This document shows, piece after piece, positions 1 through 64,000 of a stretch of 64,000 bases of DNA. Numbering within the stretch: position 1 is the first letter of the stretch; each line of letters opens with the position of its first letter. Origin of the DNA: Chthoniobacterales bacterium (GTDB taxonomy: Bacteria; Verrucomicrobiota; Verrucomicrobiia; Chthoniobacterales; Chthoniobacteraceae); NCBI GenBank assembly GCA_038207335.1, contig JBBQZX010000001.1:1-64000 (forward strand). Reading direction: 5' to 3'. Both the position numbers and the translations under genes were made by a program. The notes below the pieces were generated by a model. It ran no database searches. It saw only the letters and a list, made by a program, of their open reading frames with translations, and was not told the origin of the DNA.

Positions 1-2
1 CC

Positions 3-473
3 ATGAACGGAACCACAGAATTCCTTGCGAAGTCTCTCGTAGCAGCCGGCGTTTTCCTGGCTATTCCCGCCGCGCTTGCAGTTCTTCTTGCCCTTCTCGC
101 CGTCGGTATTTCACTGCCACACACCCGCCCGAACGAGGCACCGTGGTCACTCGGTGTCGTCACATTTTGCTCGTCTGGCTTCTTCCTCCTCATCCGCACG
201 ATCCGATTTGTGCGCGCGTCCGACGTTGGTTCGTCTCCTTCATGGCTTTGGCCGGTCGTCACTGTTTATCTACTCACTATCATTGCTCTTGGTGGTTGTT
301 GGTTACTCCATACTTACTCACTGTCGCGCGTCGGCGAGTGGCGCGGGTGGGGCGGCGATGAGATCGAGTCGGAGCTTCGGCTTGTTCCTGCCTTCGGGCT
401 TCTACTTCCAGTCTGGGCAGTTACACTGTCAGTTATACTTTGGAGCCGTCATGCATTCAACCGCAACGCCTAA
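3..473 (+). CDS. Integron cassette gene; hypothetical multi-TM membrane protein (156 aa)
   Basis: About four hydrophobic segments. The TAA stop lies inside the attC inverse core (GCC-TAA-C), which is the classic cassette layout. Confidence 0.75.
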   Translation: MNGTTEFLAKSLVAAGVFLAIPAALAVLLALLAVGISLPHTRPNEAPWSLGVVTFCSSGFFLLIRTIRFVRASDVGSSPSWLWPVVTVYLLTIIALGGCWLLHTYSLSRVGEWRGWGGDEIESELRLVPAFGLLLPVWAVTLSVILWSRHAFNRNA

Positions 474-591
474 CCATGCGCTGCAGCGAACTGCTCCGGG
501 CGTCACGGGAGCTGCTTCCGCCACCGCCTTTCCGCCCACCATACAGCTCCCGCGCCGCCCTCCGCAGTCGCTGAGCTTGGGGTCGTTAGGC
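468..591 (+). mobile_element. attC: attC recombination site 1 (124 bp)
   Basis: R'' GCCTAAC (468-474) and R' GTTAGGC (585-591) are exact complements. The L boxes GCT[G]CAGCGA[A]C / GTCGCTGAGC pair with two extrahelical bases. Inner stem GGGAGCTG/CAGCTCCC. Confidence 0.92.
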
Positions 592-652
592 GCTGCTACG
601 CTTTCTCTCGAATGAAACGCCCTTTCCTCTCCACCTCGCAAACATTCAGCCC

Positions 653-1378
653 ATGAACACACACCTCCTTCCCATCCTGATCGCTGTCCTCGTGATCAAC
701 GCGAGCCAGGCGGCTGCCGCCCCAGTGGGCAGCGGAGACATCGGCACTGTCTCCGCCGTCGATAACTCTGGAACGATCAGCTTTGTGCCATGGGGCAAGA
801 CCGATGCGGACATGGGAAAGGTGGCCACCAAGGCGGAGACGGCGGTGTCTGTAGCGGCAGCCGCAGCCAAAGTCACGGATGTGAAGGCGGGGATGTGGAT
901 CAAGATTGACGAAATCGGGGGCGGCGGTGAGGCGAAGCGCGTGAGCGCAGGTCAATTCCTCGCCGAGGACGGCGACAAGCTGGTCATCTTTAAGGCCCTG
1001 CCGGGGGAGTTTTTGCAGCGGGAGGTCAAAGACTGGTACACCAACGAAGCCGGGGGGATAAGATTCAAAGTGCAACTGATGCGGAGCAGCGGTGACCCGA
1101 AAATTCCCGGCGCCAATCTCCGCCCCGCCAGCTACAAGGAACCGGCGGGGGGCTTTGTCTTCTATCTGCCATTCACTCTAAAGGGAGCCGTGCTGAACTA
1201 TGGCGGACCCAAGCCCGGCATGACTGTGCCTGACGCCGATGGAAAGATCGTGATCAACAAAGACACGGTCACCGAGACTTACTGGCAACATCCCAGGAAC
1301 CCGAACAAGCCCGACCTCGGCTCAGTGTCCGGACTGACCGAGCTGACCATTCGCAAGCTGCCCAAGGCGATGCCATGA
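653..1378 (+). CDS. Integron cassette gene; secreted hypothetical protein (241 aa)
   Basis: N-terminal signal peptide (MNTHLLPILIAVLVINASQAAA). Lies between the two attC sites. No family recognised. Confidence 0.8.
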   Translation: MNTHLLPILIAVLVINASQAAAAPVGSGDIGTVSAVDNSGTISFVPWGKTDADMGKVATKAETAVSVAAAAAKVTDVKAGMWIKIDEIGGGGEAKRVSAGQFLAEDGDKLVIFKALPGEFLQREVKDWYTNEAGGIRFKVQLMRSSGDPKIPGANLRPASYKEPAGGFVFYLPFTLKGAVLNYGGPKPGMTVPDADGKIVINKDTVTETYWQHPRNPNKPDLGSVSGLTELTIRKLPKAMP

Positions 1379-1450
1379 TTTCATACCAAGTTTCATCGAT
1401 GAGGATGAAAGAATTCTCAAAGTCGGAGACTTTTCCAAAATGACCGCAAC

Positions 1451-1574
1451 GCCTAACCATGCGCTGCAGCGAACTGCTCCGGGCGTCACGGGAGCTGCTT
1501 CCACCGCCGCCTTACCACCCGCCATGCAGCTCCCGCGCCGCCCTCCGCAGTCGCTGAGCTTGGGGTCGTTAGGC
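1451..1574 (+). mobile_element. attC: attC recombination site 2 (124 bp)
   Basis: GCCTAAC (1451-1457) to GTTAGGC (1568-1574). Differs from attC 1 at 6 positions, all in or at the edge of the central loop. Confidence 0.92.
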
Positions 1575-1752
1575 GCTTCTACGCGCATCCTGTGATGAAG
1601 CAATTTTTCAGACATTTTTTACAGCCACCGCCCTTGTGTGCTGTCCTCAGATTTTCCGGCAACGCCGTGGCGATGGGCGAGAAGTGCCCTGGAGCGAAGC
1701 GGTCCCTGTGATCGCAAAGACCCGCGTGCAGGCGTAAAAGCTGAACTTCACC

Positions 1753-2991
1753 ATGAAACCGCCCCTCCTCATTTTCGCGCGTACCACCCTGGTCGCTTTG
1801 GCTTGTGTGTCGTCGGTGGACCACGCGCCCGCGGCGTCCGCCGCCCCTGTGTCGAACTCCGACGAGAGCAAAATCGTACCCTACACGCTGCCGGACATTT
1901 TCACCCTAGCCGATGGTGGAAAGGTGACCACGCCCGCGGTCTGGGAGAGCCAGCGTCGCGGCGAACTGCTCGAGATTTTCCGCCGCGAGGTCTATGGCAT
2001 CGCGCCGCCGAAGCCGGAGACGCTGGCGTTTCGCGTCGTGGACTCCGACCCGCGGGCGATGGAGGGAAAGGCGACGCGCAAGCAAGTGGCGATCAGCTTT
2101 CAGCTCGGCGGCGAGACGTTCACCTTTCACGTCATCCTCTTCGTGCCGAACGCGCGCACCGCACCCGCGCCGGTCTTTCTGCTGCTCAATCACCGCCCGA
2201 TCACCAACACCGATCCGACCCGCGAGACGCGCTCGGATTTCTGGCCCGCCGAGGAGGTGATCGCGCGCGGCTACGCGATCGCGGCGATCAACGTCGCCGC
2301 CGAAGTCGAGCCCGACAAACGCGACGCGACCACTGGCATCCGCGCCTTCTACCGCCAGCATTTTGCGAAGCCCGACGAACTCACGTGGGGGGCACTCGCC
2401 GCGTGGGCGTGGGCGGGTTCGCGGGCGCTCGATTACTTTGAAACCGACGCCGACGTGAACGCCGCGCAGGTCGCTGTGATCGGGCACTCGCGCACCGGCA
2501 AGACCGCACTGTGGGCGGCGGCGGCGGACACGCGATTTGCGCTGGCCTGCGTAAATGGCGCGGGCGAGGCCGGCCCCGCGCTCGCTCGCCGCAACTTCGG
2601 CGAAACGATCGCGCAGATCACGACCAGCTTTCCGTATTGGTTCGCGCCGAAATACGCGACCTACGCGGGCAAGCCGGAGACGCTCCCGATCGACCAGCAC
2701 GAACTCATCGCGCTCGTCGCGCCGCGCGGCTACCACGGCGGCGACGGCACGCGCGACACCTGGGCCGACCCGCGCGGCTCGTGGCTCTCGCTGGTCGAGG
2801 CGTCGCAGGTCTGGGCGATGTTTGGCAAAGCGGCCGCGTGGCAGGGCGAGCCGCCGCTGGCAAACGAACTGCGAACCGACGGCCCGCTCGCCTACCACAT
2901 CCACGAAGGCGTCCACGACCTCACCACGCTCGACTGGAAACTCTACCTCGACCACGCCGACCAGCTCTTTCACCGCCCACCGGCAAGGTAA
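1753..2991 (+). CDS. Secreted CE15-like glucuronoyl esterase (alpha/beta hydrolase)
   Basis: Signal peptide, the CE15 nucleophile motif GHSRTGK, and WGALAAWAW, DQHELIALVAPR and WADPRG segments. Confidence 0.85.
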   Translation: MKPPLLIFARTTLVALACVSSVDHAPAASAAPVSNSDESKIVPYTLPDIFTLADGGKVTTPAVWESQRRGELLEIFRREVYGIAPPKPETLAFRVVDSDPRAMEGKATRKQVAISFQLGGETFTFHVILFVPNARTAPAPVFLLLNHRPITNTDPTRETRSDFWPAEEVIARGYAIAAINVAAEVEPDKRDATTGIRAFYRQHFAKPDELTWGALAAWAWAGSRALDYFETDADVNAAQVAVIGHSRTGKTALWAAAADTRFALACVNGAGEAGPALARRNFGETIAQITTSFPYWFAPKYATYAGKPETLPIDQHELIALVAPRGYHGGDGTRDTWADPRGSWLSLVEASQVWAMFGKAAAWQGEPPLANELRTDGPLAYHIHEGVHDLTTLDWKLYLDHADQLFHRPPAR

Positions 2992-3151
2992 GTCGCAGCC
3001 TTGATCCCAGCACCATCGACATCCCGCGTGAGCACGCGGCCCCAGCCGCCCCGGCGCCAGCGTCCGGTCATCGGTGGGTTCCCCGGCTACCCGCTCGCCC
3101 AGCCATACGAGGCTCAAAACCGGGCGTCTAGCTACAAACCACGTTGCCCCC

Positions 3152-3180
3152 TTGACGCCTTCCCTCCCGGCTCTGAAGAT
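3152..3180 (+). promoter_or_regulatory. Possible sigma70 promoter for a leaderless PEP-CTERM transcript
   Basis: TTGACG-N17-GAAGAT, ending 7 nt before the ATG at 3188. The -10 match is weak. Confidence 0.3.
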
Positions 3181-3187
3181 AGGCGCC

Positions 3188-4111
3188 ATGCCGACCTTCC
3201 GAACCCCCAGCCGAATTTCCTCCGCCTTCTGCCCCTCTCTCCTCTGCACCGCCCTGTTGGGGATGGCGTTGACTCATTCCACCGCCATCGCCGGGACCGT
3301 CGGCTACTGGTCGTTTGACGACGGCACCTCAGGCACCGCGACGCTGCTGATGAGCGATGTCAACAGCCCGGCGCTGGACGGCACCGCTGGCGGCAACGCC
3401 GGGGGCACCGCACCGGTCTTCTCCAGCGTCCTCCCCGGCGCCTCCACCACCTCGGGAATCAGCGGCACGGTGACCAACGCCTCGAATCTCAGCTCGCTCT
3501 ACTTCACGAACACCGGCTTCCCGGGCAGCAATAGCAGCAACAGCGGCGGCGTGGTCAGCATCAGCGAAACCGCGGGGAATCTCGACCTTGCCAATTTCAC
3601 CATCGAGGGCTTCATCCGCTACGAAGACTTCGCGCTCTTCTCCTCCACCTTCACCAAGAACCGCGTCGATGGCGGCGGCTCCACCTGGATGCTCGATAGC
3701 GATGGCGGCGGCCACATTCGCGCGCGGTTCGACTCGCAGGCGCTCGGCACTGGCAGCGGATCCCCGGGATTTAATCAGGGCTTCACCACGAGTGCCACCA
3801 TCGCCGACGGCGCCTGGCATCACATCGCCCTCACTTACGATGGTGCCACGCGCGCGGCCGTCATCTATGTGGACTACATGAGTGTGGGCGGCGGCACCGT
3901 CACCAATCCTCTCGTCTATGATGCGAGCCCGCTGCGCTTCGGCGGCTCGGGTGGCGGACGCGCCTTCGATGGCTACATGGATGAAGTGCGCCTCTCCGAT
4001 ACCGTCCTCACCCCGGCCAGCTTCCTCCGCGCAGTGCCGGAGCCGGGCAGCGCAGCGCTGCTGGCGCTCGGCCTCGCAGGAATCGCCAGCGGTCGCCGTC
4101 GGCGTTCCTAG
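3188..4111 (+). CDS. PEP-CTERM protein with a LamG/ConA-like jelly-roll domain
   Basis: C-terminus VPEPGSAALLALGLAGIASGRRRRS. LamG motifs DGAWHHIALTYD and FDGYMDEVRLSD. Start placed at ATG 3188, before the signal peptide. Confidence 0.9.
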   Translation: MPTFRTPSRISSAFCPSLLCTALLGMALTHSTAIAGTVGYWSFDDGTSGTATLLMSDVNSPALDGTAGGNAGGTAPVFSSVLPGASTTSGISGTVTNASNLSSLYFTNTGFPGSNSSNSGGVVSISETAGNLDLANFTIEGFIRYEDFALFSSTFTKNRVDGGGSTWMLDSDGGGHIRARFDSQALGTGSGSPGFNQGFTTSATIADGAWHHIALTYDGATRAAVIYVDYMSVGGGTVTNPLVYDASPLRFGGSGGGRAFDGYMDEVRLSDTVLTPASFLRAVPEPGSAALLALGLAGIASGRRRRS

Positions 4112-4245
4112 CCGCCGTCGCTGACGCCGCCCTCCCCGGACCGCCTCCACGGGTCACCTCACGTCGCCCGCCCGCGGGGAGGAAGCTGGTCAGGGACTGG
4201 CCAGCCGCCGCCCGGGACGACGATTTCTGCGTCCGCGCGCTTTGA

Positions 4246-5775
4246 CTACTGCACCGCCGGATTGTCGGTGCGGAAGGGGGACGCGGGGAGGCCGGCGCCG
4301 TTGACGAGATTCACCTCGGGGTTGTCCGCCCAGCCGTAGCGGACGGCGACGGGCTTGGCGACTTCGGGGCTTGAGACGACGATGTGGTCGCCTTGGATTT
4401 CGGCATCGGCCCAGACGAATTTCTTGTCCTCACCGGCGATGGAGAAGCCTTTGAGCTTCGTCCCTTCCACCGGCTTCATGCCGACGGCGTTGCGGAAGCT
4501 GAGGCGGATTTTCCCCTCCTCGACCTGAAAGCCGCTGAGGATCGGGCCGGAGTATTCGGTTTCTTTATAATAGACGGTGGCCTCTGCCGCGAGGGCGAGG
4601 CGGCGTCCGACTTCCTGCTTGTTTTTCGGGTGGATGTCGCCGCCATCGCCGACGTCGATGGCGACGGCCATGCCGGTGTGCGGGAGCTCGAGGGTCATGA
4701 GTTGCGCCTCGCGCAGCTCGGCCCACTGGCTCTCGGCGGGCTGGTCTTTGCGCGGCATGTAATTCGCGAGCTGGACGAATAGGAACGGGAACTCCGCATT
4801 CCACGCGTGCCGCCAGCTCATGATCATGGTGGGGAAGAGGAGCTGGTATTCTTTTGCGCGGCCTGCGTTCGACTCGCCCTGATACCAAGTCGTGCCCTGG
4901 ATCGTGTAAGGCACGATCGGCGCGATCATGCCATTGTAGAGCGAGCCCGGTGCGCCGATGGCGTCGCCGCCGCGCGGGGCGTTCGGCTGCCGCGGCGGTT
5001 TCGTGCCGTCGGCCTTGGCTTTTTCAGCGGCGACTTTCCAGTCGGCGAGCGCTTTGTCGTAGGCTTCCTTGGCCTTCGGATAGTTCGCCTTCGCCTGCTC
5101 CCACTGGTCGAGGATCGGCTTGAAGACAGGGCTGGAGGCCAGCACCTCCGCCGGCGTCCAGTATTCCGCGGGCGTCCCGCCCCACGATGTGTGGATCAGG
5201 CCGACCGGCACTTTCAAATCCTCGTGCAGCTTTTTCCCGAAGAAGAATCCGACTGCCGTGAAGTGCGGTGTGTTCTCCGGCGTGGTCACTTCCCACTTGC
5301 CGACGACGTCCTCCTGCGGCTCGAGCTTCGAGGCTTTTTGCACGGTAAAGACGCGGATGTTCGGGAAGTTCGCAGCCGCGATTTCCTGCGCGGCATTCAT
5401 CGTGCCGTTCATCGTGAACTCCATGTTCGACTGCCCCGAGCAGACCCACACTTCGCCGACGATCGCGTTCTTGATCGTGAGGCTGTTCTTCCCCGCGATG
5501 GTGATGTCGCCCGCCTCGCCGGATTTCAGGCTCTCGAAATTCACGTTCCATTTCCCCTGCGCATCGGCAGTCGCCTCGGCGGTTTTGCCGTCGAATTTGA
5601 CGGTCACTTTTTCACTCGGATCGGCCCAGCCCCAGATGCTCGCCTTTGCCTCCGCCTGGAGCACCATGTTGTCGCTGATGATCGCGGGCAGCTTCACATC
5701 GGCCCATGTGACGGAGGTGAAAAGTGCGGACGCGGCGAGGAGCGGGACGAATCGGGAGGCTAGGGGTTTTTTCAT
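4246..5775 (-). CDS. Sialate O-acetylesterase family (SASA/SGNH) secreted esterase
   Basis: GEVWVCSGQSNM, WYQGESN and DIHP catalytic motifs, C-terminal GLPASPFRTD, signal peptide. Confidence 0.92.
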   Translation of the reverse strand: MKKPLASRFVPLLAASALFTSVTWADVKLPAIISDNMVLQAEAKASIWGWADPSEKVTVKFDGKTAEATADAQGKWNVNFESLKSGEAGDITIAGKNSLTIKNAIVGEVWVCSGQSNMEFTMNGTMNAAQEIAAANFPNIRVFTVQKASKLEPQEDVVGKWEVTTPENTPHFTAVGFFFGKKLHEDLKVPVGLIHTSWGGTPAEYWTPAEVLASSPVFKPILDQWEQAKANYPKAKEAYDKALADWKVAAEKAKADGTKPPRQPNAPRGGDAIGAPGSLYNGMIAPIVPYTIQGTTWYQGESNAGRAKEYQLLFPTMIMSWRHAWNAEFPFLFVQLANYMPRKDQPAESQWAELREAQLMTLELPHTGMAVAIDVGDGGDIHPKNKQEVGRRLALAAEATVYYKETEYSGPILSGFQVEEGKIRLSFRNAVGMKPVEGTKLKGFSIAGEDKKFVWADAEIQGDHIVVSSPEVAKPVAVRYGWADNPEVNLVNGAGLPASPFRTDNPAVQ

Positions 5776-5893
5776 AAATGTGGGCGGCGATCCTGAAGCA
5801 GGACGCCGCTCCGTCGCGAGCGAATTTCCACGAGATTACATTACCGTCAGTCCCTCGTCTTTCCGCGGAAGTCCGGTAGCGTGAGCGTCTCCC

Positions 5894-8836
5894 ATGAGAC
5901 CGCTCCTCCTAGTCCTGTCCTGCCTCGCAGTTTCCGCGAACGCGGCGATCACCATCTCGAACGTCGTCGATAAAACGAAATACGACGCGCCGCGCAGCTA
6001 CACGGTCACCGCCGACCCGAACGCCGCAACGACGACCGCCACGCTCGACGGCATCGCCTCCGTGGTGGGCGCCGCGGTGAGTGTCACGGCGATCGGGTAT
6101 CACGAGCTTCGGGCGGAAAGTCGCACGGCGGGCGGCACGCTGGTCGATACGAAATTCGTGCGCTTCATCACCCGCGATCCGTCCCGTGGCGATACGGAAT
6201 CCGGCATCCCGGTCTTCACGCCTTTTCGCACCGTGAATGACGCCCCGTCGGCATTTGCCGGGAAGAACCTGCGAGTCATCGCGCCCGCCGCATGGCCCGT
6301 GGGTCTCCCGATCCCGGTGGCCGTCGTCCTGCGGGATGGCGCGGACGAAAATGTGCGGCTCAACGGCTCCGTGACCTTTGGAGGCTTCCCATTTTCATCC
6401 CTCCAGATGCGGCGCGGCTGGGGCTCGATGCTCGCGCCTGCTGCCAAGGCTGCGGGTGTGCTCAGCGTGGACGCCCGCCTGAATGGCCTCGCGGACAATC
6501 CCGCGATCACGATCCAGTCGGCGCCCGCCTTCACCGCGGTGAGCGGCTCGATCGCTGCAAATACGACTTGGCCCGCGAATTCCCGCGTCCACGTTACCGG
6601 CACATTGACGATCGAAGCGGGTGCGACTCTCACGGTCGGCGCGGGCACCATCGTTACTGTCTCGACCGGAGACGGCACCGCGACGAGCGCCGCGGAAATC
6701 GTCGTACGCGGGACGCTGCAGGTGAATGGAAGCCGGACGAGCCCCGTGGTTTTTGCGCCGGACACCGCCGGTCAATCGTGGGGTGGGATCGAGCTGCCGG
6801 TCGCGACATCGGTCGTGAGTGCGAGCAACTCGATCTTCTATGGATCGGGCGAAGATGCGACGTGGTTCAGCACACACAGCGGCTATGCTTCCCATCGACC
6901 GGAGCAGACGCTCTTTCTCGTGGCGGGAAGTGGCTCCGGCACGGCAGTCGGCGCACAGCTTCATCTCACGGAGTGCTATTGCTTCAGCCTCACCGGCCAA
7001 GGGATGAACGGTAAGACAAACACGTGGGTGGACATCCAGCGCTCACTCATGCAGCGGGCCATTACCTGCGGAGAACTCAACGGCTGCAAAGTAACCATCG
7101 ACCGCTCAGCCTTGATCGAATTTCCCAGCGAGACAGCCGAGTTCGTGGATGCCGACAACGATGCTCTCTACATGACCGGCGGCGATGAAAGCATCACCAA
7201 CACAGTCATAGGATTTACGAAGGACGACGGGATCGATACCGGCGGCAACGGTGGCGACAATCCTTTCACGAGCGGGACCGACGTCACGCCGTTCCTCTCT
7301 CTCAACAACTGGTATGAGGGCGCAGTTCACGAGGGCAACTCCCTCTCCGGCACGCGGAATGTCACCTTCACCGGATGCGTCTTCCTCAATTGCGGACAAG
7401 GCGTCGAAGCCGGCTACAGCGCCAGCGCCACCGGTGATGGGCCAAACGCGATCGTCGATGGGTGCCTTTTTGTAAATAACATGGTCGGCGTGCGCTGGGG
7501 CGACAACTACGGCTCGGGCTACAACTACAATCCGAGCATGGAAGTGAAGAACTCACTCGTGCTCAACAGCTTCTACCACGACGCCTTCAGCGGCCAATGG
7601 CACCCGACTCAGGCTAACGCGTGGATCTATCAGGATGCGACTTCGACCAACACCTTTGGCAAGCCTTACTTCGATGTTCATAATAACTACATGTCCCAGT
7701 CCGACGCGGTCCACCATCCCGCAAACGTGCAGTGGAATCCTGCGAATCCGTCCCACGCGTTCTTGCTTGCGTCCTTCATGCCGGTGCCGGGATCGAAGGT
7801 CGGTGTGGCGGTCAGCTCTTACTCCCCGGCCCAGAATGACATCGCGACCTATCCCGGTGAGTTCACTGTCAGGTTGAGCACCTATAGTTCGCTCCCGGTT
7901 TCGGTCGCGTGGACTGTGGTTGGAAAGAGCGAACCTTTCGCCGACTCGGAGACTTCCCTGGCTAGTGGAACGGTCCAGTTTTCTCCAGGAGAGACGGTGA
8001 AGACGATTTCCGCTCCAGTGGCGAACCCTAGCGGTTTCGGAGTGATCCGCGTCGTGCTTTCCGCTCCTCAAAACGCGGAGGTTACTGGCGAAATCACCTA
8101 TTTCCGATTGCCACCGACCGAGGTAGTTGCGCGCGCGGGCACCGGTTGGCGCTTTCGGCAGACACCCAGCGAACCACCTTCGACATGGAAACAACTAGGC
8201 TTCGACGATTCCAGCGCAAGTGCGACCGAATGGCTTCCCGCGACGCTACCCGCGGGATTCGGAACTTTCAGCGGCGTGACATTTGGCACTACGGTGGCCT
8301 CGGGACCGACGGGAGATCGCACGAGAGTCTTCTACTTCCGCCGCAAATTCACGGTGCCGAGCCAGTCTCCCATCAAGACGCTCACCTTTCGCGTGCGGCG
8401 TGATGATGGAGTCATCGCGTGGCTGAACAACGGCCCGACACCTATCGCCAACTCCGCGGACGGCGGCGTGATACCTACGCCCGCGACCTATGCCACCCTC
8501 TCTCCAAATGCGACCGATACGACGACCTACTTCACCTTCGATGTGCCGATATCAAATCTGGTATCCGGTCAAAACATCCTGGCAGTCGAGGTTCATCAGA
8601 CATCGGTCACATCCAGCGATCTCTTGATGGATTGCGAGTTGATCGCGAGCTTCGAGTCGCCGTTTGCACTCGGGCTCGGGAAGGCTGCGGGAGAAGGCTT
8701 CCTCTATTGGTCCGACCCCGATGCGACGCTGGAGGAAACGGTCGACTTCACCGCGTGGGCACCGCTGCCCGGCGCCGCCAGTCCATTCCCGATCACCGTT
8801 TCTGGGCTTCAGAAGTTCTACCGTCTCCGAAAGTAG
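5894..8836 (+). CDS. Large secreted/surface protein (beta-helix, Calx-beta-like and galactose-binding-like domains, C-terminal FYRL)
   Basis: Signal peptide, parallel beta-helix-like repeats (DNDALY, DDGID), GTVQFSPGETVKTI, a DDGVIAWLN...NILAVEVHQ...SSDL module, ends KFYRLRK. Confidence 0.75.
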   Translation: MRPLLLVLSCLAVSANAAITISNVVDKTKYDAPRSYTVTADPNAATTTATLDGIASVVGAAVSVTAIGYHELRAESRTAGGTLVDTKFVRFITRDPSRGDTESGIPVFTPFRTVNDAPSAFAGKNLRVIAPAAWPVGLPIPVAVVLRDGADENVRLNGSVTFGGFPFSSLQMRRGWGSMLAPAAKAAGVLSVDARLNGLADNPAITIQSAPAFTAVSGSIAANTTWPANSRVHVTGTLTIEAGATLTVGAGTIVTVSTGDGTATSAAEIVVRGTLQVNGSRTSPVVFAPDTAGQSWGGIELPVATSVVSASNSIFYGSGEDATWFSTHSGYASHRPEQTLFLVAGSGSGTAVGAQLHLTECYCFSLTGQGMNGKTNTWVDIQRSLMQRAITCGELNGCKVTIDRSALIEFPSETAEFVDADNDALYMTGGDESITNTVIGFTKDDGIDTGGNGGDNPFTSGTDVTPFLSLNNWYEGAVHEGNSLSGTRNVTFTGCVFLNCGQGVEAGYSASATGDGPNAIVDGCLFVNNMVGVRWGDNYGSGYNYNPSMEVKNSLVLNSFYHDAFSGQWHPTQANAWIYQDATSTNTFGKPYFDVHNNYMSQSDAVHHPANVQWNPANPSHAFLLASFMPVPGSKVGVAVSSYSPAQNDIATYPGEFTVRLSTYSSLPVSVAWTVVGKSEPFADSETSLASGTVQFSPGETVKTISAPVANPSGFGVIRVVLSAPQNAEVTGEITYFRLPPTEVVARAGTGWRFRQTPSEPPSTWKQLGFDDSSASATEWLPATLPAGFGTFSGVTFGTTVASGPTGDRTRVFYFRRKFTVPSQSPIKTLTFRVRRDDGVIAWLNNGPTPIANSADGGVIPTPATYATLSPNATDTTTYFTFDVPISNLVSGQNILAVEVHQTSVTSSDLLMDCELIASFESPFALGLGKAAGEGFLYWSDPDATLEETVDFTAWAPLPGAASPFPITVSGLQKFYRLRK

Positions 8837-8851
8837 AGAGTGCCCAGGTAG

Positions 8852-10216
8852 CTAGGCAGGCAGTGGCAGCACGAGGCCGAAGGTCGTCCCGTGGCCCTGC
8901 GTGGTCTGGAATTCTAGCGTGCCGCCGTGCCTTTCCATGATACGCATCGCGATGGAAAGCCCGAGGCCGGTGCCTGTCGGTTTGGTCGTGAAAAATGGAT
9001 CGAATAGCCGTTCCTGCACGTCCGCCGGAATGCCCGCGCCGGAATCCGCGACCTCCAGCACCGCAGTGTCTTGCAGCTTTCCTTCGAGCGTGATGCGATC
9101 CCGTCGCGTGCGGAGCACGATGCGCCCGTCGCGTCCGATGCTGTCCGCGGCGTTGCGCACGAGATTGATGAGCACTTGCTTGAGCTGCCTCTCATCCGCG
9201 CGGATTTGCATCTCGTCGCCATCCGTCTCGACCGTGAGGGCGATCGCTTTTTCCGCGAGTTCCGGCGCGAGCAACACGCGCGTTTGCTCGAGCAAAGTGC
9301 TCGGTTCGACAGCGCCGAGTTCGGGGTCGCTCGGCCGCGCAAAGAGCAGAAAATCCGAGACGATCCGCTCGAGTCGGTCGATCTCGCCATCAATCACCGT
9401 GAGGTCTTCATCGGCTTCCGTGCTTGTAACCACGTTCTGCCGCAGCATGTAGGCGCGCAGCTTGATCGCCGTGAGCGGGTTGCGAATTTCGTGCGCGACA
9501 CCAGCCGCGAGCACACCGAGCGAAGCGAGTTTTTCATGCCGCGCGGCGAGCGCCTGCGTTTCGATGAGCTGGGTGCGCAGCGGCGCGATGGTCTCCTGGA
9601 AAAAGATGCGCGCACCCCACGCGCCGACCGCGAGGACGGCCACGAGCCCAGCTGCGAAGATGGTTTCCAGCTTGCTGAGCGAGTGCTGACTTTCGCCCAA
9701 AAGATCGCCCAGCGCGTGGCGGTGCGCCTCGCCGAGACGCGCCCCGAGCGCGAACATCCGTTGCGCCGCCGTATCGAGCTGATGGATGCGGTTCGTCGCC
9801 GTGCCGCCACGCTCGCTGCGCTCTTTGCGGATGGCCTGCGCGACTGCGAGGTAGCGGTCGTATTCCACGTCGATGTCGGCGAGCGCGCTCCGCTCGGTAT
9901 CGGTATTCAGAGCGTCGCGTTGCTGGTCGATCCAGTCGTTGAGCGCCTCACTGTCTTGCTGGAAGCGGCTCCACTCATTCGTCCCGCCATTGAGCTCGGA
10001 GGCGAGCAGCAGCGAGTTGAGCTTCAGCACCCGGGACTGAAGCTGCTGCGCGATCTCAAAGCTCTCGAACTGCGCGCTGGTGAAGCGCCGGCGCAGCGTC
10101 GAAACCTCTCTCGACGCGGTGAAAGCCGACCACCCGACGAGCAGCAAAACGACGGCGATCGCCGAGCAAAAGGCGATAATGCGGCGACGCAGATCGGGAG
10201 TCATCGAGGCGTGCAC
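8852..10216 (-). CDS. Sensor histidine kinase (HisKA + HATPase)
   Basis: AHEIRNPL H-box, NLVRNA N-box, DSGAGI, FDPFFTTK, GTGLGL. Two TM segments flank a helical sensor domain. Confidence 0.95.
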   Translation of the reverse strand: MHASMTPDLRRRIIAFCSAIAVVLLLVGWSAFTASREVSTLRRRFTSAQFESFEIAQQLQSRVLKLNSLLLASELNGGTNEWSRFQQDSEALNDWIDQQRDALNTDTERSALADIDVEYDRYLAVAQAIRKERSERGGTATNRIHQLDTAAQRMFALGARLGEAHRHALGDLLGESQHSLSKLETIFAAGLVAVLAVGAWGARIFFQETIAPLRTQLIETQALAARHEKLASLGVLAAGVAHEIRNPLTAIKLRAYMLRQNVVTSTEADEDLTVIDGEIDRLERIVSDFLLFARPSDPELGAVEPSTLLEQTRVLLAPELAEKAIALTVETDGDEMQIRADERQLKQVLINLVRNAADSIGRDGRIVLRTRRDRITLEGKLQDTAVLEVADSGAGIPADVQERLFDPFFTTKPTGTGLGLSIAMRIMERHGGTLEFQTTQGHGTTFGLVLPLPA

Positions 10217-10231
10217 ATGGCCCCGCTGGTT

Positions 10232-10639
10232 TCAAGAGCTCGCGACCGGCGTCGCGAGCAACTCGCGGATGCGGCGCAGCAGCCGCGGGAGATCGAGCGG
10301 TTTCTCCATCAGCTCGACACTTGTCTCCCGCGCGAGCGCGCGCTGATCGGGCCGCGCGGTGATGATGACGATTGGCAGCGCGGGCGCGAGCGAGCGCAGA
10401 CCCGCGATCGTCCCCCAGCCATTCTGCACGGGCATATTCATGTCGATGAGCGCGAGTTCACACGGCTGCGCGCGAAACGCCGCGACCGCCTCGACGCCGT
10501 TGCTGGCGGTGATGACGCGATATTTCTCCGAGATCAGCACCGACCGCAGCCCGACGCGCACGGCCTCGTCGTCATCGACGACGAGGACCGTGTGCGCTGG
10601 TTGGGGCATTTCATGTTTGGGGGAAGGTTGATCGTTCAT
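10232..10639 (-). CDS. Single-domain response regulator (receiver only)
   Basis: VLVVDDD, LIDMNMP (phospho-Asp), ITA, EKP. Confidence 0.92.
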   Translation of the reverse strand: MNDQPSPKHEMPQPAHTVLVVDDDEAVRVGLRSVLISEKYRVITASNGVEAVAAFRAQPCELALIDMNMPVQNGWGTIAGLRSLAPALPIVIITARPDQRALARETSVELMEKPLDLPRLLRRIRELLATPVASS

Positions 10640-10642
10640 CGC

Positions 10643-10960
10643 TCAATCGGCGTTTGGTTTCGCATCCGAGTTCACCGCAGCTTTCGCCGCCTTTTTTCCT
10701 CCGCTTTTCTTGCCACTGGCTTTCGCCGGCGGAGCGTCCGCAGCCTCCTCATCTTGCTTGTGGTGATGATGATGGTGATTGCCAAAGCTGGGCTCTTTCG
10801 CGGGTTTCGAAAAGGCCGCGAAGGTTTCGCGCTTCGCCGGATGCGCGGCGCACCACTCGTATGCGATGAGCCCGAGGCCTGCCGCGATGACTGCGATCAC
10901 GGCGATGAGTTGCGGCGCGGCGGCGGCGCGGAGCGAGCGGGAGAGGTTCGGTCGTTTCAT
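10643..10960 (-). CDS. Small membrane-anchored protein with a His6 tract
   Basis: One TM segment, NHHHHHHK, Lys/Ala-rich tail. Ends 3 bp before the receiver gene. Confidence 0.6.
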   Translation of the reverse strand: MKRPNLSRSLRAAAAPQLIAVIAVIAAGLGLIAYEWCAAHPAKRETFAAFSKPAKEPSFGNHHHHHHKQDEEAADAPPAKASGKKSGGKKAAKAAVNSDAKPNAD

Positions 10961-11012
10961 GGGGATGCTTTGAAGGTCGCATACCCGCCGCTCTGCAGAA
11001 TCAGCCTCGCGC

Positions 11013-11046
11013 CCGAACGCGAATAGGCTCCGCGCCTATGGTTCGG
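11013..11046. promoter_or_regulatory. Intergenic inverted repeat (hairpin or dimeric regulator site)
   Basis: CCGAAC..ATAGGC-TCCGC-GCCTAT..GTTCGG, between the NarL-like gene and the His-tract gene. Confidence 0.35.
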
Positions 11047-11061
11047 AATCGGCGAACCCGG

Positions 11062-11724
11062 TTACAGCGGCCCTGATTCCACGAAGCGCACCGCTTGGCG
11101 GATCATCTCGGCGCTGGTCGTGAAGTTGAGCTTTTCCTTGATGTGGTCGCGATGCACCGAAACGGTTTTCGGGCTGAGATTGAGCTGCGCGGCGATCTCT
11201 TTTGCAGTCTTGCCTTCACCGAAAAGGCGGAACACTTCGAACTCGCGGTCGCTCAGTTTTTCCAGCGGCGAATTGCTCCCGCGAGGGCGCGCGGCCGCGA
11301 AGGATGCGAGTACTCGCGCGGCGAGATCTTCACTCAAATACACCTGCCCGCCGAGCACGCATCGGATCGCGGCGAGAAAGGTCGGGCCGTCCGCATCTTT
11401 CATCACGTAGCCCTTCGCGCCGGCTCGCAGTGCGCGCTCGGCGTAGAGCGTTTCGTCATGCATTGAGCAGACGAGAATCTTCAAGCCGGGCTGGATCGCG
11501 GCGAGGTCTTTGATCAGGTCGAGGCCGCCGCGGCCCGCCATCGTGAGATCCGTGACCAGGAGGTCCGGCCGCGCGCACTGGACGGCTTCTAGAGCCTCGG
11601 CCGCGCTCGTGGCAGTCGCGCAGACGGCTAGGCCGGGCGCGGCATCGAGCAGCAGCCGGTATCCGTCGAGCACCATCCGGTGGTCCTCCACGAGCAGGAT
11701 TAGCGAGTTCGGCTCGTCGCTCAT
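11062..11724 (-). CDS. NarL/LuxR-family response regulator
   Basis: LLVEDH...VTDLTM receiver and LSDREFEVF...LSPKTVSVHR HTH. Start ATG 11724 overlaps the kinase stop (ATGA). Confidence 0.95.
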   Translation of the reverse strand: MSDEPNSLILLVEDHRMVLDGYRLLLDAAPGLAVCATATSAAEALEAVQCARPDLLVTDLTMAGRGGLDLIKDLAAIQPGLKILVCSMHDETLYAERALRAGAKGYVMKDADGPTFLAAIRCVLGGQVYLSEDLAARVLASFAAARPRGSNSPLEKLSDREFEVFRLFGEGKTAKEIAAQLNLSPKTVSVHRDHIKEKLNFTTSAEMIRQAVRFVESGPL

Positions 11725-13097
11725 GCAGGCAGCTTCACGCGGCATCGGATACGCGTCCCGCCGGCGGGCGGCGAGCCGATTTCCAGCGCGCCGCCGATGA
11801 GCTGAGCGCGGTGTCGCATCGCGCGCAGACCGATGCCGCGCGTCGGCGGGGCATCGTCGGAAATGCCGTCGCCGTCGTCTTCCACCTCGAGCATCAGCAC
11901 GCCGCTTTGTTGTTCGAAGCCGACGCGGATTTCCGCAGGCGCGGCATGCTTGAGCGCGTTCGTTACCGCCTCCTGCGCGATGCGAAAAAGATGTCCTGCA
12001 GTCTCCGCATCGACTGGGCGCATCGGCTCCTCGCACTCGAAGATGCAGCGCAGCCCCGAGCTGAGAGCGGTCGCCTCGCAGAGCCGCTTCAGCGCGTATC
12101 GGAGCGCATCGTCCTCGAGCGCGACGGGGGCGAGTCCGTGGGAAAGCGCGCGCACTTCGGCCATCGTTTCACGCAGTTGACGCCCGAGATTTTCCGCCTG
12201 CGCAGCTAGCTGTGGAGCGGTCGGAGTCAGTGCGACGACGAGTCCATTCGTGGCGAGCGAAGCCGCGGTGAGCTGCTGTCCTACGCCATCGTGAAGGTCT
12301 GTGCCGATGCGCCGCCGCTCGCGCTCCGAGCTCTCCAAAATCTCGCGTTCCAGCCGAAGCCGCTCCGCATCGCGCTCCTCCAGTCGCACCGACATCTCCG
12401 AAAATGCGACGGACAAATTTCGCACTTCGTCGCCGCCGGGAATCGCATCGATGCGGCTCGCGCGGCCTTCGCCGAAGTCGCGCACCGCCCGCGCGAGCCG
12501 CTCGAGGCGCAGCGTGAAGCCGAAGTGCAGCGCGGCCCACAGGCAGAAGCAGAGCAGCGCAATTGCGGAAGCGACCCAGCGCAATTGGCGCCGCGCGTCG
12601 GTGCGTGCTTGCGCTGCGGCATCCGCGCGATCGAAGCCGACTAGCATCCAGCCCGTGCCGCGCACACCCATCGCCACCGGATATGCGCCAAAGACGCGCG
12701 CCTCATCCGCGCGCTGCGTTTCGTCCGCGCCGGGATCCCGTGCGATCACCATCGCTGGCGCGAGCAACGTCTCGCTCGCCTCGCGGCCCTGAAGTTGGTT
12801 TTCCGAGTCCGCAATCACGATGCCGGATGGGTCCACGAGCGTGGCGAAAGTGAGCCACGGTTCGTCCGCCCAAGCCGCCAAATCCTCCGCGGCTCTCTGC
12901 GTCTCGTCGTTCGCGAAACGGTACTCACACAGCGTTGCGAGGCGGTGGCCGGTTGCTTCGGCCTGCGCAGCGACGTCGTCGAAATTGCGCGCAAGATCGT
13001 TGGCTAGGTTGAGTTCATAATCGAACCACGTGGCCGCAAGGCCGAAAATCAGGACGAGCAGCGGCGCGTAATATCTGGCGGGTGGCGGGAAGCACAT
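11721..13097 (-). CDS. NarX-like sensor kinase (HAMP, HisKA_3, HATPase)
   Basis: ERRRIGTDLHDGVGQ, FRIAQEAVTNALKHA, EDDGDG, GIGLRAM. Confidence 0.93.
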   Translation of the reverse strand: MCFPPPARYYAPLLVLIFGLAATWFDYELNLANDLARNFDDVAAQAEATGHRLATLCEYRFANDETQRAAEDLAAWADEPWLTFATLVDPSGIVIADSENQLQGREASETLLAPAMVIARDPGADETQRADEARVFGAYPVAMGVRGTGWMLVGFDRADAAAQARTDARRQLRWVASAIALLCFCLWAALHFGFTLRLERLARAVRDFGEGRASRIDAIPGGDEVRNLSVAFSEMSVRLEERDAERLRLEREILESSERERRRIGTDLHDGVGQQLTAASLATNGLVVALTPTAPQLAAQAENLGRQLRETMAEVRALSHGLAPVALEDDALRYALKRLCEATALSSGLRCIFECEEPMRPVDAETAGHLFRIAQEAVTNALKHAAPAEIRVGFEQQSGVLMLEVEDDGDGISDDAPPTRGIGLRAMRHRAQLIGGALEIGSPPAGGTRIRCRVKLPA

Positions 13098-13100
13098 GGT

Positions 13101-14123
13101 CTAACGAGAGAGTGCAAGACCGGCGTAGAAATCAACGTATCGGCGGATGAGCGCGGGCCATGCAAACTCGGAATGCGTCCAGTGCGAGAGCGTGGCGCGC
13201 GCGGCGGCATCGGCGCGATCGTCCTGAAAGAAGCGGGTGAGTGCGGAGCGGATGCTTTCGAGCGTCGGATCGCACAGGTAGGCGTGCTGGTCGGCGAGAT
13301 AATCGGCCCACGGAGTCGCGGTCGTGGTGAGCGCGGGAGTGCCGACCTGACAGGCTTCGAGGACTGCGAGGCCGAAGTTTTCGGAGTGGCTCGGGAGACA
13401 GAAAAGATCGGCGGCTTGAAAATATTTCCAGCGCCCGACGCCCCAAATTTCGCCGAGCCAATCGACGCGCGGCAGGCGCGCTGCGAGATCGGCAGCAAGC
13501 GCTTTCAGGCCATCGACGCAGGCTGCCTCTCCGCCGCCGACGATGACGAGTCGCGTGGCCGGAGGCAGCGTGATCGTGGCCAGCGCGCGGAGCAGGAGAT
13601 CGAGACCTTTCTTTTCGTGGATTCGTGAGAGGAAAAGCAGCACGCGCTCCTCCGCGCGCCAGCCGAGAGCAGCGCGCGCGGCTTCGCAATCCGGTCCTGC
13701 ATCGCCGAGCAATCCGAGCGGCAGCGACGCGGAGCGCTGGCCGGGAATCATTTGCCGGAGCCGATCCGCTTCGGGTTCCGCGGTTGCGAGGAGGGCGGCG
13801 GCGCGTGACAGGAAGCGCTTTTCGACGAGATGAAAATAGGGCCACTTTTTCCACCAGCGATGCCGCCACGCCCACTCCTCCAACATTCCGTGCGGCGAGA
13901 CGACATACGGGATTCTGCGCCGCCGACATTCGCGCGCGATCGGCAGAAACGCTGGCTGCCAGAGGCCGTGAAAATGGACGACGTGCGCGCCGCCATCGTC
14001 GTCGGGAAGCCGGTCATCGACCTCGACGCCGGTCGCGCGTAGCGCGACGCGGAGGCTATGGATCGCGGCGTCGATGCCGCCGACTCGCTGCGCGGGAGGG
14101 GGCTCGAAAAAGTGGAGTTTCAT
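13101..14123 (-). CDS. GT4 glycosyltransferase
   Basis: SPHGML, LSRIHEKKG, ENFGLAVLEA (Ex7E). Confidence 0.92.
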   Translation of the reverse strand: MKLHFFEPPPAQRVGGIDAAIHSLRVALRATGVEVDDRLPDDDGGAHVVHFHGLWQPAFLPIARECRRRRIPYVVSPHGMLEEWAWRHRWWKKWPYFHLVEKRFLSRAAALLATAEPEADRLRQMIPGQRSASLPLGLLGDAGPDCEAARAALGWRAEERVLLFLSRIHEKKGLDLLLRALATITLPPATRLVIVGGGEAACVDGLKALAADLAARLPRVDWLGEIWGVGRWKYFQAADLFCLPSHSENFGLAVLEACQVGTPALTTTATPWADYLADQHAYLCDPTLESIRSALTRFFQDDRADAAARATLSHWTHSEFAWPALIRRYVDFYAGLALSR

Positions 14124-15277
14124 CGTGAGGCGGCGTCGCTCGCCTCGCGATAGAGCGCCTCGTAGCTCGCCGCCATCTTCTCGAATGAATACTCGTCCTG
14201 CGCCAATGCGCGCGCCGCCGCGCCGCGCTCGGCGAGCGTTTTTCTGTCGGTGATCTCCGCGAGCCAGCGAGCGTCCGCGCTGACGGAGATCGAGTTGCTG
14301 GAGTTAAGGAACGGCATCTCGGCGAGCAGGTTTTCCGTGATCGCGCACGGCAGCGCGGCAGACATCGCTTCGAGGATCGCGAGCGGGAGGCCTTCAAAGT
14401 CGGCGGTGTGGAGAAACACATCGGCCGCGAGCAGGAGCGATGGCACGTCGGCCTGCCACGCGAGCCGTGTGATCGTCCCGGAAAGCCTGCTGGCGTTGAC
14501 TTCACGGTCCCAACTCTCCGCGAGCGCACCATCGCCGATCCAAAGAATCCGCGCGCTAGGATACGCTGTGAGAAGACGTTTCGCGTGTTCGAGGAAGAGG
14601 AGGGGACGCTTTTGCGGGACCATGCGGCCGACTCCGATGACGACCAGCGCGGTGGCGTCGATGCCGAGTTCCGCGCGCTTCGCCACGCGGACGGCAGCGC
14701 GTTGGGATAGGTCGAAAAGCGGTACACCGTTCGCGATGGTGCGGAGCCGCGGGGAATCGCCGAGGAACGCTGCGAGATCGTCGCGGCGCTGCGCAAGGAC
14801 GCTGATGAGCATGCCCGAGTACGCGTTCAACGCGCGGCGGGAAACGAGATCGCGCGGCGCGGCGAAACGAGCGCGGAGGTATCGCGCGGATTGCGTGAGA
14901 TGAATCGTGCAGAGGCTCGGAATTCCCGCGAGTCGCAGGGCGTGCAGGAGGTCGAGCCCGTCCTCGAGATTCTGTTTGTTCAGGTGGATGAAATCGAATC
15001 CGCCGCGCCGCCAATCGTCGGAAACTCGCCGCGCGGTCTGTAGGTCGAATGCGCTGGCGATCGAGCGCCCGAGCCGATCGTAGGTGTTTGTGTAGTTGGC
15101 GCGGATGGTTTTGCCGATGTTGGAAAAGGAGGCGCAGAGCTCGTCCATCCGCGGATGGGACGAAGCCCACAGCGCGACTTCGTGGCCGCGTGTGGTGAGG
15201 GCGCTGGCGAGGTACGGGAGGAAAAGTTCGCCGCCTCCGCGAGAGCCGGAACTGCTGCTGACGAGGAGGATTTTCAT
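14120..15277 (-). CDS. GT4 glycosyltransferase
   Basis: RGGGE N-terminus, GRMVPQKR, EGLPLAILEAM. Start set at MKILLV (15277). Confidence 0.9.
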   Translation of the reverse strand: MKILLVSSSSGSRGGGELFLPYLASALTTRGHEVALWASSHPRMDELCASFSNIGKTIRANYTNTYDRLGRSIASAFDLQTARRVSDDWRRGGFDFIHLNKQNLEDGLDLLHALRLAGIPSLCTIHLTQSARYLRARFAAPRDLVSRRALNAYSGMLISVLAQRRDDLAAFLGDSPRLRTIANGVPLFDLSQRAAVRVAKRAELGIDATALVVIGVGRMVPQKRPLLFLEHAKRLLTAYPSARILWIGDGALAESWDREVNASRLSGTITRLAWQADVPSLLLAADVFLHTADFEGLPLAILEAMSAALPCAITENLLAEMPFLNSSNSISVSADARWLAEITDRKTLAERGAAARALAQDEYSFEKMAASYEALYREASDAASR

Positions 15278-16329
15278 CTGGCCAAAACCGTTTCGATTGC
15301 CTCCACCCATTTCGCCGCACCCGCCTCCGGTGTCCATGAATCCGCTTTCCGACGGGACGCATCGCCCCAATCGGCGAGGCGCGCCCGATTGTCGATGCAG
15401 CGCCGCATCGCGGCTGCGAGGGCGGCGATGTCGCCGGCAGGAAAGGTGAGTCCATTCACCTCTGGCTCGACGAGATCGTGCGCCGCGCCGACGGCCTCGG
15501 AGCAGAGGATCGGCAACCCAGCGCCAAGTGCCTGGTTCACGACCACGCCCCAGCCGTCATGCCGGCTCGGGAGCACAAAAACGTCGGCTTTTGAAAAAAA
15601 GCTTGCAAGGTCGCGCGGTGACTGAAAACCCACAAACTCAATGCGGGAGAGGGTTTCCGAGCGCAGCCTTGCAAAGAGCGATGGCAAATCCGCCTCCCGT
15701 CCGACGAGCAGGAGTCGGGCGTGCTCGAGCGGCTCGAATGCTGCGAGGAGCAGGTCGATTCCTTTGCGCGCGATCATTTGCCCGCAAAATAGAAACGTGA
15801 CGAACTCGCGCGGAGGCGGTCGCGGCGCGGTAAGGAATGGGGCGAGATCGCAGTGATAGGGGATGCAAAAGTTGCGGGGCTCTGGAAAGCGCCGGCGGTA
15901 TGCGCCCTGCGCGACCGTGCCGATCGCGGCGATGCCATCGGCGCGATGCACGGGCGCGCTCAGCATGTCGTGCAGGTGACCGCATCCGGTGAGTCGCTCG
16001 CCCCAGAATATCCACGGCAGCGTGCGCAGCCTCGCACGCATGATCCACTGCGCCGTGAGCGACATGAGTGTGTTCATCACGACGATGTCGAAGCGGCGCA
16101 AATCAGGCGGCAAGTTGAGATGCACGCGCGCGCCGCCGAGTTGCAGCCATGTGCCTCGCAAAATGGATTCCCAGCTCGCAAGCGGTTCCGACGGCCAGGG
16201 CGAATCGGGCGATTCGCGCTCGAGATAATACACGCGTAGATCGACTTCCGGCCGCTCTGCGAGCGCGCGAAAGAGATCGCGCTGATACGGCGACGGGACG
16301 ACGGAAACGAACGCGACGCGGATGCTCAC
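15274..16329 (-). CDS. GT4 glycosyltransferase
   Basis: PSPYQ, GQMIARKG, DGWGVVVNQAL. Start set at GTG 16329; the longer 889-aa ORF call overlaps the next gene. Confidence 0.88.
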   Translation of the reverse strand: MSIRVAFVSVVPSPYQRDLFRALAERPEVDLRVYYLERESPDSPWPSEPLASWESILRGTWLQLGGARVHLNLPPDLRRFDIVVMNTLMSLTAQWIMRARLRTLPWIFWGERLTGCGHLHDMLSAPVHRADGIAAIGTVAQGAYRRRFPEPRNFCIPYHCDLAPFLTAPRPPPREFVTFLFCGQMIARKGIDLLLAAFEPLEHARLLLVGREADLPSLFARLRSETLSRIEFVGFQSPRDLASFFSKADVFVLPSRHDGWGVVVNQALGAGLPILCSEAVGAAHDLVEPEVNGLTFPAGDIAALAAAMRRCIDNRARLADWGDASRRKADSWTPEAGAAKWVEAIETVLAR

Positions 16330-16343
16330 TTGCGTGCCGCGGA

Positions 16344-17918
16344 TCAAGGCCGGCGCTGGGGCGCGGGAGTTTTTGGAGCGGGCCGCAGGGTTGCGTAGCG
16401 CGGCTTGGCGGGATGGGGATGCAGGATTTTGCGCGTGAGCTTGCTCACGCCGGCGCCCGCCTTTGGAAGAGCGTAATAGGCGACGAAAATGCACGCACCG
16501 ACCGGCAGGAGCGATGTCGTGAAGGCAAACATGCTGCGCATTGTGATTACGGCGGCGAGGAAACCGGTGGCATAAATGAGGATGCCGACTTCGGAGTTTC
16601 GCGAAGAGGCAAAGTGATTCCACCAGCCGGCGAACGCGCCGAGTGCGAGTGCAATCCCGATGACTCCGACAAAGCCGCCCGAAATGTAAGCTTCGCCCGC
16701 AAATGTAACCGCGATGGTGACAGTTCCATGAAAGCCCATGATGTCTTCGATCGAAATCGACATGCCGACCGGCTTGCCCGGCCACAGAAAGCGCGGGACT
16801 GGTCGGATGACGGCGAGATACGGGATTTCGATCCCGAGATAGTTGTGCTGCGAGGGGAAGAACGAGGCGACGGAAGCCATGTTCAGCAAGTTGTAATCGA
16901 CGAATACGTACTCGCGCTGCAGCTCGCCGGAGTAATCCTCGCGCTCGCCCTCCAGCCAGCGCGTGAGGCCCATCGAGCGGAACTGCAACATAAAGTGCGT
17001 GGCGATCACCATCGCGGCAGCGACCGCGCCCGCGGTGAGCACCAGCCGCAAGCGCTTTTGAGGCGGTGTGGCAAAGCCGAAACCGACGAGAAAATTCACG
17101 AGATACGTGCCAAAGAGATTTCGTGTGCCGCTGGCGAAGCCGTAAAAAAACGTGAAGAGCACGATGGCTGCGACGGGCACTAGCTTGAAAAGCGAGTAGC
17201 GCTCGTAGCGTGCGAGCATCGCTCCGCCGAGCGCGGGGATTAGGAAGATCAAAAGCGACAGTTCGCTGAACGCGGCGCGCCAATCGCCGAGTTGTGCACG
17301 CTGCCAAGGCTGTGAAAAGCGCGGGTCCATCATCGCCTTCGTCATGACCGCCACGTCCCAGCCAGAGCAGGCGAGCATGTAAAAATATCCGAGCGCGACG
17401 GCGATCCAAAATAACGCGAGAAGCCGCCAGATCGGGGCTTCGCGCGTCATAAGCGACTCGAACGGCTGCCGCTTCAAGCGCACGAGGTGGCGCCCGAGCA
17501 TCAAGCCGCCGAACGCGAGATAGACGATGTAAAGCGCGCGCTCGGTCGCGGCGAGGCCGACCATGCCGTCGTAGAGCGGCTGGGGAAATAGGAACTCCCA
17601 GAGCGTGAGGTAATAGTAGGTCGCGAGCGCAAGCATGTCGGCCCGGATGAGGTTTTTCAGGCCGCGCCGCGCGTCGATCAGGACGCCAGCGCCGATGCTG
17701 ACGGCGACACCGATGGCAGCGTTGTGTGCAAGCCCGGAGGCCGACTGGCTCGAGTTCACTATCGCGAGAATCACGAGCCCGAAGATGGAGGCGAACGTTG
17801 CCGCAGGACTCGCGGCCGGTGGCCAGTCGTCTCGCGGCGGCTCCGTTGAGACATCCGGCTGACGACCGCGCCACGGAGGCGGATCGTGACGACGGGTGGG
17901 TTGCGAAAAGGCGTTCAT
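16344..17918 (-). CDS. Multi-TM Wzy-like polysaccharide polymerase
   Basis: About 10 TM segments, SGTRN, a periplasmic loop with RPVPRFLWPGKP, and GEAYISGG. Lies inside the GT operon. Confidence 0.7.
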   Translation of the reverse strand: MNAFSQPTRRHDPPPWRGRQPDVSTEPPRDDWPPAASPAATFASIFGLVILAIVNSSQSASGLAHNAAIGVAVSIGAGVLIDARRGLKNLIRADMLALATYYYLTLWEFLFPQPLYDGMVGLAATERALYIVYLAFGGLMLGRHLVRLKRQPFESLMTREAPIWRLLALFWIAVALGYFYMLACSGWDVAVMTKAMMDPRFSQPWQRAQLGDWRAAFSELSLLIFLIPALGGAMLARYERYSLFKLVPVAAIVLFTFFYGFASGTRNLFGTYLVNFLVGFGFATPPQKRLRLVLTAGAVAAAMVIATHFMLQFRSMGLTRWLEGEREDYSGELQREYVFVDYNLLNMASVASFFPSQHNYLGIEIPYLAVIRPVPRFLWPGKPVGMSISIEDIMGFHGTVTIAVTFAGEAYISGGFVGVIGIALALGAFAGWWNHFASSRNSEVGILIYATGFLAAVITMRSMFAFTTSLLPVGACIFVAYYALPKAGAGVSKLTRKILHPHPAKPRYATLRPAPKTPAPQRRP

Positions 17919-19045
17919 GCGAGGCTTGCCTGGCTGAGCGCAAGAAGCGTGCGCGCAGGATGGGACCAAGGGAAACTTTCCCTCACATCGGGTCGATCCG
18001 CTGCCCACCACGAGAGCTCCTCTTCGAGCGCGTGAGGATCGAGCGCTGGGAAAACCGAGCCGTTCTCGCGATGGCGCACGAGGTCTCTGCCGCCCACGCG
18101 GTCGCTCACGATGCACGGCATCCCGCAACTCAGGGCCTGTGGCACGACGAGGCCAAAGCCCTCCTCGAGAGAGGGGAGCACGAGGACAGAGCCAGTCCGG
18201 AACGCCTCTGCCAGAGCCGATTGCGAGACAGGGCCATGGAAATGGACGGGTGTCGCGCCACGGTAGTCGGCGAAGTCCCGCTCCGCCTCCTCGAGCCGTG
18301 CACCATAAAAATCGACCTGCCAGTCGGAGCGCGCGGCGATTGTCAGCGCATCGAGCAGCGTCTTGATTCCCTTTCTCAATCCTGCCTGCCCCGCGAAGAC
18401 GATTTTGAACCGCTCGCGAGGTGCAGGATTAACTGGAGGATGAAAAATGCGGCTGTCCGCGCCGTACGGCACAACCCAGATTTTTGCGGGTGGGATTCCG
18501 ATGGAGATGAGCTGATCGCGCACGATGGTCGAGGCGGCGCAGTGCCAGTGGGCGAGCGCATATTCCTCATCTTCGCGGGCGAAATATGCGTGGTCGTACG
18601 GGCACACATTACTGAGCCGCAGGCCGACCCGCGCGTACTCGGGCTCCATGATTTTGACCCACTCGCGCACCGGCCCTGTCGCGTGATTCAGCACGGTTTG
18701 CACACCGATTCGCCGCGCCGCACGGAACGACTCCAGACACTGCCCCGGCATCGCGTGAAGAAAATTGCACGACTCGAGATTGCGCGCGACGGCGCGATCA
18801 AAGCCGTGATCCTGCCACAGGAAAAGCGCGCGGGAGCCCGGACGGAACTTCGCGGGAAGCAGCTTCAACATGCCATAAACGAGAGTCGTTCTGAAGCTGT
18901 GAGTCCGCGTGGGTAGAGCACTTTCGGGGGGCAGCTTCCATGTGGGATACCCGGAATGATAACAGCCGAGCGCGTTCAAATCCGCGAGACCTGAGGCGAG
19001 TGGGTGGAGGTGGCACGGGTTGGTTGCGGAAATGGAGATCTTCAT
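17915..19045 (-). CDS. GT4 glycosyltransferase
   Basis: VFAGQAGLRKG, EEGFGLVVPQAL. Start MKISIS (19045). Confidence 0.9.
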   Translation of the reverse strand: MKISISATNPCHLHPLASGLADLNALGCYHSGYPTWKLPPESALPTRTHSFRTTLVYGMLKLLPAKFRPGSRALFLWQDHGFDRAVARNLESCNFLHAMPGQCLESFRAARRIGVQTVLNHATGPVREWVKIMEPEYARVGLRLSNVCPYDHAYFAREDEEYALAHWHCAASTIVRDQLISIGIPPAKIWVVPYGADSRIFHPPVNPAPRERFKIVFAGQAGLRKGIKTLLDALTIAARSDWQVDFYGARLEEAERDFADYRGATPVHFHGPVSQSALAEAFRTGSVLVLPSLEEGFGLVVPQALSCGMPCIVSDRVGGRDLVRHRENGSVFPALDPHALEEELSWWAADRPDVRESFPWSHPARTLLALSQASLA

Positions 19046-19986
19046 CGCGGACCGCCTCCGAATTTCGAGAGCCACTCGGTTTCGTCGTGAATCGGGACGC
19101 GCACGAGATGCATCCAATCGCGATATTTCCGCCACGGAAGCGGATGCCGTTCGGCGAGGCAGCGCGGAACCCCGGCGACACATGCGAGCCACCACTGCGG
19201 CTCGCGCAGCGCCCAGCCGAAGCCGCGCCGACACGCGTACGTAAACTGCCGCGCGGCACGAAAAGCGGCGACCATGAAGAGCTGCGGTGCCGGGCAGCGC
19301 ATGATGACGCTCCAGATTTCGTTGCGGGCGTGGGTCTGATGCATCCTCAGTTCGCTGCGCTGGGCGGAGGAGTAATGATGACGGAACGTGAGGCTTGGCT
19401 CGTAACGAATCTGCCAGCCCGCGCACACGCAGCGTACGGAAAAATCCGGCTCATCGTACGCGATGCGGAATTGTGCGGGATAGCCGCCAAGCTCGATGAA
19501 TACGGACTTGCGGAGCATCGCGGCGCAATCGACATACGTTCCAGCGAGGTGCGTTGCACCAAAATCGGCGGTCGTAAGGCTCACGGGAGTTTCATCCGAT
19601 CGTTGAGAGAATGAGAGGACTGCTAGGCGCGGATGTTTCTCAAAAAACGCAGGGGTTCGAGAGAGGAAATCGCTATCGAGCGGATAGCTGTCGTCGTCGA
19701 GGATCACGATGAGGTCGCTCTCCGCGGCGCGAAACATGGCGTCTCGCGAAGCCGTGGAGCCGCGGGCAACGCCGTTCACCGTTAGTCTCGCCAAGGGAAA
19801 ATGCTCGCGAACAAACTCGGGCGTGCCGTCCGAGCAGCCGTCGGCGGTGATGAGTAGTTCGTCGGGCGCGGGCTCCAGCGCGGCGACGACGGCTAGCGTG
19901 CGTTTCAAATCAGCGAGCCGGTTTCGCGTGGCGATCGTGATGGCGACGCGCAGTCTCGTGCCCGCTGGAGATGCTGTTAGAGCCAT
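19042..19986 (-). CDS. GT2 glycosyltransferase
   Basis: ITIATRNR, ADGCSDGT, ILDDD, YDEPDF. Confidence 0.88.
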   Translation of the reverse strand: MALTASPAGTRLRVAITIATRNRLADLKRTLAVVAALEPAPDELLITADGCSDGTPEFVREHFPLARLTVNGVARGSTASRDAMFRAAESDLIVILDDDSYPLDSDFLSRTPAFFEKHPRLAVLSFSQRSDETPVSLTTADFGATHLAGTYVDCAAMLRKSVFIELGGYPAQFRIAYDEPDFSVRCVCAGWQIRYEPSLTFRHHYSSAQRSELRMHQTHARNEIWSVIMRCPAPQLFMVAAFRAARQFTYACRRGFGWALREPQWWLACVAGVPRCLAERHPLPWRKYRDWMHLVRVPIHDETEWLSKFGGGPR

Positions 19987-20870
19987 GTTCCAGCAAGTTC
20001 GCGCCGCCAGCCTGTCGGGCGGAAGCGCACCAAAAAGAGGGAGACGAAAGCACGATGAAATGCTGTGCGCCAAAGGAGGCGCGGGCCGCGCAGGCCGATG
20101 ATTTCCTGCGCGATTCGCTTTTGATTTGCGAGGCGCGAGCGGCTCAGTGCGAACCGGTTGCGCTTTGCGAGGCTCTCGCAGGGGAAGTGTTCGTACCATG
20201 CAGAACGATGGCAGTAGAGGCGGTGGGTGCGGCCGATGCGCGCGGAGAGATGCACGTCTTCCATGAAGCTGTAGCCGGTGAAGCGCGGAAAGAGTTCGCG
20301 CTGAAAAAGCGGTGTGCGAAAGACTACGCATCCAGAGGGCAGCCATTCGGCTTCGATCAGGTCGCCGGCACCCTCGGTATAGGTCGGCAGGCAGTTGATG
20401 CCGGCACCGAAAAGCCGGCCGCCATAAGTGGGGTCCGCGTATCCAGCTTGCAGGCGGTAATACCACCAAAGCAGCCCGCGCGGTGCGGTGTGCTGCACGC
20501 CTTCGATGCGGCCCGCGACCCCTCCGACCTCTTCCTGAGGATCATCGGAAAATGGCGTGCAAAGCTTTTCAAAACAATCGGCAGGAAGTCGTACATCATC
20601 GTCGAGGAAGGCGATGAGTTGCGTCGAGACGCTCACTGCACCTTGGTTGCGCTGCTTCGCGGCGCTGGGTTCGACCGCGCGTTCGTAATCTAGTGGGAGG
20701 CGGTTGCTGAACGATTCGGCGACAACGCGAGATCGTTCGGACGGTGAGGCATCGACGATGATGACGCGGCTTGCGGAATGGCGCTGAAGCGTGAGCGACT
20801 CGAGAGTGACACGGAGTTCGTCCGGTCGCTCGAGCGTGGCGATGACAATGCTGTACGCGAGCAAACTCAT
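19977..20870 (-). CDS. GT2 glycosyltransferase
   Basis: SIVIATLER, IIVDAS, FLDDD, MEDVHLS. Confidence 0.9.
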   Translation of the reverse strand: MSLLAYSIVIATLERPDELRVTLESLTLQRHSASRVIIVDASPSERSRVVAESFSNRLPLDYERAVEPSAAKQRNQGAVSVSTQLIAFLDDDVRLPADCFEKLCTPFSDDPQEEVGGVAGRIEGVQHTAPRGLLWWYYRLQAGYADPTYGGRLFGAGINCLPTYTEGAGDLIEAEWLPSGCVVFRTPLFQRELFPRFTGYSFMEDVHLSARIGRTHRLYCHRSAWYEHFPCESLAKRNRFALSRSRLANQKRIAQEIIGLRGPRLLWRTAFHRAFVSLFLVRFRPTGWRRELAGTWL

Positions 20871-21796
20871 GGCGTGGTCCGGCGCGTGGCGGCAAGTTTC
20901 TCGGCGGCGGAAAATCCCGCCGTGCGATAGGCGATGCGATAGGCGAGCGGGGCGGCGGGACCAGCGAGGTGGATCATCCCGCGAGCCACACGGGCGGCAT
21001 GATATTCGGCGGCGAGCAGGACGTCTTCCTTTGCGAGAGTGCGCGCCATTTCAAAGCACGCGCGACCGGCGAGCCGCGCGTGGTTTTGAGTCCAGAGACC
21101 ACGCTCCGACAGCCAGCCGTGCAGCTTGTCGATGAGCGCGGTTTTCACCTCGACGACCAGCCGCGAGTCTTTGCGGCAAAGCGTCTGGTCGGACCAAATG
21201 CGATAAACCGCGAGAGCTGAAGGAGCATGCGCCAAGCTCAGTCCGGCTTGGATGGCGCGGAGGTAAAGTTCGTGTTCCTGGCAGCATGGCATTTCTTCGT
21301 TCCACCCGCCGAGCCCCTCCAGCGCTTGTTTCCGCCACAGGCAGCCACCGGTTTGCGGGAGCTGCCACGTGAGCCACTGCGAGAAAATATCCGCCTGCGA
21401 ATCGAGGTCGGCGACCTGTCGTTGCCCGTTTTCGTCGATCAAAACGGCGCTGTAGATCAGGTCAATGCCGAGCCCACCGCCACTCTCTTCAAGCTGCTGA
21501 GAAACTTTCTCCCGCAGCAAAAAGTCGTCGGCGTCGAGATATTGAATCCACTCGCCGCGTGCCGCGCGAAGGATGGCGTTGCGGGCATGATTTGCCCCAC
21601 GATGAGGTGCGTTCACCAGCGTGATTTGGCCTCCGAATTCTCGCAAGATCTCGAGTGAACGGTCCGCGGAGCCGTCATCCGCGACGATCACCTCTACCGC
21701 TTGCCAATTTTGTGCGAGAGCACTTCGGACGCACGTTGCGATCCACGCTTCCGCGTTAAAACAGGGAATGCCAATGGTGACGAGTGGCGGTGTCAT
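20867..21796 (-). CDS. GT2 glycosyltransferase
   Basis: IGIPCFN, ADDGSAD, YLDADD, QEHELYLR. Confidence 0.92.
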   Translation of the reverse strand: MTPPLVTIGIPCFNAEAWIATCVRSALAQNWQAVEVIVADDGSADRSLEILREFGGQITLVNAPHRGANHARNAILRAARGEWIQYLDADDFLLREKVSQQLEESGGGLGIDLIYSAVLIDENGQRQVADLDSQADIFSQWLTWQLPQTGGCLWRKQALEGLGGWNEEMPCCQEHELYLRAIQAGLSLAHAPSALAVYRIWSDQTLCRKDSRLVVEVKTALIDKLHGWLSERGLWTQNHARLAGRACFEMARTLAKEDVLLAAEYHAARVARGMIHLAGPAAPLAYRIAYRTAGFSAAEKLAATRRTTP

Positions 21797-22548
21797 GTGG
21801 GCAATTCGGTGAGTCCGAACTCATTGCGAATGCGGGTTGTGAGCGGGCGAAAGTTGAGAAATTTTCGAAAGAGCATCCGGCGGCTGTACCACTGATGAAG
21901 TGAGGAGGCCGCGAAGTTTTCGCCCGTCGCGGTGTTGTAAATCGAGCCGATGAATGGCAGCGGAGCAAGCGGTGTCCCGCGATGCTTCATTGCGTTCACG
22001 ATGTGAGGATGACCGTTGGAAAGAACCCAAAAATCCGACTCCTCGACGGCGGTGTGCGCGGGCAAATCCTCCGCTTCGCAACGCAAAATATGTGAGGTGC
22101 CGCAGACGAGGTGGAAACCATGCTTTCGCAAAACCCATCGGCTGTGCTGATCGTGAACGTAGCCCGTGTGAAAGTGCCAGCCGTCTTCCGTTCGATGGGC
22201 CTCGACGAATCTCGCAAGCTCTCGGCTCACACAATCGTCGGCATCGACGAGCATTAAATGCAGCGGAGCCCACTGCCTCGCATGCACGACCGCACGGAGA
22301 ATTTTGCGGCCCTTGTCGATCATGCGGTCGTCGCGTGAATCGCCGGGGGTTGGAAAATCATCCTCAATGATTGTTAGCGCCGGATGTGTGAATCCGCCGG
22401 CGGGGCGTTGGTTGCAGACGAGGATCACGCGAAATTCTGCGCACGTCTGCGCGCAGATCGAGCGGAGCGTGCGCTCAGCGAGTCGCGAGACTTTTTGCCA
22501 ATCGCGAGACACGGCGGGGCTTTGCAGCGGGACGACGAAAATCAGCAT
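21793..22548 (-). CDS. GT-A fold (GT2-like) glycosyltransferase
   Basis: TLRSICAQT, MLVDADD, and operon context. Confidence 0.7.
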   Translation of the reverse strand: MLIFVVPLQSPAVSRDWQKVSRLAERTLRSICAQTCAEFRVILVCNQRPAGGFTHPALTIIEDDFPTPGDSRDDRMIDKGRKILRAVVHARQWAPLHLMLVDADDCVSRELARFVEAHRTEDGWHFHTGYVHDQHSRWVLRKHGFHLVCGTSHILRCEAEDLPAHTAVEESDFWVLSNGHPHIVNAMKHRGTPLAPLPFIGSIYNTATGENFAASSLHQWYSRRMLFRKFLNFRPLTTRIRNEFGLTELPT

Positions 22549-23702
22549 GTCGAGGTGCCGACGACGCGGTTGTAGAGAGCCGCCAGCGCATTGATTTGCG
22601 CGGCTCGGCTGAAGTGATTCGCGATGTGTGTGCGCCCGGCATGGCAGTGCGCGGTGCGGATATCGGGTGCCTGCGAAGCTTGTACCAGAGCGGCGGCGAT
22701 GGCATCGACATCGCCGGAGTCGCAGAGAAGGCCAGTCTCACCGTCGATGATGATCTCGGGGATGTCGCAGTGCCGCGTGCCGATGCAGTGCAGACCCATC
22801 GCCATCGCCTCCGTGAGTGCCAGCGGCGAGCCTCCCTCGGCATCACCGCTCTTCGCATGGCGGCTCGGGCAGAGGAAAAAGTGTGACTCGCGAAGAATTG
22901 CGCGCGCTTGCTCCGGCGGGAGGAAACCCGTGAAAGTCACGCGGTCCGAGAGGAGAGGCGTGCGGGCGATTTCCTGTAATTCGCGTTTGATCGCCGCACC
23001 TGCTTCGTCCGTGGAATCGCCAATGATGGTGACGTGCAAATCCGCTCCGTTCGAGATCGCGCGCGCCACCGCGCGCAGGCCATCTGGAAGCCCTTTTTTT
23101 TCGACGAACCGGCCCATCATCGCGACCCGAATCGGAGCTGCTTTTGCCTCCTGCACGACAGGGAAATCCGAGGCATCGATTCCAAGCCGGACGACTTCGA
23201 TTTTCTTGGGAGGGCAGCCGATCTCTATTAATCGCTCACGCATTGCGGGACCTTCTGCAACGAAACATTCGCCGGCTGCGAAGAGGTCCGGCAGCCGAGT
23301 TTTCCACAACTCCTGCCGAGGCAGCATCCACGCGTCGATGCCGTAGAACGAAGTAATCATTGGCACTCCGAGCTTCCGCCGGAGCGGGAGCATCTGCCAG
23401 CCGCGCATCCCAAAATGCGCGTGGATGAGCTGCGGCCGCCAGCGCCGTGCGGACGCTCCGGCGACCAGCATTGGATGGCCGATGCGGAAGGCGAAAGAGT
23501 TAACGAGGCGGGGCAGGCCGAGCGCTTTTCTCCATGGTGGCGGGTCGCGAAACAGGGGCATCCGGTTGCTGGGGAACAGCTCGCGATTGGCTTCGTGGCT
23601 GCACAAGACGGCGGGTGTCACTCCCGGCACTGAGGTGATTTGGGGGTGAATCCAGTTTTCCGAGACGGGTAAAAACGTCTCCAGCGCGTGAAGCACTTTC
23701 AT
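22542..23702 (-). CDS. GT4 glycosyltransferase (WcaL-like)
   Basis: IHAHFG, GRFVEKKG, GDAEGGSPLALTEAMA. Start MKVLH (23702). Confidence 0.9.
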   Translation of the reverse strand: MKVLHALETFLPVSENWIHPQITSVPGVTPAVLCSHEANRELFPSNRMPLFRDPPPWRKALGLPRLVNSFAFRIGHPMLVAGASARRWRPQLIHAHFGMRGWQMLPLRRKLGVPMITSFYGIDAWMLPRQELWKTRLPDLFAAGECFVAEGPAMRERLIEIGCPPKKIEVVRLGIDASDFPVVQEAKAAPIRVAMMGRFVEKKGLPDGLRAVARAISNGADLHVTIIGDSTDEAGAAIKRELQEIARTPLLSDRVTFTGFLPPEQARAILRESHFFLCPSRHAKSGDAEGGSPLALTEAMAMGLHCIGTRHCDIPEIIIDGETGLLCDSGDVDAIAAALVQASQAPDIRTAHCHAGRTHIANHFSRAAQINALAALYNRVVGTSTC

Positions 23703-24676
23703 GCGGAGATTGCCGCTTTCCGGGGGATCAGTTTGAGCGGCAGTTCCTCGTGCGTGCTGCGATTTTTGTAGCCCGAAAAGCTGTGGATATCGACTTCCAT
23801 TCCATCCTGCCACGCGCGGAGCAGTTCAGCCTCCGAGACAGTGCCGTGGCGGCTGTCCCATTCGGCTTGCACGCGATTCCACGGGACGTTGACGAGCCGC
23901 GCTTTTTCATAGGCCACAGCCTGCCGGCAGAGGAACGCATCGATATAGAGCTGGAGTATCGTTTCGAGCGTATTTGGTCCGACGAAGTCGCTGTGCGCCG
24001 CGATGATCGCGATTTCTTCACGGTGGAAAACGTGGCCGTCGAGTGAAAGTGGGAACGCGTATTCGTGCTCTCCATCCTGCCAGCGCCATATGATGAAACC
24101 GGGCGGCGCGTCAGTGAGAAATGGTGGCTCTTTCTGCGGGACGCTGCGTGTGTAGCAGTAGTCGATTCCGCGACCATGCCGGAGCGTCGGGATGTAGCGG
24201 AGCCAATCCCAGCGGCAGAGCGCGTCGAGATCGAACGGCTCGATGAAGAGGATGTCATCGACGAGGAAAAAGACGCGCTCCGAGCGAATGGTGCCGAGCA
24301 ATTGACGGACGTCGTCGCGAAAGTTCGACTCCGCGTGCGCGGCAATGGGACTGGCAGAAACGTCGGTGAACAATTCGCGATACGCACACTCCATCTCAGG
24401 ACTCGTCGCCTTATAGAGAACGTGCAGAGGAGCGGGCGACTCGACGTGGTGGAGATAGGACTTCAGCAGCGCGTGAAGCTGCAGTGGGCGGTCTTTTGAA
24501 AAGACAATCCCCTCGATCTGCGATGCGCCGGGAATCGAACGGGGATCTGCGTTTGCGGCATTTTGATAAAGCGCGAGCAGTGCGTGGCGGTTCCGGTCGA
24601 GGAGTTGAAAGGTGGACTCGCATTGCAGCCTACGGTCGAACCGCTTCAGCAGCGCCTTGATCGCGCGGGCGATCAT
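23699..24676 (-). CDS. Putative GT-A glycosyltransferase-like protein
   Basis: VFSKDRPLQLHALL, FLVDD, FPLSLDGH, PNTLE. Start MIARA (24676) overlaps the neighbouring stop. Confidence 0.6.
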   Translation of the reverse strand: MIARAIKALLKRFDRRLQCESTFQLLDRNRHALLALYQNAANADPRSIPGASQIEGIVFSKDRPLQLHALLKSYLHHVESPAPLHVLYKATSPEMECAYRELFTDVSASPIAAHAESNFRDDVRQLLGTIRSERVFFLVDDILFIEPFDLDALCRWDWLRYIPTLRHGRGIDYCYTRSVPQKEPPFLTDAPPGFIIWRWQDGEHEYAFPLSLDGHVFHREEIAIIAAHSDFVGPNTLETILQLYIDAFLCRQAVAYEKARLVNVPWNRVQAEWDSRHGTVSEAELLRAWQDGMEVDIHSFSGYKNRSTHEELPLKLIPRKAAISA

Positions 24677-25407
24677 TTTCCCGTGCGCCCCCGCCGCATG
24701 AGCGCGGCCTGAAAAATGGGGGGATACGCGAGTGCATCCGCGATCGGTGCGAGCAGTCGATGTACGAATCGCGCGGGACGGAGCGAATCGGATGGTGCCG
24801 GTTTCGCACCGAGGAAACGCTCGGCGACGATGTCGTTGGGGAAAAGTTCGCGAACGTCGAGTCGCTCCGATGAGCCGCCAGCGGCGATGGCCATGTGCAG
24901 CATATCCCACCAAAAAAAGAGTCCGCCGGGCTTCAAGACGCGCATGACTTCGCGTGCTAATTGCAGACGAAATTCCGCGCCGGGAACGGATGAGAATGCG
25001 AAGTAGTGGCTCACCAAATCGAATGACTCATCAGGGAAATCGATCGTGTCTCCGCTTGCGGAAGCAAAGTGCAAATGGGGCGAGAGTTTGCGTCCGCGGG
25101 CCAGAGCGGGCTCGTCGAGATCGATTCCGAAAAGGGCGTCCGGCTCCGCGCCCATGTCGAGATATTGCCGTAGATGGCGTCCGGAGCCGCAGCCAAGATC
25201 GAGGATCCGCAATCCCTCCAGATCGAGAAATCCAGCCTCTCGCATGAGGGTTGAAAACCCGAGAGCCTGCTGCGTCCGGACTTCCGCCTCGGATGAGTTG
25301 AATGGTGCCCAGCGGATCTTTGCGGCATCGGTCGCACCAAATTCCGCATAGGTCGCGCGAATGCGTGCGATTTCGCTTTGAAATGGCGAGACGACTGGTT
25401 CAGCCAT
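24673..25407 (-). CDS. Class I SAM-dependent methyltransferase
   Basis: ILDLGCGSG, FPDESFDLV, RVLKPGG. Start MAEPV (25407). Confidence 0.9.
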   Translation of the reverse strand: MAEPVVSPFQSEIARIRATYAEFGATDAAKIRWAPFNSSEAEVRTQQALGFSTLMREAGFLDLEGLRILDLGCGSGRHLRQYLDMGAEPDALFGIDLDEPALARGRKLSPHLHFASASGDTIDFPDESFDLVSHYFAFSSVPGAEFRLQLAREVMRVLKPGGLFFWWDMLHMAIAAGGSSERLDVRELFPNDIVAERFLGAKPAPSDSLRPARFVHRLLAPIADALAYPPIFQAALMRRGRTGK

Positions 25408-26302
25408 GCGCGGGTGTGATTTGTGGCAGGGACGCGCCGGTGCGGAAGCTCGTGAGATTTCGCCGCACGAGATCGCGGGCGCGCGGTGCATCGGGCCAGA
25501 GACACATGGCGCGGGCGGCGAGCCAGAGAGAGCGCAAACGGAGGTGATTCACACATGCGGCGTCGGCGGAGCGCCAGTATCCCGTGCCGAGAAACTCGCG
25601 GCGGCTGAAGTGCCGGTCGATGAACGCGGAGTGCCTGCGGTAGATGACTTCGCGCGTGAGGTGATCGACTGCGCGAAGCTTCGTGGTGAGGCTCGTTTTT
25701 TGCGTCCGGTATCGGTAGAGCGGCTCGGGATATTGTTCCCATCGAAATCCGGCCTCCGCGGCACCGATCCAAAAATCCCAGTCTTCATTTCCGGCGCGGA
25801 GAGCAGGGTCTTCGCAAAAGCCCCCGATTCGCTCCCACAGCGACTTGCGCATCAGCACTTGCGCGGGCATGTGCTGCCACTGCGCGAGTTCTCCGAGGGC
25901 GAAGTCGTGGAAAGCACGAACGCGATTTTCGTGCCCGAAAAACTCGAAGTGGGGATAAATGCAATCAAGCTGCGGATCAGCCTCCAGTCTTGGAAGGAGG
26001 GTCGAGAGGTAGTCCGGCGCAAGCATGTCGTCGCTATCGAGAACCGCGATGTATGGATGCCGCGCGGCACGAATCGCGGTATTCCGTGCAGGTCCGGGAC
26101 CGCGTGATTTTTCATGGCTCAGCCAACGAATCCGCGGATCGCTCCAGCGTGCGCGGGCGGCCTCAAAGCCCGGCGCCGTGGAGCCGTCATCGACGACGAT
26201 CGCCTCCCAGTCGGCGTGCGTCTGTGCGAGCACGCTGGCGAGGCATTCATCGAGAAACGCCCAGTGATTGTGAGACGGGATCGCGATGCTAACGCTGGTC
26301 AT
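25400..26302 (-). CDS. GT2 glycosyltransferase
   Basis: SIAIPSHN, VDDGS, LDSDD, NEDWDFW. Confidence 0.92.
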   Translation of the reverse strand: MTSVSIAIPSHNHWAFLDECLASVLAQTHADWEAIVVDDGSTAPGFEAARARWSDPRIRWLSHEKSRGPGPARNTAIRAARHPYIAVLDSDDMLAPDYLSTLLPRLEADPQLDCIYPHFEFFGHENRVRAFHDFALGELAQWQHMPAQVLMRKSLWERIGGFCEDPALRAGNEDWDFWIGAAEAGFRWEQYPEPLYRYRTQKTSLTTKLRAVDHLTREVIYRRHSAFIDRHFSRREFLGTGYWRSADAACVNHLRLRSLWLAARAMCLWPDAPRARDLVRRNLTSFRTGASLPQITPAHG

Positions 26303-27609
26303 ATGGTCGCCGGGATTGGCTCGGAGCACGGCGTCACGCGGTAGCTGACCGGCGTGAAAACGCAGCCCCAGCGATGATCGAGCTCACGCGTGCCGTAGAG
26401 CGGGCGCTGGCCGATTTCGAGGTAAATCGCTTCGTCGGCGATGAGGTAAATGTGGCCTTGCGGATTGATGAGTTCGAAGCTCATCCGATACGAGCCCGGC
26501 AGGTAGGTGACCGGACCGAGTTGCACGGTGAGTTCGATGTCGCCGCAGGCCAGCGGTGCGAGCTCGATGCCCTGCTCGGTGGTATTCACCGCGGTCATCA
26601 GCGTTCCGAATCGGCTCCAGACGGCGATCGCGCAGGCGGGTTGCTGGATCGGCTCATTGATGCGCAGGCGCAGACAGACCTCGACGCGGTCGTTCGTCAA
26701 CGGCAGTGAGCCGGGTTCGGAATCGGGATTCACGATCGTGTAGCCGAGCAGTTCCGCGCGTCCGTCGCCGCGGATTTGTGTGGGCGAAAATGTTCCGTTT
26801 TCACCGCCAGCTGAGGTCGCCTGCAGGTAGTGCGGGATTACTTCACGCGAGGGCCCGATGCGTGCGCAGCGGCCATCGAGGAGGAGGACGGATCGCGGAC
26901 AGAATTTTTCCACGGCGACCATGTTGTGGCTCACGAAGAGGACGGTGCGACCGGTCTTTGCCATGCCCTCCATTTTGCCGAGGCTCTTCTTTTGAAATGC
27001 GGAATCGCCGACGGCGAGCACCTCATCGATGAGCAAGATTTCCGCCTCGAGATGCGCGGCGACTGCAAATGCGAGGCGCATGTACATGCCGCTCGAATAG
27101 CGCTTCACCGGCGTATCGACGAATGGGCCGATCTCGGCGAAGTCCACAATTTCGTCGAATTTCGCAACGATCTCCGAGCGCCGCATTCCGAGGATCGCTC
27201 CGTTCAGAAGGACATTCTCGCGGCCGGTGAGCTCGGGGTGAAAACCGGTGCCGACCTCGAGCAGCGAGGCGACGCGCCCGCGTAGAACGGCGCGCCCATG
27301 CGTCGGCTCGGTGATTCGTGAGAGCAGCTTGAGAAGTGTCGATTTACCCGCGCCGTTGCGTCCGATGACACCGATGACTTCGCCTGGCTCGACGTTGAAA
27401 GAAACGTCGCGCAGCGCCCAAAACGTACCGTCCTCCGAGCCGCGCCGATCCGCGGCGATGGGCTTGGACGCTTGCTTTGGCGGAGGATGGACTCCGTTCG
27501 AGCGAAAGCCGCGCAGGAGCTTCTCGGACAGCTCGCGCAGGCTCGAGGCGCCGGTTGCGCCGAGCCGATAGAGCTTTGAAAGCTGGTCGATTTCGATGAT
27601 CGGCTTCAT
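26299..27609 (-). CDS. wzt: Polysaccharide ABC exporter ATPase with C-terminal Wzt-C domain
   Basis: FWALRDVSF, GRNGAGKST, GTGFHPELTGREN, YSSGM signature, and an extra C-terminal domain. Confidence 0.95.
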   Translation of the reverse strand: MKPIIEIDQLSKLYRLGATGASSLRELSEKLLRGFRSNGVHPPPKQASKPIAADRRGSEDGTFWALRDVSFNVEPGEVIGVIGRNGAGKSTLLKLLSRITEPTHGRAVLRGRVASLLEVGTGFHPELTGRENVLLNGAILGMRRSEIVAKFDEIVDFAEIGPFVDTPVKRYSSGMYMRLAFAVAAHLEAEILLIDEVLAVGDSAFQKKSLGKMEGMAKTGRTVLFVSHNMVAVEKFCPRSVLLLDGRCARIGPSREVIPHYLQATSAGGENGTFSPTQIRGDGRAELLGYTIVNPDSEPGSLPLTNDRVEVCLRLRINEPIQQPACAIAVWSRFGTLMTAVNTTEQGIELAPLACGDIELTVQLGPVTYLPGSYRMSFELINPQGHIYLIADEAIYLEIGQRPLYGTRELDHRWGCVFTPVSYRVTPCSEPIPATI

Positions 27610-27620
27610 GGGTTCATCGT

Positions 27621-28556
27621 TCAGCCGAAGTCGTCATTGAAGAGGATCGGATGCACCCGCTTGAGCCCATCGGCGAGAAAACGGTCTCGATCCGACGCAG
27701 TGAAGTGACGTGAAATTGCATCGGTCGCGAGGGTGACGCCGGGCGAGACTTCGTAGCGCGGCGGGAGCAGGCCACCTTCGCCGTGGCGCGACGCGCAGAG
27801 TGCGAGGAGCGTCTGCGCAATGCGGTTTGCATCGCCCGAAAGGAGTGACGTCTCGGCCAGCGCACGATCGCAGAAATCGAGATCGATCGCGCGTTTATTC
27901 AGGAGGCAGAGACCGGCATCGACGCGCGGCCACAGCTTCACTCCGAATTCCTCACGCGCCTCGGACGCGCTGAGCAACGAGGTTTCTTTTGCGCCCTGAT
28001 TGAACCAGCAGGCGGGCGAGTCATGCTCGGCCCACGCGAGAATTTCGGCGGGTTTTGCGAAAAAGAGAAGGTCGCTGTCGAAGAGGATGAGGTTCGCGCT
28101 TTTCGCAAAATGCGGCACGTCGAACAGTTTCAATGCGCGCGGATTCGAGTCGCGAAATTCCTGGCAAAACGGGAACGCGAGGAGGGCGCGACGCATGGCT
28201 GCATCGGCCTCGTGGCGAGGGATGATGCGGATGGCGGGAAAGAGGCGGGCAAAGGTTTCACAGGCGGAAGAGGGGAGCGTGCCGTCGTCGTGAACGACGA
28301 TATTCCAGCTGCTCTCGGTGAAGCGAAACCAGGTCGCGAGCATCCACGCTGCGAGCTGCCAATCGCGCGCTCCGGTGAGCACATGCACAGGCAGGCGAGC
28401 GGGCGCTTCACCCCAGAAAGGCCAGCTCCACTCCTGGATCAGCGGCAATGTCTGTCGGGCGCGCACGGTCGCGCCCCAGCCATGCGTGAAGATGCCGCGC
28501 ACGAAGCCTCCAAGTGCGGAGCGCGGTTGATCGATGGTGGCGGTGGAAGGCTTCAT
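27621..28556 (-). CDS. Putative GT-A fold glycosyltransferase between wzm and wzt
   Basis: VHDDGTL, LKLFD, LFDSDLLFF (DxD). Confidence 0.55.
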   Translation of the reverse strand: MKPSTATIDQPRSALGGFVRGIFTHGWGATVRARQTLPLIQEWSWPFWGEAPARLPVHVLTGARDWQLAAWMLATWFRFTESSWNIVVHDDGTLPSSACETFARLFPAIRIIPRHEADAAMRRALLAFPFCQEFRDSNPRALKLFDVPHFAKSANLILFDSDLLFFAKPAEILAWAEHDSPACWFNQGAKETSLLSASEAREEFGVKLWPRVDAGLCLLNKRAIDLDFCDRALAETSLLSGDANRIAQTLLALCASRHGEGGLLPPRYEVSPGVTLATDAISRHFTASDRDRFLADGLKRVHPILFNDDFG

Positions 28557-28562
28557 CGGAGA

Positions 28563-29435
28563 TCAAACGGAATCCACAACAGTCCGCTCGACACGCTGGA
28601 ATAGCGCGACTCCCGCGAAGAGCAGAGCGAGCATTTCGCCGCACGCAATGACGATTTCCTTCGCACCGAGTGTGCCGCGCCCGAGGAGGCAAATGCGGAA
28701 CGCCTCGATCGGAACGGACATGGGGTTGATCCAGATAATCCACTTCCATTTCGCCGGCACGGCGGAGAGTGGATAGACGATCGGCGTCGCGAACATCCAG
28801 ACCTGAACGAGATATTGGTGAAGGTGGATGAGGTCTCGATATTTCGCGGTGGCTGCGGAGAGGCAGAGGGCGACGCCGAAGCTCAGGAGGGCGATGAAAA
28901 TGACCACGGCGGGGAGCAGGAGCAGCGCGCCGTTTGGATGCACGCCATGCAGCGCGCCGCTGGTTTGATAAAAAACGAAGAATGCCGTGAATGGGATGAA
29001 TTGGAGCGCGAGCGCGAGCAGATTGGATGTCACGGCGGCGGCGGGGACGATGAGGCGTGGGAACCAGACTTTACCGAAAAGCGGTGCGTTGGTGACGAAG
29101 CAGGAGCCGCCGGAGGTGATGTTTTGCGCGAAGTAATTCCAGCCGATAAGGCCGCAAAGATAAAAGAGCGGCGCGGGCAATTCGTCGGTCGGCACGCGAC
29201 CGATGCGCGAGAAAACGACTGCGAACACTGCCGTGGTGAGGATCGGCTGGAGGATGTACCAGAGCGGGCCGAGGACGGTTTGCTTGAAGCGCGCGGTGAT
29301 GTCGCGCTGGACGAGCAGAACGAAGAGGTCGCGATATTCCCAAAACTCGCGGAATCGCAGCGTGAGCCAGGTCTGCGAAGGCTCGATGACGATTTCGTAG
29401 CTGCCGCTGTCGCTCACTGCGCGCACCTCCAACAC
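28563..29435 (-). CDS. wzm: Polysaccharide ABC exporter permease
   Basis: YRDL..RDITARFKQTVLGPLW, KVWFPR, YRDL, ATPIVYP, NPM. Confidence 0.95.
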   Translation of the reverse strand: MLEVRAVSDSGSYEIVIEPSQTWLTLRFREFWEYRDLFVLLVQRDITARFKQTVLGPLWYILQPILTTAVFAVVFSRIGRVPTDELPAPLFYLCGLIGWNYFAQNITSGGSCFVTNAPLFGKVWFPRLIVPAAAVTSNLLALALQFIPFTAFFVFYQTSGALHGVHPNGALLLLPAVVIFIALLSFGVALCLSAATAKYRDLIHLHQYLVQVWMFATPIVYPLSAVPAKWKWIIWINPMSVPIEAFRICLLGRGTLGAKEIVIACGEMLALLFAGVALFQRVERTVVDSV

Positions 29436-30091
29436 GAGAGTGCAAAATCGGCGCCGTGATCAACCGCGAGCGCAGCGGCAAATCCATCCGCGGGCTCAAG
29501 CGAAAGCAGCGACCAGCGGTTCGGTTCCACCACGCGAGAACCGTGTGCCAGACCGGTTCCGGCGGCTTTCAACTGTGCCTCGGTCTCGGTCCAGCACTGG
29601 TAAAAGCGCCGCCGCTTTTCGTCTCCAGAAAGAGCGCGAATTTCAGCGGCGTCGGCTTTGGAAAAATGTGCGTCGGCGAGCATCTCGAAATCCAATGTGT
29701 CGCGAGTCCATTCCACGTCCACGCCAATTTCCAGCTGCCGGGCGACGGCGACGAGCATGAGCTCCCGCGAGTGGCTGAGGTTGAAATGCAACCACCTTCC
29801 GGCACCGTCGAGCGTGGGCTTTCCGTTTGGCCCAGCTTTGATCTTGAGCGTGCGCGGGTCGTCTGCGAGATAGGATGCGAGGATCGCGCGGAGGCTTGCA
29901 CGGCCCGCGATGAAGCGGCTCCGGTCTCCATCGAAATGGAAGCGAGCAGCGCGAGTGGCTTCGTCGGTGGACAGAGTTGCGGGATCTGCGATCGCACTTC
30001 GATCGAGCGGGATGCGCCAAAGGTGAACATCCCGACCGCCAAGAGGCGGAGAGTTTTTCGCAGGCTGAAAGTGATGCGAGAGCGGGATCAT
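29414..30091 (-). CDS. Sfp-type 4'-phosphopantetheinyl transferase
   Basis: NGKP, FNLSHS, GVDVE, WTETEAQLKA. ATGA overlap with the synthase stop. Confidence 0.92.
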   Translation of the reverse strand: MIPLSHHFQPAKNSPPLGGRDVHLWRIPLDRSAIADPATLSTDEATRAARFHFDGDRSRFIAGRASLRAILASYLADDPRTLKIKAGPNGKPTLDGAGRWLHFNLSHSRELMLVAVARQLEIGVDVEWTRDTLDFEMLADAHFSKADAAEIRALSGDEKRRRFYQCWTETEAQLKAAGTGLAHGSRVVEPNRWSLLSLEPADGFAAALAVDHGADFALSCWRCAQ

Positions 30092-33000
30092 TTTGCTGGA
30101 ATTTCGCGGTCTGCGGCGTCGAGCGCATCACGAAGCGCACTGGCAAGTGCGGGCGCGTGTTCGACGGACGTGATGGAACTGTCGTGATCACCTGGAATGG
30201 TGACCAACTCGACCTCTCCAGCCGCCGAGCGCCAACCAAATGTCGGACTGTCTCCGAAATTGACTGGTTCTTCCTCCGGCCAGAACAGCACGACTTTTCC
30301 GCCGAAGCGGCCCGGGATGAAGTATCGCACGGCGATCGAAAAAATGTCCCCGAGCGACTCCTGCTCGAAGTGACTTTCCCATCGTGAGACCGGCTCGCGG
30401 TCCCCGGCTCCGAAGAGTCTGCGGCCGATCCGGCGGAGCTTCCGGGAAAGTGCGGAGGTTTGTGATCGGACATCGAGTCTCGAAAACTCACGCGCTTTTT
30501 GCGCATACGAATGCGCCACAGCGACCAGGAATCTCGCGTGGCCACGCCAGCGAATGAAGCGCGCGGCGCGGACCCTCTCCTCGCCGCCGAGACGCTCGGA
30601 TATCCAGTGCAAATGGCGCATCGCGTGGTTTGAGCCATTTGCCATCAGCAGCATGACTCCTGCGACGGACTCTCCGGCGGCCTCAAGTGAGCACGCCATC
30701 TGGTATGCGGTAAGTGCGCCGTTGCAGTAGCCGCCGATGAGATAGGGGCCGTGCGGCTGGATTTCGCGGATCACTTTCAACCTCTCTTCCGCCATCTCGC
30801 GGATCGTGAGAGGCGGAGTGTCGCCGATCAATCCGTGCGGATGGATCGCGTAAAACGGTCGGTCGCGATCGGCATTCTGCGCCATGCTCCGCGTGAAAAA
30901 TCCGCCGCCCGTGTAATCGCCGTGGAGGAAAAAAAACGGGCGCTTTTTACCGTCGGGATTGATCGCGAAGTACGGCTGGATCGCGGCCGCTTGCTGCTGG
31001 CGGTCGAGTAGTTTGCGCGCGATCCCCGCGATGGTTGCGCCCGCAAAAAGCTCCGGCAGCAGCAGCGTGGACCCGATGCGCTGCTCAATTTGTGCCAGCA
31101 TTCGGACGGCTAGGAGCGAGTGCCCGCCGAGCTCGAAGAAATCATCGTGAATGCCGATGGGATGCCTCTTCAGCAGGTGTTCCCAAACGTCGGCAATTTG
31201 CGCCTGGAGCAGCGTTTGCGGACGTGAATCAGCGCGGCGCGAGGGCGTATCGGTTCGATTTTCACCGTGGCTCGGCTCGGAAAAACCGGACTCTGCCAAC
31301 GCCGCGCGATCTGTCTTACCGGAAGCCGTCAATGGCAGGCGTGGCAGGCAGGAAAAGGAGCTGGGCAGCATGTGTGCGGGAAGTCGCGCGGCGAGAAAAG
31401 TGCGCACTTCCCGCTCCGCTGGAGCGCCAGTTCCGCGGAGGCTGTAGTGGGCATGCAAACGATCGTCACCACTCGCGACCCGCCGCACGGTCACCGCCGC
31501 GTCGGCGATCTCCGGATGGCTCCGCAGTGCCGCTTCGATCTCTCCCAACTCGATCCGGAATCCTCGTAGTTTGATCTGCTGGTCGGCGCGGCCGAGATAC
31601 TCGATCGTGCCGTCCGGCAGCCATTTTGCCGCGTCTCCGGTTTTGTAAATCCGTCCATATTTCGTCTCCGGAAAACACTCTTCGTTCAGCACCGGCGCAT
31701 TGAAATAACCGAGCGCAACGCCCGGCCCGCCGATGAACAGCTCGCCTGCGACTCCGATCGGCACAGGCTCGAGAGCGCCATCGAAAATGAACGCCGATGT
31801 GTTTGCGATCGGGCGCCCGATTGGCACGCGTCCGCCTTCCACGTTATCGATCGCATGGCAGACGGCGAAGGTCGTCGTCTCGGTCGGGCCGTAACCGTTC
31901 ACGATGCGCTCCGGCTTTCCATGTGTGAGGACGAGCTGCACTGCGCTGGCATCCGCAGCCTCGCCACCGAACACGAGATTGCGGAGCCCTGCGAACATCG
32001 ATGGAGAAGCGTTCGAGGTTTGGTTAAAAAGCGACGTCGTGAGAAAAAGCGTCGTGATCCGATGCACGGCGAGATGCACGGCAAGGGCGGGTGGAGAGAG
32101 CAAAATCTCCTGCGGAGTGACGACGAGTGTTCCGCCATTGAGAAGCGCTCCCCACATCTCGAAAGTGGCCGCGTCGAAGCAAACATTCGACGCAAACGCG
32201 ACAACGTCATCGGGCTGAAAGTGGACGAAATCGCTGTTGACGACGAGCCTGCTGATGGCGCGATGCGGCACCACGACGCCTTTAGGGACGCCCGTGGAGC
32301 CGGAGGTGAAGAGCACATAAGCAGGGCCGTCCGCAGCCGCCGAATCGGGCAGGTCGTCCGCATCTTCGATCGCATCGGGATCGAGCACCCAAGCGCATCC
32401 GGCGCGCATCTGCGCGGCTCGCTCAGCCGGTTCAGCGGGATCGAGCGGGACGTAAGCAGCACCCGCTTTCACGATGCCGAGCACACTTTCGATGAACCGC
32501 GCCGTGCGCTCCGCGCGCAGGCCGACGAAATGACCGGCGCGGACACCCCGAGCGCGAAGGTGGCGCGCGACACGGCTCGCGCGCCTGTCGAGTTCCGCGA
32601 AGCTGATGTTCGCCGCGCCTTCGATCAGAGCGGTGGCGTCCGGTTTGCGCACGACCCACTTCTCGAATTGCGCGCCAATCGTCTCATTTGCCGGGAAATC
32701 GCGCGCAGTGTCATTCCAATCCACGAGCATCCGGTGACGCTCCTCCTCGGAGAGCAGCGGCAGCGCCGAAATAGCGGCGGCGGGATCGACAGCGATCGCT
32801 TCCAGCAAGTGCCGGAAATGCCCCAGCCAGCGCTCGATCGTTTTGCCATCGAAAAGGTCTGTGTTGAAATCGCAGCGCAGAAAAAGAGCGCCGTCCTTCT
32901 CTGAGACATTGAGGAAAAGCTCGGCCAATGCGGTGTCGCGCAGCCCCGCGAACGGCTGCGAGTCCGTGATGAGTTCGACTTCGAGTTCGTGAAGGCTTTT

Positions 33001-36000
33001 GCGATAGGTGCCGATTTCGTAGTTGAAAAGGACCGAGAAAATCGGAGCGCGGCTCGGGTCCGAGCGAAGCCCGAGAAGGGGGATGAGATTTGCGAAAAAA
33101 TACCGTTGATGCTCGTGCGCTTCGAGCACGAGGCGGCGATTGCTCGCGAGCAAATCGGCGAACGTTGTGCCGCTCTCGAGGCGGCTCCTAAGCGCGACAG
33201 TGTTTGTCGTATTCGCGAAAAGCTCGCGTCCGCCGATCCGCTCCCGCACAGGATCGGAGAACGGCACTCCGACCACGACATCATCCTGTCCGGTGAGGCG
33301 GTGGAGCAGCGTTTGGAAAGCCGAAAGCAACGTGGTGAACATGGAGCCCCCGTGTCTCGCTCCCGATTTTCGCAGCGCATCGGCGAGGTCGGCGTCGAGC
33401 GTAAGAGATGCGCGACCTCCTCGATGCGTGAGGAGATTTGGGCGTGGACGATCCAGCGGAAGCTCAAGTGGTGGAACGCGGTCGGAAAACTGTGCACGCC
33501 AGAATCGCTCCGCTTCCCGCTGGCCATGTTGCAAAATCTCGCGAGCAAAGGAACTGAGTTGGATTGCCGGGCGCAACGTCCGGCCCTCGCCGCCGAAGAT
33601 CGAAAGCAGGTCGTCGAACAGTGCGACGTACGACGGGCCGTTGCCGAGGATGTGATGGAACGTGAGCAGTAGAACGTGCCGCTCCGACGCGAGTCGGAGG
33701 AGGCGCACATCCATGATCGGCGAATGCGCGAAGTCGAAGCGTATCGCGCGGACCTCCGCGATGGCCGATTCGAGCGTCGCGTCGGAGTGGCACTCGATCA
33801 CGGGCATTTCGATCGTGACCTGTGGATGGACGGTCTGCGTTTCCGACGCCGCGTCGATCGTCGTTCGCAGGGCTTCATGCCGGGCAACCACGGCTTCGAG
33901 AGCGGCGCGCAGTTTGGCGGCGTCGAGCGCTCCTCGAAACTCCAGCGCGGACGTTTCATTGTAAGCGCGGGAAGAGTCGGGGTGCGTCTCGGCGAGCAGG
34001 CAGAGTCCTCGCTGCGCGTCGGTGAGTGGAAAAGTCTCGGGGCATTCGGATGCTGTGGCTAAGCGCTTTCTCAGGCCATCGAGGGCAGGGAGGCTCGCCA
34101 TCACGGCATCCGGATCGATACCGAAATCGACGAGGCAACCCACCTCATCCACCCCTGCCGCGCGCAGCTTTTCCGCGAGCACCGCGCACGATTCCTCCGT
34201 GCCGATAAACGCTTTCTCGTGCGCATAGTCGGTCACCGCGCGGTCGAGCAAAAACTCCAGATCGTCCGCGTTCACATCCGCTTCGCCTCGCTTACTGGCG
34301 CTCTTCTTTTGCGAAATCTCGACGTGCGAGCGGAGATACTCGCGAAGAGGCATCCGCGCGAGTTCCCGCGCTTGCGCTTGGTCGCCGGTGACGAATGTGT
34401 GGAGCAGCATGGTCACATGTCCGCGGTCGTGCCCGGCCCGCGCCCGGGCGTCGCGGTAAATCGCGATCTTCCCCGCGACGTCCTCGACGCTTTGGTTTTG
34501 AAGTTGAGCGAGGATATTCAGCCCCAGCGTACCAGCCGCCTCATACGATTCGGATCGGACACACGTCAGCCAGACAGGCAGTTCGCGCTGCACTGGCATC
34601 GGGAAAAGTCGGACATCAATGGCATTGCCCGTGCCGCCGCGCGCGCTGATCGAATCGCCGCGCCAAAGCGTGCGAATGGTTTCCAGCGAGCGCGTGCATA
34701 TTTCGCGGCGCTGCTCGTATGCATCGGGCGCGAAAACGAAATCATTTGGATGCCAGCCGGACGCGATCGAAATGCCGACGCGGCCATTCGAGAGATTGTC
34801 CACGAGCGACCATTCCTCCGCGACTCGCACGGGATGATGCAGTGGCAGAACGACGCTGCCGGCACGCAGTTGGATGCGCGAAGTCTCGCGTGCCAGCGCC
34901 GCTGCGAGCACCGCGGGATTTGGAGAAAAGCCACCGATCGAGTGGAAATGCCGCTCTGGCAACCAGACCGCCACGAAACCGTTCGCATCGGCAAAACGAG
35001 TGCTCTCGATGATGAGGTCGTATTTATCGCCGCGATGCGCCGCTGGGTAGTTTCCAAAGAAATAGAGGCTGAATTGCAACTCCGCAGCCGCCTGCGGGCC
35101 CTGATAAACACAGCGTTCCGGTTCCGCATTCGATGTTCCACCTTCCCGCGCTTCGAGCGCCTCGTCATCGACACGCGCTCCCAAAAATCCCCCCGCCTCC
35201 ATCTCAGCCACACTTTCTGAAAACGCTCGGACCAGCGCTGACAAATCGGCCTCCGAGTGGGCCGTGGAAAGAAACAGCAGGCGATTGTCCCATGCGTGAA
35301 TTCCCTTTTCTCGGAGGTGGAAGAAAAAGAGCCCGCCGAACGCGAACTCTGGGTCGAACTTCACGATGAACATCGACCCAAACGACTCCACGCGGATCGG
35401 GCCGTCCGCGGGCAGCACACCTTTCAAATCCGAGACGAGCGCGCTCGTTCGTGCATTCAGCCGCTCCTGCAATGCGCCGCCTTCGTCTCGCAAATGGGAG
35501 AGCATCGCGTGCGATGCGGCCAGCGCGAGTGGATGCCGCACGTACGTCCCGGCGAAAAATGTGACGCCGACGTCCGGCCGCGAGTCGTCGCCGAAATTCC
35601 ACGCGCCGCCGTCGAGCGCATCCATGAATTGTGCGCGTCCGCAGAGCGCGCCGATCGGCATCCCGCCACCGATGATTTTGCCGTATGCGGCGAGGTCGGC
35701 ATGGACGCCAAACCAAGCCTGCGCGCCGCCCGGATGACAGCGGAAGCCGGTAATGACTTCGTCGAAAACGAGCACCACTCCCGATTCGCTGCAGATGCGG
35801 CGCAACTCGTGCAGGAAGTCGCGCGGCTGCAAATCGGGATGCCGGCTTTGCACCGGTTCTACGAAGATCGCGGCCAGGTTGTGGGCGTTTGCGCGGAGGA
35901 TTTCGAGCGACGCGGGAGCGCCGTATTCGACAGCCAAAACTTCGCGTGCGACGTGATCGGGAATGCCCGGCGCGATAGCCACGGTGCGGCGTTCGCCCCC

Positions 36001-39000
36001 GACTTTTTTTGCGCGGACGAGGAACTCGTCGTTGATCCCGTGGTAACCGCTGCATGTTGCCACGCGGTCGCGTCCGGTGACGGTTCGAGCGATGCGCGCG
36101 GCGGCAACGGTTGCCTCGGAACCCGTGTTGCAAAAGGCCGCGCGATCCATGCCACTGAATTCGCAAAGCATCCGGGCAACCTCGCCGGCGATTGGCGATT
36201 GCGGTCCAATCTCGATTCCTCGCGCGAGTTGAGCGCCGATTGCGGCGGTGATGAAATCCGGCGAGTGTCCGAGCAGATTCGTGCCGAAGCCCATCGTGAA
36301 ATCGACGTATTCGCGACCGTCCACATCCCACATTTTCGAGCCGGAGGAGCGCTCAACGACGATCGGATAGACGAGTTCCTTCCACAGAGGTCGAAAACCC
36401 GAAATGGACCGTGGATCGGCGAAATGCGGGCGATGCTCCTGGCTGAGCAGCTTGGATTTCGCAGTGAGTGCGGAGTATCGCGAAATGAGCGAGTCGAGAT
36501 GCTGCCGCTGGCGGGCGTTGAGCGTGTCGGAGGCGTCGCGGAGGATCGGGCGGAACGGGCCGTGATTTGCGGGCTCGCTGACAGGAGATGCTGGTGCAGA
36601 GGGCGTTGACAGTCGATCGGAGGCTTTTGAGCGAGTGCCGCTTTCGACATGCGCGGCGATGCGCTCGATCGTGGAGAGTTCTTCGAAAAGCTGGCGGAAT
36701 GCGACGGCGACTCCGAACGATTTCCGGAGCGCGAGCGCGAATTGCGTGAGGAAAAGTGAGTCGCAGCCGAGCTCCAGAAGTGTCGCGGACGGGTCCATCT
36801 TCTCGACCGGGATGCCGGACATTCCATGTAGCAATGCGCGCACATCCCCGAGCGACGGTGCAGCTTCGGGTGCCGCGATTTTGGGCGATACGGGACGCGG
36901 TGTGAATGCGAGTGCGGATGGAGCAGAAACGTCGCGGATGCCGGGTTCAATCCAGAATCGCTCCCGCTCGAACGGATAGGTCGGAAGCTGGACACGGCGT
37001 CGCTTTTCAGCACCGCGGTGGAGCCTCCAATCAATCGGAACACCCGCAAGCCACAGACGCCCGAGCGCTTGGAGCATCGCCGCTTGATCGTGCTCGCGGG
37101 TCGTGCCCAGCGAGGAGATGACTGTGCCTCCGCGCGACTGGCGAGCAAGCGGTGAGAGTGTGACGCCGGGGCCAACCTCGAGCAGGATGTGGCGCGTATC
37201 GACTTTGGAAACGGCGGCGGAAAAACGGACGGTTTCGCGAAGCTGACGCGACCAGTATTCGGGCTCGGTGAAATTTGCCCCGTTGCCCGTGAGGGTAGAA
37301 AACATCGGGATTCGCGGCGCATTGAGCCGCGTGTCGCGTGCGAGCTCGATGAAGGGCGCGAGCACGGGCTCCATCATGCGCGAGTGAAATGCGTGCGAGG
37401 TCGGAAGGTGGGCTGATGCGACCCCGCGGGCTTCCATTTCGCGGGCAAAGGTGGCGACGTTTTCGGTTGGGCCGGAGACTACGCAGAGGCGCGGGGAATT
37501 TACGGCGGCGAGTTCGATGTCTCTGTTGAGATGCGGCGTGAGCTCGGCTTGCGAGAGGCGTACGGCGAGCATCGAGCCGGCAGGAATTTCGCTCATTAGC
37601 CTGGCGCGCCCGGAGAGCAAGTGGAGGGCGTCCTTCAACGAAAACACGCCGGAGAGGCAGGCGGCAGTAAACTCGCCGACGCTGTGCCCAAGCATGGCGG
37701 CAGGCTGCACGCCCCACGATTGCCAGAGCCGCGCCATTGCATACTCCACGGCGAAAATCGCCGGCTGTGCGACCGCGGTGTCGGTCATTTCGCATGTGGT
37801 CGTCGCGGGCGAGTAGAGCGCAACGGTGAGGTCGAGTTGTGGCTTTAGGAGCGCGTCGCACTCGAGCAGCGCATCGCGGAAGACGGGCTCGCTTTCGAAG
37901 AGTTCGCGAGCCATTCCTGGGAATTGCGCGCCCTGGCCGGGGAACATGAATACGACGTCGCCCACGGATGTCTCGGCGACGGAGCTGAAGACGCGATGCG
38001 GGTCGCGTTTCCCGAGCGCCTCGGCGGCGTCAGCGAGGTCGTGTGCGACAACGATGCGGCGGTGCTGAAACTCGCGACGACCGATCTGAAGCGTGTGTGC
38101 GACGTCTGCGAGATCGAGACCCGGGTTTTCGCGAAAATGCCTCGCGAGGTTGATGGATGCTTGATCCAGAGCGGGTGCGGTTTTCGCGGAGAGGATGAGA
38201 AGTTGCGACCGGCGCGAGAGCGACGAAGGCTCGGAAAGTGGCGCTTCCTCGAGCACGGCATGGGCGTTCGTTCCGCCGATTCCGAATGAACTGACGCCAG
38301 CGCGACGCGGCTCGTTTCTCCGTGGCCATGCGGTGCGCGCGGCGTTCACGACGAATGGGCCATTCGCAAAATCGATCTGAGGATTTGGCGAGTGAAAATG
38401 GAGGCTCGGCGGGAGCAGTTCGCGGTCGAGTGCGAGTGCGGTTTTGATGAGTCCCGCGACGCCCGCGCCCGCGTCGAGGTGGCCGATGTTGGTCTTCACC
38501 GACCCGATGCGGCAGAACGATGCGGCGCTGAATGCACGCGTGAGTGCGGCGATTTCTATGGGATCACCAAGCGCTGTGCCCGTGCCATGCGCCTCGACGT
38601 AATCGATGGTGTCCGCGGTGATGCCCGCCGCCGCGTGAGCGCGTGAAATGACCTCGGCCTGGCCTTCGACGGAGGGCGCTGTGAAGCCGGCCTTCGTCGC
38701 GCCGTCGTTGTTGATCGCGGTCGCTTTGATGACGCTGAAAATGTGGTCTCCGTCGCGTTGCGCATCGCTCAGGCGCTTGAGCACCACGGCTGCGATGCCG
38801 CTCGCGGCGACGCAGCCGCGGGCATTTTCATCGAAGGCGCGGCAGTGACCATCGGGTGATGCGATACCGCCTTCGACATGCACGTATCCCGAGTGCAGCG
38901 GTGAGCGGATGCGGCCACCGCCGACGAGCGCCATGCCGATTTCGCCGGATCGCAGGCTTTGACAAGCGAGATGCAGTGCCACGAGCGAGGAGGAGCATGC

Positions 39001-42000
39001 AGTTTGCACGCCGATTGCCGGGCCGCGGAGGTCGAGCTTGTGGGCGATGCGAGTTGGGGCGAAGTCCTTCTCGTTGCCGAGTGTGAGGGCGTATTCCGCG
39101 AGGTGCGGCGCGATGTCGGGGCGAGTGGCGAGGTTGTTCTGGAGGTAGCTGTTGAGCGCGAGCCCGGTGAAGACGCCGATCGGCTCCGCGCTGCGTGATA
39201 CGTCCTGACCGGCGTGCTCAAAGGCTTCCCAAGCGCATTCGAGGAGGATGCGTTGCTGCGGGTCCATGAGTTCGGCTTCGCGCGGTGTGAAACCGAAGAA
39301 TGAGGCTGCAAACCGATCCGCGTCGTCGAGCGTGGCTCCAGCGTTAACGTATCCAGGCTCGGCGAGAACGGTGGACTCGACGCCGGATGCGCGAAGTTCG
39401 TCGGCGGTAAACGGGCGGATTGATTCGACGCCCGCGCAGAGATTCTCCCAAAATGCAGAGACATCGCGCGCGCCGGGAAGGTTGCCCGCCATACCGATGA
39501 TCGCAATGGGTTCATTGGCCACGCGCGCGGCGGGATCTCCAGTCGGTTTTTCGTACCCCAGGGTCGCCGCCAGGCGCCATGTTTCGCCGCAGAGAAAGTC
39601 GTCGCGGAGCACGCCGCGCCAGCCGCCCGCTGCATCGGGATCGATCATTCGATGCGCGTGAAAATGAGGATCGTCGGAAGCAGGCACGGCCTTGGAAGCC
39701 GTCGCGGAATCCGCGCGATATGGATCGAGCACGGCGGAGTCGAATGGGATGCCGAGCGCGCTGAAAATGGCTTCCATGCTTGATCGCGGGTCGGCAACGA
39801 GGTCGGAGAAACGAAGGAAACTCTGCCGCTCGGGAGGAATGGTCGCGAGAAAATCGGCGATATTTCGGTGAGCGATATTCCAGACGACTTCTCCCGCCTG
39901 TCGCGGCGTGAGATCGCCCGCAGACGGCAGATAGACGCGATCCATGCGCTGCTTCTCGAACGAACGAATCACCTCGTACGGGTGACGAGAGAGGTGGATG
40001 TAAAACGCGTTTTCGAAAAGCGCCTCGGCGTGCCGGAGCGCTCCGGGGTCGAGCGTGCAGGAGGGTGATTTCTCGACCAGTTCGCGTGGCTCGATCCACT
40101 CAAGCAGGCGGGCGTAAAATTCGCCGGAGCCGAGATTTTCAAGCTCGCACTGTTCGAGAATCTCGCTGGCCTGCCGGTCATCGCAGTTCTTGATCTCGGC
40201 AATCGCGCGTAGGATTCCGTCGCGAGAAAATGCCCCGGATTGAGCGAGCGTCTCGGTGCCGAGGAGGCGGAGCTCGGATGCGGTAAAGAGGCCGGGATGC
40301 CGGTGGAGCATCGCGCGGAGCAGGGTGGTGCCGGAGCGCGGAGGCGCGAGGATGAAAATGGCGCGACGATTTCGCGGTTCGCCGGCGTGGGAAGCAGGCT
40401 GGAATGTCGGCAGTGAGGCGCGCACCCGCTCGATCATTGAGGAAGTGACGCGCGACTCATGCGCCGAAGTCGCGGATGTGTCTTCGCCGAAAGCACGGGC
40501 GATGGCCGCCGGATAGTGCTTTTGGAGGTATCCCGCGAGGAGCGCAATGGTGGGCGCCTCAAACATCGCGACGACGAACACCGGCTCGCCGATCCTTTGC
40601 TGGAGCTGCTGGACGAGCGTCGCGGCGCGGAGTGAATCGCCGCCGATTTCAAAAAAGCGGTCGTCGATTCCGATGCGATCGATGTGAAGGGCGTCGCGCC
40701 ATTCGCTCGCGAGATAATGCTCGAGCGCGGTGCGCGGTGGGGTGAACGCGGTGGCGACCTCGGGGCGTTCGCGCGTCAGGGGAGGCAATGCGGCGCGGTC
40801 AATTTTGCCGTTCGGTGTGAGCGGGAATTCATCCATTCCAGCGAATACCGAGGGCATCATGAACGCGGGAAGCTGTGCAGCGACAAGCGCGCGCAGATCA
40901 TTGATCGACGCGCTTTTCGGAGAAAAATAAGCTACAATCTGTGACTCGCCGCGGACGACTACGGCCGCAGTGTGAACGGTCGAATGCGTCTGGAGGACGG
41001 TTTCAATCGCATCGAGCTCGATGCGGTAGCCGCGGATTTTAACCTGGCGATCGACGCGGCCGAGAAACTCGAAATTGCCGTCCGACAACAGGCGCGCGAG
41101 GTCGCCCGATTTGTAGAGACGCGCGCCGTCTGACTGCAAAATAAAGCGTTCGGCGGTCAAGGCGGGCTGGTTGAGATAGCCCTGAGCGACGCCGTCGCCG
41201 CCGATGTGAATCTCGCCGGGAGTGCCCACTGGAACAGGGTTGCCGGCCTCGTCGAGGAGGCAAAGTTGCGTGCGCGCGATTGGCTTTCCGATAGTGATCG
41301 CAGCGCCGGGAAGGAGCTGGCAGGCGGTGCTCCAAACGGTGGTCTCGGTGGGTCCGTATTCGTTGAAGAGGGCGGCTTGGGGGAGACGCTGCGCGTGCTC
41401 TCCGGGAAGCGACGACGCACAATTTTCGCCCGCGACGATAACTGTCTGTAGAGAGGCGAGAGTCCCCGGAGCGCGGAGCAAAAGAGTGTGTAGCGACGGG
41501 AGGCAAAGGAGGTGCGTGATGGCTCGGGAACCGATCAGCGCGGCGAGCGCAAAGGGGTCGCGCTCTTCCTCGGCGGCGGGGAGAACGAGCGTCCCGCCAG
41601 TGCAGAGCGTCCAGAAAATCCCAGCCACCGAGCTGTCGAAAGCGAACGACGAGACGAGGAGAAATCTCGCGGGCGGATTCGCGTAAAACTCGAGCCGGGC
41701 GCGGGTCGAGTGGGCGAGATTTGCGTGTGAGACGAGGACGCCTTTCGGCCGGCCGGTGGAGCCGGAGGTGTAGATGACGTATGCCGTTCGATCAAGGCTG
41801 GCAGGAGAAAGGACGGTGGCAGGAACGACGGTGGAGTAATCTTCATCGAGAACGATAGACTCGATACCGTCGGAGAATTCCGATTCGAACTCGCGTGACG
41901 TGAGGACGAATCGCGGACCCGAATCGGCGAGCATGAAGCTGCGCAAACCGGCGGGGTATGCGGGATCGACTGGGACGTAAGCGCAGTCCGCCTTCAGGAT

Positions 42001-42333
42001 CCCGAGCAAGCCGGCGATCGTCTCGGGCGTGCGATGCGCGAGGATGGCGACGTGCGAACCGGCTTCCGTGCCGCGCGCCCGCAGCAGATGGGCGATCGAA
42101 TCGGAGCGGCGTCCGAGCTGCCGATAGGTGAGGCTTTTCTCCCCGGCGATGATCGCGATGGAGTCGGGGCTCTCCTCCGCACGCGCGCGCACGACTTCAT
42201 GCACCGGAAGACCCGGTGGAAAGGGAAAGCTGGATGTCGATATCTTCGCGGACAAAACGCAGGAGTGGACCGCCTTTAGTTTTCGCGTTTTTTGATGCCA
42301 CGCAACGCCGCGATCGACCCCACTGCCCAGCAT
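30088..42333 (-). CDS. Hybrid NRPS-PKS (4081 aa): A-T-ST-KS-AT-ACP-AMT-LLM-C-A-T-TE
   Basis: A1 YTSGSTGRPKG/NGKIDR (~42210-40785); T1 GGDSL (~40640); sulfotransferase PRSGTT (~40370-39555); KS TACSSS/HGTGT/NIGH (~39515-38240); AT GHSVG/HAFH (~37960-37000); ACP GCDSL (~36760); class III aminotransferase FDEVITGFR/YGKIIGGG (~36380-35190); LLM WLPERHFH (~35085-34070); C (~34030-32760); A2 (~32690-31300); T2 GGHSL (~31120); TE GYCNG (~30960-30090). Exact start codon uncertain. Confidence 0.95.
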   Translation of the reverse strand: MLGSGVDRGVAWHQKTRKLKAVHSCVLSAKISTSSFPFPPGLPVHEVVRARAEESPDSIAIIAGEKSLTYRQLGRRSDSIAHLLRARGTEAGSHVAILAHRTPETIAGLLGILKADCAYVPVDPAYPAGLRSFMLADSGPRFVLTSREFESEFSDGIESIVLDEDYSTVVPATVLSPASLDRTAYVIYTSGSTGRPKGVLVSHANLAHSTRARLEFYANPPARFLLVSSFAFDSSVAGIFWTLCTGGTLVLPAAEEERDPFALAALIGSRAITHLLCLPSLHTLLLRAPGTLASLQTVIVAGENCASSLPGEHAQRLPQAALFNEYGPTETTVWSTACQLLPGAAITIGKPIARTQLCLLDEAGNPVPVGTPGEIHIGGDGVAQGYLNQPALTAERFILQSDGARLYKSGDLARLLSDGNFEFLGRVDRQVKIRGYRIELDAIETVLQTHSTVHTAAVVVRGESQIVAYFSPKSASINDLRALVAAQLPAFMMPSVFAGMDEFPLTPNGKIDRAALPPLTRERPEVATAFTPPRTALEHYLASEWRDALHIDRIGIDDRFFEIGGDSLRAATLVQQLQQRIGEPVFVVAMFEAPTIALLAGYLQKHYPAAIARAFGEDTSATSAHESRVTSSMIERVRASLPTFQPASHAGEPRNRRAIFILAPPRSGTTLLRAMLHRHPGLFTASELRLLGTETLAQSGAFSRDGILRAIAEIKNCDDRQASEILEQCELENLGSGEFYARLLEWIEPRELVEKSPSCTLDPGALRHAEALFENAFYIHLSRHPYEVIRSFEKQRMDRVYLPSAGDLTPRQAGEVVWNIAHRNIADFLATIPPERQSFLRFSDLVADPRSSMEAIFSALGIPFDSAVLDPYRADSATASKAVPASDDPHFHAHRMIDPDAAGGWRGVLRDDFLCGETWRLAATLGYEKPTGDPAARVANEPIAIIGMAGNLPGARDVSAFWENLCAGVESIRPFTADELRASGVESTVLAEPGYVNAGATLDDADRFAASFFGFTPREAELMDPQQRILLECAWEAFEHAGQDVSRSAEPIGVFTGLALNSYLQNNLATRPDIAPHLAEYALTLGNEKDFAPTRIAHKLDLRGPAIGVQTACSSSLVALHLACQSLRSGEIGMALVGGGRIRSPLHSGYVHVEGGIASPDGHCRAFDENARGCVAASGIAAVVLKRLSDAQRDGDHIFSVIKATAINNDGATKAGFTAPSVEGQAEVISRAHAAAGITADTIDYVEAHGTGTALGDPIEIAALTRAFSAASFCRIGSVKTNIGHLDAGAGVAGLIKTALALDRELLPPSLHFHSPNPQIDFANGPFVVNAARTAWPRRNEPRRAGVSSFGIGGTNAHAVLEEAPLSEPSSLSRRSQLLILSAKTAPALDQASINLARHFRENPGLDLADVAHTLQIGRREFQHRRIVVAHDLADAAEALGKRDPHRVFSSVAETSVGDVVFMFPGQGAQFPGMARELFESEPVFRDALLECDALLKPQLDLTVALYSPATTTCEMTDTAVAQPAIFAVEYAMARLWQSWGVQPAAMLGHSVGEFTAACLSGVFSLKDALHLLSGRARLMSEIPAGSMLAVRLSQAELTPHLNRDIELAAVNSPRLCVVSGPTENVATFAREMEARGVASAHLPTSHAFHSRMMEPVLAPFIELARDTRLNAPRIPMFSTLTGNGANFTEPEYWSRQLRETVRFSAAVSKVDTRHILLEVGPGVTLSPLARQSRGGTVISSLGTTREHDQAAMLQALGRLWLAGVPIDWRLHRGAEKRRRVQLPTYPFERERFWIEPGIRDVSAPSALAFTPRPVSPKIAAPEAAPSLGDVRALLHGMSGIPVEKMDPSATLLELGCDSLFLTQFALALRKSFGVAVAFRQLFEELSTIERIAAHVESGTRSKASDRLSTPSAPASPVSEPANHGPFRPILRDASDTLNARQRQHLDSLISRYSALTAKSKLLSQEHRPHFADPRSISGFRPLWKELVYPIVVERSSGSKMWDVDGREYVDFTMGFGTNLLGHSPDFITAAIGAQLARGIEIGPQSPIAGEVARMLCEFSGMDRAAFCNTGSEATVAAARIARTVTGRDRVATCSGYHGINDEFLVRAKKVGGERRTVAIAPGIPDHVAREVLAVEYGAPASLEILRANAHNLAAIFVEPVQSRHPDLQPRDFLHELRRICSESGVVLVFDEVITGFRCHPGGAQAWFGVHADLAAYGKIIGGGMPIGALCGRAQFMDALDGGAWNFGDDSRPDVGVTFFAGTYVRHPLALAASHAMLSHLRDEGGALQERLNARTSALVSDLKGVLPADGPIRVESFGSMFIVKFDPEFAFGGLFFFHLREKGIHAWDNRLLFLSTAHSEADLSALVRAFSESVAEMEAGGFLGARVDDEALEAREGGTSNAEPERCVYQGPQAAAELQFSLYFFGNYPAAHRGDKYDLIIESTRFADANGFVAVWLPERHFHSIGGFSPNPAVLAAALARETSRIQLRAGSVVLPLHHPVRVAEEWSLVDNLSNGRVGISIASGWHPNDFVFAPDAYEQRREICTRSLETIRTLWRGDSISARGGTGNAIDVRLFPMPVQRELPVWLTCVRSESYEAAGTLGLNILAQLQNQSVEDVAGKIAIYRDARARAGHDRGHVTMLLHTFVTGDQAQARELARMPLREYLRSHVEISQKKSASKRGEADVNADDLEFLLDRAVTDYAHEKAFIGTEESCAVLAEKLRAAGVDEVGCLVDFGIDPDAVMASLPALDGLRKRLATASECPETFPLTDAQRGLCLLAETHPDSSRAYNETSALEFRGALDAAKLRAALEAVVARHEALRTTIDAASETQTVHPQVTIEMPVIECHSDATLESAIAEVRAIRFDFAHSPIMDVRLLRLASERHVLLLTFHHILGNGPSYVALFDDLLSIFGGEGRTLRPAIQLSSFAREILQHGQREAERFWRAQFSDRVPPLELPLDRPRPNLLTHRGGRASLTLDADLADALRKSGARHGGSMFTTLLSAFQTLLHRLTGQDDVVVGVPFSDPVRERIGGRELFANTTNTVALRSRLESGTTFADLLASNRRLVLEAHEHQRYFFANLIPLLGLRSDPSRAPIFSVLFNYEIGTYRKSLHELEVELITDSQPFAGLRDTALAELFLNVSEKDGALFLRCDFNTDLFDGKTIERWLGHFRHLLEAIAVDPAAAISALPLLSEEERHRMLVDWNDTARDFPANETIGAQFEKWVVRKPDATALIEGAANISFAELDRRASRVARHLRARGVRAGHFVGLRAERTARFIESVLGIVKAGAAYVPLDPAEPAERAAQMRAGCAWVLDPDAIEDADDLPDSAAADGPAYVLFTSGSTGVPKGVVVPHRAISRLVVNSDFVHFQPDDVVAFASNVCFDAATFEMWGALLNGGTLVVTPQEILLSPPALAVHLAVHRITTLFLTTSLFNQTSNASPSMFAGLRNLVFGGEAADASAVQLVLTHGKPERIVNGYGPTETTTFAVCHAIDNVEGGRVPIGRPIANTSAFIFDGALEPVPIGVAGELFIGGPGVALGYFNAPVLNEECFPETKYGRIYKTGDAAKWLPDGTIEYLGRADQQIKLRGFRIELGEIEAALRSHPEIADAAVTVRRVASGDDRLHAHYSLRGTGAPAEREVRTFLAARLPAHMLPSSFSCLPRLPLTASGKTDRAALAESGFSEPSHGENRTDTPSRRADSRPQTLLQAQIADVWEHLLKRHPIGIHDDFFELGGHSLLAVRMLAQIEQRIGSTLLLPELFAGATIAGIARKLLDRQQQAAAIQPYFAINPDGKKRPFFFLHGDYTGGGFFTRSMAQNADRDRPFYAIHPHGLIGDTPPLTIREMAEERLKVIREIQPHGPYLIGGYCNGALTAYQMACSLEAAGESVAGVMLLMANGSNHAMRHLHWISERLGGEERVRAARFIRWRGHARFLVAVAHSYAQKAREFSRLDVRSQTSALSRKLRRIGRRLFGAGDREPVSRWESHFEQESLGDIFSIAVRYFIPGRFGGKVVLFWPEEEPVNFGDSPTFGWRSAAGEVELVTIPGDHDSSITSVEHAPALASALRDALDAADREIPAK

Positions 42334-42526
42334 GATGTGAATGAAAGAGCAGCGGCGAGGCTAAAAAGGGAAACGCGGGTCATGATTTTTATTGGCGCAA
42401 AATGATGGTGCGCGGATGCTCGCGTGCGCTGCCAGTCGGCGGCGCATTACGATTCATGACGGCATTTTCGCAATCCCGCACTAGCAGCGCGTATGCCATC
42501 CGCCCGAGCGTGGCGGGTACTGGCGC

Positions 42527-43069
42527 ATGAAGCTGCGCGGCTATTCGAGCGCGGCGTTCGATCGCGGCGCGCCGCTCTGGCAGGAGGCGCTTTGGATCGC
42601 CGTGAAGGTGTTGTTTTTCATGAATCCGTGGCCGTGGCCGTCGGCGCTGCGAGTGGCGATGCTGCGGGCTTTCGGGGCGAGGATCGGCGAGCGCGTGGTG
42701 GTGCGCAGCCTCGTGAATATCAGCTTTCCATGGCGACTGACGGCTGGAGACGATGTGTGGATCGGCGAGGAGGCGATGCTGCTGACGCTCGCGCCGATCG
42801 TACTGGAGTCGGATGTGTGCGTGTCGCAGCGGGCGTTTCTGTGCACGGGGTCGCACCGGTTTCATGCTGAGAATTTCGATCTCGTGGCAAAGCCGATCAC
42901 AGTGCGCTCCGGATCGTGGATCGCGGCGCACGCGTTCATCGCGCCCGGGGTGGAAATCGGTGTGGGAAGCATGGTGTGCGCGGGGAGCGTGGTGATCGGG
43001 GATGTGCCGGCGGGCACGGTCGTGCGGGGGAATCCGGCGGTGGCTGTGCCGCGCCGCGCGGAGGTGTGA
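42527..43069 (+). CDS. WcaF-like hexapeptide-repeat acetyltransferase
   Basis: LRAFGARIG, FPWRL, SQRAFLCTGSH, GNPA. Confidence 0.88.
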   Translation: MKLRGYSSAAFDRGAPLWQEALWIAVKVLFFMNPWPWPSALRVAMLRAFGARIGERVVVRSLVNISFPWRLTAGDDVWIGEEAMLLTLAPIVLESDVCVSQRAFLCTGSHRFHAENFDLVAKPITVRSGSWIAAHAFIAPGVEIGVGSMVCAGSVVIGDVPAGTVVRGNPAVAVPRRAEV

Positions 43070-43086
43070 AGGTCGGCGTTCCGGCG

Positions 43087-44169
43087 ATGCGTGTCCTGTT
43101 TTTGAATCAGTTTTTCCCTCCTGATCCGGCCCCGACGGGCGTGCTTTTCCGCGAACTGGCGGATGATCTGGCGGCAGAGGGGCACGAGATCGAGTTCATC
43201 GCCTCGCGGCAGGAATATCGCGCTGGGCAGGGACAGCGCGGGCGGATGCGGCGAGAGTTGAAGGCGCTCGGCGCGATGCTGCTCGACGGGTTGCGGGCGC
43301 GGCGCGCGGATGTCGTGGTATCGGGAACTTCGCCGCCATGCCTGCTCGTCGTGGCGGCGATGGTCGCGCTGTGGCACCGGGCGCGTTCGGTGCATTGGGT
43401 CATGGACCTTTATCCTGAAATCGCGGTGGCGCTCGGCGAACTGCGCGATGGAATTTTGGCGCAGGCGATCGGGAAAATCATGGGCTGGGCGTATCGCCGA
43501 TGCGCGCATGTGGTGGCGCTAGATGCGGACATGGCGGCGCGGATTTCAAAATATGGCGTGGCCGCGAAGATCGTGCGCCCGTGGGTCTTCGCAAGCGTAA
43601 TGGCTCAGCGCGGGGCGGGGGAGCGAGGCGAACCGTGGACATGGATTTACTCAGGAAATCTCGGGCGTGCGCACGAGTGGGAGACGCTGCTGGCGGCGCA
43701 GGCGTTTCTGGAAAAGAGCGACGCGGGCGTGCGGCTGCTTTTTCAAGGCGGCGGACCTTCGTGGCCAGCGGCGCAGGCGCGGACGCAGGAACTCGGACTG
43801 CGAAATTGCGAGTGGCAGCCGTATGTGGCGGAAAGTGAATTGCGGGGCTCGCTGTTGCGCGCGGGTTGCTGTGCGGTGACACAGTTGCCCGCGACGCAAG
43901 GCATGTTGTGGCCGAGCAAACTGGGATTTTTGTTCACTCTCCCGCGACCGCTTTTGTGGATAGGGCCGGTGGATGGCGCGATCACCCAGGCACTGTGCGA
44001 GGTGCCTCACGCCGGGATTTTCGCGCCGGGACAGTCGGCTGAGGTCGCGCAGTGGCTGCTCGTTCAGCGAGAGCGCCGAGACGAGATTTCCGACGGCCTC
44101 GCCGCCGCGGCAGCACAGCGCGAGGTGGCGATGTCGAAAATGCGGGCGCTGGTGGTGAATGGGCCCTGA
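43087..44169 (+). CDS. GT4 glycosyltransferase (WcaI-like)
   Basis: NQFFPPD, TSPP, MDLYPE, YSGNLGRAH, PSKL. Start ATG 43087. Confidence 0.85.
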   Translation: MRVLFLNQFFPPDPAPTGVLFRELADDLAAEGHEIEFIASRQEYRAGQGQRGRMRRELKALGAMLLDGLRARRADVVVSGTSPPCLLVVAAMVALWHRARSVHWVMDLYPEIAVALGELRDGILAQAIGKIMGWAYRRCAHVVALDADMAARISKYGVAAKIVRPWVFASVMAQRGAGERGEPWTWIYSGNLGRAHEWETLLAAQAFLEKSDAGVRLLFQGGGPSWPAAQARTQELGLRNCEWQPYVAESELRGSLLRAGCCAVTQLPATQGMLWPSKLGFLFTLPRPLLWIGPVDGAITQALCEVPHAGIFAPGQSAEVAQWLLVQRERRDEISDGLAAAAAQREVAMSKMRALVVNGP

Positions 44170-44306
44170 TGCCGAAGCCGGAAAACTGCCCTCTGCGCAG
44201 TGGCACCTCGGATGCTATTGTCCGCGACCCGCATGTCCGCTGAACTCGATCAACTCGCATTTTCAACTGACGACCGCCCGGACGAGGCCGGTGGAGGAGG
44301 TGTGCG

Positions 44307-45662
44307 ATGATTTTTTCGGTCGGCTTTTTTCTGCTAGGGTTTCTCGTCGCATTTCTCACGACGCCGTGGGTCATTCGGCTTTCGCACACGGGCATCGGGC
44401 TCGACGATCCAAATCAGTCGCGCAAGTCGCACACGGCGCCGATCCCGCGGCTCGGTGGCGCGCCGATCATGCTCGCGATTTCGCTGGGGCAAATCCTCAT
44501 CCTCACGGTGGAGCCGCAGCACGCGTCGAAGTGGTTCCCGGTCCTGCTCGGCAGCCTGCTGATGTACGGGCTCGGACTGTGGGACGATCTGAAGCCGCTT
44601 GGCGCGCGGAAAAAGCTCGCTGGCCAAATCGCGACCGCGGTGATCGTTTATTGCATGGGGCTGAGCATCGATCGCGTCTCGTATCCCGGAGGCGCGTGGA
44701 GCGTGGAACTCGGCGCATGGAGCGCGCCGGTCACGATTTTCTGGCTCATCGCGGTTCCGAATATCGTGAATCTGATCGACGGCTTCGACGGCCTCGCGGG
44801 CGGGCTCGGACTTTTCATGTCCGTCACACTCGGAATCGTCGGCCTCTACAATGAGCAGCTCGCGGTCGCGTGGTACGCTTTCACGATGGCTGGCGCACTG
44901 CTCGGATTCCTCGTGTTCAATTTCCCGCCGGCGCGCATTTTTCTCGGAGACGGCGGCGCGTATCTCATCGGCTTCACGATTGCGGCGCTATCGCTCACGA
45001 GTTCGAACAAAGGCTCGGTCGCCGTCGTGCTCCTCGTCACGATCGTGGCACTCGGCGTGCCGATCCTCGACACGAGCTTCGCGCTGCTGCGGCGTGCGGT
45101 GCGCGGCTTTCCGCTTTTTCATGCGGATGGTGAGCACCTGCATCATCGACTGGAAAATCTCGGCTTTTCCAAAAGGCGCATCGTGCTGGGTATTTATGGC
45201 GTGGCGGTCGTCCTTTCGCTGCTCGCGCTGAGCATCGTCTGGACGCAGGCGCGCACTTTGCCGCTGGGGATTGCGTTCATTTTCCTGCTTGCGGTTTTGG
45301 TGCTGCGATACTTCCACCGGGTGCGGGATCTCGACGATATGTGGCGGAAGATGGGGCGCGTTTTCGGCCAGAGGCGCAGCGTGCAGTACGCGCTGCTGCA
45401 GGCGCGGCTGCTGGAGATGGAGGTGGAGCGGTGCAAAACGCGAGAGGAGTTTTGGCAGATTTTCGAGCAGACGCTGCGGCGGGTGGGCTTCGCGGAAAAT
45501 GCCAGCGGCGATGAGCACGTCGAACTGCATGTGAAATACAATGGAAGCACGCCGTGGACGCTGCACGCGCCTCGGGAACGCGCGACACGTCGCGAGTGGC
45601 AGCGGATTGCCGAGTGCTTTCGCTCGGCATATATCAAAGGACGCGCACGATGGGACGAGTGA
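44307..45662 (+). CDS. WecA/TagO/MraY-family polyprenyl-phosphate HexNAc-1-P transferase with C-terminal extension
   Basis: PRLGG, GLWDD, NLIDGFDGLA, NFPPARIFLGDGG, HLHHRL. Confidence 0.93.
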   Translation: MIFSVGFFLLGFLVAFLTTPWVIRLSHTGIGLDDPNQSRKSHTAPIPRLGGAPIMLAISLGQILILTVEPQHASKWFPVLLGSLLMYGLGLWDDLKPLGARKKLAGQIATAVIVYCMGLSIDRVSYPGGAWSVELGAWSAPVTIFWLIAVPNIVNLIDGFDGLAGGLGLFMSVTLGIVGLYNEQLAVAWYAFTMAGALLGFLVFNFPPARIFLGDGGAYLIGFTIAALSLTSSNKGSVAVVLLVTIVALGVPILDTSFALLRRAVRGFPLFHADGEHLHHRLENLGFSKRRIVLGIYGVAVVLSLLALSIVWTQARTLPLGIAFIFLLAVLVLRYFHRVRDLDDMWRKMGRVFGQRRSVQYALLQARLLEMEVERCKTREEFWQIFEQTLRRVGFAENASGDEHVELHVKYNGSTPWTLHAPRERATRREWQRIAECFRSAYIKGRARWDE

Positions 45663-48025
45663 GCCGGAGGAGCCGGGCGAAGGAGCCCGCGGCGCGCACG
45701 GAAACCAACTGGCAGAGAGTCGCTGCGCTCGTGATTTTCGGCGTGCTCGCGACTGGCGCGCCGATGGCATTTGGAGCGGTCGATCGTTTCACGCAGATCG
45801 TCCTCGTGGGCCTTCTCGGCATCGGCGTGCTCCTTCAGCCGCCCCAAGTTGCGCGGGTCGGCAGATGGATGAATTTCGCGCTTCTCGCGCTCCTTGCGCT
45901 GGTGGTGGTGAAGGAGTTCGGACCGGCGAAGTTTTTCGGCCACACGACCTGGCGAACGACGCTGGAGGAAAGTTACGGGCTCGAGCTGCCATGGACGCAT
46001 CACCCGGAGCCTGCGCGCGCGCTCGAGGCGCTGCTCACGGTCGCGGTGGCGGCAATTTGGCTTGTGTGGGTGCGCTCACTGGCGTCCGTGCGGGAGAATC
46101 GCGCGGCGCTCGCGTGGATGCTTTTCGGCGCGGGCACGCTGGTGGCGGCGGTGTCGTTTGCGGCGAAAGGGGGCGATCCGCGCGCAATCTGGGGGCTGCG
46201 CTACACGCCGGGCTGGCGTGGCTTTGGGCCATTCCCGAATCGCAATCACAGCGCCTGTTTTTTTGCGATGAGTGCGATCGTCGGCGCGGGTTGTGTGACT
46301 TGGGCGGGAATGCGGAGGAGATACGATTTGCTCACCGGCGGCATCCTGATGCTGGGTCTCGTGTTGAGCGGGCTTTTCGCCACGGAATCGCGCGGCGGCA
46401 TGGTTGCGCTGGGCTGCGGCGCGCTCGTGTTTGTGGGCTTCGTGCTGGCAAAGCTGCGCAGCCGGCGGGCATTCGGCGTGGCTCTCGCGGCGCTGTTGGT
46501 GGCGCTCGCGGTGGCGTTGGTTTTCGGCTCGAAATCGCTCGCGAGATTTTCCAACGGAGAGGGCGCGCATGTGTCGAATCAACTCCGCCGCGAAATCTGG
46601 CACGACGGATTCGCGATGTGGCGGGACGCTCCGCTTTTCGGTCACGGGCTGAGTTCGTTCGCGGAGATTTTTCCGATGTATGAAACGATGCAGCTCGACG
46701 ACCAAGTGGTGCTGCATCCCGAGAGCAGTTGGCTCCAGTGGCTCGATGAAATGGGCGCGGTTCCGCTGCTACTCGGCGCGGGGATTTGCCTCGCGTTTCT
46801 CCTCCCGCACGCGCGCGAAAATTTCCGCTCGCGAAACACCTTCTATCTCCGCGCCGGAGGCTTCGCAGCGACCGCGGCCCTACTCGCGCACTCCGTCATC
46901 GACGTGCCTGCTCATCGCTGGGGGACGGTGGCATTTGCGATTGCGGCCGTCGGTCTGGCGTGTCCCTGGAGATCGCGCGTTGCCGCATCGCAGCCGACGC
47001 GCCGGCCTGCGCTCCTGGCGCTCGGCATCGCTTTTTTTTGGTCGCTGCCGCTGCTCGCCGACTGGCCGGCGTGGTCGCCGCTTTCACTGAATCGTCTGCT
47101 CTCGAAGAACGAGCCATCGAACATTCTGAGGCTCGCGGAGATCGAGCGCGCGCTGCACTATTTCCCGCTAGATGCCGCGCTGCACGAGGCCGCTGGACTC
47201 GTGCTCCTGCGCTCCGGCGGCGCGCCCGCGAGCGAGTGGCAGCGGGAGTTTCAAATCGCCAGCCGACTCGTGCCGAGTTCATGGCGCACGCCTGCCGAGC
47301 AGGCTCGTGCCACCCGTAAAATCTCGCCGGCGTTTTCCCTCCATGCATGGCAACTCGCGATCGAGCGCGGCGCCCACCAACGCGAGGAATTGCTCGGTCT
47401 GGCGATGCGTGAGACGACGTCGAATCCCGCGTCCTCAGCCGCGTGGAGCAGTTACGTGGAGGCGCATCCCGACTTGCTGCTGGCCTACTCCCGCACCGCG
47501 CCGGAGGACCTTGGGCGTGATGCGTTCCATCGGTGGTGGGAGGGGCGGGCGCTCACTTCCGCAAAGATCGGCGATACGGAGGTGCGCGATTTTTATCCCG
47601 CGCTGCGTCGATGGGGGACGCCGCGGCAGCTTGCGCAGTGGATGGAGCACCGGCCGGATTTGCGGGCGCGGGACGCGCGAGTTTGGGCTTCGATCATCGT
47701 ACAGTGGGGCGATGAAGCTGGCGCTTGGGCGGTGCTCGCGGCGGCATTTCCCGAGCCGGAATTCCCCGCACCGCGCCAGTCGCTCCTCCGCGACGATCTC
47801 GAGCGACGCTGGAAATCCGACGCGCGAGATCTCGTGAACGCGCGCGTTTTGGCGCAATACCTCCTGACGAACGATGAGATTGCCGCTGGGAAAAAAATCA
47901 TCCTCGATGTCGCTCATCGGCGTGACGCGCCCGATTGGTTCGTCACGAAAGCGGCCCACATTCTCGCGGCAGACGGCCAACTCGCCGAGGCGATCGCGCT
48001 GCTGCTCCACGATCAGGCGAAGTGA
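45650..48025 (+). CDS. O-antigen ligase/oligosaccharyltransferase-like protein with a long helical C-terminal domain
   Basis: GPFPNRNH, TESRGG, R..IW..P.FGHGLSSF, HPESSWLQW (Wzy_C/WaaL). Start at 45650 or 45659. Confidence 0.85.
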   Translation: MGRVSRRSRAKEPAARTETNWQRVAALVIFGVLATGAPMAFGAVDRFTQIVLVGLLGIGVLLQPPQVARVGRWMNFALLALLALVVVKEFGPAKFFGHTTWRTTLEESYGLELPWTHHPEPARALEALLTVAVAAIWLVWVRSLASVRENRAALAWMLFGAGTLVAAVSFAAKGGDPRAIWGLRYTPGWRGFGPFPNRNHSACFFAMSAIVGAGCVTWAGMRRRYDLLTGGILMLGLVLSGLFATESRGGMVALGCGALVFVGFVLAKLRSRRAFGVALAALLVALAVALVFGSKSLARFSNGEGAHVSNQLRREIWHDGFAMWRDAPLFGHGLSSFAEIFPMYETMQLDDQVVLHPESSWLQWLDEMGAVPLLLGAGICLAFLLPHARENFRSRNTFYLRAGGFAATAALLAHSVIDVPAHRWGTVAFAIAAVGLACPWRSRVAASQPTRRPALLALGIAFFWSLPLLADWPAWSPLSLNRLLSKNEPSNILRLAEIERALHYFPLDAALHEAAGLVLLRSGGAPASEWQREFQIASRLVPSSWRTPAEQARATRKISPAFSLHAWQLAIERGAHQREELLGLAMRETTSNPASSAAWSSYVEAHPDLLLAYSRTAPEDLGRDAFHRWWEGRALTSAKIGDTEVRDFYPALRRWGTPRQLAQWMEHRPDLRARDARVWASIIVQWGDEAGAWAVLAAAFPEPEFPAPRQSLLRDDLERRWKSDARDLVNARVLAQYLLTNDEIAAGKKIILDVAHRRDAPDWFVTKAAHILAADGQLAEAIALLLHDQAK

Positions 48026-48068
48026 ATTTCGGGATTTCCGAACGCCGGAATCGGGGTAAATAAGCCCC

Positions 48069-48578
48069 GTGGCGCGATCACTCATCCCAAAATCCCAGCC
48101 GCCCGGCACCCGCGCGGTCGATGCCGGCGTGCGTGAGCGCATTCACGCGTTCATCGCCGAGCGCGGGTTGAGGAAGACCACACAGCGCGACGCGATCATC
48201 GAGGCGGCATTCAGTACGACCGAGCACTACACGGCCGAGGATTTGCTCGCGAGGGCGAAAAAAATCGACCCGTCCGTGTCACGCGCGACCGTGTATCGCA
48301 CCCTGCCGCTGTTCGTGGAATGCGGCGTTCTGATGGAGATGGACTTCGGCGGTGACCACAAGTTCTACGATCCGAATTTCATAGAGCACCCAAATCACAA
48401 CCACCTGATTTGCACCGACTGTCACAAAATCGTGGAGTTCGACGACGTCCACATCGACACGCTGGAAACGTGCATCAGCAAACGTCTCGGCTTTTCTCCC
48501 GAGAAAAAAAGCGTCCGCATCGAGGCAAGTTGCGACGAGCTGAAGATGAAGGGTGCGTGCGGGAAGATGAAGGCTTGA
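48069..48578 (+). CDS. fur: Fur-family metalloregulator
   Basis: KTTQRDAI, SRATVYRTL, HNHLICTDC. Confidence 0.92.
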   Translation: MARSLIPKSQPPGTRAVDAGVRERIHAFIAERGLRKTTQRDAIIEAAFSTTEHYTAEDLLARAKKIDPSVSRATVYRTLPLFVECGVLMEMDFGGDHKFYDPNFIEHPNHNHLICTDCHKIVEFDDVHIDTLETCISKRLGFSPEKKSVRIEASCDELKMKGACGKMKA

Positions 48579-48634
48579 GGGCGGCTTGGCTCTGCGTGGC
48601 GAGTGCCCGTGCGACCGGCCGGCCGGTTTGACTT

Positions 48635-49015
48635 TTGGCTGCGGTAAATTCTAGTTCCGCCCGCTTGTCGAAATTCCGCTCCCATCCAATTTTCGTTTCG
48701 CTCGTGGTTTTCCTTTTGACGGCGGGCTACGGCGAACAACTTTTTGGGCAGTTCACGCGGCATCACCATGAGCGGGCCGTTCAATCCTGCGCGGTGGAAA
48801 ATGGGGAAGTGGGCGTGCATCAGGATCACGATGAGGACAGCCGTGAGAGCGGGGAGAGCGGCTGCTTGGAGCACATGAATGTGATTGGCATGCTGCAACA
48901 GCCGACGGCGGCGCTGATCGTGAATCGGCGGCAGGTGGGCATCGTGGCGGCGGGCGCGGCGAGCCGGGTGGAGGCGCCGGTGCGGGGGATCGATTATCCG
49001 CCTCAGTTGAGTTAA
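48635..49015 (+). CDS. Small His/Cys-rich CzcI-like protein
   Basis: Signal/TM segment, RHHH..HQDHDE..CLEH, C-terminal IDYPPQLS. Upstream of czcC. Confidence 0.55.
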   Translation: MAAVNSSSARLSKFRSHPIFVSLVVFLLTAGYGEQLFGQFTRHHHERAVQSCAVENGEVGVHQDHDEDSRESGESGCLEHMNVIGMLQQPTAALIVNRRQVGIVAAGAASRVEAPVRGIDYPPQLS

Positions 49016-49169
49016 CCGGACGGCGGTGTGCCCTCGTGCTTTTGCGGCACGGCAGGGCGCGGGTCGTTTCTAAAAATCACGCGCGCATCTTCGCGCCGCG
49101 TGCCACTTCGCCGAGCGCCGTCGCGCTTCGCGTTCATCCACACGTCCCCGCTATTCGCATCTCACTTCC

Positions 49170-50483
49170 ATGAATTTTACCTTCCATTTCCGCGCACTCT
49201 CAAGCCGCATTTCCGGCCTCGCCGCGATACTCTTTTTCTCCGTCGCTGCCCTCGCTTTCTCCGAGGCCGTCACACTCGACGCGCTCGTTTCCGAGACCGT
49301 CGCGCGCAACCCCGAGCTGAAGTTTTACGAAGCTGAAATCGCAGCGGCACGCGGTGGGCGCACGACCGCTGGCGAGTGGGCGAACCCGGAATTAAGCGCG
49401 GAACTCGGGAGTAAAAAAGTGCGCGATCTCGGCGGAAACAAAGTCGGCGACGGACCGGCTTGGTCGGTGTCGCTCGCGCAGACCTTTGAGTTTCCCGGGC
49501 GCGTCAGCTTGAGAAAGGCGCTGGCGAATCGGCAGATCGAATTGGCGCAGTTCGGGCTCGAGCAATTCCGCGCGGCGCTGGCCGTGCGAGCCCGCTCGCT
49601 CGGCTACCGGTTGCTTGCCGCGCAGCAGCGTGCGGACGCGGCGCGCGGAGTCTCGCAGCGGTTTCAGGATTTGCTCTCGGTGCTCGTCCAGCGCGATGTG
49701 GCGGGGGTCGCGCCGCTGCTGGAGAGGCGCATCATCGAGGCGAGCGCATTCACGCTGGACCGGCGCGCGAGCGAGGCGTCGATCGAGGCGCGCAACGCGC
49801 AATTCGAGTTGAATCAGCTCCGCGGGCTGCCCGTTTCGACTCCTGTGGAAGTGGTGCGGGCGATTTTGCCGCTGAAAAATCCACCCGCGCTCGAACTCCT
49901 GATGGCCACCGCGCGCGAGCGAAATTTCGACATCCGCACGCGCATCGCGGAGCTTGAACAGCAAGGCCTGCGCGTGCAACTCAATCGGAATGAACGCTGG
50001 CCATCGGTGACGGTCAGGCCATTCGCCTCCTTTGAAAAAGGGGCGGACCGCGAGCGCACGATCGGACTCGGAGTGACCGTGCCGCTGCCGCTGCTCAGCC
50101 GAAACGCGGGCAACATCGCGACGGCAAAAGCACGGGAGGCGCAGGCCGAGGTTTCGCTGAATGTAGCGCTCCGCGAAGTCGAGCGGAAGATCGCCGCCGC
50201 GCTGCACGCGTACGAAACTTTTCTGGCGGAGATGGCGAAATGGCCGGCGGATGTTGCCGAGAAATTCGGCGACGCGGCGCGGATGGGGGACGAAAATTAC
50301 CGGCTCGGTGCGCTTCCGATCACAACCTACACCGAACTGCAAACGCAGTATCTGGACACCGTGGATGCGCTGCTTTCCACGCAAGCCGACGCGCTCGAAG
50401 CCCGGCAGCAACTCGAGCTCCTGACCGGACTGAACCTCGGCAACGCACCGGCTCCGGCGGCACAGAAAGCCTCCGGCAAATGA
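49170..50483 (+). CDS. czcC: TolC/CzcC-family outer membrane efflux protein
   Basis: Signal peptide, ARNPEL, NPEL, VPLPL..RNAGNI. ATGA overlap with czcA. Confidence 0.88.
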   Translation: MNFTFHFRALSSRISGLAAILFFSVAALAFSEAVTLDALVSETVARNPELKFYEAEIAAARGGRTTAGEWANPELSAELGSKKVRDLGGNKVGDGPAWSVSLAQTFEFPGRVSLRKALANRQIELAQFGLEQFRAALAVRARSLGYRLLAAQQRADAARGVSQRFQDLLSVLVQRDVAGVAPLLERRIIEASAFTLDRRASEASIEARNAQFELNQLRGLPVSTPVEVVRAILPLKNPPALELLMATARERNFDIRTRIAELEQQGLRVQLNRNERWPSVTVRPFASFEKGADRERTIGLGVTVPLPLLSRNAGNIATAKAREAQAEVSLNVALREVERKIAAALHAYETFLAEMAKWPADVAEKFGDAARMGDENYRLGALPITTYTELQTQYLDTVDALLSTQADALEARQQLELLTGLNLGNAPAPAAQKASGK

Positions 50484-53400
50484 TCGACAAAATTCTCGAG
50501 TTCTCGATGCGGCAGCGGGCGCTCGTCCTGCTGGCCGCGCTCGGCCTCCTCGGCGGCGGGCTGTGGTCCGCGTGGCATCTGCCGATCGATGCTGTGCCGG
50601 ACATCACCGGCGTGCAGGTGCAGGTGAATACCGAGGTCTCGGCGCTCGCCGCGGAGGAGTCTGAAAAGCTCATCACGAGGCCGATCGAGGTGGAACTCGC
50701 GGGTCTGCCCGGCGTGGAGGAAATGCGTTCGTTGACGAAGTTCGGCCTCTCGCAAGTCACGCTCCAATTCGCCGACGGCACCGATATTTTCGGCGCACGG
50801 CAGCTCGTTGCCGAGCGCCTGCAAAATGCCGCCGAGCAACTGCCGCCGGGCACCGCACCGAAGCTCGCGCCGATCAGCACCGGACTCGGAGAAATCTTCT
50901 ACTACACCGTCCAATACAAGCCCGGCGCGAAGCGGCCCGACACCGAGCTGGAGCAGCTTATGGAGCTGACGGAAATCCAGGAATACACGATCAAGCCGCT
51001 CCTGCGCACCGTGCCCGGCATCGCTGAAATCAACGGCACCGGAGGCTACGAAAAGCAATACGAGATCCAGCCGAAACCAGCCGCGCTGGAGGCGGCGGGC
51101 ATGACTTTCAGCGAGCTCGCGGAGATCATCGAGCAGAACGTGGAGAACGCGGGCGGCGGCATAATCAGCCGCGGCGGACAGCAGCTCACGATCCGCGCGG
51201 TCAGCCGCGTCACGACGCCGGAGGAGATCGGCAACCTGCCGATCAAATTCGGCGCGGCGGTGCAACCGCTCATGGTGAAGGACGTCGCCGAGGTCACTTT
51301 CGGCACGAAATTTCGCACCGGCGCGGCGACGCTGAACGGACGCGAGGCGGTGATCGGCACGACGCTCATGCTCTCCGGCGAGAACAGCCGCGAGATCGGC
51401 GAGCGGGTGAAAAAGCGCATCGCCGAGATACAGACGAAACTCCCGGAAGGCGTAGAAATGGCGGTGCAATACGACCGCTCCGAGCTGATCGACCGCACCA
51501 TCGGCACGGTGAAAAAAAACCTGTTCGAGGGCGCGATCCTCGTGGTGGTCGTGCTGCTCGCGCTGCTCGGAAACTGGCGCGCGGCGCTCATCGTCGCTTG
51601 CGCCATCCCGCTGTCGTTTCTGTTCGCGCTGGCCGGCATGTTGAAAGGCGGCGTCTCGGGAAATCTGATGAGTCTCGGCGCGGTCGATTTCGGCCTCATC
51701 ATCGACGGTGCGGTGGTCATCGTGGAGAACATCGTGCGCCAGCTCGGAGCCCGTCAGCACAAGCTCGGACGGGCGCTCACGGCTGAGGAGCGCGCGCACG
51801 TCGTGCTCACCGCGAGCAAGGAAGTCGGGTCCCCGATGTTTTTCGGCGTCGTCATCATCACGATCGTCTATATCCCGATTTTGGCGCTCACCGGCATCGA
51901 GGGGAAAATGTTTCACCCGATGGCGATCACCGTGATGCTCGCGCTCGCCGGCGCGCTGCTCCTCGCGCTCACGCTCATGCCGGTGCTCTGCTCGTTTTTG
52001 CTGCGCGGGAAAATCCACGAGGGCGACAATTTCCTCATGCGTGTGGCTCGGCGCATCTACGAACCGACGCTGCGCGCGGCGCTGAAGCTGCGCTGGATCG
52101 TGTTGCTCGCCGCGGCGCTGCTCTTCGCGGGGACGATCGTTTTGTTCAATCGTCTCGGCGCGGAATTCGTCCCGACGCTCGATGAAGGATCGATCGCTGC
52201 GATGCTCTACAAGCCTGTGGGAATGAGCCTCGAGGAATCGCTGCGCACCGACATCGAGGTGGAAAATGCAGTGCTCGCGCAGTTCCCGGAGGTGACGCGA
52301 ATTTTCTCGCGCATCGGCTCGAGCGAGATCGCGACCGACCCGATGCCGGTGAATGAAAGCGACGTGTATATTTTCTACAAACCGCTCGAGGAATGGGCGC
52401 GGACGCCGGGGCGTCCGACGACGAAAGCCGAGCTGAGCGAGCAGCTCGACGCGGCGCTCAAAAAGATCAATTCCGAGTACGACATTCTCTTCGCGCAGCC
52501 GATCGAAATGCGGTTCAACGAAATGCTCGAAGGGACCAAGGCCGAACTTGCGGTGAAGATTTTCGGCACCGACTACGAAGTGCTCGAAAAGCTCGCGACG
52601 GAGGTCAAAGAAATCCTCGAATCCACGCCGGGCGTGGCGCAGGTGGAATACGAAACGGAGGGCCGCACGCCGCAGCTCCAGATCGAGGTGAAACGGGACG
52701 CGCTCCAGCGCTACGGGATGCAGGCGGGCGAGGTGAACAAGGCGGTCAGCGCGGCGCTCGGCGGGCAAATCGCGGGCAGCGTGCTCGATGGGAATCGCCG
52801 CCGCAGCATCGTCGTGCGGATGCCCGAGGCATTGCGCGCCGACGATGAGCAGATCAAAAAGCTGCCGCTGCGCGTGGGGCAAAATGGACTCGTCCCGCTC
52901 GGCAGCGTGGTCGATTTCAAGACCGGGGAAACGGTCGAGCCGATCCTGCGCGACAATGGACAACGCCGGGCCGCGCTGATGGTGAATGTCGGCGCGCGTG
53001 ACCTCGAGGGATTCGTGCGCGACGCCGAGCAGCGGATCAAGGAACAGGTGCGACTTCCCGAGAACTACATCGTCGAATTCGGCGGGCAGTTTGAGAATTT
53101 GCAGGAAGCGCGCACGCGTCTTGCGGTCGTCGTGCCCTCGGCGCTCGTGCTCATTTTCATCCTCATTTTCCTGGCATTCGGCAGCGTGCGGCAGGCGCTC
53201 ATCGTCTATTCCGGCATCCCTCTCGCAGTGACCGGCGGAGTCGCGGCACTCGCGATTCGCGATATGCCATTTTCGATCACCGCGGCGGTCGGCCTCATCG
53301 CGCTGAGTGGCGTCGCGGTGCTGAACGGCCTCGTGCTCGTGACCTATTTCAATCAGCTCCGCGAGCAGGGCCGGGCGATCCGCGATGCCGTGCTGGAGGG

Positions 53401-53644
53401 CTCGTTCACGCGCCTGCGTCCGGTACTGATGACCGCGCTCGTCGCGTCGCTCGGATTCGTCCCGATGGCGCTCGCGACCGGCGCGGGAGCCGAGGTGCAG
53501 CGCCCGCTCGCGACGGTGGTGATCGGCGGCATCCTCAGCTCGACGGTCCTCACGCTCATCCTGCTGCCCCTGCTTTACGCGATGTTCGAGCGCGAGCCGG
53601 CTGGGAAAAATTTAGGAAGTGAGATTTCGGATTCAGGGAGTTAA
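50480..53644 (+). CDS. czcA: CzcA/CusA-family heavy-metal RND permease
   Basis: LPIDAVPDIT, MSLGAVDFGLIIDGAVVIVEN (divalent-type TM4), RLRPVLMTA, GAEVQRPLA. True start is ATG 50480. Confidence 0.95.
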   Translation: MIDKILEFSMRQRALVLLAALGLLGGGLWSAWHLPIDAVPDITGVQVQVNTEVSALAAEESEKLITRPIEVELAGLPGVEEMRSLTKFGLSQVTLQFADGTDIFGARQLVAERLQNAAEQLPPGTAPKLAPISTGLGEIFYYTVQYKPGAKRPDTELEQLMELTEIQEYTIKPLLRTVPGIAEINGTGGYEKQYEIQPKPAALEAAGMTFSELAEIIEQNVENAGGGIISRGGQQLTIRAVSRVTTPEEIGNLPIKFGAAVQPLMVKDVAEVTFGTKFRTGAATLNGREAVIGTTLMLSGENSREIGERVKKRIAEIQTKLPEGVEMAVQYDRSELIDRTIGTVKKNLFEGAILVVVVLLALLGNWRAALIVACAIPLSFLFALAGMLKGGVSGNLMSLGAVDFGLIIDGAVVIVENIVRQLGARQHKLGRALTAEERAHVVLTASKEVGSPMFFGVVIITIVYIPILALTGIEGKMFHPMAITVMLALAGALLLALTLMPVLCSFLLRGKIHEGDNFLMRVARRIYEPTLRAALKLRWIVLLAAALLFAGTIVLFNRLGAEFVPTLDEGSIAAMLYKPVGMSLEESLRTDIEVENAVLAQFPEVTRIFSRIGSSEIATDPMPVNESDVYIFYKPLEEWARTPGRPTTKAELSEQLDAALKKINSEYDILFAQPIEMRFNEMLEGTKAELAVKIFGTDYEVLEKLATEVKEILESTPGVAQVEYETEGRTPQLQIEVKRDALQRYGMQAGEVNKAVSAALGGQIAGSVLDGNRRRSIVVRMPEALRADDEQIKKLPLRVGQNGLVPLGSVVDFKTGETVEPILRDNGQRRAALMVNVGARDLEGFVRDAEQRIKEQVRLPENYIVEFGGQFENLQEARTRLAVVVPSALVLIFILIFLAFGSVRQALIVYSGIPLAVTGGVAALAIRDMPFSITAAVGLIALSGVAVLNGLVLVTYFNQLREQGRAIRDAVLEGSFTRLRPVLMTALVASLGFVPMALATGAGAEVQRPLATVVIGGILSSTVLTLILLPLLYAMFEREPAGKNLGSEISDSGS

Positions 53645-53694
53645 GAGCGCGTCCGTTTCACTTCCTAAATCTCCCTTCTTCCTTCCTAAATTTT
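53607..53694. repeat. AT-rich inverted repeat with a duplicated right arm
   Basis: ATTTAGGAAGTGA (53610-53622) pairs with TCACTTCCTAAAT (53658-53670). AAAATTTAGGAAG (53607-53619) pairs with CTTCCTAAATTTT (53682-53694). Confidence 0.75.
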
Positions 53695-53698
53695 CTCC

Positions 53699-55066
53699 AT
53701 GTGGCACGGCCGATTCAAAGAACAGACAGCGGAACTTTTGCAGCGATTCAGCGAGTCGATCAGCTTCGATTGGCGGCTGTGGGCGCATGACATCGAGGGG
53801 TCGATCGCGCATTCCGCGGCGCTGGAAAAGGCGGGGCTGATAACGGCGGAGGAACGCGAGAGAATCGTCGCGGGGCTGCTCGAGATCGGCGGGGAGATCG
53901 AGCGCGGGGAGTTTCAGTTCAAGATCGAACTGGAAGACATCCACATGAACATCGAGGCCGAGCTCACGCGCCGCATCGGCGCGCCGGGGGCGAAGCTGCA
54001 CACCGCGCGCAGCCGCAACGACCAAGTCGCGCTCGACCTGCGGCTTTACCTCCGCGCGGAATCGGATGCGCTCGTGCTTTCGCTCCGCGAAATGCAGCGC
54101 GCGCTGGTGGATCTCGGCGCTCGGCACAGCGACGTGATCATCCCCGGCTACACACATCTGCAGCGTGCGCAGCCCGTTTTTTTCGCGCACCATTTGCTCG
54201 CGTATGTCGAGATGTTCGACCGCGATATCGGGCGCATTCGCGACTGCCGAGCGCGGCTGAATGTCATGCCACTCGGCTCGGGCGCGATCGCCGGATCGAC
54301 CATCCTGCTCGATCGCGAGTTGATCGCGCGGCTGCTCGACTTTCCCGCGGTGACGCAAAACTCGATGGATGCGGTGAGCGACCGCGACTTCGCGGTGGAG
54401 TTGCTCGCCGCGCTGGCGCTCGTCGCCACGCATCTTTCGCGGTTGAGTGAGGACGTGATTTTGTGGGCGTCGAGCGAGTTCAAATTCATCACGATCAGCG
54501 ATGCGTTCACGACCGGCAGCTCGCTGATGCCGCAGAAGAAAAATCCCGATGTGGCAGAGTTGACGCGCGGAAAAGCGGGCCGCGTATTTGGCAATCTGCT
54601 GTCTCTGCTGACGACGCTGAAAGGGCTCCCGATGACCTACAATCGGGACATGCAAGAGGACAAGGAACCGGTCTTCGACTCGATCGAGACGGTCAAAAAC
54701 GCGCTCGCGATTTTCACCGCGATGCTGGCCGGAATCCGTGCAAATCCCGAGCCGTGCGCTGCTGCCGTGGCCGACCCGATGCTGCTCGCGACCGACCTCG
54801 CAGATTACCTCGTGAATCGTGGCGTGCCGTTTCGGCAAGCACACGAAGTCATCGGGAAAGCGGTCGCGCTCTGCGGCACGCGCCGCTGCGATTTGCCGCA
54901 GCTCACGCTCGAGGATTTCCGCGCGCTCTCGCCCGCGTTCGAGCTCGATGTTTTTGCGATGTTGGATCTGAAAAATGCGATGGCCGCACGGCAGGGAATT
55001 GGTGCGCCATCGCCGCAAAATATCGCCGCGCAGCTCGCTCGATGGACCGCAGCGCTGGCGGTCTAA
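53699..55066 (+). CDS. argH: Argininosuccinate lyase
   Basis: MWHGRF, EDIHMNIE, HTARSRNDQ, GYTHLQRAQP, GSSLMPQKKNPD. Confidence 0.98.
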   Translation: MWHGRFKEQTAELLQRFSESISFDWRLWAHDIEGSIAHSAALEKAGLITAEERERIVAGLLEIGGEIERGEFQFKIELEDIHMNIEAELTRRIGAPGAKLHTARSRNDQVALDLRLYLRAESDALVLSLREMQRALVDLGARHSDVIIPGYTHLQRAQPVFFAHHLLAYVEMFDRDIGRIRDCRARLNVMPLGSGAIAGSTILLDRELIARLLDFPAVTQNSMDAVSDRDFAVELLAALALVATHLSRLSEDVILWASSEFKFITISDAFTTGSSLMPQKKNPDVAELTRGKAGRVFGNLLSLLTTLKGLPMTYNRDMQEDKEPVFDSIETVKNALAIFTAMLAGIRANPEPCAAAVADPMLLATDLADYLVNRGVPFRQAHEVIGKAVALCGTRRCDLPQLTLEDFRALSPAFELDVFAMLDLKNAMAARQGIGAPSPQNIAAQLARWTAALAV

Positions 55067-55071
55067 AATTC

Positions 55072-55776
55072 TTACAAGTCCGGACCGACGTTGCCGTACG
55101 CGTGGACTTTTTCACAAATGAGGCGGAGCTGGCTTTCCAGGTCTCCGCTGGCGGTTTTGAACGCGTCCGCGTCGATCGTCAGCGGCGCTCCTAGGACGAC
55201 GAGCGGCGCGCCGTATTCGGGCGTACGCATCGCTTGCTCAATGCTGAGGCCACCGACTGCTTGGACTGGAATTTCGACCGCGGCGACGACTTCGCGGAGC
55301 TGGTCGAGCGGGCTCGGGCAGCGGCCTCCGGCGGCGACGATTCCACGCCGCTCGTCGTAGCCGATGTGATGGATCACGTAATCGCAACCCAAGTTCTGAA
55401 GCCGTCTCGCGGACGCTACCATGTCGGGGGCGCCGAGATTGTCGCCCATGATTTTGATCCCAAAATCACGCCCGGCTTGCACAACGACTTTGATCGTCTC
55501 GGCGTGTGCGCGCTCCATCACGACGACGTGAGTTGCGCCCGCTTTCGCCATCAATTTCGCCTCCAGCCAGCCGCCATCCATGGTCTTCAAATCGGCCACG
55601 ATCGGCACGTCTGGAAACTCGCGGCGTAGGGCTCGCACACCGTGCATCCCTTCTGAAATGATGAGCGGCGTGCCAGCCTCCAGCCAATCGACGCCGGCGC
55701 GCAGCGCCATGTGCGCGGTGTCGAGCGCCTCGGGAATTTCGGTCAGGTCGAGCGAGATTTGGACGATGGTTTGCAT
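55072..55776 (-). CDS. OMP decarboxylase/HUMPS family protein (hexulose-6-phosphate synthase-like)
   Basis: QISLD, EAGTPL, ADLKTMDGG, HIGYD, AVGGL. Confidence 0.85.
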   Translation of the reverse strand: MQTIVQISLDLTEIPEALDTAHMALRAGVDWLEAGTPLIISEGMHGVRALRREFPDVPIVADLKTMDGGWLEAKLMAKAGATHVVVMERAHAETIKVVVQAGRDFGIKIMGDNLGAPDMVASARRLQNLGCDYVIHHIGYDERRGIVAAGGRCPSPLDQLREVVAAVEIPVQAVGGLSIEQAMRTPEYGAPLVVLGAPLTIDADAFKTASGDLESQLRLICEKVHAYGNVGPDL

Positions 55777-55826
55777 GTTTGGCTGCGGTTTACATCGGCG
55801 TGCGCGCGTGGTCGAGTGACGGTGTT

Positions 55827-56486
55827 TTGAAAGCCATCGCGCAGTGTCATTTTTACGGAATCGTCGATCTCGGATACGTCGCCGCAGGCGATGCGCTGAC
55901 GGCTGCTGAGCAAATGATTGAGGGAGGCGTGGACATCATTCAGCTCCGTGCCAAAGGCGCATCGGAGGCTGAAATTGAGACGCTCGGGCAGTGCCTGCTG
56001 ACGGTCACGGAACCCGCTGGAATCCCGCTGATCGTGAACGATTTTCCTCAACTTGTGCCCGCGATCGGCGCGGCGGGAGCGCATGTCGGGCAGGACGATT
56101 TTTCGGTTGAAGATGCGCGCTGGCGGGCAGGCCGCGCGCTGTCCGATGAGGTGCCGCTTCCGCTGATCGGAAAATCGACGCACAGCATCGAACAGGCAGT
56201 CGCCTCGGAGCGTGAGGGCGCGGACTACATCGGCTTTGGCCCGCTCTTTTCCACGTCGACAAAACCGGGCCGCCCCGCGATCGGCCTCGACGACATCCGG
56301 CGCGTCCATGAGCTCGTGACCATCCCGATTTTCTGCATCGGCGGCATCAAGCTCGAGAACCTCGAAACCGTCCTCTCCGCCGGCGCGCGCCGCGTGGTCA
56401 TCGTCTCGGGAATCCTGCAGGCGCCGGACATCGCGGCTTACTGCCGCGAGGCGCGTCGGCGACTGGACTCCGCATTTAGCGTTTGA
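55827..56486 (+). CDS. thiE: Thiamine-phosphate synthase
   Basis: IQLRAK, LIVND, HVGQDD, IGKSTHS, DYIGFGP..TK, IGGI. Start uncertain (55779-55827). Confidence 0.93.
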   Translation: MKAIAQCHFYGIVDLGYVAAGDALTAAEQMIEGGVDIIQLRAKGASEAEIETLGQCLLTVTEPAGIPLIVNDFPQLVPAIGAAGAHVGQDDFSVEDARWRAGRALSDEVPLPLIGKSTHSIEQAVASEREGADYIGFGPLFSTSTKPGRPAIGLDDIRRVHELVTIPIFCIGGIKLENLETVLSAGARRVVIVSGILQAPDIAAYCREARRRLDSAFSV

Positions 56487-56561
56487 GCCGTCGAAACCGC
56501 GCCGCTACAGCATCCGCACTCCGCACTTCCTCAATCCCAAATCTTACTTCCTAAATTCTCC

Positions 56562-57476
56562 ATGCCCGTTCTCGTCGTTGGTTCCGTCGCACTCGATACC
56601 GTTAAAACACCCGTCGAGGAGCATGCCGATTTGCTCGGCGGCTCGGCGTCGTATGCCTCGGTGGGCGCGAGTTTTTTCACGGATGTGAATCTCGTCGGAG
56701 TGGTCGGGAGCGATTTTCCAAAAGCGCATGTGGACTACTTTCGCACGCGGAAAATCGACCTCGCGGGCTTGCAAACCGTTGAGGGGAAAACGTTCCGCTG
56801 GTCGGGCGAATACATGTGGGATTTGAACACCCGCGAAACCCGCAGTGTAGAGCTGAACGTCTTCGAGCATTTCACGCCGACGCTGCCCCCCGGGTATGCT
56901 GAGACGCCGTTCGTTTTGCTCGCGAATATCGCGCCGTCTTTGCAAAGCCATGTGCTCGATCAGATGCAGAAACCGCGGTTCGTGATTGCCGACACGATGG
57001 ACCTGTGGATCAACATCGCGAACGATGATTTATGCGCGCTGCTGCCGCGCGTGGACATGCTGATTTTAAACGACGGCGAGGCGCGGCAATTCACGGGCGA
57101 GACGAGCCTGATCAAGGCTGGGGCAAAGATCCGGGCGCTCGGACCGAAATATGTGGCGATCAAAAAAGGGGAGCATGGGTGCCTGCTTTTCGGTGAAAAC
57201 GAGTTCTTCAGTGCGGGCGCGTATCCGCTCGAGGACATCCACGATCCGACGGGTGCGGGAGACACTTTTGCCGGCGGTCTCGCCGGTTATCTCGCGGCGC
57301 AAAATCAAGGTGCGGTGACTTTCGCGCAGCTCCGAAAAGCGGTGGTCGCGGGGAGCGTGCTGGCGAGTTTCAACGTCGAGGCATTCAGTCTCGAACGGCT
57401 CCGCACTTTGACCCAAAACGACATCGACGAGCGGTATGAAATGTTCCGGCTGATGAGCCAGTTCGAGGTGCTCTAA
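56562..57476 (+). CDS. PfkB-family carbohydrate kinase
   Basis: [29 protein letters not shown]. Confidence 0.93.
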
Positions 57477-57496
57477 CCTTTTTAAAAATACTCCAA

Positions 57497-58453
57497 ATGT
57501 TCACTCGCTCCGATTCTCATCCCATCTCGGTCGTCACTGGCGGTGCCGGTTTTCTCGGCTCTCATCTCACAGACCGGCTGCTGGCCGAGGGGCATCGCGT
57601 GATCGGGCTCGACAACTTCATCACCGGCAAGACCGCGAACATCGAGCACCTTGCTGGTAACGAGAATTACAAGTTCATCAAGCAGGACGTTTCCAATTAC
57701 ATTTTCCTGCCGGACGACGTGGATTTCGTGTTCCATTTCGCCTCTCCGGCGAGCCCGATCGACTACCTCGAATTTCCGATCCCGACGCTGAAGGTCGGTG
57801 CGCTCGGCACGCATAACACGCTCGGCCTCGCGAAAGCGAAGGGCGCGACTTTTCTCCTCGCCTCGACGAGCGAATGCTACGGCGATCCGCTCGTGCATCC
57901 GCAGCGCGAGGATTACTGGGGGAACGTGAATCCCATTGGCCCGCGCGGCGTTTACGACGAGGCGAAGCGGTTCGCGGAAGCGATCACGATGGCCTACCAC
58001 CGCTACCATCATGTCGATTCGAAAATCGTACGTATCTTCAATACGTACGGCCCGCGGATGCGGCTGCGCGACGGGCGCGTAGTGCCGGCATTCATCGGCC
58101 AGGCGCTGCGCGGCGAACCGCTCACGATTTTTGGCGATGGCTCACAGACACGTTCGTTCTGCTTCGTGAGCGATCTTGTGGATGGGATTTTCAAGCTCGC
58201 CATGTCCGATTTTCACGAGCCTGTGAACATCGGAAATCCGCGCGAAATGACGATCAAGCAGTTCGCCGAGGAGATTAAAAATCTCACTGGCGCGGCGTCT
58301 GAAATTGAGTTCCACCCACTGCCGGTGGATGACCCGAAAGTGCGGCAACCGGACATCACTCGGGCAAGGAGCGTATTGAATTGGGAGCCGCGCGTTGCCT
58401 TTGAAGACGGCATTCGCGCGACGATCGATTTTTTCAAAACGCGACTGGATTGA
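57497..58453 (+). CDS. UDP-glucuronate decarboxylase (UDP-xylose synthase)-like SDR
   Basis: [63 protein letters not shown]. Confidence 0.9.
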
Positions 58454-58546
58454 GTTTTTCGGCACTTTTTTCTAGCCAAGGAAAAGCATTTGTTTCAGAT
58501 AACTCCCCTCCCTCCCGTTCCCGCAGCCTCCCACCAACTCCCTGCC

Positions 58547-59107
58547 ATGAAATATCTCTTTCTCTCCATCGTCGCAGTTTTCGGGCTCAGCCTCACTGCT
58601 TCTGCTCAGGTGCCAGTTGGTCCAGGTTCGGTGAAGCTGGGCAAGGTGCAGCCGGCGATCATCAAGACACCGGAGTTTCAGATCACCGGCGGGCAGAACA
58701 AACGCTACAAGCTCGGCGACTGGCTCGAGGTCGAGGTCGAGTTCGAGACTAAGCCGGAGGATGTCGACGAACTAACTTTCAAATACACGATCCTTTTCGA
58801 GAAGAAGCTCCTCGATGGCGAGGTGACGCACGTCAGCATCCCGAAAGGTCGCGACCATTATTCCGTGATGTATGTGGCGCCGCGGACGCTTGATCGGCTG
58901 ACTGGCGGAAAGGCAATTACGCCCGGGAGCATCGAGAATATTTGGATCGAAGTCTCGCGCCAGGGGCAGGTGCTCGACAAAGCGAGCTTTCGTCCGGGCG
59001 CGGTGCCGAACGTGCCGCATCTGACCGGCTATGTTATGAACAAGAGCGAGACGCCTTTCGCGGCGCTCTACTTCGATCGCTACGAGGCGATCAAACACAA
59101 ACCGTAG
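58547..59107 (+). CDS. Amuc_1102-like secreted pilus-system protein
   Basis: Signal peptide, WLEVEVEF, C-terminal KSETPFAALYFDRYE. First gene of the pilM-to-secretin operon. Confidence 0.7.
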   Translation: MKYLFLSIVAVFGLSLTASAQVPVGPGSVKLGKVQPAIIKTPEFQITGGQNKRYKLGDWLEVEVEFETKPEDVDELTFKYTILFEKKLLDGEVTHVSIPKGRDHYSVMYVAPRTLDRLTGGKAITPGSIENIWIEVSRQGQVLDKASFRPGAVPNVPHLTGYVMNKSETPFAALYFDRYEAIKHKP

Positions 59108-59133
59108 CAGTCCTCAGGCGGAACTTTTAATTC

Positions 59134-60834
59134 ATGGCTGCACCGAACCGCATCCTTAGTCTCGATCTCGGGACTCAGACAGTGAGCATCGCTGAGTTTC
59201 AGATGGCGAAAGACGGGGGGCTCGTGCTCATCGGACGCCAGAGCACCGAGCTTCTCGCTGATCCGGGCGCGGACAGCTCACGACTTTCGCAGGCAAAAAT
59301 CGCGGCGAGCGAAATGGTCGCGACGATGAATTGCAAGGGGGCCAGCGTGGATTTCACGGTGTCGGCGCAGGCGGTGTTCACGCGCTTCGTGAAACTGCCG
59401 TCGGTCGGCGAGGATCAGGTCGATCAGATCGTCACTTTCGAGGCCCAGCAGAATGTTCCTTTCCCGATCGACGAGGTCGTCTGGGATTATCAGTTAGTGG
59501 ATAGTGGCTCGGCGGAATTCGAGGTCGTGCTCGTCGCGATCAAGTCCGATCTTCTGGATGAGATTAACGGTGCGGTCGAGGACGCGGGGCTCAAGACGAA
59601 CATCGTCGATGTGTCGCCGATGGCGATCTACAACGCCTATCGATACAACTACAGCGAACTCGAAGGATGCTCCCTCATCATCGATATCGGTGCGCGGACG
59701 ACGAATCTCATTTTCATCGAGCCGAAGAAAGTTTTCAGCCGGAGTATTCCGATTGGCGGGACGAAGATCACCGAGGCCATCGCAAAGGATTTTAACGAGC
59801 CATTCGGAGCCGCTGAGGAGCGCAAAAAGCGCGACGGATTTGTGAGTCTCGGCGGTTCTTACGCGGACCCGGATGACCCCGAGATTTCACGCGTATCGAA
59901 GATGATTCGAAACTCGATGACGCGTCTGCACGCGGAGATTTCCCGTTCGATCAGCTTTTACCGGTCGCAGCAGCAGGGCACGGCGCCGGCGAGGGTTTTC
60001 CTCTGTGGCGGGAGTGCGAGCCTGCCTTACATGCGCGAATTTTTTAACGAAAAACTCCAGATGCCCGTCGAGTTTTTCAATCCGCTGCGCAACGTCGCGG
60101 TCGGCGAAGCCTTGGACGTGGACGAAATCGGGAAAAACGCACACACTCTTGGCGAAGTGGTGGGCTTGGCATTGCGCAATATCAGCAGTTGCCCAATGGA
60201 GTTGAACCTCCGCCCTGTGAGTGTTGTGAATCGGCAGCGACTGGCAAAGCAGCGGCCTTACATCATTCTCGCGGGTGTGTGCGCCATCCTCATTGTCGCC
60301 GCTTGGTGGCTTTATTATTATAAGGCCGCGGAAGCGACGAGCAATGTAGTGAGTTCGCTCCAGGTGCGGGTCGCACCGCTCAAGGACATGGAGAATCGCA
60401 TGGGCACCGTACGTTCTGAGGTCAAGCGCGAGGAGGAGCTTTCTCAGCCGCTCATTCAGGCGATCAGCGACCGGGATTACTGGCCCAGCATCATCGAAGA
60501 CATCAATTCGCGACTGCCAGCCGAGTTCGTGTGGGTGACTTCGTTTGAGGCATTGGAAGTAAAGTCAACGCCCGGTGCACCGCCTGCCGGTCCGAAACCG
60601 GGAGCGAAGGGCGGCGCATCAAAAGCGGGAGGGCGGCCGCTGCTACTGCAAGGACTTTATCTCGATAACCCTCGCGGTGCCGCCGTGGTGGATGATTTCG
60701 TCGCGAAGCTCAGTGAATCGTCGCTGTATGAAGTGAACAAGAACGAACTGAAGCGCTCAGTCCCGAACGAGTCGGAATGGGCTTACGACTACTCCGTGCA
60801 ATTGATCCTGAACCCTCCCAGCCCTCGCAAATGA
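59134..60834 (+). CDS. pilM: PilM-PilN fusion (Amuc_1101-like)
   Basis: Actin-like fold (LDLG, EAQQNVPFPIDEVVWDYQ, IDIGARTT, LCGGSA), then an NLRP motif, a TM segment and a PilN-like domain. Confidence 0.9.
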   Translation: MAAPNRILSLDLGTQTVSIAEFQMAKDGGLVLIGRQSTELLADPGADSSRLSQAKIAASEMVATMNCKGASVDFTVSAQAVFTRFVKLPSVGEDQVDQIVTFEAQQNVPFPIDEVVWDYQLVDSGSAEFEVVLVAIKSDLLDEINGAVEDAGLKTNIVDVSPMAIYNAYRYNYSELEGCSLIIDIGARTTNLIFIEPKKVFSRSIPIGGTKITEAIAKDFNEPFGAAEERKKRDGFVSLGGSYADPDDPEISRVSKMIRNSMTRLHAEISRSISFYRSQQQGTAPARVFLCGGSASLPYMREFFNEKLQMPVEFFNPLRNVAVGEALDVDEIGKNAHTLGEVVGLALRNISSCPMELNLRPVSVVNRQRLAKQRPYIILAGVCAILIVAAWWLYYYKAAEATSNVVSSLQVRVAPLKDMENRMGTVRSEVKREEELSQPLIQAISDRDYWPSIIEDINSRLPAEFVWVTSFEALEVKSTPGAPPAGPKPGAKGGASKAGGRPLLLQGLYLDNPRGAAVVDDFVAKLSESSLYEVNKNELKRSVPNESEWAYDYSVQLILNPPSPRK

Positions 60835-61850
60835 ACTGGTTCAAAGAGAACAAATTCCTCGCAGGATTTCTGGGTGCCGTCGTCGTCATGTGCGGCATCC
60901 TCGGTTTCTTGATGCTCTCCGCGAAGGGGCAATATGCGGACGCTTCCTCTGCGTTCGACGAGCAGTCTCGGGAACTGGAGCAACTGGAGAAGCTCGCACC
61001 TTATCCCGACGCAAAAAACCTCGCGGCACTGAAGGCGCAGGAGAAAGAAGTGCAGGATGCGGTCGGCGCATTGCAGGCGAAACTTCACGCTCTGGAAATC
61101 CCGGTGGAGCCTTTGAAGCCCGAGGATTTTCAGGATCAACTCAAGAAAACGGTCCTCACGATCAGGGGCAAGGCGGCGGAAAAGGGAATGGCTCTGCCGG
61201 AAAAGTTTTACATGGATTTCGGCACCTACGAAAACGAGCCACCGCGGGCCGAAGCGGCGCCGCTTTTGGGCCGGCAACTCAAAGCGATGGAATTCGTCGT
61301 ATCGCAATTGATCGAAAATCGTGCGGAGGCGCTAACGAAGATCGAGCGTGAGACTTTTCCCGAAGAAAGCGGAAAGGGCGGGGGAGCGAAAGCCGGTGGG
61401 TCGGGCGTCAAAGAGCCCAAAGGGGAAAAGGGTGCCGTGAAACGCCAATACTTCGACATCGGATTCACGGCGGAACAGCGGACATTCCGCGCAGTTCTCA
61501 ATCAAATCGTCAACTCGAAGACGCAGTTCTACATTCCTCGCCAGATCGAGGTGAAGAATCAGCACGACAAAGGCCCTGCTCGATTCGACCCCGCGGAAGC
61601 TGCGGCTGCGGCGGCAGCGGCCGCGGCAGCGGCTGCTACGCCGGCACCAGCGCCGGAGGCGGCTCAGCCAGCACCGATGGCGGCTCCAGCAGCGGGCGCG
61701 CCTCCCGCTCCGGTGCCTGTCGTCCCGCTAACTGTGCTTGATTCCAAAGGCGAGAAGGCCGAGCCGCGGAAATATCTCGTGGGTGAGGAAAAGCTCGAAG
61801 TTTCCATGCGCATCGACGTCGTGGATTTCCCGTCACCAGCGAAGAAGTAG
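60831..61850 (+). CDS. Amuc_1100-like pilus-system protein (PilO position)
   Basis: N-terminal TM, coiled coil, YP..NL, FYMDFGTY, LVGEEKL..IDVVDF. Start ATG 60831 overlaps the pilM stop. Confidence 0.75.
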   Translation: MNWFKENKFLAGFLGAVVVMCGILGFLMLSAKGQYADASSAFDEQSRELEQLEKLAPYPDAKNLAALKAQEKEVQDAVGALQAKLHALEIPVEPLKPEDFQDQLKKTVLTIRGKAAEKGMALPEKFYMDFGTYENEPPRAEAAPLLGRQLKAMEFVVSQLIENRAEALTKIERETFPEESGKGGGAKAGGSGVKEPKGEKGAVKRQYFDIGFTAEQRTFRAVLNQIVNSKTQFYIPRQIEVKNQHDKGPARFDPAEAAAAAAAAAAAAATPAPAPEAAQPAPMAAPAAGAPPAPVPVVPLTVLDSKGEKAEPRKYLVGEEKLEVSMRIDVVDFPSPAKK

Positions 61851-61853
61851 CTT

Positions 61854-62858
61854 ATGGACTGGATCAAGAAACATTCCGACCAATTCGCCTTGGCGCTGCT
61901 CGCGCTTGGACTCCTCGTCGCGGCCATCCTGGTTCTTTTAAAGTCGTCCGGATTTGCTGAGAATTTCAGCGCCGTCCAAACCTCCCCCGCGCACAACGAT
62001 CGCATCGCACCGCTCGACAAGACTGCGCTGGAAGAAGCGACTGCGAATGTCTCAAAACCCAGCGGGTGGGATGTTAAGAAAGACGCCGGCTCGTTGTTCG
62101 TCTCTCACAAATACCTGCTCGATCCTACGACTCATCGCCCGGTGCGCCCCGGCGGCGGTGGCATGTTGAACCCTCCGGTCCCGGATGACTGGCTGTTGAA
62201 ATACGAACTCAATCTTCTCTCCAGCACCGTGCTCCAAGACGATCCGGACGGCGATGGATTCAGTAATCTCGATGAATATCTCGGTGCTGATCGAAGCGAG
62301 AAAAATGAAGACGCCGACTCGACCAACCCCAAAGACAAGGAATCGCACCCGCCCTACTACACGAAGCTGTTCCTGAAGCAGTATATCGCGGTGCCGTTCC
62401 GATTGAAGTTCCAGAGCTACGACGGGGATCCCAAAAAGCCGGATTCCATGAGTTTCCAGATCAACACGCTCGATTTGCGACAACCGACTGTGTTCCTGAA
62501 ATTTGGCGATAACGTGCCGGGAACGAAGTTCAAACTCGAAAAATTCGAGCTCAAATCCAAACTGAATGAAAGTACTGGCTCACAGGATGACGTGTCTGAA
62601 CTGACGGTGCTGAACACTGAGACGGCAGAGCGCATCGTCCTCGTTCTCGAAAAAGTCATCAACTCCCCAGATTCCTACGCGCTCTTCTCCTATCTCTGGC
62701 CTAGTCCGCCTCGGGATATTCGAGTCAAGAAGCTTCAGGAATTCGTCCTCGTGCCAAATACGCAGGAAAAATACAAACTCATTGACATCAGCGAGACGGG
62801 AGCCCAAATAGCGCTTCCGTCCGGCGAGAAATATACCGTCCCTTTGCTGCCGAAGTAA
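61854..62858 (+). CDS. Amuc_1099-like pilus-system protein
   Basis: N-terminal TM, PPVPDDWL, Ca-binding-like DPDGDGFSNLDEY, SHPPYYTKL. Confidence 0.7.
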   Translation: MDWIKKHSDQFALALLALGLLVAAILVLLKSSGFAENFSAVQTSPAHNDRIAPLDKTALEEATANVSKPSGWDVKKDAGSLFVSHKYLLDPTTHRPVRPGGGGMLNPPVPDDWLLKYELNLLSSTVLQDDPDGDGFSNLDEYLGADRSEKNEDADSTNPKDKESHPPYYTKLFLKQYIAVPFRLKFQSYDGDPKKPDSMSFQINTLDLRQPTVFLKFGDNVPGTKFKLEKFELKSKLNESTGSQDDVSELTVLNTETAERIVLVLEKVINSPDSYALFSYLWPSPPRDIRVKKLQEFVLVPNTQEKYKLIDISETGAQIALPSGEKYTVPLLPK

Positions 62859-62949
62859 CGATTTCCCGTTCCGCGCGATCCACGTCAGACATGGCTTTGC
62901 GCATCGAACTCACCTTTTAAACCTCCTTCATTTTCCCAATCCTACCTCC

Positions 62950-64000
62950 ATGACCAAGTCCACATTCATCCGATCCTTTGCCATCCTCACCGGCATTCTC
63001 GCATCCAGCGCCGCCTTTGCCGGTTCGTCGGATGACGCGACAGTCGTCACCACTAGCGTGACCACCAGCGTGCAAAGCGCTGCGGAACGTGAAGCGCAGC
63101 GTCGCTACGATCGGGCTGAGCGGATTGGGCGCGATGCGATAGACGCCGGTGACAAGGCGCTCGATGAAAAGGATTACGCGACCGCTTTCGCGCAGTTTAA
63201 ACTCGCCTGCGACAATATTCCAAATGCTCCCCGCACCAAGCGACTTTACGCGAGCGCCCTTGATGGACTCTGCGAGTCTGGAGTGAAGCTCGCCGAACAG
63301 CGAATCGCGGAAGGGCGTTACGCAGATGCTAAAGCGACCCTGACGACTGTGTTGGATGATCGGTACGACCCTCGTTGCAAGGAAGCTGTGGTGCTCCTCT
63401 CAAGACTTGAAACGCCCGGGTATTACAACACGACAATCACCCCGACCTTTCGTGGAAAGGTCGAAGAGGTGAAGCAACTCCTGCTTGAGGCGGACGGATT
63501 TTACCAAACCGGACGGAATGACCAGGCGTTTAAACGCTGCGAGCAGGCGCTGAACATCGACCGTTACAACATCGCGGCCCGGAAGATGCAGGAAAAAATC
63601 AACCTCGCCCGTGATAACTACGCGTTGAGCGCCTACAACGAAGCGCGGTCCCGGGCTATTTGGAAACTCGACGACGCGTGGGGAAATCCGGTGCGCAAAT
63701 TCGGCACCGACAAAGGAGGGATCGTAGTCCAAACTTCCAACAACGATGCAGGTACTGCAGTCATCCAGCGCAAGCTGAGCAAGATCATCATCCCGAAGCT
63801 GGAATTCCGCGACGCCACGATCCGTGAGGCGGTTGAATTTCTGAAAAAGAAGAGCGCAGACCTCGATGTTACGGAATCCGATCCGACTCGGCGCGGTGTG
63901 AATATTGTCTTGAAGCTGGAATCCAGTCCGTCCATTGGCGTGCCGGCGGCGCAATTTCCAGCGGGCAACGCGGCGCCCGCCATTCCGGGATTGGAGCCGA
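62950..64000 (+). CDS. Secretin (Amuc_1098/PilQ/GspD-like), N-terminal part, truncated by the window edge; absent from the ORF track
   Basis: Own translation from ATG 62950: MTKSTFIRSFAILTGILASSAAFA signal peptide, TPR-like helices, then KIIIPKLEFRDATIREAVEFLKKKS...GVNIVLKL. The secretin domain itself is not visible. Confidence 0.75.
   Translation, partial: MTKSTFIRSFAILTGILASSAAFAGSSDDATVVTTSVTTSVQSAAEREAQRRYDRAERIGRDAIDAGDKALDEKDYATAFAQFKLACDNIPNAPRTKRLYASALDGLCESGVKLAEQRIAEGRYADAKATLTTVLDDRYDPRCKEAVVLLSRLETPGYYNTTITPTFRGKVEEVKQLLLEADGFYQTGRNDQAFKRCEQALNIDRYNIAARKMQEKINLARDNYALSAYNEARSRAIWKLDDAWGNPVRKFGTDKGGIVVQTSNNDAGTAVIQRKLSKIIIPKLEFRDATIREAVEFLKKKSADLDVTESDPTRRGVNIVLKLESSPSIGVPAAQFPAGNAAPAIPGLEP

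Follow-up and report, generated by a model that had tools for sequence, protein, structure and literature searches.

A hybrid NRPS-PKS gene at the head of a Wzm/Wzt-type glycan operon in the Chthoniobacteraceae

ABC-transporter-dependent O-polysaccharide pathways with a CBD-bearing Wzt are represented by the E. coli O9a / Klebsiella O12 type. PKS genes occur in capsule loci (rkpA of Sinorhizobium and wcbR of Burkholderia), and mycobacterial glycopeptidolipids and phenolic glycolipids are surface glycoconjugates with an NRPS/PKS-built non-sugar part. The TE of Pks13 moves an acyl chain onto a sugar (trehalose), which is a precedent for TE-to-sugar transfer. Modules of the mycosubtilin/iturin MycA type and the puwainaphycin type follow the order KS-AT-ACP-AMT(-Ox)-C-A-PCP and build a β-amino (α-hydroxy) acyl unit and link it to an amino acid, while in lipopeptide synthetases an initial C domain attaches a fatty acyl chain. 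Among the tetronate enzymes of Vibrio cholerae O1 are an acyl carrier protein and an enzyme that adenylates. As the wbe region is described in PMC3441752, the tetronate genes VC0248–VC0252 follow the O-antigen transport genes VC0246–VC0247, and the polymer appears to need acylation in order to be incorporated into LPS (PMC3441752). For the cyanopeptolin synthetase OciA of Planktothrix, an ST domain is described in the NRPS loading part (PMC2533009).

The window analysed here is the whole stretch of 64,000 nucleotides (positions 1–64,000) of contig JBBQZX010000001.1 from a sediment Chthoniobacterales bacterium (Chthoniobacteraceae, Verrucomicrobiota; GCA_038207335.1). Like the O9a/O12 type, it contains Wzm, a Wzt with a Wzt_C domain, a WecA-family transferase, many cytoplasmic glycosyltransferases, a methyltransferase and a nearby WaaL-family ligase. 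Unlike that type, its operon is headed by an NRPS-PKS and a PPTase and includes a Wzy-like membrane protein, and neither a WbdD-like kinase nor a coiled-coil terminator could be recognised.

Gene content and organisation of the locus

Positions 11062–42333 hold 20 genes, all on the minus strand, in an operon of ∼31 kb (Table 1). As assigned with Pfam and NCBIfam, the NRPS-PKS of 4,081 amino acids and the PPTase stand at its head, followed by genes for Wzm/Wzt export and for glycosyltransferases, a methyltransferase, a Wzy-like protein and a two-component pair. The single-strand run of tightly joined genes in the preliminary description is confirmed: all 11 stop/start pairs quoted there are present in the sequence, and the 19 junctions, computed with the most upstream-compatible starts, lie between −10 and +11 nt (−4 at 13; −7, −8 and −10 at three; +3, +6 and +11 at three). 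Gaps between genes are at most 11–14 nt and the remaining genes overlap. The start of the PPTase overlaps the synthase stop (ATGA), and the PPTase/wzm junction is −4 with a GTG start at 29417, alternative starts reaching down to −22.

Two scans of the operon gave 1 promoter-like site compared with 3.0 ± 1.5 in shuffled sequence and 0 compared with 2.2 ± 1.8; for terminator-like sites the values were 17 compared with 18.3 ± 4.4 and 18 compared with 15.4 ± 3.6. With the sigma-70 consensus used, which may not fit this phylum, there is no excess of either over shuffled sequence, and no such site that would split the PPTase from wzm lies at their junction. A consensus promoter was also sought in the divergent intergenic region and none was found.

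Table 1. Features of the operon and its divergent neighbours
Feature	Position	Strand	Basis
LuxR/NarL-type response regulator	11062..11724	-	Pfam
Sensor histidine kinase (HAMP, HisKA_3, HATPase_c)	11721..13097	-	Pfam
GT4 glycosyltransferase	13101..14123	-	Pfam
GT4 glycosyltransferase	14120..15277	-	Pfam
GT4 glycosyltransferase	15274..16347	-	Pfam
Wzy-like polytopic membrane protein, 524 aa, 9 hydrophobic segments	16344..17918	-	Frame analysis
GT4 glycosyltransferase	17915..19045	-	Pfam
GT2 glycosyltransferase	19042..19986	-	Pfam; start is the chosen one
GT2 glycosyltransferase	19977..20870	-	Pfam
GT2 glycosyltransferase	20867..21796	-	Pfam
Soluble protein, possible GT-A by DADD motif only	21793..22548	-	Sequence motif; no Pfam or NCBIfam family match
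GT4 glycosyltransferase	22542..23702	-	Pfam
Soluble protein, possible GT-A by motif only	23699..24676	-	No hydrophobic segments; no Pfam or NCBIfam family match
SAM-dependent methyltransferase	24673..25407	-	Pfam, NCBIfam
GT2 glycosyltransferase	25400..26302	-	Pfam
Wzt, ABC ATPase with C-terminal Wzt_C	26299..27609	-	PF00005; PF14524 37.2 bits, cut-off 30.4
Predicted glycosyltransferase, GT-A fold (GT8-like)	27621..28556	-	Motifs HDDGTL, LDSD; predicted fold; no Pfam or NCBIfam match
Wzm, ABC-2 permease	28563..29417	-	PF01061 81 bits; weak galactan Wzm/KpsM matches (NCBIfam)
Sfp/HetI-type 4'-phosphopantetheinyl transferase (PPTase)	29414..30091	-	Pfam; NCBIfam HetI 172 bits, below cut-off
Hybrid NRPS-PKS, 4,081 aa	30088..42333	-	Pfam, NCBIfam
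Divergent intergenic region, 193 bp, presumed promoter region for both operons	42334..42526	.	ORF layout
WcaF-family polysaccharide O-acetyltransferase, divergent from synthase	42527..43069	+	NF007797 220 bits, cut-off 192
GT4-type glycosyltransferase	43066..44169	+	Pfam
WecA/MraY-family polyprenyl-phosphate HexNAc-1-P transferase	44307..45662	+	PF00953 144 bits; TIGR02380 135 bits, below cut-off
WaaL-like O-antigen ligase family membrane protein (Wzy_C), 11 hydrophobic segments	45515..48025	+	PF04932 81.7 bits

About 12 glycosyltransferases had been counted previously; nine stand by Pfam and one by its predicted GT-A/GT8-like fold, and the other two are candidates by DxD-like motifs only. The structure model of the GT-A protein (pLDDT 82, pTM 0.82) matches LARGE1, glycogenin and XXYLT1 in Foldseek with E values of 2e-8 to 1e-6 and TM about 0.5. 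The Wzy-like protein scores 36.1 bits with TIGR04370, below the cut-off of 40. An 889-residue ORF at 15274..17943 was rejected as an overlapping-frame artefact (GC3 of 0.40–0.59 in its first 1.5 kb compared with 0.74–0.83 in the other frame); the stop/start pair 17915/17918 is genuine, but belongs to the frame of ORF 16344..18128, that of the Wzy-like gene. An OEP/AcrB efflux pair lies outside the operon at 49170–53644.

Domains of the megasynthase and its predicted product

The 12 domains of the synthase are ordered A1-PCP-ST-KS-AT-ACP-AMT-Ox(LLM)-C-A2-PCP-TE (Pfam), the Ox domain matching the LLM family TIGR04020 with 464 bits (NCBIfam cut-off 244). The core motifs are intact: the three carrier serines, the cysteine and two histidines of the KS, GHSVG and HAFH in the AT, PPRSGTT, and GGYCNG in the TE. 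The nearest match of the ST domain is the CurM ST (PDB entry 4gbm, E 9e-54), and the OLS ST matches with E 2e-49. Loading domain A1 has the Asp and Lys positions of the amino-acid type; a fatty-acyl ligase was considered for A1 and rejected in favour of an amino-acid adenylation domain, and no lipid-loading part was recognised in the synthase. The TE nucleophile is a cysteine here and in eight of nine verrucomicrobial relatives and a serine in all seven stand-alone Bacteroidota homologues. The Pks13 TE matches this TE marginally (E about 2e-3). Among characterised surface glycoconjugates built on assembly lines, such as the mycobacterial glycopeptidolipids, our searches returned none with this domain set, as had been supposed earlier.

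A1 would load an α-amino acid, possibly tyrosine-like, and the CurM-type ST domain would sulfonate it on PCP1. The donor would be PAPS, which should be available since an APS kinase gene was found in the genome. KS and AT would extend the chain by one malonyl unit, AMT would convert the β-keto group to a β-amine, the LLM domain would hydroxylate and C/A2 would append a valine-like residue. The product predicted from the domain content is thus a small sulfated amino-acid–ketide–amino-acid.

Conservation in relatives and in other phyla

Linkage of the synthase to wzm/wzt and glycosyltransferase genes recurs in four of four assessable close relatives and five of six further same-family genomes. 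In the former (G401–G404) Wzt lies 2–5 kb downstream of the synthase, while the contig of a fifth relative ends; the closest, G401, keeps 12 operon genes in identical order with 46–78% identity. In five of the latter six, which lack the ST domain, a PKS-NRPS and a PPTase directly precede Wzm-Wzt. Synthase architectures vary among the same-family genomes and all end in C-A-PCP-TE, followed by PPTase and Wzm-Wzt; the flanks are conserved (acetyltransferase 61–74%, Wzm 46–68% identity). Judged from these sequences, a variable synthase between conserved flanks is cassette-like variation, as in surface-antigen loci. The distance from PPTase stop to Wzm start is −22 to +21 nt in 8/8 relatives, and the order synthase-PPTase-Wzm-Wzt is common to at least four genera. 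In a 301-genome sample of the order, ten of 16 family-f1 genomes with a strong GT-A orthologue have the PPTase within 7 kb of it on the same contig. As this arrangement is kept across related genera, the product likely decorates the exported surface glycan rather than being a free metabolite.

On the divergent side the WcaF-family acetyltransferase and adjoining GT4 are syntenic in all eight relatives (L002–L009), WecA in six and the WaaL-like ligase in five. These four genes were absent from the preliminary description, as were the A1 specificity and the frame artefact.

The two-component pair at the operon end, with its ATGA overlaps, would fit an intracellular or periplasmic product that regulates or assists glycan assembly and is never attached, for example a signal for the histidine kinase, and co-transcription would suit co-regulation. 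However, no kinase or regulator was found downstream in G401, there is no other sign of signalling and the hypervariable synthase architecture is hard to square with a conserved receptor; such a role is highly improbable.

Outside Bacteroidota and Verrucomicrobiota, seven loci of at least 14 kb with A-PCP-ST-KS were compared (Chloroflexota and Actinomycetota). A Bac_transf phosphoglycosyl transferase adjoins the synthase in five (L039, L047, L049, L051 and L061), and genes for a GT4, a GT2, a UDP-glucose dehydrogenase or a BY-kinase lie close by. In the four Bacteroidota homologues examined, in contrast, the synthase and PPTase form a pair amid unrelated genes, with no ABC-2 permease and no consistent glycan genes adjoining, so the synthase family can make a self-sufficient product. 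The possibility raised earlier that such synthases usually occur without glycan genes applies to these Bacteroidota, but not to the verrucomicrobial relatives or to most of the Chloroflexota/Actinomycetota loci. The earlier reading of a surface glycoconjugate rather than a diffusible metabolite is likewise favoured by the conserved wzm/wzt–glycosyltransferase linkage and weakened by the stand-alone pairs.

These pairs would suit two independent pathways on one transcript, in which the NRPS-PKS and PPTase make a free small molecule such as a sulfated bestatin-like pseudo-dipeptide and stand at the head only because a single insertion between divergent promoters was inherited from an ancestor. 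Several further observations agree with this. A colinear glycan operon in G584 (Wzm, Wzt, GT-A, GT2s, GT4s and Wzy-like; 42–61% identity) contains neither synthase nor PPTase, so the glycan genes can exist without the synthase. The Wzt C-terminal domain has no detectable similarity to its counterpart in G401, although the synthases of the two share one architecture, and thus no co-variation of Wzt_C and synthase is seen. In the 301-genome sample the GT-A gene occurs in 91 genomes and an ST match in 20; the conserved GT-A gene is not specific to synthase genomes. All verrucomicrobial cases may represent one ancestral arrangement and roughly one evolutionary event, and no enzyme was found that would couple the product with a sugar. 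Against two pathways, gene order and the tight PPTase–wzm junction persist in all eight relatives despite a repeatedly rebuilt synthase, homologues in the other phyla adjoin glycan-initiating genes in five of seven loci, the operon contains no further gene for export, regulation or tailoring of the kind typical of metabolite clusters, and the TE residue, Cys or Ser, distinguishes homologues linked to glycan genes from those that stand alone. We regard separate pathways as possible but rather doubtful.

Proposed role and comparison with known systems

Wzm/Wzt is, as claimed previously and confirmed by Pfam, the only exporter of the operon. It could in principle export a secreted or surface glycoside for which the peptide-polyketide serves as the aglycone decorated by the glycosyltransferases: ABC-2 exporters are known in metabolite clusters, Wzt has a weak DrrA-type match and the synthases of G577 and G654 begin with a C domain. 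In the window, however, A1 is an amino-acid adenylation domain and the synthase has no lipid-loading part. The syntenic WecA and WaaL-like ligase point to an undecaprenyl-linked polymer, Wzt bears Wzt_C and its best NCBIfam matches are TagH and galactan Wzt, G584 has the same glycosyltransferase/Wzm/Wzt set without a synthase, and a Wzy-like polymerase with at least ten glycosyltransferases suggests a polymer rather than a glycoside. An aglycone or primer is therefore unlikely.

Of the roles offered in the preliminary description (aglycone, primer, anchor or substituent), a substituent, to which we add a cap, alone stays attractive given the amino-acid A1, the WecA and WaaL-like neighbours and the G584 operon without synthase. 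We give about an even chance that the assembly line supplies an optional substituent or cap for an undecaprenyl-linked glycan, and not its primer or anchor. The Cys-type TE, or another transferase, would hand the acyl chain to a hydroxyl or amine of a sugar that is part of the cytoplasmic WecA-primed glycan, acylation preceding export. Wzm/Wzt would then export the polymer and the WaaL-like ligase would join it to its final acceptor.

Several known systems share parts of this scheme. The order KS-AT-ACP-aminotransferase-(monooxygenase)-C-A-PCP of the MycA/puwainaphycin type is also present in the window synthase (Pfam), but those assembly lines start with a fatty-acyl-AMP ligase and yield lipopeptides, whereas here an amino-acid-type starter is followed by an ST domain. 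CurM (4gbm) and OLS (4gox) provide the closest sequence relatives of this ST domain, which, unlike theirs, lies outside an ACP-ST-TE off-loading tridomain and has no KR for a β-hydroxyl. Its place within the loading part is shared with OciA as described in PMC2533009, where the starter is glyceric acid and not an amino acid. The mycobacterial systems involve lipids, short glycans and MmpL export, whereas the window has no lipid loading, no MmpL and O-antigen-type machinery. The rkpA and wcbR loci, likened here by description, also place a PKS-type gene inside a surface-polysaccharide locus, but are PKS-only and of the KpsMT capsule type, in contrast to the NRPS-PKS hybrid and Wzm/Wzt found here. 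V. cholerae O1, as described in PMC3441752, shares with the proposed function of this locus dedicated genes for a non-sugar acyl substituent inside a wzm/wzt-type O-antigen locus; there small discrete enzymes provide a C4 acid, while here a 12-domain megasynthase would provide a predicted sulfated peptide-ketide.

Gene content and layout of the locus

The operon comprises 20 co-directional genes on the minus strand, running from 42333 down to 11062 in a window with a G+C content of ∼62%. When each junction was checked, start and stop codons were found to overlap by 4 nt at 13 of them and by 7–10 nt at three, while the other gaps measure 3, 6 and 11 nt. All 11 stop/start coordinate pairs of the preliminary description are correct, although for 17915/17918 the reading frame had to be changed to 16344..18128, which encodes a 524-residue membrane protein with nine hydrophobic segments. 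An 889-residue ORF at 15274..17943 (−) was rejected over its first ∼530 codons as an overlapping-frame artefact (GC3 of 0.40–0.59 versus 0.74–0.83 in the true frame); the genes behind the two overlapping minus-strand ORFs (15274–17943 and 16344–18128) encode this membrane protein and a 357-residue GT4. The numbers of promoter-like and terminator-like sites within the operon are at or below the shuffled expectation, and the scan gave no such site at the PPTase/wzm junction; the consensus may be unsuited to this phylum, which makes the test weak, and we treat both scans as uninformative. In the operon genes (11062–42333) GC3 is 0.64–0.77 and thus lower than in several genes on the flanks (0.75–0.85), which may reflect a separate history of the locus.

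Besides the synthase and the PPTase, the operon encodes a set of glycan functions (see table), with the wzm and wzt genes 1 kb apart. A divergent plus-strand operon, absent from the preliminary description, begins 193 bp upstream of the synthase. Judged by family assignment, the components encoded at the locus are those expected of an O-polysaccharide system that is undecaprenyl-linked and depends on an ABC transporter. A second two-component pair lies directly downstream of the LuxR-type regulator of the operon, and further downstream an ORF of 983 residues is found beside three genes that include two esterase-type genes. An efflux pair just past Fur lies outside the operon, and its position gives no syntenic reason to link it to export of what the synthase makes.

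Features of the operon, the divergent operon and the flanking genes
Feature	Coordinates	Strand	Evidence
Megasynthase, 4,081 aa	30088..42333	−	Pfam, NCBIfam
PPTase, Sfp/HetI-type	29414..30091	−	Pfam, NCBIfam
Wzm, ABC-2 permease	28563..29417	−	PF01061, 81 bits
GT-A protein, 311 aa	27621..28556	−	No Pfam family
Wzt, ABC ATPase + Wzt_C	26299..27609	−	PF00005, 77 bits; PF14524, 37.2 bits (cut-off 30.4)
Glycosyltransferases, four GT2 and five GT4		−	Pfam, NCBIfam
SAM methyltransferase, 244 aa		−	Pfam
Two further soluble proteins without a family		−	Pfam, NCBIfam
Wzy-like protein		−	TIGR04370, 36.1 bits (below cut-off of 40)
HisKA_3 kinase and LuxR-type regulator		−	Pfam
WcaF-family acetyltransferase (divergent operon)		+	NCBIfam, 220 bits (above cut-off)
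GT4 (divergent operon)		+	Pfam
WecA/MraY-family transferase (divergent operon)		+	PF00953, 144 bits; TIGR02380 below cut-off, so family level only
WaaL-family (Wzy_C) membrane protein, then Fur (divergent operon)		+	PF04932, 82 bits; family level only
HisKA kinase and stand-alone receiver	8852–10639	−	
983-aa ORF	5885–8836	+	Coding-like GC3 (0.73); no Pfam family
SASA-type carbohydrate esterase	4246–5835		
Laminin_G_3 protein	3032–4111		
Glucuronyl-esterase-like gene	1738–2991		
Outer-membrane efflux protein and AcrB-family RND pump	49170–53644	+	

The 311-residue protein encoded between Wzm and Wzt had been called GT-like. An alignment of 12 orthologues shows invariant HDDGTL and DSD motifs, and a structure model (pLDDT 82, pTM 0.82) matches the GT-A retaining transferases LARGE1, glycogenin and XXYLT1 in Foldseek (E values of 2e-8 to 1e-6, TM score of ∼0.5). 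These matches support the original call. The clusters nearest to this protein in a protein atlas are unnamed, and the sole lead was one in which 10% of the members carry GT8. As a coupling factor between synthase and glycan this gene would be expected to track the synthase; it was discarded in this role because it is found in 91 of the 301 genomes of the order versus 20 with a sulfotransferase (ST) match.

Domain order and predicted product of the synthase

Pfam assigns the synthase the domain order A1-PCP-ST-KS-AT-ACP-AMT-Ox-C-A2-PCP-TE, where AMT is an aminotransferase, Ox a monooxygenase-type (LLM) domain and TE a thioesterase. The core motifs are intact: both sets of A3 and A10 motifs, three carrier serines, the KS cysteine with its two histidines and the AMT lysine region are present, and the PAPS loop of the ST reads PPRSGTT. 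The AT domain combines GHSVG with HAFH, which we take to indicate the malonyl type. With A, PCP/ACP, KS, AT, C and TE domains that carry their motifs and an Sfp-type PPTase alongside, the protein qualifies, by its sequence, as a genuine hybrid NRPS-PKS.

A1 matches the amino-acid adenylation family TIGR01733, carries FDxS and GK.DR motifs and is not a fatty-acyl ligase, and the domain map of the synthase contains no starter C domain; for these two reasons we expect no lipid part in the product. Putative specificity codes were extracted by placing the positions relative to the core motifs. The A1 code, DSALIAEVWK, is identical in ten of the 11 verrucomicrobial homologues and has a single conservative change in the 11th; its A-E-V positions may be reminiscent of a tyrosine code. 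The A2 code, DAFFVGGTFK, is presumably valine-like. Among solved structures the best matches of A1 are the A domains of gramicidin synthase, which are uninformative on substrate.

The ST (residues 659–865) directly follows the loading PCP and precedes the TE by ∼2,950 residues. It is closest to the ST of CurM (E = 9e-54) and to that of the olefin synthase (E = 2e-49), yet it is located in the loading module. An APS kinase is encoded elsewhere in the genome. From the domain order the synthase is predicted to make a small unit, polar and sulfated, of the form amino-acid–C2(β-amino, hydroxylated)–amino-acid. The TE nucleophile motif is GGYCNG, making the nucleophile a cysteine. In the C domain HHILGNG replaces the canonical HHxxxDG (residues 2893–2899, window positions of about 33655–33675); the closest relative, locus L002, has the same variant, and more distant relatives have the canonical aspartate.

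When proteins were searched with the ST region, 86 large ones matched, many of which share the A-PCP-ST-KS-AT-ACP-AMT-C-A-PCP(-TE) set, with the LLM domain present only in the closest. A scan with an ST alignment, run on a single genome of each species, found 218 relatives; the 80 best loci were retained and their domains mapped by tBLASTn. These best 80 of 218 include eight relatives from Chthoniobacterales/'Spartobacteria' MAGs (53–60% ST identity); most of the remainder are from Saprospiraceae, with a few from Chloroflexota, Actinomycetota, Calditrichota and others. A phylum-wide sample, too sparse to be informative, gave an ST match in one of 401 genomes, that of the window itself. Synthases of ∼3,900 residues with the order A-PCP-ST-KS-AT-ACP-AMT-C-A-PCP-TE form a large and apparently uncharacterized family in Saprospiraceae and other Bacteroidota (L010–L081); each is followed by a PPTase, most stand alone, and their A1 codes fall into two groups (DVL[LM]NSLVNK and DGLLSAQVGK). 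Three Calditrichota loci (L032, L044 and L074) encode pure NRPSs with one or two internal A-PCP-ST modules, and A-PCP-ST is therefore a mobile module that is also used without a PKS part. The TE nucleophile is a cysteine in the window and in eight of nine verrucomicrobial relatives, in two TE subtypes that are only ∼28% identical, and a serine in all seven Bacteroidota stand-alone homologues.

Conservation of the synthase–glycan neighbourhood

In four verrucomicrobial relatives (G401–G404) the best Wzt match shares a contig with the synthase and lies 2–5 kb downstream of it; in a fifth, G405, the contig ends. G401, identical with genome G612 and from the same genus, retains Wzm, the GT-A gene, Wzt and nine more genes in the window order at 46–78% identity, while G402–G404 keep PPTase-Wzm-Wzt-...-GT-A with other glycosyltransferases. 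Upstream, the acetyltransferase and GT4 are conserved in all eight loci, WecA in six, and WaaL and Fur in five. The distance from the PPTase stop to the nearest Wzm start is −22 to +21 nt in all eight relatives. A PPTase match occurs in 185 of the 301 genomes of the order, a tally that includes the unpublished genome G574, which enters no other result. Among the 16 genomes of family f1 with a strong GT-A orthologue, ten, from four genera, have the PPTase within 7 kb of the GT-A gene on one contig; the other six comprise two without a PPTase match (G584 and G671), three split by contig ends and one (G619) with the PPTase elsewhere. No such linkage was seen in the eight genomes compared outside this family.

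The association extends to assembly lines of other composition. Six loci of the same family were fetched around strong GT-A orthologues from genomes without an ST match, and in five of them a PKS-NRPS and a PPTase directly precede Wzm-Wzt, with the divergent acetyltransferase-GT4-WecA(-WaaL-Fur) unit on the far side of the assembly line. The line itself is DH-like/FkbM-MT/ACP + A + KS-AT-KR-ACP + KS-AT-ACP-C-A-PCP-TE in G416 and C-A-PCP-C-PCP + KS-(AT)-ACP-AMT-C-A-PCP-TE in G577 and G654, while G402 and G403 have a window-like protein without a TE plus C-A-PCP-TE. Assembly lines thus vary, always ending in C-A-PCP-TE, between conserved flanks. From this we infer a cassette pattern of the kind typical of surface-antigen loci. 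The ATPase part of Wzt is 62–68% identical in relatives, whereas its C-terminal 171 residues have no tblastn match better than E = 0.16 in any of ten relatives. Locus L099 (genome G471) has two Wzt-like ATPase genes (10354–11133 and 13438–14457) downstream of the PPTase and Wzm.

The reverse situation is found in G584, where the acetyltransferase gene is directly divergent from Wzm with neither synthase nor PPTase in between. This genome is 98% complete and has no PPTase match at E = 1e-12. Its operon, Wzm-Wzt-GT2-GT-A-...-GT2-GT2-(acetyltransferase)-GT2-GT4-Wzy-like-GT4-GT4, is colinear with the distal half of that in the window at 42–61% identity. The glycan genes can therefore stand alone, which argues against the synthase product serving as a primer, aglycone or anchor; accordingly, the proposal that it is an aglycone exported as a glycoside appears very unlikely. 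The preliminary description had listed aglycone, primer, anchor and substituent as roles. Its link to glycan genes stands and decoration as a substituent is plausible, while primer and anchor have become unlikely. G584 would fit an optional decoration, or an unrelated product.

Beyond Verrucomicrobiota a link to sugar-polymer genes holds in Chloroflexota and Actinomycetota. In four Bacteroidota genomes (G406, G407, G409 and G410) no ABC-2 permease occurs near the synthase. The neighbours there (T9SS cargo, peptidases and regulators) are unrelated and only the PPTase is constant. Locus L091, drawn from a wrong contig, was left out, and genome G408 does not enter these counts. In a Saprospiraceae subgroup (ten loci of the best 80 of 218) a Bac_transf-GT2-GDSL-MBOAT set is found 6–7 kb upstream, with an opposite-strand gene between it and the synthase. 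Outside Bacteroidota and Verrucomicrobiota, the best 80 of 218 include seven loci with A-PCP-ST-KS that span 14 kb or more (L039, L047, L049, L051, L053, L054 and L061). A Bac_transf phosphoglycosyl transferase directly adjoins the synthase in five of these seven; PPTase, Bac_transf and synthase are consecutive in three, and genes for GT4, GT2, UDP-glucose dehydrogenase or BY-kinase are found around them. The three consecutive arrangements, with an ST-bearing synthase, are from Chloroflexota (L039 6711–8083, L047 6692–8022 and L051 6778–8129), and the Bac_transf protein of L061 carries a receiver domain. Because the A-PCP-ST-KS-AT-ACP-AMT core adjoins glycan-initiating genes under two different export modes, the gene neighbourhoods suggest that the connection lies in glycan chemistry and not in transport.

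The main rival is that the synthase makes a free metabolite, its genes having simply stayed in first place in the operon after a single ancestral insertion. The synthase-PPTase pairs that stand alone in Bacteroidota and the G584 operon speak for it, as do two negative results: no joining enzyme was found, and no co-variation of the Wzt C-terminal domain with synthase or TE type was seen across the ten relatives, a comparison that gave no signal either way. Given the gene neighbourhoods described here, we nevertheless consider a free metabolite somewhat unlikely. A signalling role for the product seems highly improbable.

The best supported reading, for which the chances seem about balanced, is a decorated glycan. 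The PPTase-primed synthase would build the sulfated peptide-ketide in the cytoplasm, and the Cys TE or another enzyme would pass the chain to the growing WecA-primed glycan as a substituent or a non-reducing-end cap. The polymer would then be exported by Wzm/Wzt and ligated by the WaaL-like protein. On genomic grounds, the locus, which comes from a sediment MAG, would belong among decorated O-polysaccharides or assembly-line-built glycoconjugates; the one sequencing run that contains the stretch is a sediment metagenome, perhaps the source of this DNA. A bolder version, which we regard as unlikely, is that in Chthoniobacterales of soil and sediment a hypervariable NRPS-PKS cassette generates the O-antigen decoration: the Cys TE would off-load the sulfated peptide-ketide directly onto the undecaprenyl-linked glycan at its non-reducing end, terminating the chain and providing an export tag for the Wzt C-terminal domain, itself just as hypervariable. 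Such a system would define a new class of assembly-line-capped LPS, with parallel versions beside the phosphoglycosyl transferases of Chloroflexota.

If the product does reside on the glycan, the surface polymer would be of a kind so far undescribed, an O-antigen-type glycan with a thiotemplate-built sulfated peptide-polyketide whose 'natural product' part varies among relatives as serotype genes do. The roles of NRPS-PKS systems would then widen from diffusible metabolites to cell-envelope chemistry, the Wzm/Wzt pathway would gain a testable candidate for a new type of cap or export signal on the chain, and the lack of a free compound from many 'orphan' clusters of uncultured soil phyla would be explained. 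Should the two pathways prove independent, what remains is a clean case of a metabolite cluster long fixed inside an O-antigen operon.

Comparison with known systems

Searches of a literature collection with few subscription journals turned up no account of an NRPS/PKS within a wzm/wzt O-antigen operon, nor of a synthase with its domains in this order. Several characterized assembly lines were considered and rejected. Decarboxylative off-loading by ST-TE as in CurM and OLS needs a terminal ACP-ST-TE acting on a β-hydroxyacyl-ACP, while here the ST is in the loading part and there is no KR. Lipopeptide initiation of the iturin/mycosubtilin type needs loading by a fatty-acyl-AMP ligase, a role that the TIGR01733-type A1 does not fit. 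Mycobacterial GPL/PGL-type glycolipid loci combine a lipid-loading synthase with few glycosyltransferases and MmpL; the operon has no FAAL, no MmpL/RND and at least ten glycosyltransferases. A monobactam line of the SulM type was also rejected: the TE has a Tyr-Cys-Asn motif and an ST domain is present, but the code of the last A domain looks valine-like. Neither SulM nor ObiF is among the PDB sequence matches of the TE at E ≤ 0.01. PMC11298585 describes SulM-type synthetases as combining a Cys TE that has a Gln-Cys-Asn motif with a sulfotransferase and a last A domain that activates Dap, and names SulM and ObiF as enzymes whose Cys TEs pass the chain to poor nucleophiles. The pyrazinone synthase CorA was dropped as a relative, the excerpted text (PMC13691573) making no mention of an aminotransferase or ST. 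The cyanopeptolin synthetase OciA carries an ST together with a domain that loads glyceric acid (PMC2533009), and the ST of the window is placed likewise, in the loading part.

The glycan half resembles the Wzm/Wzt O-polysaccharide pathway more closely. Wzm and Wzt are encoded together, the predicted Wzt C-terminal carbohydrate-binding domain is present, and the divergent operon encodes, at the family level, a polyprenyl-phosphate HexNAc-1-P transferase (WecA) and an O-antigen ligase (WaaL). Such pathways have a dedicated enzyme for chain termination or capping (a WbdD-like kinase/methyltransferase or a Kdo transferase); the operon encodes a 244-residue SAM methyltransferase, but no kinase or coiled-coil terminator was recognized. 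The pathway needs no Wzy polymerase, whereas the operon encodes a Wzy-like protein. As far as gene families can tell, the glycan half shows the features of the pathway that were compared, except for a recognizable terminator and the extra Wzy-like gene. The closest functional precedent found, by analogy, is the tetronate region of V. cholerae O1. PMC3441752 places its tetronate-synthesis genes next to O-antigen transport genes and reports that incorporation of the polymer suffers when acylation is lost, perhaps at the step of the ABC transporter or of the ligase.
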